Positions 1 through 64,000 of a stretch of DNA of 64,000 nt are shown here, one piece after another. Position 1 is the stretch's first letter. Every line of letters begins with the position of its first letter. Made by a program: the position numbers and the translations under genes. Origin of the DNA: Macrostomum hystrix (taxonomy: Eukaryota; Animalia; Platyhelminthes). Location of the stretch: the NCBI GenBank assembly GCA_950097015.1, contig CATNEN010000007.1, positions 682,001 through 746,000 of the forward strand, in the 5' to 3' direction. The notes beneath the pieces are model-generated. The model was not told where the DNA came from, made no database searches, and saw only the letters and a program-made list of their open reading frames with translations.

Positions 1-520
1 ACTTCTCTTCCCTCCCCCTCTCCCCTTTCCACTCTTCCCTTTCCTCTCTCCCCTTTACCCTCTTCCCTTCCCCTCTCCCCTTTCCTCACTTCCCTTCCCC
101 TCTCCCCTTTCCTCTCTTCCCTTTCCTCTCTTCCCTTCCCCTCTCCCCTTTCCTCTCTTCCCTTTCCTCTCTCCCCTTTACCCTCTCCCCTTTCCTCTCT
201 TCCCTTTCCTCTCTTCCCTTTCCTCTCTTCCCTTCCCCTCTCCCCTTTCCTCTCTTCCCTTCCCCTCTCCCCTTTCCTCTCTTCCCTTTCCTCTCTCCCT
301 TTCCTCTCTTCCCTTCCCCTCTCCCTTTCCTCTCTTCCCTTTACCTTTTCCCCTTTCCTCTCTTCCTTCCCCTCTGCCCTTCATTTCCTATCTCTCCACC
401 CTCTCTTCCCCTTCCACTCTCCCCTTTTCTCTCTTCACCTTCCTCTCTCCATTTCCTCTTCTTCTTCCTCTCCCGTTTAGTCTCTTCAGATTTCCCCTCT
501 ACCCTTCCTCTTCCCTTTTT
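1..520. repeat. Polypyrimidine (CT-rich) low-complexity tract
   Basis: Near-pure C/T with degenerate units such as ttccctttcctctct; the 178..384 ORF is its translation. Confidence 0.9.
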
Positions 521-1240
521 ACTCCACTATCCTCCCCCTATTCTTTTCCTTTTTTATATTGCCACCTTTTTTATATTACGGACAAGAATTGCCTCTGCGT
601 TGATTTTTATTATTTGGTTTAATTTTTTTCGCAGCGAATTTCGCAGTTAAACCCCACAATAGGAGCACAGCTCGCAAATCAGTTGAAAACAAAGATAAAA
701 AAGATTTCCCGTCATCAATTGTTGAACTGCTTCGCTCTTTCCGGCAATTTTTTGACGTCGGCTTAAAAAGTCCAAAGAGGACAATAAATTAATTTATACA
801 TTTCTCTACCGGTATATGCCTTCAAAAAGTATGTTTCTGTATTACACCCTCCCCTTACTAACACAGATAGGAAAAATGAAACTGGTTAGCAGAAGCAGCT
901 GCAAGTGCGTCGCACTAGTATCTTATCTGTACATCCAAAATGCTTTCTTCTCTGGTGTGTTTCGTGGAGGTCAACATTTTTATTCATGACTTGGCTTATT
1001 AATTTTGACATTTTTCTTTGCGGAAAAGTTCCCTATTTTGGTCAAATCCTCATCCTGACCTATCTCTCATTCTTCCCACTCGTCGGGGACACTTGCTACG
1101 TGTGAGGATTTAAATAGAAGCTTGATTCGGAATTTTTGTTTTCTACTGCGTTCAAACTTTCGTCGATGATTGCTGAATCGATATCATGTAAAAATTCTGA
1201 TAGATAGACAAACGGCTATACAATAGGACAAACATATCCC

Positions 1241-2830
1241 TGAATCTCATTCTTCAGATCTTTATAGATCCCTGAGTCTCGTTCTTCAGATCTTTATAGA
1301 TCCCTGAATCTCATTCTTCAGATCTTTATAGATCCCTGAATCTCATTCTTCAGATCTTTATAGATCCCTGAATCTCATTCTTCAGATCTTTGTAGATCCC
1401 AGAATCTCATTCTTCAGATCTTTATAGATCCCAGAATCTCATTCTTCAGATCTTTATAGATCCCTAAATCTCATTCTTCAGATCTTTATAGATCCCTAAA
1501 TCTCATTCTTCAGATCTTTATAGATCCCTGAATCTCATTCTTCAGATCTTTATAGATCCCAGAGTCTCGTTCTTCAGATCTTTATAGATCCCTAAATCTC
1601 ATTCTTCAGATCTTTATAGATCCCTGAATCTCATTCTTCAGATCTTTATACATCCCTGAGTCTCGTTCTTCAGATCTTTATAGATCCCTAAATCTCATTC
1701 TTCAGATCTTTATAGATCCCTAAATCTCATTCTTCAGATCTTTATAGATCCCTGAATCTCATTCTTCAGATCTTTATAGATCCCTAAATCTCATTCTTCA
1801 GATCTTTATAGATCCCTGAATCTCATTCTTCAGATTTTTATAGATCCCTGAGTCTCATTCTTCAGATCTTTATAGATCCCTGAATCTCATTCTTCAGATC
1901 TATATAGACCCCTGAATCTCATTCTTCAGATCTTTATAGATCCCTGAATCTCATTCTTCAGATCATTTATAGATCCCTGAATCTCATTCTTCAGATCATT
2001 TATAGATCCCTGAATCTCATTCTTCAGATTTTTATAGATCCCTGAATCTCATTCTTCAGATCTTTATAGATCCCTGAATCTCATTCTTCAGATCTTTATA
2101 GATCCCTGAGTCTCGTTCTTCAGATCTTTATAGATCCCTGAATCTCAATCTTCAGATCTTTATAGATCCCTGAATCTCATTCTTCAGATCTTTATAGATC
2201 CCTGAATCTCATTCTTCAGATCTTTATAGATCCCTGAGTCTCGTTCTTCAGATCTTTATAGATCCCTGAATCTCATTCTTCAGATCTTTATAGATCCCTG
2301 AATCTCATTATTCAGATCTTTATAGATCCTTGAATCTCGTTCTTCAGATTTTTATAGACCCCTGAGTCTCGTTCTTCAGATCTTTATAGATCCCTGAATC
2401 TCATTCTTCAGATCTTTATAGATCCCTGAATCTCGTTCTTCAGATTTTTATAGATCCCTGAATCTCATTATTCAGATCTTTATAGATCCTTGAATCTCGT
2501 TCTTCAGATTTTTATAGACCCCTGAGTCTCGTTCTTCAGATCTTTATAGATCCCTGAATCTCATTCTTCAGATCTTTATAGATCCCTGAATCTCGTTCTT
2601 CAGATTTTTATAGATCCCTGAATCTCATTCTTCAGATCTTTATACATCCCTGAGTCTCGTTCTTCAGATCTTTATAGATCCCTGAATCTCATTCTTCAGA
2701 TCTTTATAGATCCCTGAGTCTCGTTCTTCAGATCTTTATACATCCCTGAGTCTCGTTCTTCAGATCTTTATAGATCCCTGAATCTCATTCTTCAGATCTT
2801 TATAGATCCCTGAGTCTCAGATCTTAGTTC
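1241..2830. repeat. 32-bp minisatellite (tctcattcttcagatctttatagatccctgaa), about 49 copies, intronic
   Basis: Unit read directly; lies just upstream of the acceptor at 2876. Confidence 0.95.
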
Positions 2831-2876
2831 TAAAGATCTTCAGATCCTTATCAGCATCAGCTGTCCTGTCCTTCAG

Positions 2877-8815
<5,939 letters not shown>

Positions 8816-10309
8816 TTACAGGAAATTGTAGGCCATTTGAGGCCATAGACGAAAACGATGCATTGGAGTGAGCTTTTAGCCCAGCTTTGGACTTTTCTCA
8901 CAGAAGAAAATACACAGATTGTTTAAAGGACACTTCAGTTTTCCCTATAGGGAAGAATAGTGTCCTGAAGCTATACAATAAATTCAGTAGTATAACGGGT
9001 GCCAAGAAGCAGCTGCAGCGCATAAGAACTATAGGCTGCGGCTGTACATCTGACCCAGTTACGTATTTTCCTTCTATCTGTGAAATTTTTTGTGCATTCC
9101 CTACACCTGATCTTCACTCCTTTAAAACCCCGATCGTCTAACTTTCAATGGCCGTTGGGTCCAATGCTAAACTATACAATTATCCATACTTTTTATTGTA
9201 CTTATTCGTTTTGCTCTGCAGATGAAGTCGTGTGCATGAATATCGATAAGTCTGGGAAGCGATCGACAAGATTTTTGATCACTGAAAACTGAATTGCTTC
9301 TAGTTTCCAATCAGAAATTTAAATTAAACATGATTTATGCTCATTGTCACATGCTCTAAACATATTTTATCAATAAATATTCTATTCAAGATAATTTGCG
9401 AACAAATCGATGTATTGCACACATGAATATAAACAATACATGATATAGATGCATTTTTCGTTGATTCCATATATATTATATCCTTAAAATGTACATTACA
9501 GAATTCCTAGGTTGCTATTACGAGCGTATAACTCGCGGGGTTTCCCGAGAATTCTAATTTTAGATTATCACGTGATTTGTTCTAACTGTACTCTACTCGG
9601 GAATACCCCATTTCGAATTGGTTCTATTTTTAGCAACATTCAATCAACATTATAGAATCCTTGCGTATTGTAATCCACAAGATTTATCAATCCAGAGATA
9701 AGCAACACGAACTGTTATACCATAATAATAAGTACGATATCTGTATGAATTATGAATTACCAAGATTTTGATTAGTAAAATCTGAGGTTCATTTTAAATG
9801 AGCTTGCGAAACAGATTAGAAATTCGAGCAGGCTAAGAGATGGATTCTACGTAAAATCGAGCGTAATTCATTTTAATCAGATTGAATTTTTCTGCGAGAT
9901 TACATTTCCAAGGCATTCACTCAAATGTCAATAATTGCGCTTCAACATACACACAGAAGTCCACGGAGACAAGCAAGTCATAAATGAATGTGTTTTGTCC
10001 ATTCGATATATAAATGCACGGCTAAAATGTTCCAATTAGATAACAGTTAGTCCCTGCCGCTGGATTATTTATTATTATTAATATTCCATCAGTCAATAAG
10101 CTGAAGCAAAACTGTAATAACAACAAGAAACGTACTAATAGTTTCAGTAGTTCCAAATTTTGCGATCCCTATTATCCCAAGACGTTAATATCCCAAAATA
10201 ATACTCCGGTTTCGAGATCCCAAAACTAAAATGATTTCCAGTTTACTAAATCACAAAAAGTTCCCATTTCGAGAAAATCCCAAAAATCCCAAAGATGAAT
10301 ATCGCAATC

Positions 10310-11006
10310 TAGAGATCCCGCAATCTAGAGATCCCGCAATTTAGGGATTACGCAGTCTAGGGATCACGCAATCTAGGGATCACGCAATCTAGGGATCTGC
10401 AATCTAGTGATCCGCAATCTAGAGATCACGCAATCTAGGGATCTGCAATCTAGTGATCCGCAATCTAGAGATCACGCAATCTAGTGATCCCGCAATCTAG
10501 AGATCACGCAATCTAGGGATCTGCAATCTAGTGATCCGCAATCTAGAGATCACGCAATCTAGGGATCTGCAATCTAGTGATCCGCAATCTAGAGATCACG
10601 CAATCTAGTGATCCCGCAATCTAGGGATCCGCAATCTAGGAATCACGCAATCTAGGGATCTGCAATCTAGTGATCCGCAATCTAGAGATCACGCAATCTA
10701 GGGATCTGCAATCTAGTGATCCGCAATCTAGAGATCACGCAATCTAGTGATCCCGCAATCTAGGGATCCGCAATCTAGGAATCACGCAATCTAGGGATCT
10801 GCAATCTAGTGATCCGCAATCTAGAGATCACGCAATCTAGTGATCCCGCAATCTAGAGATCACGCAATCTAGGGATCTGCAATCTAGTGATCCCGCAATC
10901 TAGAGATCACGCAATCTAGAGATCCCGCAATCTAGAGATCCCACAATCTAGAGATCGCGAAATCTAGGGATCACGCAATCTAGGGATCCCGCAATCTAGG
11001 GATCAC
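10310..11006. repeat. 15-16-bp minisatellite (gcaatctagggatcac) in the UTP25 3' UTR
   Basis: Read directly; the terminal unit contains the UTP25 stop codon (tca at 11003-11005). Confidence 0.93.
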
Positions 11007-14000
11007 GTGCAGTCAGTGGAGCCCAGCTCGGCTGCTCGCCGAGGGCCGCAAAGAGGCGCCAGCGAGTGCCAGTCGGTGGCCCTGTCCACCAGGATGGCGC
11101 AGGCTGGCGGCGAGCTGGCCGAAGCTGCGTCCGTCAAGGCCAGCCGGCAGAGCTCTTCGAAGAAGGCCGGATAAGTTGGCGGGCCGTAGAACAGCAGGTT
11201 GTGAATGCCGCGAATGCGCTGTCTATGGTAGAAATGGTAGCGCTCCGAGTACAGCAGAATGCGAACCTCGCCTTCTCGGAACAGGCCCTGGTAGCTGGGG
11301 TGGGGTAAATTTGTTGGTAAATCTGTATACTCATGTGATATTGCAGAGCCGGTTGCTAAGGCCTTTCTAAAATGATTTTCCTAGAAACACAAAAACGACA
11401 AGATTTTTTTCTAAGCAATGGAAATTAAATGCGTCGATTATAAAAAATATAATTGTAAATACATATGATTCTAAGCAAATAGAATAAATTATATACGATT
11501 CTAATAAATAGATAAACAAATTACTCTAATTATAAAAAAACCTACACGAAATGCCCCAGATTCTAGGAAACAACCAAACGTTTTCGATTTTACGAAACTG
11601 ATAATCAAATGCCTCTATTTCAAAGAAACCTACTCAAAATTTCTAAGATTCTAGGAAACGAGTAAACGCATTTGATTCCAAGAAACAGAAAACCTCACGA
11701 AAATGTGACCTTTTTTATCTGAACATCTGCACATGACCTACAAGGTCCTAGGGGGGAGGGGAGTGAAGGAACATGCATGCCAAATCACCTTGCCGCTTTA
11801 GTCTTGGGCGTGTACTCGCTGATGGCGCAGAAGTCCAGCTTCTCCTTGCGCAACTCGGCCCTGAGGTCGGCCCAGTCCAGGTAGCTGGGCGCGTACAGAA
11901 GCACCCGCCGCAGGCGCTGGCCCTCCCGGAGCCAGGGCAGCAGGCGCCGACGGAAAGCGGCTAACCTGGCGGCGGCCGCTTCGGCTGGGCCGGCTGAAGC
12001 GAACTGGACAAATTTCACCGACAACGGATTCGAACCTGCGACCATTGACGATGACAGACTACCGCCGAGTAGGCCGGCGTCGCCGAATAACTCGGCGTAG
12101 TTCGGCCTCAGCGCCAGCTTGCCGCGCCAGTTGCGCATTCGGCCGCCGAACAGGGCGGGCAGCTCCGGGAAATGAACGCCCGACAGGCAGACCGTCTGGC
12201 GGTACAGGCTCGCCCGGCCTTCCAGGTACCTGGGAAGAGGGATCGAGAGGTCGGAAGTTCGAAACTTGGAAACAGTCTATCAGCTGTCAACCCCAACCTA
12301 ACTCCAACCCAACGAAAACATCAGCTGTCATGCCCAATGTCCGTCAGCTGTCATGCCCAATGTCCGTCAGCTGTCATGCCCAATGTCCATCAGCTGTCAT
12401 GCCCAATGTCCATCAGCTGTCATGCCCAATGTCCATCAGCTGTCATGCCCAATGTCCATCAGCTGTCATGCCCAATGTCCATCAGCTGTCATGCCCAATG
12501 TCCATCAGCTGTCATGCCCAATGTCCATCAGCTGTCATTCCCAATGTCCATCAGCTGTCATGCCCAATGTCCATCAGCTGTCATGCCCAATGTCCATCAG
12601 CTGTCATGCCCAATGTCCATCAGCTGTCATGCCCAATGTCCATCAGCTGTCATGCCCAATGTCCATCAGCTGTCATGCCCAATGTCCATCAGCTGTCATG
12701 CCCAATGTCCATCAGCTGTCATTCCCAATGTCCATCAGCTGTCATGCCCAATGTCCATCAGCTGTCATGCCCAATGTCCATCAGCTGTCATGCCCAATGT
12801 CCATCAGCTGTCATGCCCAATGTCCATCAGCTGTCATGCCCAATGTCCATCAGCTGTCATTCCCAATGTCCATCAGCTGTCATGCCCAATGTCCATCAGC
12901 TGTCATGCCCAATGTCCATCAGCTGTCATGCCCAATGTCCATCAGCTGTCACGCCCAGATCACCCAAACGCACCAGAGCCGGCAGCGGAACAGATTAGCC
13001 TCGCCAGTTTCCTCAGGAATCTGATTAGCGGCTTCAACAATGTCCAACAGGCGGCACCAGTTCTGAGCAGCGATGGAATCAGCCTGATCGATAATCAGCA
13101 GTTCAATTGAGCTGAGCAGTCTGGGCTCCTCGGCCACAATATCCGCCAGACCCAAAGGCGAGGCGATGATCAAATCTGAGGCCGAGAATGGAGTGTACAG
13201 CTTTAAGGTGCGCTTGGCAACCGCCAAGCCTAGACGAAAATTGTCGTCCGAATTGGCGCCGAAAAGTTCCTCGAACTCCGGCGGCTTCTTGCCGCGCCGC
13301 CGATCAGCCTTGGCGTCGTCCGAGTTCGTCAGCCGGAATTCCTTCAAGAATCTAGCCCGATGACTGACAAGAGCGCCTGGGGGCAGCAGCGAGATCAGCG
13401 TTTCTACAGCTTTCAAAGCCGAGTCGCGAACCGGCAGCAGTAGGAGAACGCGCGGCCGAGCGAAGCCCTGATCTCGCAGAGCTTCAGGATCCGGAGCCGA
13501 GGAGGCGGACAAGCCAGCTGCCGAGTTGTTTCTGAGCACTAACCGGCGAGTCTTGTACAGGTGGTTGAGCAGGTGCAGGCAGTAGCACAGGCGGACGCGA
13601 TCGGCACTGTCTGGTCCGGGACGTCTGTCACGCAGCATGACATCGTGATATCCGGTCAGGAGCCGAAGCAGGCTGTCCCATTTGTTATCAATCGAGGCCG
13701 TTTGAACAGCAGACGAGTGAAGAAAGGCGACAAACTGTTTGGCGATGAACTCCTGATCATCCAGGCAAGCTTGAAGCTCGGGCAGGCAGCGGGCCAGCTT
13801 GTAGTAGTAAGTCTGCTCGCCGAAACCAGCCAACTGGAAGGTGTGGGTCAGGCACTGGGAGTCGCGGAGTGTTGACACATCTGACTCTGACAGCACCGCA
13901 GACAGATGACTGTGAAAACTGTCCGCTGCCGGTTGTTCGTTTAAGCGACTGCGCTTTGAATCGGCATTCGGCTCGGCAGCGTGAAGCTCCGACTCGCTGC

Positions 14001-14082
14001 CGCTGTTGTCTTCGTCAACGCCTTCAGCCTGCGAGACTGGCCGCTTCTTCGTCCGGGTCGCCAACGCTGACTGAGAGGCTGC
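11003..14082 (-). CDS. UTP25: U3 snoRNA-associated protein 25 / digestive organ expansion factor homolog; exons 14082-12974, 12229-11789, 11294-11003 (1842 nt, in frame)
   Basis: Family-typical motifs LRDQGFARPRVLLLLPVR, DDNFRLGL, KLYTPFSASDLIIASPLGL, LSSIELLIIDQAD and ILLYSERYHFYHRQRIRGIHNLLFYGPPTYPAFFEEL. GT-AG junctions keep frame. No genomic ATG at the 5' acceptor. Confidence 0.92.
12321..12950. repeat. 23-bp minisatellite (catcagctgtcatgcccaatgtc), about 27 copies, in the UTP25 intron 12973-12230
   Basis: Read directly; explains + ORFs 12045..13110. Confidence 0.95.
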
Positions 14083-14129
14083 CTGTAAGTCGGGTTTTAG
14101 TTAGAACATCATGCTCATTGCCGTCACAC

Positions 14130-14695
14130 TTCAAAGTCTTGGCCACTAACCCACTGACACTTCAGTGCCTTGGTCACTAACCCACTGACACTTCAGTGCC
14201 TTGGTCACTAACCCACTGATACTTCAGTGCCTTGGTCACTAACCCACTGATACTTCAGTGCCTTGGTCACTAACCCACTGATACTTCAGTGCCTTGGTCA
14301 CTAACCCACTGATACTTCAGTGCCTTGGTCACTAACCCACTGACACTTCAGTGCCTTGGTCACTAACCCACTGATACTTCAGTGCCTTGGTCACTAACCC
14401 ACTGATACTTCAGTGCCTTGGTCACTAACCCACTGATACTTCAGTGCCTTGGTCACTAACCCACTGATACTTCAGAGCCTTGGTCACTAACCCACTGACA
14501 CTTCAGTGCCTTGGTCACTAACCCACTGAAACTTCAGTGCCTTGGTCACTAACCCACCGACACTTCAGTGCCTTGGCCACTAACCCACTGACACTTCAGA
14601 GCCTTGGCCACTAACCCACTGACACTTCAGTGCCTTGGTCACTAACCCACTGACACTTCAGTGCCTTGGTCACTAACCCACTGAAACTTCAGTAT
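14130..14695. repeat. 31-bp minisatellite (ccactgatacttcagtgccttggtcactaac), about 18 copies
   Basis: Read directly; upstream of the UTP25 first coding exon. Confidence 0.95.
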
Positions 14696-14749
14696 CCCAT
14701 TTAGTGGGATTTCTGTGGGATAATTAATGTGATATTTGAGGATGGGTGT

Positions 14750-14822
14750 GGCGGTCTCCCCAGTCCATGGACTGAACTGCCTTAGCAATAGCTGCGGCTG
14801 GGCTGTCGGCTTCACATACTAC
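14750..14822 (+). mobile_element. Body fragment of SINE family 2
   Basis: gtccatggactgaac...gcaatagctgcggctgggctgtcggct.cacat matches the reverse complement of 26820-26915 and partly 61705-61716. Confidence 0.55.
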
Positions 14823-15324
14823 TCAATTAGGGCAGATCTTATTGAGTAATTATTATTCTTATCATTCGACAAAGAAAACAAGAGGCAGACTTTAATTTGA
14901 CAGGCATGCGCTAAAAATCGAACAATTTAATTGCATTGTTACCTGGGACGGAAAGTACAAACCAGAGGCAATCAATTTTTTCGATTTGCTTTCGATAGCA
15001 AATAATAGAAATCAATGTTATATTGACATGGCTATAAATGCATTTCTAATGGGAGTATTTTTATTTGTACTAATAAAAATGTATAAAATAGTACAATTAT
15101 ATCGACGCAGATTTTCAACATATAAATGTTGAAAAATTTTAGGTAAATTTCAACTCTAACACGGACGCAATAATAAAACCTACTAAAATGCAATATGATA
15201 AGTTGGTTGATGTCTAAATTACTGTAAAAAAGTTATATGGTAGAGCGGTTTTCCTATGCTTCACATTAATAGATATGGCAGGTTTTACAGCTCACGCCAA
15301 ACTACGTGGCATTCAGAATACAAT

Positions 15325-15475
15325 TTTACCAACCAATAGGAGACGAGTCAATGAGACAGAGGGTTAGAGGGAAGAGATTGGCAGGAGGCCAGCCAATAGG
15401 AAGCGAGCACGGCGAATAAAAGGGGTAGAGAGACTATAAAGAACGTACATTACAGATTGGCTAATTTGCATTTGG
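15325..15475. promoter_or_regulatory. Cluster of four CCAAT boxes, one TATAAA and one octamer (ATTTGCAT)
   Basis: accaatagg at about 15332, gattggc at about 15377, gccaatagg at about 15391, tataaa at 15435-15440, gattggct at about 15455, atttgcat at 15464-15471. Confidence 0.4.
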
Positions 15476-15515
15476 TGAGCTTGGAAGTGAAAGATGTCGC
15501 CTTGTAGGGTATAAA

Positions 15516-16220
15516 TCATTTAGAGAAGACAGTGCTGGCCAGAAATAGCCGATAATCCAAATCTACAACTAGGGCAGCAGCTCGCAGATTATCATTTGAT
15601 TTCAAAAGGCCGCACATCTGCCTAGCCGAGTCGCGATAAATATGGCCAACCAAGCTGCGACTGGCGAAGAACAGTTCGCGTTCAATGCCAACAGGAGCTG
15701 GCGAATCCTCCGACACGCCCAAAGCGTCGCCTAGCAACTGGCGAGTACGCCGACGCTTCTCGGAGCAGGAGGCGTCGCAGGCGACATCTAACTGGCGACG
15801 GCTTTCCACTTCAATGAAGTGCGCCAGCCAGGACTCGCAGATGGCCCGGGCGGCATTGGACACTCGGCTATCGGCGTGACCGGTTAGTCGCTTCACATGA
15901 GCCCCAATCTTGGACGCCTTGAGCAGTTCGCGACTTGGTTGCTTGGCGGACAATTTGTTCAGCGTGTCCAACAACTGCTCGGCGCTTAGCTTCTCGGGCG
16001 CTTTGAGTAGCTCTTTGTAGCGATAGAGATCTTCCACAACTACAACACCGCGCATATCAGTGATACGCATCTGCCGACTGGAGCCTGAAGACACACCAAC
16101 TCCCGGACCTGTGTCCGCCTGGCGTCTAAGGAAATTGTCAATCTTCACCTGCCTCAAATGGCCACCCAGCTGCTGCTGCTGCCGCTGCTGGGGACGGCGA
16201 GCCGAGAATTGCGGTGGTGA
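15516..16220 (-). CDS. TCEANC2: Transcription elongation factor A N-terminal and central domain-containing protein 2; single coding exon after acceptor tttgcag
   Basis: MRGVVVVEDLYRYKELL...PSRELLKASKIGAHVKRL...IERELFFASRSLVGHIYRDSARQM parallels the TCEANC2 pattern (RVVVVEDIKRWK, PSREVLKSTRIGHTV, NIERETFHLCSRLINGPYRR). Start codon uncertain. Confidence 0.88.
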   Translation of the reverse strand, partial: SPPQFSARRPQQRQQQQLGGHLRQVKIDNFLRRQADTGPGVGVSSGSSRQMRITDMRGVVVVEDLYRYKELLKAPEKLSAEQLLDTLNKLSAKQPSRELLKASKIGAHVKRLTGHADSRVSNAARAICESWLAHFIEVESRRQLDVACDASCSEKRRRTRQLLGDALGVSEDSPAPVGIERELFFASRSLVGHIYRDSARQMCGLLKSNDNLRAAALVVDLDYRLFLASTVFSK

Positions 16221-16254
16221 CTGCAAATTTTAGTTGGGTTGAGCACTTGTAACT

Positions 16255-17040
16255 TTGTCTTCTCATTATTCTGTCCTTATCGATACCTGTCTTCTCATTA
16301 TTCTGTCCTCATCGATACCTGTCTTCTCAGCCTTCTGTCCTCATCGATACCTGTCTTCGTCTTCTCATTATTCTGTCCTCATTGATACCTGTCTTTGTCT
16401 TCTCATTATTCTGTCCTCATTGATACCTGTCTTCTCATTATTCTGTCCTCATTGATACCTGTCTTCTCATTATTCTGTCCTCATCGATACCTGTCTTTGT
16501 CTTCTCATTATTCTGTCCTCATCGATACCTGTCTTTGTCTTCTCATTATTCTGTCCTCATTGATACCTGTCTTCTCAGCCTTCTGTCCTCATCGATACCT
16601 GTCTTTGTCTTCTCATTATTCTGTCCTCATCGATACCTGTCTTTGTCTTCTCATTATTCTGTCCTCATTGATACCTGTCTTCTCATTATTCTGTCCTCAT
16701 TGATACCTGTCTTCTCATTATTCTGTCCTCATCGATACCTGTCTTTGTCTTCTCATTATTCTGTCCTCATCGATACCTGTCTTTGTCTTCTCATTATTCT
16801 GTCCTCATCGATACCTGTCTTTGTCTTCTCATTATTCTGTCCTCATCGATACCTGTCTTTGTCTTCTCATTATTCTGTCCTCATTGATACCTGTCTTCTC
16901 ATTATTCTGTCCTCATTGATACCTGTCTTCTCATTATTCTGTCCTCATTGATACCTGTCTTCTCATTATTCTGTCCTCATTGATACCTGTCTTCTCATTA
17001 TTCTGTCCTCATTGATACCTGTCTTCTCAGCCTTCTGTCC
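16255..17040. repeat. 32/38-bp minisatellite (ttctcattattctgtcctcattgatacctgtc with optional tttgtc)
   Basis: Read directly; explains ORFs 16255..16951. Confidence 0.93.
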
Positions 17041-17597
17041 TGTTTTTACACAAAAAATGGGATGAAAATCACCAGTTTATTTGGGGGAATAAAGTCAACT
17101 TCTGCGCATAAACTTTGCCTTCTTTCCTCCTCAGCTAATGTCGACCCTAGCCCCATCTGCACAATGATATACCAGCTCCATATTCCCAATCACACAGCAC
17201 AACTGGAACTTACACAATAAATATACAAGCGTGGGGCGAGTGTCTCTGGCTCACACATTCCTGTCACCAACTCCTCAACTTCCCTCAGTCTCCTGCATTA
17301 GTGAAAAGTAGGATTAGGGCGCACACATAGCAGAAGTTGGGAGAAGCAGACTGGCTGACAGACGAATCGATGCACTGAAAGCTACGAGCTAGAATGAAAA
17401 CAGAGAGGCGGACTCGGGGGGTGGGGTGGCTGTTCGCCCTACGATACCAGAGACAGAATACTAACGCTGAGTACACACACACAAACAGCTGCTGCTGATG
17501 CAATCGTGATTCAATCATACATATTAATGAGATAATCTGGGCTAAGAAATATAGATATGAAAATAAGTTATGCCTTCTATCTGATTCCGGACATTAA

Positions 17598-17815
17598 GGG
17601 ATAAGTGGCAGAGCAGTCTAACCAATTTGCCTCCCGCACAGAAGCTCCTGAGCTCGAATCCGCGGCGAGGCCGCATCGATTTTGGGAGCGCGACCGCGGA
17701 GAGATGGCTTGGTGGCTTCTCGTGCAATTTACGCGCAAAAGGACCGACCCCCAGGGCACAATGAGAGTGTATACTGCCTGACAATGAGAATGTCATGGCT
17801 GATGTACACACCTGT
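17598..17815 (+). mobile_element. tRNA-derived SINE, family 1 (head and body)
   Basis: A-box-like tggcagagcagt and B-box-like gagctcgaatcc; body shared with the copy at 7975-8250. Confidence 0.65.
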
Positions 17816-20250
17816 GACAGGTAGATAACCTGAACAGACAGGCAGATAACCTGAACAGACAGGCAGATAACCTGAAGAGACAGGCAGATGACCTGAACAG
17901 ACAGGCAGATGACCTGAAGAGACAGGCAGATGACCTGAAGAGACAGGTAGATGACCTGAACAGACAGGCAGATGACCTGAAGAGACAGGCAGATGATCTG
18001 AACAGACAGGCAGATGACCTGAAGAGACAGGTAGATGACCTGAACAGACAGGCAGATAACCTGAAGAGACAGGCAGATGACCTGAAGAGACAGGCAGATG
18101 ACCTGAAGAGACAGGTAGATGACCTGAAGAGACAGGTAGATGACCTGAACAGACAGGTAGATGACCTGAACAGACAGGCAGATGACCTGAAGAGACAGGC
18201 AGATAACCTGAAGAGACAGGCAGATGACCTGAACAGACAGGCAGATGACCTGAACAGACAGGCAGATGACCTGAACAGACAGGCAGATGACCTGAACAGA
18301 CAGGCAGATGACCTGAACAGACAGGCAGATGACCTGAACAGACAGGCAGATGACCTGAACAGACAGGCAGATGACCTGAAGAGACAGGCAGATGACCTGA
18401 AGAGACAGGCAGATAACCTGAAGAGACAGGTAGATGACCTGAACAGACAGGCAGATGACCTGAAGAGACAGGCAGATAACCTGAAGAGACAGGCAGATGA
18501 CCTGAAGAGACAGGCAAATGACCTGAAGAGACAGGTAGATGACCTGAACAGACAGGCAGATAACCTGAACAGACAGGCAGATAACCTGAAGAGACAGGCA
18601 GATGACCTGAACAGACAGGCAGATGACCTGAAGAGACAGGCAGATGACCTGAAGAGACAGGCAGATAACCTGAACAGACAGGCAGATAACCTGAACAGAC
18701 AGGCAGATGACCTGAAGAGACAGGCAGATGACCTGAAGAGACAGGCAGATGACCTGAAGAGACAGGCAGATGACCTGAAGAGACAGGTAGATGACCTGAA
18801 CAGACAGGCAGATGACCTGAAGAGACAGGTAGATGACCTGAACAGACAGGCAGATGACCTGAAGAGACAGGCAGATAACCTGAAGAGACAGGCAGATGAC
18901 CTGAACAGACAGGCAGATGACCTGAACAGACAGGCAGATGACCTGAACAGACAGGCAGATGACCTGAACAGACAGGCAGATAACCTGAACAGACAGGCAG
19001 ATAACCTGAACAGACAGGCAGATGACCTGAACAGACAGGCAGATGACCTGAAGAGACAGGTAGATGACCTGAACAGACAGGCAGATGACCTGAAGAGACA
19101 GGCAGATAACCTGAAGAGACAGGCAGATGACCTGAAGAGACAGGCAGATGACCTGAAGAGACAGGCAGATAACCTGAACAGACAGGCAGATAACCTGAAG
19201 AGACAGGCAGATGACCTGAACAGACAGGCAGATGACCTGAACAGACAGGCAGATAACCTGAACAGACAGGCAGATAACCTGAAGAGACAGGCAGATGACC
19301 TGAACAGACAGGCAGATAACCTGAAGAGACAGGCAGATGACCTGAACAGACAGGCAGATGACCTGAAGAGACAGGCAGATGACCTGAAGAGACAGGCAGA
19401 TGACCTGAAGAGACAGGTAGTAGACCTGAACAGACAGGCAGATGACCTGAAGAGACAGGCAGATGACCTGAAGAGACAGGCAGATGACCTGAAGAGACAG
19501 GCAGATGACCTGAAGAGACAGGTAGATGACCTGAACAGACAGGCAGATGACCTGAAGAGACAGGTAGATGACCTGAACAGACAGGCAGATGACCTGAAGA
19601 GACAGGCAGATAACCTGAAGAGACAGGCAGATGACCTGAACAGACAGGCAGATGACCTGAACAGACAGGCAGATGACCTGAACAGACAGGCAGATGACCT
19701 GAACAGACAGGCAGATAACCTGAACAGACAGGCAGATAACCTGAACAGACAGGCAGATGACCTGAACAGACAGGCAGATGACCTGAAGAGACAGGTAGAT
19801 GACCTGAACAGACAGGCAGATGACCTGAAGAGACAGGCAGATAACCTGAAGAGACAGGCAGATGACCTGAAGAGACAGGCAGATGACCTGAAGAGACAGG
19901 CAGATAACCTGAACAGACAGGCAGATAACCTGAAGAGACAGGCAGATGACCTGAACAGACAGGCAGATGACCTGAACAGACAGGCAGATGACCTGAAGAG
20001 ACAGGCAGATGACCTGAAGAGACAGGCAGATAACCTGAACAGACAGGCAGATAACCTGAAGAGACAGGCAGATGACCTGAACAGACAGGCAGATGACCTG
20101 AACAGACAGGCAGATAACCTGAACAGACAGGCAGATAACCTGAAGAGACAGGCAGATGACCTGAACAGACAGGCAGATAACCTGAAGAGACAGGCAGATG
20201 ACCTGAACAGACAGGCAGATGACCTGAAGAGACAGGCAGATGACCTGAAC
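17816..20250. repeat. 21-bp minisatellite (agacaggcagatgacctgaa[g/c]), about 116 copies, no net frameshift
   Basis: Read directly; variants at mainly three positions. The minus-strand ORFs 17542..20313 and 17793..20327 are repeat translations. Confidence 0.96.
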
Positions 20251-20760
20251 AACTCTGTGAGTATTACAAGCGCAGGTACAATTGGAGAACACTGAAAGCA
20301 GCAATAACTGCAAATATCAGAACTCACCTACAAGTAATTAAAATAATTGATGCCGTATGAGAAGATAAGTCAAATCAATTGCATCTAATAAAACCGACGG
20401 AAATTAATATCCTATATCCATGCAATTATCGTTAAAAGCCGTGAGATTGACTCGCATTTTCCTACAAGATCATATATGAACACTCAATAAGATAAGCACA
20501 AACTAAGAGTACAAACACATATAATTGAAAGAAGAAAGATTTAGCCAGCTGATTAGTAAAGTGAAATCGATTTTCTTATTTAGTTTATTATTTTATTGAT
20601 TATTATAAGATTAACGCAGTTTAGGAAACTGACGCACAAAGAAATTCATTTTAAATTGGCATCTATAACTCGCCCATTAGAAAGCCGATAGTCAATAGCC
20701 ATTGGTGTCAATTGTTGCTGTCTTAATTCCAATTCGTCAAGCATTCCCTGTAGTTCAAAA

Positions 20761-23700
20761 TTAGCCCACAATTTCTCCGCGATTGTCGCCGACATTGTAG
20801 GCCACCCAGTCGGCTGCGATGGGCGCGGACAGCAGCCGCGGACCGAGGTCGAAGGCGTCAACCACCGTCCGGCTGTCGATAGTCTGGCACAGGCGGCGAG
20901 CGGTTTTAGACACGGCCGCACCCTGCTCCGCTGTGAGCAGGCCGCTGCTCAGAATCGAGCCCAGGTGACGCTCCACACAGTTGAGCAGGTACAGATGCCG
21001 GACACTGTTCAGCAGGCCGCGGGTTGGCGAGTCGGACGGCAGATCACCGACGGCCTTGGCGACTGCCTCGGCTGTCAGGCGGTAGCCGTACATCCTGGCG
21101 GCCTCCTGAACCTCGTCGCTGAGCTCGCACATCCAGGCCTGGAATAGGCCGGCCGCGCCGGCTTTGCCCAGCGCTGTTACCAAGGCAACGTTGAGTCTAG
21201 TCTCGTGAGAGGCCAGCACGGTTTCTAGGAAAGCTGGATCCTCCACAGCTTTGGCGTCCTTGGATAACTGGGCAGGTTTGGAGGGCTTGAAGCTGGAGAG
21301 GCGCTCTTTGGCCACCTTCTGCATGAGGACAGAGTTGTCGCCTTCGGCTGTCAGCGCTGCGTGGGCGTTGCCAATGTAGGTGCCGAATCTGGGACCGGGT
21401 GGTAATCAGAGAAATTCATATACCACAATGATCCCCTCTTTACTAAAGTAGAACTACATATTAAAACAATTGAGTCAATTTTAAAGTAATCCTTCCTGAA
21501 AAGTGTTTGCAGTGAAATCCACGGGAATTCGCAGGAAGTCCCTGGGAATTCATGGGGAATTCCTGTAAAATACATGGGAAATCCCAGTGAATTCATGAGA
21601 AATCCCAGTGACTTCATGAGAAATCCCAGTGAATTCATGAGAAATCCCAGTGACTTCATGAGAAATCCCAGTGAATTCATGAGAAATCCCAGTGACTTCA
21701 TGAGAAATCCCTGTGAATTCTTGGGGAATACATGGGAAATTCCTGTGAATTCATGAGAAATCCGTGTGAATTCATGAGAAATCCGTGTGAATTCATGAGA
21801 ACTCCCTGTGAATTCATGAGAAATCCCTGTGAATTCATGAGATCCCTGGGGATTCGTTGGAAATCCCTAATAACTCTCAGAAAAGCTCTGGGTATCTAGG
21901 GAAATTCAGGAGAAATCGTAATATCGTTAACATTTATTGCAGACAAAGACATCAAATAAAATTACTTCTAGGAAAATGAACTCAAACCCACCTGTTGCAG
22001 GCCAGGTAACCCTGACCGCCGCATCTCTCCCTGGTGATGCTGGCCACTCGTTCCATATGCCAGCCGCACAGAGGCTTAATGGCGCAGCACATGGTTACTA
22101 ACTCGGCGTGCTCAGCCTCAGTCTTGGCCGTGGCGAAGGCGTCCTTGACTCGATTCAGGCCAATATTGAAGGCCACTGTGTCAGCCAGTAGTGGAACTAG
22201 TGCACGCTTCTGCAACTCGTAGGTCAATATAGGCGTGTCGGATTTGCCGGTGGGTCCAACTGTTAGCCGGGTGGCGGCGTAGCGCAGGGCAATGGCCATG
22301 CAGGCCTTGGCACCGCCCATGCACATGCTGGCAATGCAGATGCGCCCGGACAGCAGCTGGTCCGCCACCGTCAGGAAGCGGGCCCGGTTGCTCTTGATTG
22401 AAGTGCTGAAATTGCCCCGCTCGTCTATGTCGCTGTACCTGGAGAGGGAAAAGACGCGCGAGACAATGCGATTGCCGAATTGTATATCGAATTCTTACAT
22501 CAAAATAGACTCTGAATGATGATGGGTGAACAGTGAATGATGATGGGTGAACAGTGAATGATGATGGGTGAACAGTGAATGATGATGGGTAAACAGTGAA
22601 TGATGATAGGTGAACAGTGAATGATGATTGGTGAACAGTGAATGATGATAGGTGAACAGTGAATGATGATTGGTGAACAGTGAATGATGATAGGTGAACA
22701 GTGAATGATGATAGGTGAACAGTGAATGATGATAGGTGAACAGTGAATGATGATAGGTGAACAGTGAATGATGATAGGTGAACAGTGAATGATGATAGGT
22801 GAACAGTGAATGATGATGGGTGAACAGTGAATGATGATGGGTGAACAGTGAATGATGATGGGTGAACAGTGAATGATGATGGGTGAACAGTGAATGATGA
22901 TTGGTGAACAGTGAATGATGATAGGTGAACAGTGAATGATGATTGGTGAACAGTGAATGATGATAGGTGAACAGTGAATGATGATTGGTGAACAGTGAAT
23001 GATGATTGGTGAACAGTGAATGATGATTGGTGAACAGTGAATGAATGACTATTCTAGCAGAATTATCCCTACCTATTCAGCAGGTTCTCCCTTGGCACTC
23101 TGATGGAGTCGAAGGACAGCTTGGCATTGTCCACTCCGTTGAGTCCCATGCGGACGCCCATGTCGTGAATGTGCACTCCGGGCATGGGTTTGAGCTGGTC
23201 GTCGCGAATCCTGGCAAGAATGCCGTGCACTCCGCACTGCTGACCGTTGACTCGCAGCTGGGCGAAGACAATGCAGTGCTTGGCGTGCAGGGCGCCGTTG
23301 GTGATCCAATACTTCTGCGACAACGGCGTCGGACTGTTGATGACAAACTCGCCGGCCTTGGCGTCGTACTCGGCCGTTGTCTCCATCTCGACGGCGTTGT
23401 TGCCGTAGCCCAGCTCGGTTAGGCCGAAGCAGCCGACATCGTCGAGGCTGTCGATGCCAGCCAGAAGGCGGCTGTGATGCCGCTCCGTGCCCAGCTTCAG
23501 CACCGTGCCACCGAACAGGTTGAATTGCACCTGCGACAGGGAGGAGCGGTGATCTCAACCCACAATGAACTCACGTAGAACTAACTCACAATCCACCCAC
23601 ACTGAACTCACTGAAAGGCGCTCAGTACAGACAGGCACCAGTACAGACAGGCACCAGTACAGACAGGCACCAGTACAGACAGGCACCAGTACAGACAGGC

Positions 23701-24194
23701 ACCAGTACAGACAGGCACCCAGTAAAGATAGGCACCAGTACAGACAGACACCCAGTACAGACAGACACCCAGTACAGACAGACACCCAGTACAGACAGAC
23801 ACCCAGTACAGACAGTACGCCGGTTAGTCCGGTGGTTATATATCGGACTAACCGTCATCTTGGTGGTCATTGCCGGGTCCGTGACAGCGGCCAGCTCGTG
23901 AGCGGCGAAGATCCTGTGCGGATTGTTCTGAAAGTCCAGCACTGAGATGAAGCCGGCCCGGCAGACCTTCTTGAGTCGCTGGTAGGACAGCTCGCGATCT
24001 TCGTCTAGGCTGACATTGTAGCGAGGCTGAAACAGCGGATCGGCCGCCATGAAGGCCTTCATCTTGTCGCGCATGTCATGATTGTCGTGATCCAGGACTC
24101 GCTTCAGTTCGGCGGTGGCGCCGGACGAGTACAGGCGATGCGGCAGCTGCGTGAAGCTGAGGCTATGGCTGACTCGCGTGAGGCGATGCATCAT
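20761..24194 (-). CDS. Acyl-CoA oxidase family flavoprotein; exons 24194-23853, 23530-23073, 22438-21992, 21388-20761 (624 aa)
   Basis: Motifs [83 protein letters not shown] and [12 protein letters not shown]. All GT-AG junctions are in frame. Exact ortholog unclear. Confidence 0.92.
21570..21850. repeat. 21-bp minisatellite (gaaatcccagtgaattcatga) in ACOX intron 3
   Basis: Read directly. Confidence 0.9.
22513..23045. repeat. 21-bp minisatellite (gaatgatgatgggtgaacagt), about 25 copies, ACOX intron 2
   Basis: Read directly. Confidence 0.95.
23620..23815. repeat. 16/17-bp minisatellite (cagtacagacaggcac) in ACOX intron 1
   Basis: Read directly. Confidence 0.9.
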
Positions 24195-24219
24195 CTTGAA
24201 ATGTTTGGGAATGAGGATC

Positions 24220-24820
24220 TGGAAATGAGAAACCATTGAAGTTAGGGAATTCGGAATGAGAAACCATTGAAGTTAGGGAATTCGGAATGAGAAACCATTG
24301 AAGTTAGGGAATTCGGAATGAGAAACCATTGAAGTTAGGGATTCGGGAATGAGAAACCATTGAAGTTAGGGATCTGGAAATGAGAAACCATTGAAGTTAG
24401 GGATCTGGAAATGAGAAATCATTGAAGTTAGGGATTTCGGAATGAGAAACCATTGAAGTTAGGGATCTGGAAATGAGAAACCATTGAAGTTAGGGATCTG
24501 GAAATGAGAAATCATTGAAGTTAGGGATTTCGGAATGAGAAACCATTGAAGTTAGGGATTTCGGAATGAGAAACCATTGAAGTTAGGGATCTGGAAATGA
24601 GAAACCATTGAAGTTAGGGATTTCGGAATGAGAAACCATTGAAGTTAGGGATTTGGGAATGAGAAATCATTGAAGTTAGGGATCTGGGATTGAGGAACCA
24701 TCGAAGTTAGGGATCTGGGATTGAGAAACCATCGAAGTTAGGGATTTGGGAATGAGAAATCATTGAAGTTAGGGATCTGGGATTGAGAAACTAATGAAGT
24801 TAGGGATCTGGGAATGAGAA
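24220..24820. repeat. 31-bp minisatellite (gaaaccattgaagttagggatctggaaatga), about 19 copies, directly upstream of the ACOX start
   Basis: Read directly. Confidence 0.93.
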
Positions 24821-25185
24821 ATAAAGAAAAAGTAATGAAAAAAACCGTTAAACAATTTGAATTTTGTAAATATATATTGTCAGTTTAAACCAGTGACAAG
24901 AATATCACTCGCGTGTATCCATACGAGTACAATAGTTCGTAATTCTACAATACTATGAATTCTGCATTTAAATCAACAGTTTTGTTAGATAATTTTTTTT
25001 CTTGGGTAAAGAGTGTTCAAAATGTAGTGTCGCTACATACGGATGCAAGATTTATAAATAATAAATTAATTCTTCAGTTACAAATATGGTAAAAAAGTAA
25101 CAACTTTCACACAAACTACTAGCGCAGCGCTTGATTAAGTAGTAAGTGACAGGCATGTGCATGCTCAAAGGAAAATCATAAACTT

Positions 25186-28100
25186 TCAATTGTCCACAAG
25201 CTTCTCCTTGGCCTGCTGCTTGGCCCACTGAATCCTTTTGCCAGTCGAGTCGCAACTCGACACGCCAGACTGTGAGCCGCCGTCGCCTAGCAACCGGATT
25301 CTAGCCGCCTCATCCTCGGCCTGATGCTCGGGATCCAGCATTTGCAGTCGAGTCAGCAGGCTGGACAGCTGCATCGGAGCCTGGTTGGAATGCACCTGCG
25401 GGGCATTCAGGTGGCTTATAACTTTCTAAGAAATGCAGCCGAAGTTTTCCAAGAAATGTAGCCAAAGTTTTCCAAGAATTATAGCCAAGGTTTTCCAAAA
25501 AATCTAGCCAAAGTTTTCTAAGAAATGTAGCCAAATTTTTCCAAGAAACCTAGCTAAAGTTTTTCCAAGAAATCTATTCAATGTTTTTATAAGAAATGTA
25601 GCCATTTTTTTCCAAGAAATCTAGCCAAAGTTTTCTAAGAAATTTTGCCATTTTTTCTTAGAAATTTAGTTAAAGTTCTCTAAAAATTCTAGCCAAAGTT
25701 TTCTAAGAAATCTAGCCAAAGTTTTCTAAGAAATCTAGCCAAAGTTTTCTAAGAAATCTAGCCAAAGTTTTCTAAGAAATCTAGCCAAAGTTTTCTAAGA
25801 AATCTAGCCAAAGTTTTCTAAGAAATCTAGCCAAAGTATTCCTAGAACTCCAGACAAAAAATACTTTTCCAAGAAATGTTGCAAAAGTTTTCCTACAACT
25901 ATTGCTAAAGAATTCATGGCAATCAAATTTCCTGGAAACACTTTTCTAGAAATCATAAAATTATATATATATATATAGATTTACAGCTTCATAACAAAGT
26001 TTAAGAAAAAAAACTTTTTCTTTTTCTGGTTTTAATTTTTTATGATCTGCTATTTGAATAATGAAATTTCTGAAAAACAAGACATTTCCTAGAATCGCGC
26101 TACTGTCCAGAAATCCAGCCTTATTAATTTTCTAGAAATGTCAATGCAGTTTGTAAGAAATTTTGCCGTTACCGCTTTTAATTTTTGAAGTCCGGAGCCC
26201 TCAATGCCTAATATTATTGACAAATGTTAGAAAAACAAACCTTAGCCCATCGTTTTCTTCGCTCCAAATCGCCGAATTGTTTATAATTGGCCAGAGTTTC
26301 CGCAACCTCTGCGTCCAACGAGTTGCCGCCAATCGCGGTGAGGTTGCGCAGCTCGGCGTGGTACACCACCAGCAGCCAGAGCGGCAGGCTGGCGAACAGG
26401 CCGGCACTGGCGCCGTCCGTCCCGACTATCAGTGGCACAGCGCAGCGAAGTCGGGTCAGGCGAGTCCGGCATCGGTGCTGAAGCAGAAGGCGGCACAGGT
26501 GGGCCACCCATTCGGCGCGGTCGAACACCGGCACCGGCTCGCTGACGGGATAGTCGCAGCCTAGCTCAACCGCCAGCCTGCCGCAAGCCACGGACTCAGG
26601 ATCCCAGTAGCCCCAGCACCAGGCTGGACAGTCGGCAGACAGGCGAGTCAGCAACAGGCTGGAGTCCGCCGCTGAGCGACTCAGTAGGGCCAGGTTGCCG
26701 CGTAGGCTGGTGGCAGAGTTTGGTGGCAGATCAAACGGGTCAATGTCGACAACCTGCGGATGTTAAGGGATGGGAGATTCACCGAAATATCCCACATTTG
26801 CAGGCTAACAACAGATGACACCTGCCCGAATTGGCCAGATGTGCAGCCGACAGCACAGCCGCAGCTATTGCGCGGCGCATCTGAAGGCTGTGTACGGCTG
26901 TTCAGTCCATGGACCCAACACTCAATTACCTCAGCTGATGCTGGTACCTTGTCTAGCTAAAGGACACGAATTGTTCCTGTTTAGTCGCGAATCGAACCCA
27001 CGACCTTTAAGTCGTGAGTCCCACGCTTAAACCAAGAGGCTAAAACCTCTTAGAAATAAATTAAGCAACAATGACAAGGTCCCCTGGGCGCAAAATATTA
27101 GGCGCAGCTCAATCACAATCACAATACCATCCTCTGTCAACCAATCAGTCACCACCCCACAGCTGTTAGCATTCAAGCGCTGCCAAAAATGTTCTGGGGG
27201 GCCCGCCTCCCTGGGCATAAAAACGGGCGGCAAAATGGCTTGGCAGTCCTACTGTTAAGCAGCCATACAAGGACGCGCATATACAGATTAAAATTTTTTA
27301 ATTTTCTTGTACTTCTTTAAGGAACATATTTTGGACAAATTTTATACAATTATTTTGTAAGGTCTTCAAGGAAAACGCAAAATTTACAGTTTATTACCCT
27401 TAATTTACATAAATTACTTTTATAAACAGCAGCTTCGTTTCACAGCTCTTCATGTCTAGTTTATTTATTTATGTAAATTCTGATTGCGAGATTTTGCAAT
27501 GCAGCAGAGAATTCTTGCTCTTCTAGTGGTTACTTTGTGCTCTCGTAAAGTCAAACTTTTTAGTTTTTTCAATATAGTCACAAACAAAATGTTCAATTTA
27601 TATTGATTCTTCTTATTAGCCAAAGGGATTTAACAGAACCAAGTCTGTAGCAAATAGCAATGAAACTCAGTTTGGTTGGGACCAAATCTGTGGCCTCGCA
27701 GCTGAATCGATTCAAGGGGGGGGGGAAATAGTGTGGCCTTTCTACTGTTAAGACAGCTCTGAACTGCTGACATCTTCATATAATTCAACTTATATAGGAA
27801 TGAGCTTTATAAAGTCGCTATCTTCATTTTATATTTGCCTCCTGTCAATATTGTTGCATACAAAAATATGGTGTGCACTGAGTATCTGTGTGTGCGTTTC
27901 CTAGAATTACTTTACTTATAATAGAATAAGATACGAATATCTACCTGGTCGTACTGCAGCCCCTCAGCCTCGCCAGCAGCAGCAGCAGCAGCAGCAGCAC
28001 TGTTATTGTCCAGGCACCTGAGCAGCACCACCTGGCCAGATAATGGCGTCCTAGACAACAGGTGACCCTCCGATCCAAAGGCGAGCAGTTCAGCCCAATA

Positions 28101-31100
28101 CACCTGAGGCAGGAGCGAGGCTCCGTCGCCATTTGCTGGCGGAAGGTGCGACTCTATCAGACGCCAATTGGCTCGCCAGACATCCGATGTTAGCGACCTT
28201 TAAGCAAACGGAATATTTGGCTACAGAATAACAGACTCCCTGACAATGAGTACTGACAGACTCCCTGACAATGAGTACTGACAGACTCCCTGACAATGAG
28301 TACTGACAGACTCCCTGACAATGAGTACTGACAGACTCCCTGACAATGAGTACTGACAGACTCCCTGACAATGAGTACTGACAGACTCCCTGACAATGAG
28401 TACTGACAGACTCACTTGACAATGAGTACTGACAGACTCACTGACACTATATATGTACTCTGATACTAAATACGTACTCTGACACATCCGGACAATTTTA
28501 AGACAGACCCACCGAACAACAGCCTGATAGAAGGCCTCCTGACTGCCATCCCGTAGAGGGGCACTAAAAGCGTTCCTCAGTCTATTCGAATAGTCATTAG
28601 CGGTGGCTTTGAGTCCTTTAAACAAACGTTTAGCGGCTAGTCGTCTGGCGTGCGACTGCAATAGCAGGGCGCATGACTGCAGCCTGGCTCTGGTGCGATA
28701 CATGCCCAGAATATGACGATAGTGACAGAACACATCCTTGCGGCCGACTAACAGCGGACCGTCTGAAGTTATTAATTGCGAGATATTGCTTATAATTAAA
28801 TATGCTTTGTTTAAATAATACCAGGGAGCTTATAGTCACTACTGGAGTGGTCTGGAGTTCGAATTTCAGCGCGATGAAAAATCGATTAATGCAAGACACT
28901 CAATACATGGTTTTTTAGTTCAGAAAACTGTACTGGAACGAACATTTGTTTAATTTAATTTAAAAAAGGAGAGATAATTATAATAACAAAGACCAATCAG
29001 GTTTTAGTACTTGTAACGCTAAGTGTTTCAGTTACTCAGATTAGTTTTTACGCCTCACCGTAAGTTTGCTTAGCAACCCGCTTGATATACTGTCCAGCCT
29101 TAAAACAGTCCTGACTGCATTCTTTGTCAATACCGACTTGGCAAGCACCCAGCTGACCAGCCAGAGTGTACGGCAGTACAGCGTCGGAGAATGTAACCAA
29201 GAATCGATGCCTGGAGGCCGAGCATTGAAACAAGTTGCTAGCTTTAACAGCAGCCAAGTGGCAAGCTCGAAGACGCATCAGAGCCTGTGAAGACGGCAGC
29301 GATAACGAAGGCAATCGATCGATGAACAGCAACTTGACGTCAACGCACTCCGAAGACGCTGTCAAATTTAACTGTTCAGGATCAGTCAGCAACGAAGTCA
29401 ACAATGTTAAACTGTGAGTAGTCAGCGTTTTTGATGCCGAAATCTGCTGTTGCTGCTTTAAAGTCAGCGATGATTGGGCAAGGAACACGCTGGCTGCTTC
29501 CGCCTCGTATGGCGCTAGAGAAGACAGGCTTGCGAGGCGGTAGGTTCGACTGCCCAGCCAATGGCTGACTTCGAGCAATGTCTAGATTGTCGTGGCGGAT
29601 GGAGAGGGCAATATATCTAATACATTGACAAAATAATAATAAATCGATATTTAATAGACACAAGTTAAACAATGCGAGAGAGCTACTACTATTAAGTCTT
29701 CTTAAGACTCGTACAGGTTTGCACGTGTAATTCGTAAAACTGCATTTTAAGGATTATGCAGGGCCACCTTCAAGGTCAATCGAAAATCTTAAAAGCCAAC
29801 GAATCCTGGCTTCGAGATGTGCGGAACAGTTTTTCACTTGTTGGGCATATCGACATCAAGGCTACAACCTAGTTGCAGACAAATATTATTGAATTCAGGA
29901 CAAACAATTACGAGTCCCAGTAACAAACCTGCTCAGTTCCACCGCCTTTGACTTTAGAAATTCGAAAGACTTCCAACGCAGAAGTTCCAGCCGCAGACGA
30001 TTTCTTAGCAGCTATGACAGGATCTCCGCGGCCAAAAGCCACACCAAGAAGAGTGGGCGCCTTTGCGCTGCCCAAAGAACGATAAGCGTCGATAAGACCG
30101 ACTGAAGGAGCAGATTTTTCTAAAGCCTCCACGTAGCCTCTAGTGGCTAGAGCTTGGGAGTCTACTTTAATTGCGTCTTTGTCCAATAAAGCCAAGGGGG
30201 TTGATGTAATCAAACGAGCGCGAAGGCAGCCAAACAAGTCGCATAGATAGTTGAATTCGAAGCTCATCGCTTCACGTGCGGGTGTCGCAGCTATTGGCAT
30301 TGATGCACTCGCATCGACCTGACCACGCAACAAGTCGGTCGGCCCAATCAGCAGCGTCATGCGACCAACTGCGCCACTGCCTTGGGTGACAGTTTCGCAC
30401 AATCGACAAGCGGCTAATCTTTGATTAATCCGGTCAACTACAAACTGCACTAGCCTGCGATAGATGGCTCTAATCATGCCGGCTAGAGCGGCATTACACT
30501 CTTCTGCGGTGCGGTTTCTCAGCGCCTTTCTGTGACCGTCGCGTAGTACTTCGTATCTGTGTTCAGACGAGACAGATGTTAAGTGACGAAGTCTAATTTT
30601 ATTTTACAGAACGATTTGAACAGAAAACTCAAGCACATACCTAATAGTGACCTCCCGCATTAGCGAATCCATCTCAAGACCCAGCAGTCGAGCTGCCCTC
30701 TCCAGATTCTCGTGCCGTTCAAACTGCACGCATTTCTTTGGCTTGCGCGAATCTGGCACAACTCTGACAAGGCGCAGATTTAGCGCAGCCGCAGCGCAAC
30801 GATAAATGAAGTCCAGATTTTCATCGGAGAAGTTAAACACTTCGACGAGGCGGCGAGCTACGTTAATATGACGTAAGCGATCCTCCGATTCCAGCGTAGC
30901 AAAGGCAGGCGGAAAAGCCGTTGAGAGCGCCACTTCGGCATCGTCAAGATAATATTCAGCCCTGGCGGACTCATTGGCATGCTCCATCAGCGAGTAGAAG
31001 AAGCAAAATGCGGTGAAATCTTCCGCTTCTAATTCTGAACGGCTTAGAACGCCGTAGCCCATTAGCCAGAGAAGATCGTATTTGATGCTAGTAAGATCGC

Positions 31101-31695
31101 CATTGTCATTGAAACTGGCACGCAGCATTGTCACCGAATGATTGTCGAGAACAAGACGATTGTCTAGCTTACGATAGACGCAGGTGAACGCTTGCACTAA
31201 CTCTAGGCTAGCTTGAACCAATGGTCGGGCGGACAATATTGGAGCGTCCTTAGCAACTAGTTGGACTAGCCTCTCTACGACATCCAAATCGTAGGCACAA
31301 ATCAGCAGGGGACGCGTGGTTAGCAACAGGCTGGGATCGGCTTTGCTGTACAACTGACTCTTGGCGCAGGCGTAAAAGTTGGTAATTGTTGGCGCATTGC
31401 AGCAAGGATACCAGGCGCAACTCTTTGGAACATCCGCATCTGGCTCCGAATTTGAAGTTGAGTCGGCTTCATCGTGAGATAAGTTGCCAAGCAACAGCGA
31501 TTCGCCGCACCATTGCGGCGAATCAAATTCGGCATCATTAGAAGTGAGCATCAACTGAAGAAGCTGCTCCTCCGTGCGCCAGTCGCCAAGCTCAAGGATG
31601 TCCCGTTGGAAATTGCCAACAGTAGTCATGCTGCCTAGCACTTTCTCAGTAGCAGGTGAAGGACGCACAAGAAATTCGTTCTCACGAGTAGCGAT
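25186..31695 (-). CDS. Highly divergent myosin-like protein (degenerate motor domain, IQ motif, unassigned tail); exons 31695-30641, 30556-29929, 29581-29059, 28762-28513, 28197-27945, 26753-26241, 25395-25186 (3432 nt, in frame)
   Basis: Collinear myosin landmarks: LVQASLELVQAF, FCFFYSLM (FHIFYQLL), FNFSDENLDFIYRCAAAALNL (LGFS.EE...I...LAAILHL), LERAARLLGL, MIRAIYRRLVQFVVDRINQRL (LAKALYSRLFDWLVxRIN), VSHWLGSRTY (IxHYAGxVxY), LLVGRKDVF (YQxGKTKVF) and IQ-like LQSHARRLAAKR. Seven exons splice in frame. Confidence 0.8.
25430..25850. repeat. 23-bp minisatellite (ctagccaaagttttctaagaaat) in the last intron of the myosin-like gene
   Basis: Read directly. Confidence 0.88.
26815..27050 (-). mobile_element. 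tRNA-derived SINE, family 2
   Basis: Minus strand has A-box-like tagcctcttgg and B box gggttcgattc, then cagctgaggtaatt...gtccatggactgaac shared with 14750-14822 and 61575-61738. Confidence 0.6.
28230..28445. repeat. 25-bp minisatellite (ctccctgacaatgagtactgacaga), intronic
   Basis: Read directly; fills the intron between exons 28513 and 28197. Confidence 0.92.
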
Positions 31696-32624
31696 CTAAA
31701 CTGGCGCCAATCTTTATATGCGGGCAAACTAAATCGCAGTTCAGTAAAATTTACAGACGCACAAGATACTAACCAGAGCACCCGAAAGAAGACAGAGAGA
31801 GACAGTGTGTATTACCCACGGGAATATTTCTTTAACACCAGATAAGATACCCTATAGGCTAGATTATTCTGCTGTCAAAGTCTATGCGAACAATCTTTCT
31901 GATACAAAAAAATGATAGGAATCGTTAAGTAACTTACAGACTATTAATAATTCTGACACGAATAGGGTGGGTGCGACCTAAAAATGCGAATAATACTACT
32001 TTTAGTCCAGCTGTGTAACCAAGTAGTATTTTTGTACTTTTCTTGCACAGGCCTTAAATATGATTCCTTAAAATGAGACTAGACTCAAAATGGATTAAAT
32101 AAAAAGATATAAACCCTTTTTATTGCCCTGTGATGACACAAAAAGCGAGTTTCAATTACGCAAAGCATATTTACTTTATATTCTCACAGTAAGACTAAGG
32201 CATCGTTTTGGCAAACCATAAAAGAAATGTTCAGAATTCTAGCAAGTTCTTGGTAGATTATACAATTATCAAGAAAGTCTTGCACAGGCAACAGCTATTG
32301 CATGTGGCGGCAGGAATTCGGACTAAGTAACAAAAGCAACGGATGAAACCATTTGCCAAGACAATAATTTTACATAACCAAGGCCACATCCGAATAGCAC
32401 AGGAATTATGAATTATGACTACTAGTGCATTATATTATGAGTAGCCAGAGCTATAGAAAAAAGTGCAGCACTTTTCATTACAAAAAGTAAAAAACAAGAA
32501 TCTGAAAATCTGTCTCTAAACCAGATACTTTCATTATATATGCTATAAAAGGAGTGCAGCCGCTGTTCCTAAAAAAACTAGAAATTAATGAAAATTGAAA
32601 GGTTGAGAGGGTGTAGGGTAAGAA

Positions 32625-33300
32625 TTGTAGTAGGTACAGGGTAGGAATTGTAGTAGGTACAGGGTAGGAATTGTAGTAGGTACAGGGTAGGAATTGTAGT
32701 AGGTACAGGGTAAGAATTGGAGTAGGTACAGGGTAAGAATTGGAGTAGGTACAGGGTAGGAATTGTAGTAGGTACAGGGTTAGAAATGTAGTAGGTACAG
32801 AGTTAGAAATGTAGTAGGTACAGGGTTAGAAATGGAGTAGGTACAGGGTTAGAAATGTAGTAGGTACAGGGTTAGAAATGTAGTAGGTACAGGGTAAGAA
32901 TTGGAGTAGGTACAGGGTAAGAATTGGAGTAGGTACAGGGTAAGAAATGTAGTAGGTACAGGGTTAGAAATGTAGTAGGTACAGGGTTAGAAATGTAGTA
33001 GGTACAGGGTTAGAAATGTAGTAGGTACAGGGTAAGAAATGTAGTAGGTACAGGGTTAGAAATGTAGTAGGTACAGGGTTAGAAATGTAGTAGGTACAGG
33101 GTTAGAAATGGAGTAGGTACAGGGTAAGAATTGGAGTAGGTACAGGGTAAGAATTGGAGTAGGTACAGGGTAAGAATTGGAGTAGGCACAGGGTAAGAAT
33201 TGGAGTAGGTACAGGGTAAGAAATGTAGTAGGTACAGGGTAAGAAATGTAGTAGGCACAGGGTAAGAAATGTAGTAGGTACAGGGTTAGAAATGTAGTTA
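32625..33300. repeat. 23-bp minisatellite (gtaggtacagggttagaaatgta), about 29 copies, between COG5 and the myosin-like gene
   Basis: Read directly. Confidence 0.93.
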
Positions 33301-33412
33301 AAAGTTAGTTTGAAGTTACTGATAAGAGAACGATTTGAGTTGCACCAGAAAACACGGAATAAACAATGACCTCAAAGCTGGTACGCACAGACTTGTCTAT
33401 TTATACCGCACT

Positions 33413-36400
33413 CTATCCTTCCTCATCAGCCGCGTTATCCCTATCGTCTCCCGTGCCCCGCTGAGCAGCGTTGAGATGTGCATTGACCAGTGTGAGCAGT
33501 ACGGGATAAACCGGGGCGTATTCCTTTAATCCCCTCGACTGGGCAGACTTTGCGTAGGCGGCTAGGGCGCCGTGTACAAACCGGAGCCTGTCGGATTCGT
33601 CCGGATGGTCTAGCAGCCAAGACACGTAGCGGCTCACCTGAGTGACAGATTTAAAGTTGAGGCTTGCGCTCTTTAACAGATGCAATACCACTTTATAACA
33701 CTTAAAATTACTTTTAAATGGGAAATTTCAATGCAAATGATCCTGAAATGGGGATATTAAAATGACCTTGAACTGGGGATCTGAAATGAAAATGACCTTG
33801 AACTGGGGATCTGAAATGAAAATGACCTTGAACTGGGGATCTGAAATTAAAATAACCTTGAAATGGGGATCTGAATTAAAAAATATCCTAAAATGAGCAT
33901 TTGACCCTAAAATAGGGATCTGAATTTAAAATGATCCTGAAATGGGATTTCAAACCAAAATGACGCTAAAATGGGGATCTGAAAAAATGACCTTGAACTG
34001 GGATCTGAATTTAAAAAGATCCAAAAATGAGTATTTGAAATTAAGTTGACCTTGAACTGGTGGTCTGCAGTCAAATTATATTAAAACCGAGAAGCTAGGA
34101 AGATTATATCTGAGGATCCTAGAAAAAATGGTACTCACCGACCAACCAGCGGCGGTGTGAGGCGATTGCATATCGGCAGGCGCCCTGGAGAACAGCAGGT
34201 GAGCCACCAGGCTAGCAGGCAGGGAGTCGCCAATGGACGGATTATTAGCCACGTGGTGAGCTGACTGGAATAGCAGAGGCCGAAAAGCGCGCAGTCGCCG
34301 ATAGTGCTGGCCGAGATCCGACACGCGGCGGCACAGTGGCGACAGGGCCAGCTCTAGTTGGGCGCAATCCGCAGCCAATCGCAGCCGGCCGGACTCGGCT
34401 AGCGGCCTAACCAAACTGGCCAATAGGAGGAAGACTTCGATGCACTGGCACGCGATTGGCTGCAGACTGGAGTAAAGGAAATCCCGCTGGCGATAGCTGG
34501 CCAGGTACTGCTGAGCCACTCGGCTGACAAACTCCTGCAGTGGCAAGGAATTTGTTGTAATTCTTCTTAGACTAAGGCTCTGATCCTCTTTATGGAAATA
34601 TTTCTATATCCTCAGATTTGCGAATACTACCAGATCCTCAGATTTGGGAATATTACTATATACTCAGATTTGGGAATACTTCTATATCCTCAGATTTGGG
34701 AATACTACCAGATCCTCAGATTTGGGAATATTACTATATACTCAGATTTGGGAATACTTCTATATCCTCAGATTTGGGAATACTACCAGATCCTCAGATT
34801 TGGGAATACTACCAGATCCTCAGATTTGGGAATACTTCTATATCCTCAGATTTGGGAATACTACCAGATCCTCAGATTTGGGAATACTACCAGATCCTCA
34901 GATTTGGGAATACTACAAGATCCTCAGATTTGGGAATACTACAAGATCCTCAGACTTTATAATACTACAAGATCCTCAGATTTGGGAATACTACAAGATC
35001 CTCAGACTTTATAATACTACAAGATCCTCAGATTTGGGAATACTTCTATATCCTCAGATTTGGGAATACTACCAGATCCTCAGATTTGGGAATACTTCTA
35101 TATCCTCAGATTTGGGAATACTACCAGATCCTCAGATTTGGGAATACTTCTATATCCTCAGATTTGGGAATACTTCTATATCCTCAGATTTGGGAATACT
35201 ACCAGATCCTCAGATTTGGGAATACTACCAGATCCTCAGATTTGGGAATACTACAAGATCCTCAGATTTGGGAATACTACAAGATCCTCAGACTTTATAA
35301 TACTACAAGATCCTCAGATTTGGGAATACTACAAGATCCTCAGACTTTATAATACTAAAAGATCCTTAGATTCTCAGACACGCTAACCTGAAGCTCCCTC
35401 ATGTACAGTGAGCACTGCTGCTGCTGCTGTTGCTGCGCAGTCTGCTGGGACTGCTGCGAAGGCTGATCGAATCGCTCCTGATGCATAGTTAGCAAAATCG
35501 CTTCTAAACTGTCGCGAATCGAACCCAGCAGCGGCTCCAGGGTTTGAGTCATAAGCTGGCGCAGTTCTGCCAGGCCTCCGTCCAACAGGCCGACAGCGGT
35601 GTCAGGCAGGTCAGCTGAGAGCAGCGCTGATCGAAGGTCGTGACTGAGCTGGCCAAGCATGTTCACTAGGCTCGCGTTGGTCTGAAGCGGGGGTTCAAGC
35701 AATGGTGGCATCGCAATTAAATGGGCGTTGCAAAACTAGACAAACAGAAAGCTATTTGGGCAAAAGTTCTGAAAGAATAGCTAAGGAAATCCCGAATATT
35801 TGTCTCAAAAAAATGGTGTCCTAAATACCAACAACAAGGATCTTAATGTAATTATTCTAAACAAAGCATTAATCTCTAAATATGAGTTTTTATTCTTTTA
35901 CAAATAGGATTCTACGCGATGTACATCCCAACTGGAATCCTAAAAATGAAACTTTGATCTTAATCTCTGAAAAACGAATATTAAGCTTTAAAAAATTCTT
36001 ATTCCCTCAAAACAATTAAGGATGTTAATCTCGCAAATAATTTTTTAATCCCGCAAACAGTTTTTTAAATCCTAAAAACAATTATGTTAATACCGCAAGC
36101 GACTGTGCTAATCCCAAAACAAATGATGTCAATCCCTATAACAAGGATGTTTATCCCTATAACAAGAACGGTAATCGCTATAATAAGGATGTCAATCCTA
36201 ATAAAAAAAGGATGTTAATCCCAAAAACTCAACCGGATCTTACTTTTAAAACTCCCAAAAATTATTTTAAAAACGAAAACCTAAGAACCTAAGAAATAAT
36301 CTGAACCCCAATAGACCGTAGCTTTGAAAATCTACTAACCTGCTGCCCCTCAGTGGGAGGTCCCAGCACTTGACTAGCGGTGGCGTCGGCCACCCGCGTA

Positions 36401-39400
36401 GCTTCAGCTTTGCGACAGACGAACTGCACAGTCTTGAGCACATTCTTGGCAATCTTTAGCAGCAGATCCTGGTCAACCTGGGTGAAGGTCAACTCGGAGG
36501 TCATGGCTTCGACAATGCGACGAATCTCCGACTCGCTGTTTAGCGAACGCTGACCGCCGCTGAACATGGCGTCCACCGGATCGAATAGGCGACTGAGGGA
36601 CCTGGGCGGAGGACAGGGCGTGACTGGCTTGGAGCTGAGAAAAAATCGCAGATTTTAGCTAATATTTTACTTCATACTAGCGCAATATAGCGAAACAGAC
36701 AAATAAACATTTATGCATCCATACACAATTCATGACCAAGACCAATCTAAATCCAAGACAAATCTAGAACCAAGACCAATTCAGAACCAAGACAAATCCA
36801 GAACCAACACATTTCCAAAACATAGACCTTTCTAAAACAAAGAACAATCTTGCGCCAAGACCAATCTAAAACCAAGACCTTTCCAAAACCAAGACCTTTC
36901 CAAAACCAAAACCTTTCCAAAACCAAGACTAATCCAAAACAAAGACCTACAAAAAAACAAAGAGCAATCTAAAACCAAGACCAATCCAAAACGAAGACTA
37001 ATCTATAAAGACTAATCCAAAAAGCCTATCTCAAACCAAGATCGATCTAAAACCAAGACCAGTGACCGAACCTGGACAGATAGGCAGCCTCAAAGCTGGC
37101 CAGATGCGCCCTGCCAAGCGGTGGCAGCTCTTCATCAACCGCTGCCAGCCTAGCCGTCAGCTCATTCGACGATTTCAATAGTCTCGGGTATTCGCCCTCA
37201 AACGCGTGCTTTAAGAATGCGGAAGCGCCGGCAGCCGTTGACAGACTGTCGCGCAGACAGTCGGAGAGCCAGTCGGCGAAGGCAGACGGGCTGATGGCAT
37301 CGGCTGCGGCGGTGGACAGCAGGTCCGATAGCGGTCGCTGCGTGTTGGGATCTCGCTTCTTGGCTAGTATTCGGCGCAGGCTGGCCAGGAACTGAGCCCC
37401 AGAAATGGCCTCCTCGTTCAAAGCGTCCAGGCCGGACCAGAGGGCCTGCGAGTAGGCCGCTGATTGGCCCGCCGGAAGGTTGGCGCGCCCTGGATGGCCG
37501 CCGCTGCCGCTCCTGCAGAGTCCGGGTTGGCGCGAGAGTTTAAGCGTCAAGTTTACAACATCAAGCTCACGATTGTCGAGATTTCCGATCCCTAGAAACT
37601 GGGATTTCCAATTCCTAAAAATTGGAAATGTTTACAACATCAAGCTCACGATTGCCGGGATTTCCGATCCCTAAAAATCCGGGATTTCCAATCCCAAAAA
37701 CGGGGATTTCCGATCCCTTAAAACAAGGACTTCCAATTCCTAAAAATCCGGGATGTCCTATCACTAAAACTGTGATCTACCACCCCTCAAACACTCTTAC
37801 TATTATCTTATAATATATAACATTCTTACACTCCAGACCCGGTAGCCGGGTGCCCAGATCCTCCTAGAAAGGGCGTTTTCTGCATCAGCGCCGACATGTC
37901 CAGCGCTGAGGCGACTCGGTCACGCAGGTCGGACCGGACCCGGCCGGCCAGGTCAATTATGCAGTCGTCCAATCTGCCCAGGCAGAAAACTGCGTGCAGG
38001 CAGGCGGCCAGTTGCGGATGCGGGCCAGAGTGCGCCCCTAGCGACGGTTGCTAAGGAAAAAATGAATACAGTAATTTATAAAGGCAAGTTTTATTTGACT
38101 GTAATGTCTTCCCCTAAAATTAGCTTTCCAACACAATACCACTGGAAACGTCGAAGGTAAGAAAATAGGAAACCTTATGGCAATTGTAACTATGCAGATA
38201 TAATCCGCATAGTAACTGTAACTTATAACAAGAATATCCCTCTAACAACGTTATCTTTGTAGATGTTTTACATAGATCATCGTCACGATGGGTAAATATT
38301 ACGACTAAATCTCCTTACCAACGGTAGCTAAGCTAAATCGGTTACAACCCCTTAGCAACGGTAACGCGCGTTAATCAGCTACAGCTACATTCCTTTGGTA
38401 ACGGTATCTCTTCTCATTAAAATCCCCTCAGAAACAGCAGCTAAAATTATCAGCAAAAGCCGCTCACCAAACCAGACGCCGCTCCGACGCCCCTTGCATC
38501 GGCTAGCAGTGCTGTGGCCCTGGCCTCAGCGGCATCTCTCCACCTGGCGAACCGCCTGTGCTCCCGCTCCAGAGCGTGCACGCCGCGCCAATCCAAGCCG
38601 GAGAACTGGTGCGCCAAATCGCCCAGCGTCTGCGCCACCTTGCCCAGCTGGTCCTCCGGCAGACTGGCCGCCTCCTCGGCGCCGGAGCCCGACTGCGCCG
38701 GCAGCTTCTTGGCCAGGGCGAAGATGCGGCTGGCGCGTCGAAGAAAATCGCAGGCGGCCTGCACCCGGCGCAGGTGAGTGACCCGCTGCTCCAATCGGCC
38801 GTAGGGTTCGCCAATTCGAGCTCGAATCTTTTGCAAGCCTAGCAACAGGGCGCCAGTGCGAGATTGCACCACTGACAGCACCGATTCCAGGGTGTCGATG
38901 CCAGTGGCGCGAGACAGCAGGTCTTTGTGATGCCGGACAACGTGACGCTCGATGTCGCTTTCGAGTCTTTGTTAACATTTTAAGAACTAAGATTTAATAG
39001 CAATAATATATTACAATTTGCATAGCAACGGTTGCTAAGGCTTACTAAAATCCATCACAGTAACTTCTCTAAGCTTAACAGTACAAAAATATAATAGCAA
39101 CGCAGAAAAAATTATTGTAGTGAGAAATTGCTTAACTTATTTATTGGTAATAGTCAGCAGAGAATAAGAAATTACTCTTGATAATTTCAAATGCTTCTTT
39201 GACTGAGATTCGAACACGTGACCTTTCGGTCAGGTTTCCAAAGCCCTAACGACTGGTGCACAATCTGGCTATTGTTAAAACGATTGCTAAAGTCTAATAG
39301 CTAGGCGAAGCACAATAAGATTAAGAACTCACTTAGCAATGCAGGCGTCAATCTTTTCAATAACCTCGCTGACGACTTGCGTCTGCAGTACAGTGATAGC

Positions 39401-39469
39401 GAACGACTTCTCATCAAATGTGTCGCCTTCAAAAACTGCCAAAAATTCGTCATTTTCTTCGCCATTCAT
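33413..39469 (-). CDS. COG5: Conserved oligomeric Golgi complex subunit 5; exons 39469-39333, 38966-38468, 38050-37830, 37512-37072, 36601-36340, 35681-35388, 34534-34139, 33637-33413 (824 aa)
   Basis: Motifs HKDLLSRATGIDTLESVL, RLRRVQAACDFLRR, YPRLLK, YLSRSLSRLFDPV, CSLYMRELQEFVSRV, VRPLAESGRLRLAADCAQLELAL, LRAFRPLLF, LFSRAPADMQSPHTAAGWS and YAPVYP. The eight exons total 2475 nt in frame. Confidence 0.95.
33740..34060. repeat. Degenerate ~30-bp repeat (aaatgaccttgaactggggatctgaaatga) in the last COG5 intron
   Basis: Read directly; degenerate. Confidence 0.7.
34605..35370. repeat. 26-bp minisatellite (atcctcagatttgggaatactaccag), about 29 copies, COG5 intron
   Basis: Read directly; explains + ORFs 34592..35386. 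Confidence 0.94.
36735..37060. repeat. Degenerate ~19-bp repeat (aaaccaagac...) in a COG5 intron
   Basis: Recurrent accaagac units. Confidence 0.7.
39195..39265 (-). mobile_element. tRNA-like SINE head fragment in COG5 intron 1
   Basis: Minus strand accagtcgttagggctttggaaacctgaccgaaaggtcacgtgttcgaatctcagtc includes a B-box-like gtgttcgaatc; no convincing full cloverleaf. Confidence 0.4.
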
Positions 39470-41109
39470 TGTCTCATCAGATCTGGCTGATAACTGCAGA
39501 TTAAGGAAGAATATGGTCCATTGTAAGAAATATACAACCGAAAACATTGCGAACTGCCAGACCAAGAATTCCCTATGAAAACAGATTAGTGCACAAGGTT
39601 TGAAATATGCCTTGTGGTTGCACATATTCCAAGCATTTATTTAAATTTAGGCATATTATTTCAGAGAAAGCTCACTATTTTACATTTCCCACATATTTTA
39701 GTAATAAGATTCTGACCAGCTACTTTAGTCACTAGGAGACTCAGAGACTTTAGATTAGAAAATGAGCTATGGCCTAGTAGTTGATTAAAAATAAGGCTAG
39801 AGAGACCCAAAACTTATCAATTGCTAATAGTATCATAGAAATTGATTGGCAATAAAGTTTTATATTGAAACTTAAGTAATAACCTTAAAACCCATTCAAT
39901 TGCCCAAAAAAAGAAACAGCAAACTATTATTCTTCATTTATAAGCAAGCGCTCTATAAATATAAAGATTATTAATTTTGTTTTATTCATAAAGTTATAGA
40001 TGTCTGATAAAAGGTTAGGTTGTAAATTTTGTTTAAATATGATATTTGATTTGGGGTTAAGAGTGTAATGCTTAAAACACACCATATTTAAACTATATAC
40101 AGGCATATTTACAGGCATTAGCAATGACTACAAAGAGATTCTCATGACAAAATAAGAATGAGATTTCAATGTAAACAATAAACTATACACAGTTGTACTA
40201 AATGGGAATTTAATTGATGTTTCATTAGGTTTTTCAAGCTTAAAATTGCTTGCTTTGTTGAAGTTCACTTAATAGAAGTCAGTGGCAATTCATTAGAAAT
40301 GGTCTGAAAGCTAATTTTCTACACTTTTATAAGTTGGATTGTTTTGGCAAGTTCCAAAATCTTTTTTTAACTTGCTGCTTAAAGTAACTTGTAAAGTTAG
40401 GGCCTAATAGCTAAAGTCATTATATTAACTAAAAAATACATGTGCAAATCAAATAGAAGCATCATTTAAAATGTATAGGCCTATTTCATTTATGCTATCC
40501 TTGGAACCAATAGGCAGTTCTTTGCCAATAAAATAGTTCCTAATTATGATAATGGCACAGAAAGCATACCTGCCCTATCAATATGCAGCATACCCCTATG
40601 AATTGCTATTGAGTTCTGTTACATAAGCCTCACAAAGCAAGCAACTTAAAGCTTGAAGCACCAACTAAAACATCAATTTAACCCTCAATTGGTTCCATTT
40701 GATATAACTTTGTATAGTTTGTTATTTACATTGACATCTCATTCTTATCATGTAGGCGGACTCATCACTAATTGTTTTGAATGGGTTTATACTTTAAGCA
40801 TAACAGTTTACACTTTAACCACTCATTTAAACTCTAATTTACAGTTATGTAGGCCTAGAAGACACAGGAGCCTATTTTTCTAGTCTTTTAGATACCAATA
40901 AGTGGGCCTTGTTACCACAGTCCCATAGCAATTTACTCATTATTCTGCAAGTTATTGACATGGTACTGTGCCAATAAGCATTATCATTTATAATTTTTAA
41001 AAAGTAACTTTTATAATTAAATTTCATTTCTCAGTTCGATACCCATTGGAGACAAAGGACACAGAACTCAAGCAAGCTAAGTCACTTCTATTACTTCTTC
41101 AAGCAATAT

Positions 41110-41700
41110 TATTCAGCCGAAAAATATTTACAACAAATATACAACCCGGAGTTGAGATGTACCATAGCCTCGTTTAGACTAGGAAACCATAAGCTAGCTT
41201 GCGAAACATTGCAAACTGCGAGACCGAAAATTCCACATGTAAATAGATTATGTAGTAAGTGCAAAACAGAAGTTGAAAACGAGGTCCACTTCCTTTTTAA
41301 GTGCACTTGGAATAAGTATAGTGCAGCACGTTCGAAATTTGAGACAGAAGTTTCTGGGAAAACCCCCAATTTCATATCCTTAACAGTAGAAGAAAAATCT
41401 AACTACATAATGGCTCAAGACGATAGGGAAACCGCTGAAGCTTTAGCAAAATACATCATAGAAATATCTAAAATAAGGGAACAGCTCCAGCTGCCCTGAG
41501 ACTACGAGATCTTACTAGCATTCAACAATAGATATTTCATATTTTGTTTTATCCCTGTTGTCCCTTGTGTTTTTACTGCTCTTATTTTTACTACCTTTGC
41601 TTTCCCTTCCCAGCTCGATATTTGATTCCTACTAAACTTTGCTTTTTATGTTGCTTTTCGTTGTTCATTTAAATGTGTTGTTAAAAAATATATATTAAAA
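41110..41700 (+). mobile_element. 5'-truncated non-LTR retrotransposon (LINE) 3' end encoding the C-terminal CCHC region of ORF2
   Basis: LRCTIASFRLGNHKLACE...RLCSKCKTEVENEVHFLFKC matches the post-RT R..L..FR.S.H.L..E...R.C..C....E.E.HFL..C pattern of LINE ORF2 C-termini. No RT core present. Confidence 0.8.
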
Positions 41701-43369
41701 AAATCAGCACCCATAGATGGCGTGCGCGTTTTAATAATAATAATAATATAAAAAATGGTAGTAGCCACTTAATAAATATATCTAACACTGGACACAAAAT
41801 TCCCATAAAGTGTCCATGTATTCATGGCATATCATTTAATTGAAATTAAATAGAACTTCATTTTTTATTTTAGTCAACTGTAATAATATTTGACAAACTT
41901 AACCTAGGCCTATGAAAAGAGGCCTGATGTTTCTATTGTTGAAAGGGTTCTTGTGTTTAATATAATTATATTGCATACAATAGCCAACAATTACTCCTCT
42001 TACATAGGCCTATTTTAAAACACCAATGCAGCTGAAGCCAAATGCCATGTGAAGTTTGACAACTGGTATACAAGCTCTTTTCCCACATTTTTATAGTTCA
42101 AATAATATGAGATCCATTGTGAAGTCAGCCATCCGTCAAAGTAGGCATTTTTCTAGCTTTTCAAAACAAATATGCAATTATTGTAGTGAAAACTAAAGAC
42201 AGTCTGTATGTTAAGTGTCCAAAACTAATTTATGAATTTAACAGGAATTTAACTGCTTCTAAAATTTTGTCTTATTTAGCTTGAACTCATAAGTCCAAAA
42301 TTGAAAATTTTAGTGTTCGAGTAGTCCGAGGACTAGGCCTACTTCTATATTCTTCTTCTAGTGGTCCTTGTTTAAATCAATCATCATGGAGTTTCTTTTC
42401 CGAATTTAGACGCAACATACATTATATTGTGACGCAATGAGTAATGCGACCAAATAGCGTAGCGGTATATTTATGGAATTTCTGATGTTGAGAATATTTA
42501 TTTTATATCGGGCTAGAATATTGGTGTTAAAATATTTACGAGTCTTAGGAGCAGGACCGGCCGCCGGGGGCAGCACTCAGCAACACGAACTGACGAGAAA
42601 AAAAAGAAACTAATTGCTTAAAAGGTGACTTTCTAAGAATAATACAGTATTAACTAAATCTACATACATGTTCTACAAATATACAAATACATACATCTAT
42701 AAATCTACATGCATGTACATAGCAAAAATTAAAATTCACGATTCATCGACAAGAGAAAAATCAAAACTAAAAAAAAACTACTCATAAAAATCAGCCGTGT
42801 TGACGATTCTTAGGCTACATCGAACATGCGCGACGGTCGCCTAATAGGCAACTCCGAACATGTTATTTGTTCCGAGAACATGTTCTTTAAAATTAATAAG
42901 GCTACTTTATGTATATTAAATACCGCTAGGTGAAGAAAAAATAATCAAGAAAAAACTATGCCTTCCTTGGCATGAGGTCAACAAACAAGACAGAGTTAAA
43001 CGGCCATACTATGTCTAGTAATATCCTAGTTCACCAGCACTTAACGTACATATTAGCCAGCAATATAGTTTTCTCTCAACTTTTTTTGAGATTTTTTATT
43101 TTTTTATATTTTAATATTTTTTTACATTACGAAGCCTTATCCCGCCTGGCTGTCGTAATCCGGTTTTCATCCGGGGCGACGTCCGGAATTTCATCCGGTA
43201 CGTAATGCAAATGTCCCATTTAAAAGCCGGATGAGAGCCGGATGTAAAGTTTACAAACCGGATGAAAACATGCATATTTGACCTTTCATCCGGGTGCTCA
43301 ACCAACATTAGTCCGGAAATTCATCCGGGAAGCTATCCGGGAAACCGCGGGTGACAGGGCGGAGCAAAT

Positions 43370-44450
43370 TCCGGAGCAAATCCGGACGAAATGTATGCAC
43401 GCCTCCACCGGATGAGAAACCGGACGAAATTCCGGATGAATGCCGGATCAAATGTATGCAGGTGTCTACCGGGTGGAAAACCGGACGAAATTCCGGATGA
43501 ATGCCGGATCAAATGTATGCACGCCTCCACCGGATGAGAAACCGGACGAAATTCCGGATGAATGCCGGATCAAATATATGCGCGTGTCTACCGGGTGGAA
43601 AACCGGACGAAATTCCGGATGAATGCCGGATCAAATGTATGCACGCCTCCACCGGATGAGAAACCGGACGAAATTCCGGATGAATGCCGGATCAAATATA
43701 TGCGCGTGTCTACCGGGTGGAAAACCGGACGAAATTCCGGATGAATGCCGGATCAAATGTATGCACGCCTCCACCGGATGAGAAACCGGACGAAATTCCG
43801 GATGAATGCCGGATCAAATATATGCACGTGTCTACCGGGTGGGAAACCGGACGAAATTCCGGATGAATGCCGGATCAAATGTATGCACGCCTCCACCGGA
43901 TGAGAAACCGGACGAAATTCCGGATGAATGCCGGATCAAATGTATGCACGCCTCCACCGGATGAGAAACCGGATGAAATTCCGGATGAATGCCGGATCAA
44001 ATGTATGCACGTGTCTACCGGGTGGGAAACCGGACGAAATTCCGGATGAATGCCGGATCAAATGTATGCACGCCTCCACCGGATGAGAAACCGGACGAAA
44101 TTCCGGATGAATGCCGGATCAAATGTATGCACGCCTCCACCGGATGAGAAACCGGATGAAATTCCGGATGAATGCCGGATCAAATGTATGCACGCCTCCA
44201 CCGGATGAGAAACCGGATGAAATTCCGGATGAATGCCGGATCAAATGTATGCACGCCTCCACCGGATGAGAAACCGGATGAAATTCCGGATGAATGCCGG
44301 ATCAAATGTATGCACGCCTCCACCGGATGAGAAACCGGATGAAATTCCGGATGAATGCCGGATCAAATGTATGCACGTGTATACCGGATGAGAAACCGGA
44401 CGAAATTCCGGATGAATGCCGGATCAAATGTATGCACGTGTATACTGGAT
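43370..44450. repeat. 61-bp subterminal tandem array of the CACTA element, about 17 copies
   Basis: Unit ccggatgagaaaccggacgaaattccggatgaatgccggatcaaatgtatgcacgcctcca; same motifs are dispersed at 49400-49760. Confidence 0.93.
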
Positions 44451-45283
44451 GGTAAAGCAGATGAAATGTTAAAGAACTAAGTAACGTTGCAACAACAAGA
44501 CGAAATCTTTTGAAAACGTAAGAAAACAAATTGCTGAAAACACCTCAAAGAAAGCAAGGTATATTGCACACAGAGGGTGGCCAACCTCTAATGCATTGTG
44601 CTGGATAGAGTAGTGGAAGCAGAATATTGAAGTGCAAGATAATTTTAAAAGTTGCGTGTAGGTAAATATGCAAATACACAATACATTGAAACATTGAATG
44701 GCAAAACCTCACATTAGGTGAAAAAATCAGCAGAAATGGAGAATGAAACGAAAGGAAACGTTTCGGGGGGCCATTACTACCAGTTTCACAAAGTGGTAGT
44801 AAATACTACAAATTACTACCAGGCACAAAAACTAGAACTTTCACAGAAGATAAACTTCCATCTTCACAAAAAACAGGCGCAGAAAAAAAGTCACTTATAA
44901 AACGGGATCGACAACAGAAAGAAAAGCGATCGTATATATATATTTCTTCTGTACTGGGGGTGAAACAAAAAGTGTCAAAAAATAAAACCAGGAACGCAGA
45001 CCCGAGGGCGACATTACCTATCTGCACAACAGTGATTACTGTTACTGTTCTAAGACACCCACCATGATGTGCAGATTCATATAAATTGACCCGCACAGCC
45101 CACAGTCAAAGTTAGTGACTCTTAGACTGTACGGCGCTAGCCATGGAGCTGAATGAAGCTGCCACACCCGCCCTACTCACCAGAATAATCAACTAAATAT
45201 AGTCGAATTTCAAAACTTTTGGAGTATCCCTCGTATATCCTATAGTCTGCGACTAAACGACTGGCACACGAATATATAGCCTA

Positions 45284-47279
45284 CTAGCCCATCATGGAAA
45301 GTAGCATATCTTCCGCATTGTCTACATCGCCGGCCGGGTGCTGACTTGTGGGCCCAACCTCTGCGAAGACAGTTCTCGCCAGGCCGAAGATCGCGCTAGC
45401 GGGGGCATTGTCCGAGTCAGCGGCGACTTCTTCCGCCTCACTCGTCGGTCCGATTATGCGCAGAATCGTACCCCTGTCTTCGTGTCTGCCTGTCCCCCGT
45501 TTAGCCGAGCTGCCTGGCCCTGATTGGGCAGAGCCGCCTCGCCGTGGCTTGGCAGTCTTTGTACCAGGCCGACCGTTTGGTGTGCCACGGGTGCGCTTTG
45601 GCATCCCCAGTCTTTCCCGTGCGGTTTCACAGCAGCGCGTAAACGCGCGCTGCAGCTCTGCAGAAGTGTACTGCACGGCAGCATTGGCAAGCCACTGCTT
45701 GGCGGCGGCCAGCTTTCCGGGATTTGCCGGCACTGAGATGTAGCCGCAAGACTTGCGACCTGACAGGCTACTATTCGCCAGCTCGGTGTCAGTAAAAATG
45801 GCCCTGAAAAGGGCTCTGATCGTCGCCAGTCGGGCCGATCGGCGCGCTAAAAGAAGCTCAACCTCGTCGCGCTCATCGAGATCGACGCACTCCATCATCG
45901 CCTTTTGCAGGTCGGCTAGGCGGCTGTCCAGTTCGGATCGGAGCTGCACCGACGTTTTTAGATAAGGTTGCTTGTCGGACAGTGACACTGCGCCACCTGA
46001 CAGCAGACTAGCCGACGATGGACCCGCCTTGTTGCAGGTGAGCAGTAAACGGCGAGTCTGGGACGCCGACAGCTCGCAATTAGCATCAAAGGCGCCACCT
46101 CCGGGGTCCGCTAGCGCGTCATCACCAGCGTCAGAAGCCGTGCTGTCCGACTCCACTGGATCTGCTGCTGTTGTTGAGATCGCTGCTGCGTCTGCAGAGT
46201 GTGGCACCATGCACTGTGAGGCCCGAACGATTAGCGCGTTAGCAGCCTTGACATTCCGTTCCAGGTTGGTGAACTTCGAATGTTCCCGATCTAATTGTCG
46301 CATGAGCTTTGCTTCCATCTTCTGTGCCACGACTGCCTTCTGCTGCAGAACTTTTAAGTCTTCTCGCAATCGGGCTTCAGTGACGCGGGCTGCCCGAACC
46401 TCGGAACCTGAAATATTGTTTTATTCAATACCCTGAACTACCAATGACCGGATGTATGTATATGTATACAAACAAAACATATATGTATGTATGCAAACAT
46501 GTACACATGCACTACGGCAGAACCTCAGTATACTCACCTTGTGCGTCAGTCAGTGTCTTGGCCCTTTGCAATTCGAGAAGGAGTCCTTTGCAGGACACGC
46601 AAGCTCGGGGCAGCTCTGTCGGCTGAGCGTGGACGTTAGTCAGGCCTGCGGCTCCAGAGGCTTCGGCTTTATTAGAAAATGGTCCCCGTACTAGCCTCCC
46701 TGGGTATCGCTTTGCGGTCGTTCGGTTGGTCTTCGCCGTGACAATGCAGACGCGAGAGCCTACTTGTACGGGAATAGCCGATTCCCGCGCAACGGCAACA
46801 ATAAGCGGTGCTGCCGTGGATCCATCAGTGCCAACAACTTGGGTCTTGTCAAGAAAAGAGTCATATTGGAAAAGGAAGTACCGCTGCGTCCTCTCTACTT
46901 TGTACGGCACCATGTCAGTCGACGGATTGCAACCTGCAGCTGTTGCGCCAGCCTGCAGAGCAGTAGTCGCCGCATCTGGCGTTTGGGTGTCACCTGCAGT
47001 CGTCACGTCAGCCTGCAGAGCAGTAGTCGCCGCATCTGGCGTTTGGGTGTCACCTGCAGTCGTCACGTCAGCCTGCAGAACAGTAGCCGCAGATCCCAGT
47101 TTCGAAACTGGCGGTTGGGTCTCCCTTGCAGCCGTCTCTTTCTTGCAAGCCACCATGGTGTCTCTTTGCAAAGAGACCTTGGCCGGCACCGTTTTTACAC
47201 TTGGGCGGTGTCGTTTCACCGGCATGTCGGCTTTCTGTTTTGCTGCGGTGCGTAATTTAGGTGCGGTGGCTTCATGCAT
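45284..47279 (-). CDS. CACTA accessory (TnpA-like) protein with coiled coil and BEN-like domain; exons 47279-46538 and 46407-45284 (621 aa)
   Basis: caag|gtgagt and tttcag|gt junctions join in frame. TIRALFRAIFTDTELANSSLSGRK...NPGKLAAAKQWL...RAFTRCCETARERL resembles the BEN-domain pattern. A 60-bp internal duplication lies at about 46950-47075. Confidence 0.7.
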
Positions 47280-47322
47280 AGTCGCTCTGGAAAGACGTTT
47301 TATAGTTAGTGTACTGAACTTT

Positions 47323-48846
47323 TTACACAGACGAGATAGGAGTTGTACTGCAACCCCATAGACCACAAGCGTTAAAGATCGTAGGTCGAAGACGTTGCCG
47401 AACGCCAAGTCGGTCCACATACTGTATACCATTCAGACGCAGATCGTTAAGTCCGTCAACTATAATAGGTAGACATGCCTTGGGATGCACCTTTCTAGTT
47501 CCTGCCCAGACTCCGAGCTTCATTACGAATTGCAACTTGTACCGGTCGTGAACTTCAACGAAGCACAAATAAAAGGGGCACACCTCAACAGCACTTGTCC
47601 TGCAAAGCGGGAACCCATCCGAGCATAAGATGCCGGAGACGTCGCTGCGACTCTCCACATCGATGCCATCGACGAATTCTTTGTACAGTTCGCTGCTACG
47701 CACGTGGAGGACCTCGGGATGTATGGCACGGTCGGCAGGGAACACAACGTGGTCGAGCATTCCACGCCACATCACAAGTGCTTTCAGCTGCATAGGACCA
47801 TCAAAGTGCCAGAAATTTGCGACGCTGCGTCCTCCGCAGTGGACGCACGTTGCGGTGCTTGGATCACACCGTCCGGGAGAGTTCTTGTAGCACTCGTTGC
47901 AGACTGTGGAGCACAGCGTCGTTCCAGAGAATGACTGAGCACTCTTAATCGCATCCCGCGCAGCACGTCCAGTTTTGGGCAGCCTGTTGTTGGGCACAAG
48001 GCGGTGCAACATCTCTAGAAGTCTCGTAAACTTCTCACGGGACAGTTTGAGGTCCTCCGCACAGGAATTGACCTCGAAAAGAGCCTCGCCTAGTGTGTGC
48101 GGAAATCCCGGGTGCCACTCTTCCAACAGCCGGGCGTTGATAGGACGCGGTTCCTCGCCATCCTCGGCTGTGTGGGATAAGCGGTCGGAAAAAATTACTG
48201 TATACTCAGTAAGACTCATTAGAGCACGACTCACACACAGTGCCCGGTGTGTGATTGTGTGGAGCAGCGTATGCAGGCAATGTGTATTCTGTATTGTGCC
48301 ACGGACAGTAATGCGTCAAAGGAATATTACCGTCTTCGTTGTCGTCCTCTTCGTCAGATGTATGGGACCCAGCGAACGTGTCTGCACCCGATGGCGGTTC
48401 CTCGCCATCATCGCTACCGTCTTCGCTTTCGTCCTCCTTGACGCTCGCAGAGCTGTCCAATGGCTCACCTGTGCGGGGTGAACGGTGCAAAAAATGTACT
48501 GTATAACCAGCCACATCATCTCAACGTCACATCGCCTCATAAAGACAAGTGTCTCACTTTCAGAAATGTCTGCAGGTTTTCCGTCAGTGTTGCAGTTGCC
48601 AGAGCTGGTAGCACCCGAGCTGGTAGCACCTGAGCTGGTAGCACATGAGCTGGTAGCACATGTGCTACCAGCAACTGAGCTGGTAGCACCCGGACCATTG
48701 TGCGCGGCTTCAGCTGATGCCCTTTCCTCAGAACGTGATCGGCTTACGCCAGCAGAACCACGCCCGCGTCTGGCAGACAGCCTGCGTTGGCGCATATATT
48801 GTCGCATCCAGTCGCGACGGTGAGTGCTACGATCATCGTCATCCAT
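47323..48846 (-). pseudogene. Truncated CACTA TnpD-type transposase; exons 48846-48558, 48468-48331, 48167-47323 (423 aa)
   Basis: CxxC...CxxC, then ILCSDGFPLCRTSAVEVCPFYLCFVEV...KLGVWAGTRKVHPKACLPIIVDGLNDLRLNGI, typical of CACTA transposases. It stops at IFNACGLWGCSTTPISSV*, before most of the catalytic core. Confidence 0.8.
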
Positions 48847-50755
48847 ACCTGATGCGCTGTATCGCTGTAATGCGGTTTGCTTCTTTACGACATTATCAGC
48901 AGTACGCAAAAAATTTCTAGACGGATTTTTAGCTAAGCTAAAATACCTAAGCATGCATTTAATTCTGAAATATATTCAGCATGTCTTTGTTCCTTCAACT
49001 GATAATATAATATACTCCCTTACTCCTTTTTCGTTATCGTGTCTTTGATCTGATTGCTGGACTGACAAGAAAGAGACGCTACAGAATGCAAGTAAACATA
49101 AGTTATGGAATCACAAAACATGACCCAAAAACTTAGGAAAATTCCATTAAACATAGGCCATAGGCAACATCAACAACAGTGTATTTAAATTGAAATTAGG
49201 GTAACATATGGCATGAAATTACTACGCCTTGTGCCACAAAATCTATGGCTTTTATACCGTATTTGGCGATACAGCTCTATAACTCAATACTTACGGGTAC
49301 TTCACTTATTTAAGTCACTCATTACATATTTCCTCGACGATTAACAACTCAACGCGGTCTTGCAAATTACATGCTCATAAAAAATCGAAGTCCCCTTTCC
49401 GAACTGTGTATTTCATCCGGACTTCGTCCGTTTCGTGCATCGGTCTTTATCCGGTTTTCGGCGGGTAAATGGACGGATGTAAAACCGGACGAAATTCCGG
49501 ACCAAAATATGCTTTCGTCCGGTTTTCATCCGGTTTTCAATCCGGCTGATTGTTCGAGTTTTATCGACGAGTCAACCGGATCAAAAACCGGATGAAAAAA
49601 GTCACAAAGAGAACTCTTTCATCCGGCTTTACTCCGGATTTTGGCCCGGTTTTTGCTCCGGAAACAAAACCCGGGCCAAAACCGGATCAAAATCTTTTTG
49701 GTCCGGAAACACCGCCAAAAACGGGTTAAACCGGACGAGGCCGGATGAAAACCGGATTACGACAGCCAGGCGGGATAAATTAAAAAGAACATGTTCTCGG
49801 AACAAACAAATAACATGTTCTGATTTGCCCATTAGGCAACCGTCGCGCATGTTCGATTACCGTTTCTTAGACCCTATCTCTGTAAACACGGGTGAAACTA
49901 GCGACAATGTCACAGCATACGGGCTCAAAAAAATAAGAGAAAATTCACGGCACAAAAACACCAACTTAAGATTTTTTAAAACATTTTTTCTTCTCTCCTA
50001 AAAATTTCAGTCCAGCGCTCGACTTTCCCTACTTTTTATCTTGGTGTCAGTGTCTGATTTTGGGAAACTTTCATAAGTTTACAAATCAATATTTTCTTAT
50101 AAAGAACTAATTTTCAGATCTGCATGAATTTTCTTCTATTTTCAATTTTCAGGCATCGGAAGGATGCTTGAATGCGAATATATTCTCGTTTTTTCACGTG
50201 GTTTGGATCGTATGCACAAAACAGCAAATATGTAATCTGAAATTCATACAAATAAATCTAGAACATTATTTTATTACTTCCATAATTATCTGCAGTTCCA
50301 TGACAATCAATCGAGATATAGGAAAACACATCCAATAATAAAATACTGAATTTTGTCCTATTAAATTCGAAAATTTCGATAAATTTTCTTAAGTATAAAT
50401 ACAAATCAACGAAGAAGGGAGCAAATCTCCTTTAGGAAATATCTTGGCGTCATGTAAAAACAGGCAATGTATTAAAACATTACTTGCTACGTCGCCTAAA
50501 CGTACATAATACTGTATAATCAGAAAGGTCACGCATTATCTAATAAAGGAGTAATACAATCAGCGTGATGAATCAAAATTGAGATGATATGGTTCCATGC
50601 ATGATTATCGTAAAAAATTAATGTATCTAATTTAACAAGCATTTTGTTGGATGTATTATTAATAAAAAAGATTTTTTAATCAAAGAAAATCTATCGGTTG
50701 TAAGAAAAATCTTAATTTCGACTTGCAGACTTGCCGACTTAATCGTAGAAAACCC

Positions 50756-53700
50756 TTAATTTAAAAAGCTAGAGCTAAAGTTTGTGCTTTCATTAACTGC
50801 ACAACTGCTGGCTGACTGGCTTTCAAGCATTTGCACCAGAAGCTTGTTGATTTTGCTCAGCTCCTGGATCTGATTTCGATGCTGTTCTTCGAGCCGGCGC
50901 ATCGCATCGCTGTGCTCTTCTCTGAGGTCTTGCAGTCCGCGCTGCACAGTTCCCGCCAGCTGCTCCATCTGTTGTGAGTGATTCTGCAGCTCAGTCTGCA
51001 GCGAGTGCAGCTGGAGTTGCGACTCAGCTTTCATCTCCTGCATCCTGTCATCCAGGCCGTCTTGCATTAGCTCCAGCAGCTCTACTTGCCTCTCGATGGC
51101 GCTCTCGCTCTCGCTCTGCATCTGCAGCAGCTGCTCCGTGTGGCCCATCAGCTCCTGGAGCTCTCCACGGTTCTGCGACACCGCCTGCAGCAGCTTGGGT
51201 CGCGACACTCGCAGCCTGAGCGCTTGCAGCTTGAGAAACTTCCGATAGTCGGGTGGAATCTCGGCGCCCTCGGCTGACCACCACAGCTAAAAGAAAGTTT
51301 AAATTTCTTTTTTATTTCAGTGCAGTGCGAGCAACCGTAAAGACTTTCCCTTAGACCGTCAATAGGAGCTACCTGCTCGGAGCCTTGTTGGGAGTGATTT
51401 TGAGTCAATCCTGTGTCACCCCCAGGGCGCTCCCAGCTCCGCTGGCACAAAATTAAGTGCTCAAGAATGGGTGCATGGACCACTAGGAATTAGTTATATA
51501 ACCAGAGAGCATGTGACGATCCCCCGAAAATTCCAGGTGGGAAATGCTAGCTCATCTTGAAATGTGGCCCAATCTTTCTAATTGATGGTACCAGTTTGCT
51601 ACTTGGCCCTTGGTATCAGTCCCTCCTGTTCAAACTCCGATAAGGTAGGCAACTACGCTCGTGACCCCTAGAAACAGAGACAAACAGACTCGGTAGAAAA
51701 TCCACGTTCAGTTTGGTACGGGCCTCATACCGTAAATGGTGAAAAGATGTTGGACAAAATAATAGCTCACCTCAGTCTTTCTGCTTCCAGAACCTTCGGC
51801 AGCAGCGCCGCAACTTCTATTGCAGATGCACAACTTTGCCAGATAGTAAATGAACGAAATCGGTGGTGGCAAGAAGCTGATGTGCCTGTACTCCTGCAGC
51901 ATGTCGTAGTACTTTCGTCTCCAAATTACTAGAGCCTTGTCTGCCATTCTGTTCACTGTCAGACTAAACAGAGCTATCAACAAGTTCACCATCACAATGT
52001 TGACCAGGATAAGGAAGGCAAATATCAGGATATTGTAGAACCACCAATGCCCTCTGGGATGGGCAAACTCTCCCATTTTGAGGTTAGTGGAATTCAGGTC
52101 GCTGGAATTAGCTTGCTGGAATTCGAACTTCTCAAATATGCCGAACATCATATAGAACGGCATGGTGAATATTTGAGCCGCCACATCTGAGAAGCCCTGC
52201 TCTTCGGATCGACTGGTCGCGAACGGGAATAGAAGAATAAAGAAAAATACGCCGAACGAGTAGAAAATGACGAATATCAGCAGCAAGAATGGTAGCAAGT
52301 CTTTAATGATTAGACTGCCGAGAATGGAGATCACGGGACCAATTTTGTGGTAGTAGTAAAGAAATGCCGCCGACCGGAATCCCCAGAGGAGGAACGAAAT
52401 GCTGAGCACAGTCTGGCTCATATGGCAGAGTCTTTCTCGAGAAGGACTGTAAACTAGAGCGGTGGTGTTCAACGAAATGCCAATCCACATAGCCAGAATG
52501 GCCAGAATATCGAAATAATTGAGCATGTCCTTAAAGTACTGCGGACACCAGAAGGTTGTGCCGAATGCAAAGGCCATGCGCCTGCGCCTGCGCCTAGAAA
52601 AGTCTTCAATCTCGTGGCAGATAAATGACAGCGCGTACAATGAGATGAGTAAGAGGAGGACCGACTCCTTTACTGGAATCTCTGCGGACGCTGGTAGCCG
52701 GAAGCAGATAATGTGGTAGGCAAAAACGCAGAGAAACACAATGAATGAGAGCAGATACGAATAAAATTTCGACTTGGCGGAGAGCTTCCAACAGGGGATG
52801 ATGGCGTCGGGCTCGCGAGCTGACCAATCACGGCAGACCAGGTGATGCAAGCACTCAGTGGCGAACAGCTCGTCGCAGTCTGATTCCTCTATCAAATTCA
52901 GCACCGTCTTGTGCCTGGATGTGCCGTCGAGTGTTGACCTGTTGGAGAACATCGGTCCCTTAGTTGAGCTCGTTCCTGACGTGTTGCTTTCATCTGATTC
53001 ATCTTCAAAGTCAATGTCACCGCGGATGTAGTTGTACAGCAGCTCGTTGTCTTCAATAAACCCGTTGAGATACAGATCATCTAAGCAGGTGGCAGTGATG
53101 GTGATGATTCGCTTCCTGAGCTTGCTTAGCTGATCATGCTTGCCCTCTTTGGCAGCAACCTTCGATCTTAACTGAATGATTGCATTCAACGCGCATGGAA
53201 TAATGTCGAATTGCCTAATGATGATCAGGTCCGGCAGGATGTTCACCCTCTCGTGGAGGGCAGCTATGTCCGATAGAGTGAGATTCGACGTGTCAACAGA
53301 TTTGCACCTTGACATTCGACTCAGCGAAAACCGCTGCTTCGTCTTAACTTTTTCTAAGCCATTCAAGCCTTCCTCTTTTGGCGCCGCAAAGTTCTCGCTG
53401 TTTGTTAGTACGTTCAGCAACTCCTTTTCGGTTTGCAGATTTAGCAGCTTCAATCGGATTGCACAGCGAAGAATGACTGGCGAGTCTTGCTCAAACGCTT
53501 TGCATAGGATGCTTATGTCGGCGTCAATTGTTTTAGATTCCTTGCCAAGGCCCGCACCACCGTTGCCCTCATCCTGACGCTGGGCATTCCGGTCTCTTTC
53601 AGCCTCAGCAAGGACGGAGGCGTCGGCGATTAGTGCGAGGGCCTTTCTAGCAGTCTCCAGGTCAGGTAGCTTGAGTCCGCTCTTTGGCGGGTCGATCAGG

Positions 53701-56561
53701 CGCAGGAAGTCGATCTCGGAAACACCAGCTGCGATGGCCACCTCTGAGATGACGTCCAATCTTCCCTTGTCGAAGCCGAAGTCGATGCAGGATCGGCCGG
53801 AGTGAGTCTCGTACGACAGAGAGAGGCCACGTTCTAGCAGAAATCGAATGTTTTCTTTGTGGCCAGCTTCGCATGCAAAGTGCAAACAAGTCGCCCCAGC
53901 GTAAGGTCCCTTGGAGACCGGGAGCCTGGCCAGGTCGTCTGGAGACATTTCTGAGAGCTCCGCAAGGGGTTCCAGGATGAGCTTCAGTTCGTAGCGTCTT
54001 GAAAATGTGTGAGCCGCGTGCAGGCCTTGCGAGTTGATGAGAGCACGCTTTAGAAACTGGCCGAACACGATTTCCGACGCAGAGTATTTAAGGATTCTCC
54101 CGAGGAATGCCGTTGGAAGTATGGAACAGTGGAGAAAATTCTCGTGGACGTTGTTCTCCGTGCTCGGGTCAACACCTCTGCTACAGAGAAGCTCAATAAA
54201 ACGAAATTGGAATATGGTGGCATTGTGATCGGCGTAGAAATGATTGTCAGGCGGTAGGAATAGCGAGTGTAGCAATGTCCCCTGGCTGAGGTTCGAATGT
54301 TTGAAGGAAATTCTGTCTCCATTCTCGACCAAGAAGTCGTACAGTTTGCCTCGCTGATCCTGCTTCTTGGGCAGCGGCACGTGACGCAGAGCCAGCTGGA
54401 GCGGGGTCTCTCGCTCCTTATTTAGCCACTTCAGACTGTCGAATCCGGCAGACTCCACCGCCTTGGTGAATGTGCCTTGGAAGCCACGCGCGGCATAATG
54501 CAGGCAGGTATTGCCAGCTTCATCTGCCCATTTCAGACTGCTGCGAGTGGTCAGAGCCAGCGAGTGCTCCACCACCGGCCAGCTCTGGTGCTCAAGAAGA
54601 AAATGGAGAGGTGTTTGCTGCATCCGGTTCTTCAACAGAAGACCTTCGTGACCGAACGCGTTCAAGACTTTGGCCCACTCATCTGCTCCATTCAAACTGC
54701 TATTCTTAGCTAGATAGTGCAGGCAAGAGTTGCCATCTGAGTCAGCTAGATTCGGATAGTTTTTAGCTTTGCAAGCAATTTCCAGTAGTTTCATGCAGAC
54801 CTCCGGCTTATGAACCTCGCAGGCGATGTGCAGTGGAGTGCACTGATTGCTGTTCTCTAACAAGATGCACTGCTCCTTATTGTCCGCCATCTTCACCAGC
54901 TCAATGATCATCAGCCCGTTGTCTCTCTTCCTGGCCGCGATGTGGTAGCAAGTGTCGCCGTTTCGATCCTGCATTTGCTGCAGGAAATTCTTCCGTATCC
55001 CATAGTTTAAGGCCATGAAGACTAGTTCAAGCACTGTCTGAGCGTTCTGGTGTCTGCAGGCGATGTGAATCGGGGCCTGCTTCCAGCTATTCAGCTGCAG
55101 CAGGCTTTTCTCCTTGAACTCTGCCCTGCTGACCAGTTCGACAATCAGGCGTCCATCATGCCATCTCTTGGCCGCCATGTGGAAGCAGGTGTTCTTCCTT
55201 TGGTCGCACAAGTTTTCGAGACACTGCCGATCCACACCTTGAGCCAGTTGAACAAGCTGCAGAGCTGTGTCCATGTCCTGGAATTCGCAGGCGATGTGCA
55301 ATGGAGTCTGCTTCCAGCCGTTTTCTGAAAGGAGTGTTTCGTTTCGGACGGCCAATTTTACCAGCTCCGAGATCAGCATTCCGTTGTCTCTCTTCCTGGT
55401 GGCAATGTGAAAGAAGGTGTCACCGTTATGGTCGACCATCTCCAGGCAGTCGGGGTCCGCAGTCATGGCTGTTCTAATGAGCTTCAGCGCTGTGCTGGCA
55501 TCCTGCTTGTCGCAGGCGATGTGAAGCGGCGTCTGTTTCCAGTTGTTCTGCAGCAGCAGGCACCGCTCACTCCCGGCTGTCTGACGAACCAGCTCGGCTA
55601 TCAGAGCCACTTTGTCTCGCTTTCTAGCCGCTAGATGAAAGCAAGTGTCCCCGGCCTGATCTCGCATAGTTTCTAGACAGCGGGGCTCATAGTCCAGCGC
55701 CAGCTTCGCTAGAGCCAACACAGTGGCCGCAGGCTGCTCATCGCAAGCTATGTGAAGGGGCGTCTGCTTCTTGAGGTTTTCAGCCAGCAGCAGCCTGCCG
55801 CTGGACTTGACGATATTGGCCAGCTCAAATATCAGCGTGCCGTTGTCTCTCCGTTTGGCAGCAAAGTGAAAGCAATTTTCGCCATTTCTGTCCTGCATCT
55901 TCTCCAGCCTGACTATGTCCGACTGCAGAGTCGCCTCGATCAAGTCTAGAATAATCTGCGAGCAGTGGCTTCTACAGGCGTACAGAATGGGCGTGCAACA
56001 ATTGTTGTCCTCCTGCAGCATGCAGTCCGACCCGAATGCCTCAAGCAGGGCCTTTAGAGCGAAGGCTCCTCGACTGTCAGAGGCAGCATAGTGGGCTGCC
56101 GTCTTACCTGACGCCAAATTCGTCAGCAACCTCCTGTCTGCCGTGACGCCGCTTGGGAATCCTTTGGCAAGCCGGACCACCTTTTCGAAGTTTTTCGACC
56201 TGGCCGCCTCCAGGAGCTGCTGATGGCCTCCATCTGAGACCACCAGGCGACCGCCGCTGATGGACGGCAGAGCTGTAAAGTGGATGTTCGAGTCCGTGTT
56301 GTCAAATGAGTCGGAGCGGCCTTTCAGTGAAGAGAAAGTCGGACGCGAGGACCTAGGCTCTTCAATAGTGTCGGCTACGACGGCACAGAACTGGGGTCTG
56401 CCAGCCTTCACCGAAGGTGACGAAGGAGTAGTGACTGTGAAGGTGCGAAGTGAAGAACTGCCTGGAGTTGGGGGCGGCGGCGGTGGCGGCGGTGGCGGCG
56501 GTGGCGGCGGTGAGTTCGGGGTCAGCGACAGTAGAGGCGTCATTTCCTGCTCGTCTTCCAT
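50756..56561 (-). CDS. TRP-family cation channel with ~20 N-terminal ankyrin repeats, TRPM-like 6TM/pore/TRP domain and C-terminal coiled coil; exons 56561-51771 and 51286-50756 (1773 aa)
   Basis: Repeated TPLHIAC and G[DN]TCFHxAA ankyrin motifs; KIGPVISIL...DLLPFL, PFYMMFG, NIVMVNLLIALFS, WRRKYY...QEYRHISFLPPP. gag|gtgagc and ttttag|ctg join in frame to the heptad-rich ORF 50756..51208. Confidence 0.9.
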
Positions 56562-56679
56562 GATTCGACACGTTGAGTTCTGATCTAGCGCTGCAGTTTT
56601 GTGAATTCGACGAGATTTTGTTGTCGCTTGCGACCCTCAACTGAAATTGCGAGTTCTCTTGTCACTTTGCTATTCATCC

Positions 56680-56925
56680 ATCAATTCATCAATCCATCCA
56701 TCCATCCATCCATTCATACATTTATTCATCCATCCATTCATCCATCCATCCATCCATCCATCCATCCATTCATATATTTATTCATCCATCAAATCATCCA
56801 TCCATCCATCAGGCCATCAATCCATCTACCCAGTCATTGCTTGATCCATCCATCTATCCATCTATCCATTTATTCATCCATCTATCCATCTATCCATTTA
56901 TTCATCCATCTATCCACTCATTCAT
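56680..56925. repeat. (CATC)n / (ATCC)n microsatellite, imperfect
   Basis: Read directly. Confidence 0.9.
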
Positions 56926-57629
56926 CGATGCAGGCATGAGAAATGAAAGCATGATACCTAATCCAATAATTTCGGCTCACCATAAACGGCTTGGCCGCAG
57001 TGCAATCTCTGCAGCTTACTGGAACGAAAACTGAAAATGCAATAACTTCTTCTTTGTGTCAAAGCCTCTACTTTTTGTCGTTTGGTGCTGTGCCGGCCTG
57101 CACAATGCGCGTCTATAACTACTGTACCAATGTACATTGGTACAGTACTTCTGTGTTCTGAAATGTACATTCAAAGGGCTGAATAGAAGCCGAAATTGCT
57201 TCTATTTTAGCGTTCATGCTATCACACGTGCAGCAAATGGGGGGTTTCAGTAAATGCCTGCCTGGTGCTGCTGCTGAGGGTTTGCGGTCCGTTTGAAGGT
57301 GACTATGCGCCAGTAGTTAAACAGGAAGTTCTTAATTCCAGTTTGACAATTTATGCCGAGTCAAATTGCTTCTGTGACACCTGACCGATACTGCTTTATT
57401 GATTGTTAACAGGTTATCAATGCCCTAAGCAGTGTTAAGATTTGTTTAGGTTCGGTTAAGTACAGTATTGTGTACCGTGTATGTTTCTATCTCACTGTCT
57501 CGCTGTTTAAAACATTTTTCGCTAATTAATGCTAAAACCAATGCTTACAAGTTACAAGTTACAAGTTACAAGTTACAAGTTCACCTAACTTTCTATAGAA
57601 CACAACACTAAATTTCTAACACTTTTCTA

Positions 57630-59050
57630 TCTAACACCAAACTCACTGTCTAACACCAAACTCACTGTCTAACACCAAACTCACTGTCTAACACCAAAAT
57701 TACTGTCTAACACCAAACTCACTGTCTAACACCAAACTCACTGTCTAACACCAAACTCACTGTCTAACACCAAAGTTACTGTCTAACACCAAACTCACTG
57801 TCTAACACCAAACTCACTGTCTAACACCAAACTCACTGTCAAACACCAAACTCACTGTCTAACACCAAACTCACTGTCTAACACCAAACTCACTGTCTAA
57901 CACCAAAGTTACTGTCTAACAGCAAACTCACTGTCTAACACCAAACTCACTGTCTAACACCAAACTCACTGTCTAACACCAAACTCACTGTCTAACACCA
58001 AACTCACTGTCTAACACCAAACTCACTGTCTAACACCAAACTCACTGTCTAACACCAAAGTTACTGTCTAACACCAAACTCACTGTCAAACACCAAACTC
58101 ACTGTCTAACACCAAACTCACTGTCTAACACCAAACTCACTGTCTAACACCAAACTCACTGTCTAACACCAAAATTACTGTCTAACACCAAACTCACTGT
58201 CTAACACCAAACTCACTGTCTAACACCAAACTCACTGTCTAACACCAAAGTTACTGTCTAACACCAAACTCACTGTCTAACACCAAACTCACTGTCTAAC
58301 ACCAAACTCACTGTCAAACACCAAACTCACTGTCTAACACCAAACTCACTGTCTAACACCAAACTCACTGTCTAACACCAAAGTTACTGTCTAACAGCAA
58401 ACTCACTGTCTAACACCAAACTCACTGTCTAACACCAAACTCACTGTCTAACACCAAACTCACTGTCTAACACCAAACTCACTGTCTAACACCAAACTCA
58501 CTGTCTAACACCAAACTCACTGTCTAACACCAAAGTTACTGTCTAACACCAAACTCACTGTCTAACACCAAACTCACTGTCTAACACCAAACTCACTGTC
58601 TAACACCAAACTCATTGTCTAACACCAAACTCACTGTCTAACACCAAAGTCACTGTCTAACACCAAAGTCACTGTCTAACACCAAAATTACTGTCTAACA
58701 CCAAACTCACTGTCTAACACCAAACTCACTGTCTAACACCAAACTCACTGTCTAACACCAAAATTACTGTCTAACACCAAACTCACTGTCTAACACCAAA
58801 CTCACTGTCTAACACCAAACTCACTGTCTAACACCAAACTCACTGTCTAACAGCAAACTCACTGTCTAACACCAAACTCACTGTCTAACACCAAACTCAC
58901 TGTCTAACACCAAACTCACTGTCTAACACCAAAGTTACTGTCTAACACCAAACTCACTGTCTAACACCAAAATTACTGTCTAACACCAAACTCACTGTCT
59001 AACACCAAAATTACTGTCTAACAGCAAACTCATTGTCTAACACCAAACTT
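57630..59050. repeat. 19-bp minisatellite (ctaacaccaaactcactgt), about 75 copies, preceded by a short (ttacaag)n run at 57547-57582
   Basis: Read directly. Confidence 0.95.
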
Positions 59051-59884
59051 ACTGTGTTACAACAAACGGCCTATCTTACAACAAACTTTATATCTAACAC
59101 GTAACTGTGTTTAGCACTTTACTTTCTGTATAACACTTAAATTGTATGTCTAACACTAAACTCTAAGCATTGAAGAAAAATTCCACAGTAAATGAATATA
59201 AAACTTTTTCCTTTTTTCCATTTCTTATTACAGTCTTCATTTTTCGAAAAATTTTGCTACAAACACATTTGTGTCTACTTACTAGCTACAGTAAGCAGTG
59301 AAGAGAATAAACATAGCTGAAATTTTATTGTCTTGAGTTCTTTCGATTTCCGCGGTTATTTGAGTACAGTTTATAATTTAGGATTTTCTTCAGACTTCCA
59401 CAGTTCAGCATCGAAACTTTCGACCCAGTTACCCACCAATGCCATATCTCACCGCAGGTGAATACAGCCACCTTTTTAACATGATTCTAATTAAGATTTT
59501 CAATTAAAAACTGGTTGACCTGCAGAAAAATATTTCATGAGTCACTTCAGAAAAAAATTCCATCGTGGAACCACACAACTTGCACTTTCCATTCCATTTC
59601 TGTAGTATTTTTACCTGCTTTAATTACTGGAGAGTAAATTTTGTCTGCTATACGGGCCAAATGGGCATCTGCATAGTGACTCGCATGTGATCATGTTGAT
59701 CCAGTTTTGAGACCAAACTATAGGGCCTGTTTAGACTTGGCAGACTTTTTTATTGAAAGTATCAGGCATTCACTTTTTAATGGCCTGGGTTTGCGCCGAA
59801 TTTTAAATAAACTTGAGGGTCCAAATGCTAGGCAAGCGAAAATATTCCTTTTGTTGCCATGGTGAAAAACGTAACAAAATGTCC

Positions 59885-61030
59885 ATGTCCAACCAGTGTC
59901 TGTGTGTCACAGTCCAACCAGTGTCTGTGTGTCACAGTCCAACCAGTGCCTGTGTGTCACAGTCCAACAGTGCCTGTGTGTCACAGTCCAACCAGTGTGT
60001 GTGTGTGTCACAGTCCAACCAGTGTCTGTGTGTCACAGTCCAATCAGTGCCTGTGTGTCACAGTCCAATCAGTGCCTGTGTGTCACAGTCCAACCAGTGC
60101 CTGTGTGTCACAGTCCAACCAGTGCCTGTGTGTCACAGTCCAACCAGTGCCTGTGTGTCACAGTCCAACCAGTGCCTGTGTGTCACAGTCCAACCAGTGC
60201 CTGTGGGTCACAGTCCAACCAGTGCCTGTGTGTCACAGTCCAACCAGTGCCTGTGTGTCACAGTCCAATCAGTGTCTGTGTGTCACAGTCCAACCAGTGC
60301 CTGTGGGTCACAGTCCAACCAGTGCCTGTGTGTCACAGTCCAATCAGTGTCTGTGTGTCACAGTCCAACCAGTGCCTGTGTGTCACAGTCCAACCAGTGC
60401 CTGTGTGTCACAGTCCAACCAGTGTCTGTGTGTCACAGTCCAACCAGTGCCTGTGTGTCACAGTCCAACCAGTGCCTGTGTGTCACAGTCCAACCAGTGC
60501 CTGTGGGTCACAGTCCAACCAGTGTCTGTGGGTCACAGTCCAACCAGTGTCTGTGTGTCACAGTCCAGCCAGTGCCTGTGGGTCACAGTCCAACCAGTGC
60601 CTGTGGGTCACAGTCCAACCAGTGCCTGTGTGTCACAGTCCAACCAGTGTCTGTGTGTCACAGTCCAACCAGTGCCTGTGTGTCACAGTCCAACCAGTGC
60701 CTGTGTGTCACAGTCCAACCAGTGCCTGTGGGTCACAGTCCAACCAGTGTCTGTGGGTCACAGTCCAACCAGTGTCTGTGTGTCACAGTCCAGCCAGTGC
60801 CTGTGGGTCACAGTCCAACCAGTGCCTGTGGGTCACAGTCCAACCAGTGTCTGTGGGTCACAGTCCAACCAGTGCCTGTGTGTCACAGTCCAACCAGTGC
60901 CTGTGTGTCACAGTCCAACCAGTGCCTGTGTGTCACAGTCCAGCCAGTGCCTGTGGGTCACAGTCCAACCAGTGCCTGTGGGTCACAGTCCAATCAGTGC
61001 CTGTGGGTCACAGTCCAACCAGTGTCTGTG
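59885..61030. repeat. 25-bp minisatellite (cagtccaaccagtgcctgtgtgtca), about 45 copies
   Basis: Read directly; explains the three + ORFs 59813..61058. Confidence 0.95.
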
Positions 61031-61574
61031 TGTATTAATCCAGTATCCTGGTAGTTAGTCAATTTATATATTTTCGGTTGGAGAAAATAAGTTAACAAAG
61101 TTTTTAAAGTCCAATTCTATTGTAAATTTGTCACAGCTATAATTTGACCCATGAGAGTAAGGGCAATGTCTGTCTGTTTATTAACAGGATCAAGCACTAT
61201 TGCGCACATGTTTTGCGAACAGTCTGAGGGGTTTCTACAAAAAACTGGGTTCCAGTTTTTGTTTAATTTAGCTTTTCAGTAATTAGGTTTCTGCATAGGG
61301 TATAAATGAATCGAACTGTCATACTGCGCCAGTACTCGAAAATTCTGACTAACTAAAATGGCAATCAAATTGCGCACAATTTTTATATCGTTTTGGCTGT
61401 GCAAACGTGATAATTTATTGTATGGAAGCTTTCGTATATTTATTCGCAATCTTCAGGCCATTACACGCCTGATGACTTGCCATAACTACTATATATAAAA
61501 CTTGATCGAGTTAACTATAATCTATCGGCCCCCATAGGTTCATCTTATGATCATCAGTGACAGGTATACGCAGT

Positions 61575-61738
61575 AAACTGAGTTGCAAATATTGATCACG
61601 TACTTGGAGGTCAGGGGTTCGATTCCTGGCTCAGTCGGATCAATTTGGATCTCTTCAGTGGTTCAGCTGGGGTAATTTTGGGCTTTTAATCTTTTGGTGT
61701 CCCACCCAGTCCATGGATTATTATTATTTTATTATTAT
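61575..61738 (+). mobile_element. tRNA-derived SINE, family 2-related copy with (tta)n tail
   Basis: B box gggttcgattcc, then cagctggggtaatt...cccagtccatgga and ttattattat tail. Confidence 0.55.
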
Positions 61739-62719
61739 CAATACACATTCGTTAATCTGAGCTGTTTAACTTTACAACAATCAGAGTTTGCGCTTTTAGA
61801 CCACCCAGGTTGATCCACAGATAGTTTTAGATTTTTCTAAATTTATATACGAGCCGTAGATGCTTATTTTTTATGGAGTCGTCATAAAATAGATTAGTTT
61901 CTAAATGTTAACCCGCCTTTTCAACCAAGATGCAGGCAGGCGGGCAGGCGGGCGGGCAGGCGGGCAGGCAGGTAACAGCAATAGTTGAGAATTAGCTACA
62001 AAAAGGCTAGATTGTTGAGGAACATGAAACCCTGAGTACAATAGGCTATATAATATATCATGAGTAACTGAGCTGGACCTGAGAAGATCTGTAATTACCA
62101 TCTCCTATTAAAATAAGTGTGAGCTCTAAGATATAATGTTGCTTTATATGAATCACAGTTTTGTCTGGGTGGACTTTTTTTGCAGTCAGCTAGTGTCTGC
62201 TCCGTGGACAGGCGCGATTCACGTCCGCTCAGAGCATTTTTTTAATTTCTTCGGGAAAAAGAGATCTATATATACACGGAGCCAAAAAATGAGGAATTCA
62301 AACTATCGTCCGAGGTGTTTTTTATGACTATTAGCTATTGTATAACTAGAATGTTACAAAGGCCTCCGCGGCAGACAGAACCCGGTGCCAGTGTGTCTGG
62401 GGGGAGTTCTGCCCATGCCTATTATAGTTAAGTGTCTTTCCTTTTATATGACTGCCTGCAGACTTCAAGCGCATTGTACTCTACACCCAAGTTAGAAATT
62501 TGAATTCCTCCAGGAAATATCTAGATCTCAAAGAAATAAGACAGACTGCAGACATTGAGAACACTGGAGAAGCGCGGCAGGTTGAGGTCATACTGGAAGA
62601 AGACGCAACATTTGGGGGGGTGGCAAATTATGATTTGGTGCAATTTAGAAGAAAGAATTGTGGTATAAAATTAGATGATATACAAAAAATAAAATACAGA
62701 TGAAAAACAGATGTTAAGA

Positions 62720-63570
62720 TAGAAAGACAGGTGGACAGGTAGAAAGACGGGTGGACAGGTAGAAAGACGAGTGGACAGGTAGAAAGACGGGTGGACAGGT
62801 AGAAAGACGGGTGGACAGGTAGAAAGACGGGTGGACATGTAGAAAGACGGGTTGACAGGTAGAAAGACGGGTGGACAGGTAGAAAGACAGGTGGACAGGA
62901 AGAAAGACAGGTGGACAGGTTGAAAGACAGGTGGACAGGTAGAAGGACAGATGGACAGGTTGAGAGACGGGTGGACAGGTGGAAAGACGAGTGGACAGGT
63001 AGAAAGACGGGTGGACAGGTAGAAAGACGAGTGGACAGGTAGAAAGACGGGTGGACAGGAAGAAAGACAGGTGGACAGGAAGAAAGACAGGTGGACAAGT
63101 AGAAGGACAAATCGACAGGTTGACAGACGGGTGGACATGTGGAAAGACGAGTGGACAGGTAGAAAGACGGGTGGACAGGTAGAAAGACGGGTGGACAGGT
63201 AGAAAGACGGGTGGATAGGTACAGACAGGTGGACAGGTAGACAGAAGGGTGGACAGGAAGAAAGACAGGTCGACAGGTTGAAAGACGGGTGGACAGGTAG
63301 AAAGACGAGTGGACAGGTTGACAGACGGGTGGACAGGTGGAAAGACGAGTGGACAGGTAGAAAGACGGGTGGATAGATAGGAAAGACGAGTGGACAGGTA
63401 GAAAGGCGGATGGACAGGTAAAAAATACGGGTGGACAGGTAGAAGAACGGGTGGACAGGTAGACAGACAAGTGGACAGGTAGACAGAAGGGTGGATAGAT
63501 ATAAAGACGAGTAGACAGGTTGAAAGACAGGTGGACAGGTAGAAGGACGGGTGGACAGGTAGAAATACAG
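62720..63570. repeat. 20-bp minisatellite (agaaagacgggtggacaggt), about 42 copies
   Basis: Read directly; explains minus ORFs 62628..63682. Confidence 0.94.
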
Positions 63571-64000
63571 GAAGAAGATCAAATGGTAAGTCGGATAAAA
63601 AATTAACAAATAAAAATGCTGTCCGTTTTGATTTTGAATGAAATAAATTTTTTAAGTAACCAGCCGACCTTCTTTGACTCATTCAATCTGAAATTTTCCC
63701 ATTCCATCTCCTCCAATGCGTCGGTCGTCTAGAACTTTGCGAGGGGGGAGAGGGGAAAAGCAAGTTAGAGATAGAGAACGAATCTGATTGGCTGGCGCGG
63801 TCTCCGCTTGAAAGTGTGAAGTGGGCCCGCAACCAGTCGCGCCTCGATTCGCAATCCTCAAAAAGAGATGCCGCTTGATGATTTTCCGACTAATCGCTTT
63901 TGTCTGCTCGCAACTCTTCAAGGCCAGAAAATTAGAAACAAAAAACTTGCTCATATATATTTGATTAAACAGATTAAAAAAGCTTACTATTGACCAGCTG

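Follow-up and report, generated by a model that had tools for sequence, protein, structure and literature searches.

Two genes in a conserved five-gene run of Macrostomum hystrix probably take their start codon from the spliced leader

The donation of a start codon by a spliced leader (SL) has been known in flatworms since 2006. In that system the leader ends in AUG at its splice donor, and the recipient exon opens in phase 0 and has no ATG of its own. The locus described here shares these features but lies in another order, the Macrostomorpha, and concerns other recipient genes, with the junction and its translation deduced from the genome. A second described system comprises the SL operons of M. 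lignano (Ustyantsev and Berezikov, 2021; PMC8629364), in which same-strand neighbors carry the trans-acceptor motif [T/C]TNCAG and are separated by spacers that consist mostly of simple or tandem repeats, the operon criterion being a repeat-adjusted intergenic distance below 1 kb. Such an operon may open with a gene that is not trans-spliced, and only about 40% of the trans-spliced genes of M. lignano are found in operons (PMC8629364). For M. hystrix and M. cliftonense, SL trans-splicing with the same conserved leader was reported by Wiberg et al. (2023; PMC10468722), who found 10-20% of genes to be trans-spliced, considered that the leader probably contributes its final ATG as the start codon, and described widespread synteny among congeners. 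Their study gives genome-wide rates only, without an operon analysis or gene-level cases of leader-AUG-dependent starts. Since publications already cover both this mechanism and this type of operon, the general significance of a further locus is modest.

We analyzed a window of 64,000 nucleotides of M. hystrix DNA (contig CATNEN010000007.1, positions 682,001 to 746,000) and searched the genome for the leader itself. The 35-nt SL of M. lignano (PMC8629364) is present at 0 mismatches, in arrays that repeat about every 11.6 kb. One copy of the SL gene reads ...TTGCATG|GTAAG and continues into an AU-rich Sm-like site and a hairpin. The leader of this genome ends in AUG directly 5' of a GU donor, which bears out the statement on flatworm leaders in an earlier note on this DNA. 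The window was searched for SL copies and contains none, and the Rfam and tRNA scans of the window gave no matches.

Between 11003 and 39493 the minus strand carries five adjacent genes and no others, like the same-strand neighbors that make up Macrostomum operons. The features of the genes are as follows.

33413 to 39493, minus strand: COG5 gene (Pfam; collinear with M. lignano L010 1416-9256); probable acceptor CTGCAG, ending at 39494; own ATG at 39469-39467 (MNGEENDEFLAVF...); stop TAG at 33415-33413.
31712 to 31718, minus strand: TATAAAG box, candidate promoter of the myosin-like gene itself, whose ATG lies 89 nt downstream.
25186 to 31695, minus strand: divergent myosin-like gene; own ATG at 31629-31627 (MTTVGNFQRDILELGDW...); stop TGA at 25188-25186.
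20761 to 24218, minus strand: ACOX-type acyl-CoA oxidase gene (Pfam, ORF, M. lignano collinearity); acceptor TTCCAG, ending at 24219, within the final unit of a 31-bp tandem array; own ATG at 24194, opening a presequence-like MMHRLTRV...; exon 1 down to 23853; stop TAA at 20763-20761; AATAAA at 20597-20592 and 20589-20584.
15516 to 16220, minus strand: Med26/TCEANC2-like gene, single exon (Pfam, ORF, M. lignano comparison); acceptor TTGCAG, ending at 16221; exon opens TCA CCA CCG (S-P-P); stop TGA at 15518-15516; AATAAA at 15065.
11003 to 14082, minus strand: UTP25 gene (Pfam, ORF, M. lignano comparison); acceptor TTACAG, ending at 14083, its AG preceded by CTAAC at a distance of about 17-21 nt; first exon from 14082 to about 12958; stop TGA at 11005-11003.

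The gene names proposed in the earlier note were confirmed by Pfam matches, for which spliced genes were searched exon by exon: COG5_N/COG5_C for COG5, Acyl-CoA_dh_M/ACOX_C_alpha1/ACOX for ACOX, Med26 (a TFIIS-type helical bundle) for the TCEANC2-like gene, UTP25_NTPase-like/Utp25_C for UTP25, and a weak, below-cut-off Myosin_head match for the myosin-like gene. All five genes are found in collinear order on M. lignano contig NIVC01000460. Judged by this comparison, the five co-directional housekeeping-type genes are a conserved run in a Macrostomum flatworm, although the collinearity may stem from general synteny among congeners and not from operon constraint.

The earlier note had placed a splice acceptor in phase 0 before the first coding exon of every gene. 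On the minus strand the five junctions indeed read ctgcag|TTA (39493, COG5), tttag|ATC (31695, myosin-like), ttccag|ATC (24218, ACOX), tttgcag|TCA (16220, TCEANC2-like) and ttacag|GCA (14082, UTP25), each in phase 0 with a downstream ORF that stays open. The significance claimed for this pattern, five of five in frame at 1 in 243, did not survive closer inspection. The myosin-like gene satisfies the phase trivially, because the site chosen, tttAG (31697-31696), belongs to the in-frame TAG stop at the ORF boundary; we rejected 31695 as an acceptor, since it is an ORF-boundary artefact and its GTTTAG fails the [T/C]TNCAG motif. The other four sites match the motif. For COG5, the TCEANC2-like gene and UTP25, the site is the sole match in the 260 nt scanned upstream, and for ACOX it is the nearest of three, the other two (24404 and 24373) being part of other units in the 31-bp array. 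COG5 and ACOX each have a motif-matching acceptor 24 nt before the ATG, which is unusual in itself (about 0.10 per random point), but given such an acceptor, a frame that is both in phase and open arises by chance with a probability of about 0.3 for each gene. An open frame running in phase 0 from the acceptor is found at the TCEANC2-like gene (16220) and UTP25 (14082) and formally also at COG5 and ACOX; by comparison with M. lignano, it is independently backed for the first two only.

In the TCEANC2-like gene the first in-frame ATG is codon 50 (16070), and an in-frame stop lies four codons upstream of the acceptor, with no ATG between them. Codons 1-50 are conserved as protein: compared with M. 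lignano, pN/pS is 0.24 in frame 0, as against 3.15 and 2.38 off frame, and amino-acid identity is 73%. The anatomy of UTP25 is similar. Its first in-frame ATG is codon 148 (13638), and an in-frame stop is found seven codons upstream of the acceptor, again with no intervening ATG. Codons 1-148 contain zero stops and show a pN/pS of 0.55 in frame 0 versus 1.03 and 1.67 off frame, and a conserved motif, SFHSHLSAVL...STLRD, is encoded some 95 codons before the first ATG. Since codons 1-50 of UTP25 are barely constrained (pN/pS 0.85), conservation does not settle at which of these codons the protein begins. Each of the two genes has a single copy in its own genome and should for that reason be functional. 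Word searches of a protein collection, in which records of this genome may be missing, used the TCEANC2-like exon, the N-terminal region of UTP25 and a mixed profile built from the five N-terminal fragments. They recovered only a single M. lignano protein and ACOX homologues that are unrelated, and no Macrostomum transcript product that starts at one of the junctions or carries a leader-derived prefix.

Translation could instead begin at the first AUG that the genome encodes (16070 or 13638), or use a non-AUG codon, the open frame upstream being 5' UTR, and the Med26 and UTP25 NTPase-like domains both lie downstream of these ATGs. Such an arrangement would leave unexplained the frame-specific synonymous excess and lack of stops in the upstream codons of two species with saturated dS, and the M. 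lignano codon that corresponds to 16070 is GTG. We regard it as extremely unlikely. A small cis-spliced upstream exon might also supply the ATG of one or both genes, as the acceptors alone fit cis- and trans-splicing equally. However, M. lignano has three TCEANC2 paralogues, and in the RNA-based GenBank annotation all three are 5'-partial, with models that begin at the acceptor; the CDS of one of them, L008, begins right after cccccag| and opens, like the M. hystrix gene, with S-P-P. In M. hystrix, moreover, minisatellite sequence extends upstream to within 33-44 nt of the two acceptors, and a cis-spliced exon is on this evidence unlikely.

A leader-donated AUG is most likely the best reading for the TCEANC2-like gene and UTP25, because neither has a usable ATG of its own upstream of conserved coding sequence. 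From the observed sequence anatomy, leader gene, coding conservation and synteny, we infer trans-splicing at 16220 and 14082 with translation from the leader AUG. The TCEANC2-like mRNA would begin with the 35-nt SL joined at 16220, the leader AUG opening M-SPPQF..., and the UTP25 mRNA would begin with the SL joined at 14082 and open M-AASQS.... As each recipient exon is in phase 0 and lacks its own ATG, the leader would supply the start codon, and the two genes would have lost, or never had, a genomic one. They are clean candidates for genes that would yield protein only through trans-splicing, one encoding an essential nucleolar protein and the other a TFIIS-family factor. Gene callers based on ATG will shorten such genes or call them partial, and dependence of this kind bears on transgene and knock-in design in Macrostomum models and on how genes come to depend on the leader.

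The remaining three genes, by contrast, have a genomic in-frame ATG upstream of their demonstrably coding sequence. In alignment with M. lignano, the own ATGs of COG5, the myosin-like gene and ACOX fall on the starts MNGEE, MAT..DILELGDW and MHRL, respectively, and in the M. lignano orthologues the frame is closed by stops 5-8 codons before these ATGs. Homology of COG5 to M. lignano L010 begins at the ATG, and the myosin-like orthologue P0015 (1113 aa, 71% identity) starts MATARVAKDILELGDW. At COG5 and ACOX the conserved ATG stands eight codons past a good acceptor, and a leader added there would place ahead of it an in-frame AUG, neither conserved nor needed, and add eight residues. Because of the upstream stops in M. 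lignano, the in-frame leader AUG at these two genes is probably a coincidence, and phase-0 acceptors alone should therefore not be read as functional. The myosin-like gene would be translated from its own ATG and probably has its own TATA-type promoter: the M. lignano orthologue has a TATAAAG about 126 nt upstream of its ATG, and in both species the TATAAAG is preceded, at 70-75 nt, by a shared TCTGTCTT motif. The proposal of the earlier note that the leader AUG initiates every gene is thus probably right for the two genes without their own ATG and is not supported for the three with conserved ATGs.

The spacers between the genes are to a large extent occupied by minisatellites, to which no strand is assigned.

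32615 to 33298, unstranded: 23-bp minisatellite, in the spacer between COG5 and the myosin-like gene.
24215 to 24821, unstranded: 31-bp minisatellite that fills the myosin-like to ACOX spacer; TTCCAG occurs in several units, and the last unit forms the ACOX acceptor.
17816 to 20251, unstranded: 21-bp minisatellite with 116 copies, in the spacer between ACOX and the TCEANC2-like gene.
16253 to 17041, unstranded: 32-bp minisatellite; 33 nt separate its end from the TCEANC2-like acceptor downstream.
14126 to 14693, unstranded: 31-bp minisatellite; 44 nt separate its end from the UTP25 acceptor downstream.

Raw spacers measure 1-4.5 kb, that from ACOX to the TCEANC2-like gene being the 4.5-kb one. 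After subtraction of tandem repeats the distances from stop to next acceptor are 1033, 364, 1315 and 865 nt in gene order from COG5, figures that include 3' UTRs and from which transposable elements were not subtracted. Two of them (364 and 865 nt) are clearly below the published 1-kb limit and the other two (1033 and 1315 nt) are at or above it. The locus thereby resembles the M. lignano operons in having repeat-rich spacers near or below 1 kb after subtraction, and differs from them in that two of the four spacers do not fall below the limit and in that trans-splicing is predicted here from genomic sequence. The spacers have been enlarged by lineage-specific minisatellites.

The single trans-spliced operon of the earlier note, running from COG5 to UTP25 with the leader AUG as a functional, selected initiator for every gene, draws on the five open, phase-0 sites, the trans-acceptor motif at four of them, and the co-directional order that is collinear in M. 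lignano. Co-direction and collinearity stood up to analysis; the single five-gene unit was not supported as stated. Three genes have conserved ATGs of their own, with M. lignano orthologues stopped in frame upstream, the myosin-like site is an off-motif TAG stop, a TATAAAG precedes the myosin-like gene in both species, and two spacers remain longer than 1 kb once repeats are subtracted. Together these observations make that arrangement very unlikely. A possible but rather doubtful alternative is that there is no operon, each gene having its own promoter and outron, with the TCEANC2-like gene and UTP25 (perhaps also COG5 and ACOX) trans-spliced monocistronically, like about 60% of trans-spliced M. 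lignano genes. The minority share of trans-spliced genes in operons, the raw spacer lengths and the widespread congener synteny would all agree with this. Against it, minisatellites and not unique promoter-like sequence stand almost directly before the acceptors of ACOX, the TCEANC2-like gene and UTP25, and the 364- and 865-nt adjusted spacers, UTRs included, match the published operon class.

An operon or sub-operons across the five genes are plausible. The downstream genes ACOX, TCEANC2-like and UTP25 all have motif-matching acceptors. Polycistronic transcription may take the form of one or two units resolved by trans-splicing, most plausibly myosin-like with ACOX and TCEANC2-like with UTP25, possibly all four. 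Overall, the explanation that we favor, with moderate confidence, is that the TCEANC2-like gene and UTP25 would start from the leader AUG and the other three genes from their own ATGs, with sub-operons plausible.

The start of UTP25 differs between the two species. The M. lignano gene starts within one codon of the M. hystrix acceptor, and a genomic ATG is present there in two of three copies. No AG stands in front of this start (tttcATG|GCC, with CTG in one copy), which indicates that trans-splicing at this point is not conserved. We looked for a leader fossil before the M. lignano ATG, where TATTTCATG agrees at 8/9 positions with the final nine bases of the leader, TATTGCATG, but 36% of shuffles gave a local alignment score as high and the candidate was rejected as evidence. 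Nucleotide alignment of the two species upstream of the UTP25, TCEANC2-like and myosin-like starts showed too much divergence for base-level homology, and a single T indel turning CAG| into CATG was therefore dropped as an explanation. A search of the M. hystrix genome for paralogues or processed pseudogenes of the TCEANC2-like gene and UTP25 bearing a leader scar recovered none, both genes being single copy. We tentatively suggest that UTP25, an essential gene of ribosome biogenesis, may have undergone start-codon turnover, between a genomic ATG in M. lignano (tttcATG|GCC) and an acceptor with leader AUG in M. hystrix (ttacAG|GCA), within a block of four or five genes kept as an operon across saturated synonymous divergence despite unrelated spacer minisatellites in each lineage.

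The earlier note had proposed that COG5, a myosin-like gene, ACOX, a TCEANC2-like gene (Med26-type) and UTP25, consecutive on the minus strand, form one operon (11003-39495) in which the AUG of a trans-spliced leader (SL) initiates every gene in frame. Reading of the minus strand confirmed five acceptor-type junctions, each in phase 0 with its open frame, and Pfam scans of the open stretches bore out the gene names. Spliced gene models were compared exon by exon, and word searches with the gene sequences, in protein collections that may leave out records of the window's species, returned M. lignano or unrelated proteins only. The junctions, by first exon base after the acceptor, are as follows.

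39493 (-): COG5, ctgcag/TTA; open frame of 54 codons, first in-frame ATG at codon 8; COG5_N and COG5_C
31695 (-): myosin-like gene, tttag/ATC; 363 codons, first ATG at codon 22; Myosin_head, weak and sub-threshold
24218 (-): ACOX, ttccag/ATC; 198 codons, first ATG at codon 8; Acyl-CoA_dh_M, ACOX_C_alpha1 and ACOX
16220 (-): TCEANC2-like gene, tttgcag/TCA, exon start TCACCACCG; 234 codons, first ATG at codon 50; Med26, the TFIIS-type helical bundle as in TCEANC2
14082 (-): UTP25, ttacag/GCA, exon start GCAGCCTCT; 377 codons, first ATG at codon 148; UTP25_NTPase-like and Utp25_C

The five-junction observation is real but over-counted: a leader AUG is indirectly supported for the TCEANC2-like gene and UTP25, in which coding sequence precedes the first in-frame genomic ATG, but not for COG5 and ACOX, which have conserved ATGs of their own, nor for the myosin-like gene, where the site is a TAG stop.

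The published 35-nt M. lignano leader (PMC8629364) was found many times in the assembly of the window's species at 0 mismatches, mostly arrayed at ~11.6-kb intervals. In one copy the sequence ...CAATTTATTGCATG/GTAAG precedes an AU-rich Sm-like site and a hairpin; therefore the leader of this species ends in an AUG flush with the donor. In M. hystrix 10-20% of genes are trans-spliced, the final ATG probably being contributed by the leader (PMC10468722). For comparison we used the M. lignano genome (GCA_002269645.1; loci labelled L007 to L010), whose orthologous loci were reached by three routes: the TCEANC2-like protein, a large protein search with the myosin-like exon, picked because the family scan had left the identity of that gene open, and a look-up of the contig encoding the match from that search. 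On contig NIVC01000460 the five genes are all present in the order and orientation of the window, and the downstream part of the block is also present on two more paralogous contigs.

In the TCEANC2-like gene, codons 1 to 47-50 contain no ATG in the window or in M. lignano, and the window's first ATG aligns with a GTG in M. lignano. This stretch shows 73% protein identity between the species and a pN/pS (window against M. lignano codons) of 0.24 in frame 0, compared to 3.15 and 2.38 off frame, and is therefore coding without a genomic start codon. The RNA-based GenBank annotation labels all three M. lignano TCEANC2 paralogues 'partial'; the CDS at L008 opens with S-P-P directly after cccccag, and the window exon likewise opens with S-P-P after tttgcag. 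For UTP25, codons 1-148 lack an ATG, are free of stops in both the window and M. lignano, and follow an in-frame TAA 7 codons upstream of the acceptor. Their pN/pS is 0.55 in frame 0 compared to 1.03 and 1.67 off frame; the first 50 codons are hardly constrained (0.85), and conservation is strong in the block SFHSHLSAVL...STLRD, ~95 codons upstream of the first ATG. The window's genome has a single copy of the TCEANC2-like gene and of UTP25, and each acceptor fits the trans-acceptor motif [T/C]TNCAG (YTNCAG), with no second such site in the 260 nt that precede it. A CTAAC ~17-21 nt upstream of the AG of the UTP25 acceptor is a putative branch point. A leader-donated AUG is thus well supported by sequence comparison, though indirectly, for each of the two genes.

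The M. lignano UTP25 protein starts no more than one residue from the window's acceptor position, with a genomic ATG there in two of three copies (tttcATG/GCC) and a CTG in the third. Thus the initiator position has been kept, and its source appears to differ: a genome-encoded start codon in M. lignano versus an apparently leader-donated one in the window species. This apparent swap between congeners is the sole mildly novel point. Leader dependence of the two genes would otherwise add one more example of a mechanism familiar since 2006 (Cheng et al., as cited in PMC12582326), and Macrostomum operons are already described (PMC8629364).

The CTG of the M. lignano UTP25 paralogues lies at L007:11653-11655 and the two ATGs at L008:10806-10808 and L009:11689-11691; all three models open just after this codon, in the manner of 5'-partial models. 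Before it stands TATTTCATG, which agrees with the last nine bases of the leader at 8/9 positions, a similarity that was not significant upon shuffling; this likeness might have led to over-trimming in the annotation as published. At the other end of the window gene, a 16/46-bp tandem array (10303-11005) begins directly at the stop TGA (11005-11003), and neither AATAAA nor ATTAAA occurs within 900 nt downstream of that stop, so the 3' UTR would be minisatellite.

In COG5 and ACOX alike, an acceptor that fits the motif stands 24 nt upstream of the gene's own ATG. For random points in the window the rate of a motif site within 30 nt is 0.10, and therefore both sites are probably real acceptors; given such a site, the chance of its being in frame and open is ~0.3 each. 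M. lignano homology starts at the genes' own ATGs (COG5 MNGEE..., ACOX MHRL...), with an in-frame TAA 8 codons upstream of each in M. lignano, and thus an in-frame leader AUG is neither conserved nor required. The likely M. lignano ACOX acceptor, ttcctcag/CTT TAA, would give a two-codon frame from the leader AUG. Judged from these comparisons, the in-frame leader AUG at COG5 and ACOX is probably coincidental. Trans-splicing at 39493 and 24218, if it occurs, would either lengthen the products by eight residues or leave the leader AUG bypassed; the leader AUG has a U at -3, which would favour leaky scanning.

The ACOX-type oxidase has a presequence-like N-terminus (23853-24194, -) and ends in ...GEIVG, with no obvious SKL-type peroxisomal signal; N-terminal extensions are also found on homologues of other animals. 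The TTCCAG of the ACOX acceptor falls in the last unit of a 31-bp array (24215-24821). YTNCAG recurs in other units (e.g. exon starts 24404 and 24373), which makes the array a ladder of potential acceptors.

The myosin-like 'acceptor' tttAG was rejected as an artefact: it lies in the in-frame TAG that closes the upstream frame, which by itself ensures phase 0. The 6-mer at this site is off-motif, and a scan of 260 nt found none that fits better. Alignment pairs the gene's own ATG with the M. lignano start (MTTVGNFQRDILELGDW versus MATARVAKDILELGDW). TATAAAG occurs upstream of the start in both species, as a box 89 nt from the ATG in the window and ~126 nt from it in M. lignano, and TCTGTCTT is common to both 70-75 nt further upstream; with modest confidence, this region is a candidate promoter of the gene itself. 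Within the gene, 26708-27039 resembles L009:16049-16432, which in M. lignano lies downstream of UTP25; by tblastx the two agree at up to 92% over 25 aa, probably as a shared repeat or transposable-element fragment. In M. lignano a 299-aa gene matching no Pfam family is annotated on the opposite strand within the myosin-like gene (L010:16925-17824).

M. lignano operons are defined as adjacent trans-spliced genes less than 1 kb apart once repeats have been subtracted; repeats inflate their spacers, and the 5'-most gene is not trans-spliced in 18% of them (PMC8629364). The window is rich in short-period tandem arrays, which fill introns and the greater part of every spacer separating the five genes. 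Spacers from stop to next acceptor are given below; the array-subtracted lengths still include 3' UTRs.

COG5 to myosin-like gene (-): 1717 nt; 1033 nt without tandem arrays
Myosin-like gene to ACOX (-): 967 nt; 364 nt
ACOX to TCEANC2-like gene (-): 4540 nt; 1315 nt
TCEANC2-like gene to UTP25 (-): 1433 nt; 865 nt

By the spacing yardstick of PMC8629364, myosin-like to ACOX and TCEANC2-like to UTP25 would qualify, and the other two pairs appear borderline. Canonical poly(A) signals follow ACOX (20597) and the TCEANC2-like gene (15065). Upstream on the minus strand, 45-49 kb holds unknown ORFs, and a single open frame of 1642 codons (51711-56636) has many ankyrin repeats and then an Ion_trans domain (TRP-type channel). 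A gap of ~5.8 kb, including an AT-rich stretch, separates these genes from COG5, which therefore probably starts its own transcription unit. Collinearity of the five genes over saturated synonymous divergence is compatible with operon constraint, but could equally be ordinary synteny between congeners. Of the proposed single operon, the collinearity in M. lignano and two adjusted spacers below 1 kb stand in favour, while the two borderline spacers and the candidate promoter of the myosin-like gene weigh against it; an operon, or two sub-operons, would be a plausible but unproven reading of the block.

Minisatellites reach right up to the trans-splice-type acceptors (24215-24821, 16253-17041 and 14126-14693). 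In both species a minisatellite of 2.4-3.1 kb sits in the spacer between ACOX and TCEANC2 (window 17816-20251; L007:6598-9719), built of unrelated units, a 21-mer and a 28-mer, which at the same spot suggests repeated independent array growth.

Follow-up and report, generated by a model that had tools for sequence, protein, structure and literature searches.

A probable motor-dead, myosin-derived protein in the flatworm genus Macrostomum

In P-loop NTPases, including the myosins, the P-loop and the switch elements are required for hydrolysis, and the amide of the switch II glycine contacts the gamma-phosphate. Cytoskeletal motor domains may also be retained for binding or as scaffolds, independently of nucleotide, as in the motor-like domains of chitin synthases and in dead kinesins such as Costal2. 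Among the myosins, Myo18 has a recognisable full-length motor domain, a P-loop-like sequence and a coiled-coil tail, and some of its isoforms carry KE/PDZ N-terminal extensions. In class XVIII myosins ATPase motor activity is lacking, and their role is that of a structural or scaffolding partner to actomyosin (PMC7900500). Pseudo-motor myosins are already known as a kind, and no published description of the gene considered here was found; the literature likewise yielded no description of Macrostomum unconventional myosins or of the corresponding M. lignano locus tags.

The gene lies in a 64,000-nucleotide stretch of the Macrostomum hystrix genome (the window, to which all positions refer). Its product is probably a lineage-specific, myosin-derived protein in which the nucleotide pocket has been dismantled, which has been kept by selection, and which likely serves as a structural or adaptor tether and not as a motor.

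Gene structure, expression and relatives

The gene is real, transcribed and correctly spliced. Its parts are as follows.

31629..25186, minus strand: whole CDS, seven exons, 1121 amino acids
31630..31678, minus strand: 5' UTR (minimum); transcript contig ends at 31671-31678
30641..31629, minus strand: coding exon 1, residues 1-330, contiguous in the RNA contigs of X4, X5 and X6, with a GT donor; it holds the N-terminal part, both P-loop candidates, the switch I region and the beginning of the detectable myosin core
29929..30556, minus strand: coding exon 2, residues 330-539, with junctions 30641/30556 and 29929/29581 in three samples; it holds the last part of the detectable core and both switch II candidates
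29059..29581, minus strand: coding exon 3, residues 540-714, with RNA junctions; presumed lower-50K / SH-helix / converter
28513..28762, minus strand: coding exon 4, residues 714-797, with RNA junctions, cut shifted by +2; VGRKDVF and one IQ motif
27945..28197, minus strand: coding exon 5, residues 798-881, tail, with a CAG-encoded poly-Ala run at 27974-27999
26241..26753, minus strand: coding exon 6, residues 882-1052, tail; loose ends of the RNA contigs map to 26722-26751
25186..25395, minus strand: coding exon 7, residues 1053-1121 and the stop, the strongly conserved end of the tail, placed by alignment to the M. lignano orthologue P0001 and by AG/GT sites

Transcripts begin near 31678 and have their first in-frame ATG at 31629, upstream of which an in-frame stop lies at 31696-31698. 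RNA reads were mapped over positions 27800-32400, with exon 7 outside their coverage. In one study, contigs derived from the RNA of three samples are spliced across four GT..AG introns, and loose ends of the contigs run on into exon 6 across a fifth GT..AG junction. X1 shows the junction 30641/30556 as well; one junction is confirmed by a run belonging to a second study. The exon 6 donor at 26241 is taken from P0001. A possible extra exon within 29582-29928, from an earlier, sequence-only reading of the locus, was rejected, as spliced transcripts skip the whole interval. The same reading had given the gene an extent of 28513-31695, which takes in the head and the IQ motif on exons 1-4 (797 codons) but misses three more exons reaching to 25186; its intact seven-exon frame of about 1140 codons was recovered as seven coding exons and 1121 codons with no break.

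The closest relative is the M. lignano protein PAA82636.1 / A0A267G9H5 (BOX15_Mlig023546g3), to which the window protein aligns over 1107 residues at 72% identity with no frameshift. A0A267G9H5 bears the automatic UniProt label 'Myosin motor domain-containing protein'. A second M. lignano copy (PAA74664.1) is 98% identical to PAA82636.1, and the frame is intact in both (1113/1114 codons). The order COG5 - gene - ACOX is shared by the window and the two M. lignano loci; exon boundaries coincide at five positions, and exon 1 is undivided in both species. Judged by gene order and alignment, the window gene is the positional orthologue of this uncharacterised M. lignano protein. The two differ in that the orthologue has an extra intron of ~4.9 kb, with an opposite-strand ORF, inside the region equal to M. 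hystrix exon 6, and in that the poly-Ala run is present in the M. hystrix protein only.

Within the databases searched, the family appears to be restricted to the genus Macrostomum, its only relatives found being those of M. lignano. Among 1.84 billion representative proteins (phmmer) there was one genuine match, the M. lignano protein, and among 5.8e9 clusters the family's own cluster was the sole match. Two other phmmer matches (P0002 and P0003) are spurious, being bacterial MBG-repeat proteins in which one 30-residue stretch is matched many times. A 447-aa M. lignano gene model found in a tail-only search (last exon fused to the neighbouring ACOX) is no homologue. A word-based protein search with exon 1 gave no match, its length window having excluded full-length kin.

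Myosin ancestry and the extent of the head

The evidence for myosin ancestry concerns the following parts of the protein.

30418..31113, minus strand: detectable myosin-head core, residues ~173-376, from the upper-50K to the helix before switch II, spanning intron 1; Pfam positions 185-357
28728..28748, minus strand: VGRKDVF, presumed converter end, residues 719-725; K722 is 26 residues ahead of L748 of the IQ motif
28626..28661, minus strand: IQ motif, LQSHARRLAAKR, residues 748-759, starting LQSHARRLAAK; regex match
25189..28190, minus strand: tail, residues 800-1121, encoded by three intron-separated exons

The Pfam profile Myosin_head (PF00063) matches the full-length orthologue P0001 at 43 bits (E 2.6e-11; gathering cut-off 33.3), the match covering only profile positions 190-357, a quarter of the profile. 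The window gene was scanned exon by exon and not as a spliced protein; exon 1 alone gave 22.3 bits (E 4.6e-5) and exon 2 alone, collinear with exon 1, 13.8 bits (E 0.017), both under the cut-off, and exon 3 had no Pfam match. In a search of the PDB, 38 of the 43 chains listed at E <= 1 are myosins, including all of the stronger ones, and myosins reach E 5e-4 for the core residues ~173-376. Reference heads came from IMG/VR, in which a GESGAGKTE-encoding DNA pattern led to five bona fide viral myosins (348-405 bits). In Smith-Waterman shuffling against a viral myosin, residues 173-376 have z = 8.6, and the IQ motif is weakly positive (z ~3) against the viral myosins. With an HMM built from the five, the match is limited to residues 306-378, and in hhalign the family could be aligned to them at residues 296-376 alone (E 0.016, probability 2.8%). 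The head similarity is significant and beyond chance, and the gene appears to descend from a myosin. This agrees with the sequence-only reading, whose quoted landmarks are all present in the protein, whereas their motif-by-motif correspondence to a collinear myosin head goes by position only. The origin would be a myosin heavy chain; the present protein has a head-sized region of ~740 residues, one IQ motif, which in myosins binds a light chain, and a tail of ~370 residues without a known domain.

The converter string VGRKDVF and the IQ motif, both quoted in that reading, were found at residues 719-725 and at residue 748. The spacing of 26 residues from K722 to the IQ motif agrees with that of canonical myosins; the same distance from converter Lys to IQ is 28 residues in the viral myosin L017. 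The IQ consensus [FILV]Qxxx[RK]xxxx[RK] is matched at residue 748 in all three proteins (the window protein, P0001 and P0004), and in MAFFT the motif aligns with the IQ motifs of viral myosins. The Pfam IQ profile gives 15.6 bits on the orthologue (E 0.014), under the cut-off of 20.3. For the tail, Pfam, NCBIfam and the ESM atlas returned no domain match, and no homologue was found beyond Macrostomum.

The chances are about even that the gene represents a genus-restricted new myosin class, a 'pseudomyosin', one with its whole nucleotide pocket erased and its P-loop shortened, with head, neck and a novel tail kept under strong purifying selection, and with a head that binds actin or a newly acquired partner independently of nucleotide. 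It is possible, though rather doubtful, that the gene instead belongs to one of the named animal myosin classes and, evolving very fast, lost its motor function in the Macrostomum lineage. Long-branch genes are difficult to place, and pseudo-motors do occur in known classes, as in myosin-18, which has no ATPase motor activity (PMC7900500). However, no tail domain of any known class was detected, and the best PDB matches do not separate classes II, VI, I and XV. Membership in a known class would be compatible with a myosin-derived tether, the difference being one of classification only. Reliable alignment to other myosins is limited to ~200 residues.

It is improbable that the protein is a chimera, without a retained myosin-head scaffold, in which myosin ancestry is confined to a ~200-residue upper-50K fragment and the sequence on either side of it (~170 residues N-terminal, ~350 C-terminal) is of new or unrelated origin. 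Such an origin would be consistent with the blank results outside residues 173-376 and the IQ motif: the HMM and pairwise tests found no myosin signal in the N-terminal 170 residues or in residues 377-720, and the PDB profile search with the family alignment 1-200 and 376-800 returned chance matches only (BEN domain, transposase). It would also be consistent with the disagreement between automated and manual alignments on the places of the P-loop, switch I, switch II and the FxRCIxPN motif, the last of which is also placed differently in the MAFFT global alignment. However, the stretch between the N-terminus and the IQ motif has the size of a head; residue 203 falls on Pfam position 190, the IQ motif lies 368 residues past profile position 357 (322 expected), and VGRKDVF stands at the canonical distance from it. 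In both species the undetectable N-terminal part shares a single exon with the detectable core. ESM language-model features of orthologue residues 376-770 (0.93) also argue against a chimera, since 29 of the 30 matches are C-terminal myosin-head+IQ fragments. Exon 1 scores 0.91 to myosin heads, and the features thus favour a myosin-head identity in both halves.

AlphaFold2 models of the orthologue are too low in confidence to be usable (pLDDT 33.9 and pTM 0.27 for the head, residues 1-800; pLDDT 33.1 for the tail, residues 790-1113), as there are no more than three sequences to align. With this low-confidence head model the top 50 Foldseek matches are all myosin motor domains (E of at least 4e-3, TM ~0.15), aligned over 480-640 columns, which again speaks against a chimera. 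A complete myosin-head scaffold may have been retained.

The nucleotide site and selection

The candidate remnants of the ATP-site motifs are listed below; the sequence-only reading had named the first of each pair.

31273..31311, minus strand: P-loop candidate A, PLLICAYDLDVVE, residues 107-119
31234..31257, minus strand: P-loop candidate B, VAKDAPIL, residues 125-132, conserved between species; from MAFFT with the five viral myosin heads
31099..31176, minus strand: switch I region, residues 152-177, with LDNHSVTML (161-169, 31123-31149) and FNDNG (173-177, from 31113)
30331..30354, minus strand: switch II candidate 1, LLIGPTDL, residues 398-405, following a conserved hydrophobic strand
30256..30273, minus strand: switch II candidate 2, EAMSFE, residues 425-430 (DALNFE in M. 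lignano); from MAFFT with viral myosins

Regex scans of the window protein, P0001 and P0004 found no G....GK[ST], no relaxed [AG]....[AG]K[ST] and no GK[ST]; no SSR and no N.N[ST][ST] (switch I); and no D..G.E (switch II DxxGxE). The motifs are absent from the entire protein, and from both M. lignano copies too; therefore, the loss is independent of alignment. The earlier claim that the P-loop and both switches are lost is thereby upheld for all three proteins, and the strings quoted for it (PLLICAYDLDVVE, LDNHSVTML and LLIGPTDL) are all present. Because these three motifs (Walker A/P-loop, the switch I SSR and the switch II DxxGxE) are missing, a conventional myosin ATPase cycle would be impossible.

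The exact sites of the remnants are ambiguous, there being two candidates each for the P-loop and switch II. Candidate A of the P-loop, placed by the spacing of Dictyostelium myosin II, is ~4 residues shorter than the canonical loop; it has no G-rich loop, and between-species conservation falls to 0.50-0.55 there. For switch I the alignments are ~10 residues apart, MAFFT setting NHNSSR on DNHSVT and HMMER the RFG glycine on FNDNG. Switch II candidate 1 comes after an HMM-aligned helix ending INQRL and reads FLIGPTHL in M. lignano, and candidate 2 retains F and E, with S or N in place of the essential glycine.

That the protein is still an enzyme, with a nucleotide or phosphate site rebuilt from, for example, VAKDAP, and DALNFE/EAMSFE as a partial switch II, is very unlikely. 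Under MAFFT the P-loop place does fall on a fully conserved segment, and at the switch II place F and E survive, as does D in M. lignano. These points are opposed by the lack of any glycine-rich loop or GK[ST], of the switch II glycine and of the switch I serine-serine-arginine, all in elements established as needed for hydrolysis.

Comparison with the M. lignano orthologue (NG86) gave dN 0.20 and dS 1.77, with omega 0.11 overall and 0.09 in the head, values which are approximate because dS is saturated. Between the two M. lignano copies there are 17 non-synonymous and 14 synonymous changes, against a neutral expectation of 3:1 (binomial P 0.012). The highest conservation is in residues 291-370 (upper-50K hairpin region), 95-100% identical to M. 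lignano, and residues 1011-1080 of the tail are 85-95% conserved. These values point to strong purifying selection across the full length, head and tail. A transcribed pseudogene or decaying myosin relic, suggested by the loss of every catalytic motif and by the poor conservation of P-loop candidate A, is scarcely credible in view of the dN/dS of ~0.11 (saturated dS), the frames intact in two species (1121 codons over seven exons here, 1113/1114 in the M. lignano copies), the synonymous excess even between those recent copies, and correct splicing in three samples; the sequence-only reading, too, had not taken the gene for one.

A putative tether and its known counterparts

In the preferred reading, that of a myosin-derived tether, the former head would bind actin or a new partner as a fixed module, independently of nucleotide; a calmodulin-like light chain may hold the head at the IQ motif, and the lineage-specific tail would form a second binding end. 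The upper-50K hairpin region contacts actin in canonical myosins, and it is the best-conserved stretch here. Were the head still able to bind actin, the protein would be a natural 'rigor-only' or nucleotide-blind tether; otherwise, a motor domain would have been recruited to a new partner. Pseudo-enzymes with a motor scaffold reveal what in a motor domain remains of use once the chemistry is gone; here all three nucleotide-site motifs have been lost, yet head and tail alike are under strong constraint (omega ~0.1). M. lignano is genetically tractable (RNAi, transgenesis and in situ hybridisation); therefore, direct testing is possible. The scope is that of one genus, and myosins with a disrupted P-loop have been mentioned in census papers.

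The general phenomenon, that of motor-fold homologues with disrupted functional loops, is the same as in the myosin census with 79 classes. As far as checked, the Macrostomum family is outside these 79 classes and the listed orphans, because Macrostomum is absent from the census text and from two supplementary files including the species list.

Class XVIII myosins and the Macrostomum protein both belong to the myosin superfamily and are without an ATPase motor, which on the Macrostomum side is predicted from sequence. The two differ in that the Macrostomum orthologue has no PDZ or other domain, the tail is without a match and the motifs are gone entirely; moreover, the Macrostomum head is mostly invisible to the HMM, whereas the motor domain of Myo18 is recognisable over its full length. 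In chitin synthases the motor-like domain is joined to a C-terminal chitin synthase domain, whereas no chitin synthase or other enzymatic domain was found by Pfam in the Macrostomum protein. Costal2 is a kinesin, of a different superfamily from the myosins, and offers an analogy only; if the pseudomyosin reading is true, the Macrostomum protein would be an animal, myosin-superfamily counterpart of such dead kinesins.

Gene structure and expression

Four long open frames on the minus strand (31695-30607, 30603-29911, 29581-29051 and 28829-28224) together contain all the strings on which a motor-dead myosin was proposed from the sequence alone (the sequence-only reading). Contigs of public runs mapped on window 27800-32400 (fit at least 99%) omit 30557-30640, 29582-29928, 28763-29058 and 28198-28512 exactly at minus-strand GT..AG boundaries (for 28198-28512, after a +2 shift reported by the tool). 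The four splice joints are present in three samples of one study, and one of them recurs in a run from another study. Since the contigs skip these stretches at GT..AG, they derive from RNA and show that the gene is both transcribed and spliced. The fifth intron (26754-27944) is defined by loose 3' ends of contigs that resume at 26722-26751. There is no exon within 29582-29928.

The contigs end at 31671-31678, and the first ATG is at 31629, with an in-frame stop upstream at 31696-31698. The frame of exon 6, if unspliced, reaches a stop at about 26217; comparison with the orthologue places the donor at 26241 and the final exon at 25395-25186 instead.

Coding exons of the myosin-derived gene
31629-30641, minus strand: CDS exon 1 (RNA contigs, GT..AG)
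30556-29929, minus strand: CDS exon 2 (RNA contigs, GT..AG)
29581-29059, minus strand: CDS exon 3 (RNA contigs, GT..AG)
28762-28513, minus strand: CDS exon 4 (RNA contigs, GT..AG)
28197-27945, minus strand: CDS exon 5 (RNA contigs, GT..AG)
26753-26241, minus strand: CDS exon 6 (start from RNA contigs; donor from orthologue)
25395-25186, minus strand: CDS exon 7 (orthologue and GT..AG; mapped reads do not reach the exon 6/7 junction or the 3' end)

The spliced CDS has GT..AG at every boundary and encodes 1121 residues with no internal stops. The seven exons and about 1140 codons of the sequence-only reading fit this gene; its stated span of 28513-31695 covers exons 1-4 only (head and IQ).

In one RNA sample (X4), contigs of low depth run collinear with the genome at 29674-29855 (inside intron 2) and 31664-31984 (just upstream of the transcript start), and two samples have contigs from about 32130 that continue beyond 32400 (window 32127-32400). 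These may come from unspliced RNA, from an alternative start further upstream, or from the 3' end of a neighbouring gene. Minisatellites (period 16-31, 8-25 copies) fill the introns and intergenic stretches of the gene and its neighbours in window 20000-33000 (for example, 28231-28446, 25423-25910, 24215-24821, 22513-23044 and 32615-33000); the exon 4/5 intron is mostly a 25-nt repeat. A 923-aa open frame on the minus strand at 17542-20313 has no Pfam match and consists partly of a 21-nt tandem repeat (20000-20251).

Orthologues and selection

A word-based protein search with exon 1 returned no matches. Among 1.84 billion representatives, phmmer found a single real match (E 1e-146), Macrostomum lignano PAA82636.1 (P0001; UniProt A0A267G9H5), a "hypothetical protein" automatically labelled by UniProt as "Myosin motor domain-containing protein". 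Two bacterial repeat proteins were rejected as spurious, one short stretch being matched many times. A second M. lignano copy (P0004) is 98% identical to P0001, and the cluster of the two is the sole match in a full-length word search. In the databases searched, the gene is restricted to Macrostomum.

The window protein and P0001 are 72% identical across 1107 aligned residues, with no frameshift. COG5 and acyl-CoA oxidase (ACOX) flank the gene at both M. lignano loci, all three on one strand. The window has the same order and strand, with COG5_C upstream at about 37 kb (about 37050-37550, E 9e-16) and ACOX downstream at 20.7-24.2 kb (20700-24240, Pfam E 3e-12), both minus. Therefore, the window carries the positional orthologue of the M. 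lignano gene, from another species of Macrostomum.

Between the window and M. lignano (1107 codons), dN is 0.20, dS 1.77 (saturated) and ω 0.11; by part, with overall dS saturated, ω is 0.09 in the head and 0.16 in the tail. The two M. lignano copies differ by 17 non-synonymous and 14 synonymous changes (dN 0.0068, dS 0.017, ω 0.40; binomial P 0.012 against a 3:1 neutral ratio). The nine coding variants in the RNA contigs comprise four synonymous changes and five conservative replacements. A pseudogene, which the sequence-only reading associated with neutral dN/dS and no expression, is contradicted by the low ω and the spliced RNA; the gene is under constraint and no pseudogene.

In both M. 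lignano copies (L001:10894-15786, L002:8414-13321), an intron of about 4.9 kb, absent from the window, splits the stretch that is the single exon 6 in the window. It bears an ORF of 274-299 aa in the opposite orientation and is possibly a transposon-borne intron gain. In the public M. lignano gene model P0005 (UniProt A0A1I8..., 447 aa), the final exon of this gene is fused to the adjoining acyl-CoA oxidase (100% identity over 17% of the tail query), through either chimeric annotation or transcriptional read-through.

Myosin-head similarity and nucleotide-site motifs

The M. lignano orthologue stood in for the spliced window protein in the whole-length family, structure and database analyses. 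Pfam Myosin_head, the profile which the sequence-only reading had named as a check, matches significantly, the full-length orthologue scoring 43 bits against a cut-off of 33.3. Window exons 1 (E 4.6e-5; profile positions 185-307) and 2 (E 0.017; positions 319-357) match as well, in collinear order. Of 43 PDB chains listed with E ≤ 1, 38 are myosins, from classes II, VI, I and XV (best E 5e-4 to 6e-4). Five genuine viral myosin heads from IMG/VR served as the reference set, and Smith-Waterman shuffling against one of them gave z = 8.6 for residues 173-376. The protein is myosin-derived, and its central part is, on sequence similarity, identifiable as myosin.

The five giant-virus-type contigs (L006, L009, L010, L011 and L017) encode complete heads in which the P-loop and both switches are canonical (Pfam 348-405 bits); IQ motifs are also present in two of them.

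Outside the 173-376 core, nothing was detected by Pfam on sub-pieces, family profiles against PDB, hhalign against the viral myosin profile, or an HMM from the viral myosins; in pairwise shuffling, z was about 0-1 on either side (residues 1-172 and 377-745) and reached about 3 at the IQ. That the whole head scaffold is retained is nevertheless likely on indirect evidence, namely size, language-model features, VGRKDVF spacing and Foldseek. Orthologue residue 203 corresponds to profile position 190 in the Pfam alignment, and the IQ is at residue 748, 368 residues past profile position 357 (expected, 322). Feature scores against myosin heads are 0.91 (exon 1) and 0.93 (residues 376-770); of the 30 matches to the latter, 29 are fragments from the C-terminal part of myosin heads, some including an IQ. 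The VGRKDVF lysine is 26 residues ahead of the IQ (28 in viral myosin L017), a spacing that matches Dictyostelium myosin II. The top 50 Foldseek hits of the AlphaFold model (poor, pLDDT 33.9) are all myosin motor domains (480-640 columns, E ≥ 4e-3, TM about 0.15).

The canonical nucleotide-site motifs are absent: a regular-expression scan found no G....GK[ST], relaxed Walker A, GK[ST], SSR, N.N[ST][ST] or D..G.E anywhere in the window protein, P0001 or P0004. The claimed loss of the P-loop and both switches thus holds and, the scan being independent of alignment, the alternative that the motifs are merely misaligned is excluded.

As to where these motifs once lay, the sequence-only reading put the P-loop at PLLICAYDLDVVE (residues 107-119). 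This gives canonical spacing to switch I (47 residues, against 46 in Dictyostelium myosin II) and puts the conserved WCGESLLLGN on the Y-x-G-x-x-L-x-x-x-N-P motif. A P-loop would need about four more residues than this place offers, and conservation dips locally (0.50-0.55, against 0.80-0.85 in the flanks). With the viral myosins as references, MAFFT chose instead the fully conserved VAKDAPIL (125-132). For switch I at LDNHSVTML, MAFFT agrees in aligning NHNSSR to DNHSVT, but the low-confidence edge of the HMMER alignment places the RFG glycine ten residues further, at FNDNG. The switch II place LLIGPTDL (398-405) is preceded by a hydrophobic strand that is conserved, and its distance from the aligned helix with the INQRL end is plausible; MAFFT chose EAMSFE (DALNFE in M. 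lignano; 425-430), which keeps F and E and has the essential glycine replaced. Because of the spacing and the conservation of the strand, the sequence-only placements appear the more probable.

Tail, possible function and known myosins

For residues 800-1121, Pfam, NCBIfam and the atlas gave no match, and no homologue was found outside this gene; nor was a domain of any named myosin class found in the tail. Its AlphaFold pLDDT is 33.1, and its final 110 or so residues rank among the best conserved of the protein. A perfect (CAG)8.7 run (plus strand, 27974-27999) codes for eight consecutive alanines in exon 5 of the tail. M. lignano lacks this tract, and identity falls here to 20%, lower than anywhere else in the protein.

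Myosin-type ATP hydrolysis would be impossible for such a protein, which may be kept for a binding or structural role, its parts being a module the size of a head, a neck whose IQ would take a calmodulin-like light chain, and the novel tail as a second binding end. Conservation is strongest (95-100%) across residues 291-370, a hairpin following an HxGN-like strand. The corresponding hairpin of canonical myosins is the cardiomyopathy loop, which lies at the actin interface; by this analogy, nucleotide-independent actin binding by the head is a reasonable first guess.

Macrostomum is absent from the text and two supplementary files, including the species list, of the myosin census, and no paper was found on Macrostomum unconventional myosins or either M. 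lignano locus tag. Non-motor myosins are already known, and the protein would resemble in this respect class XVIII, whose members are without ATPase motor activity (PMC7900500). It is filed under a known kind, the pseudo-motor myosin; what is new is an active site unusually far degraded, restriction to one genus, and a novel tail.
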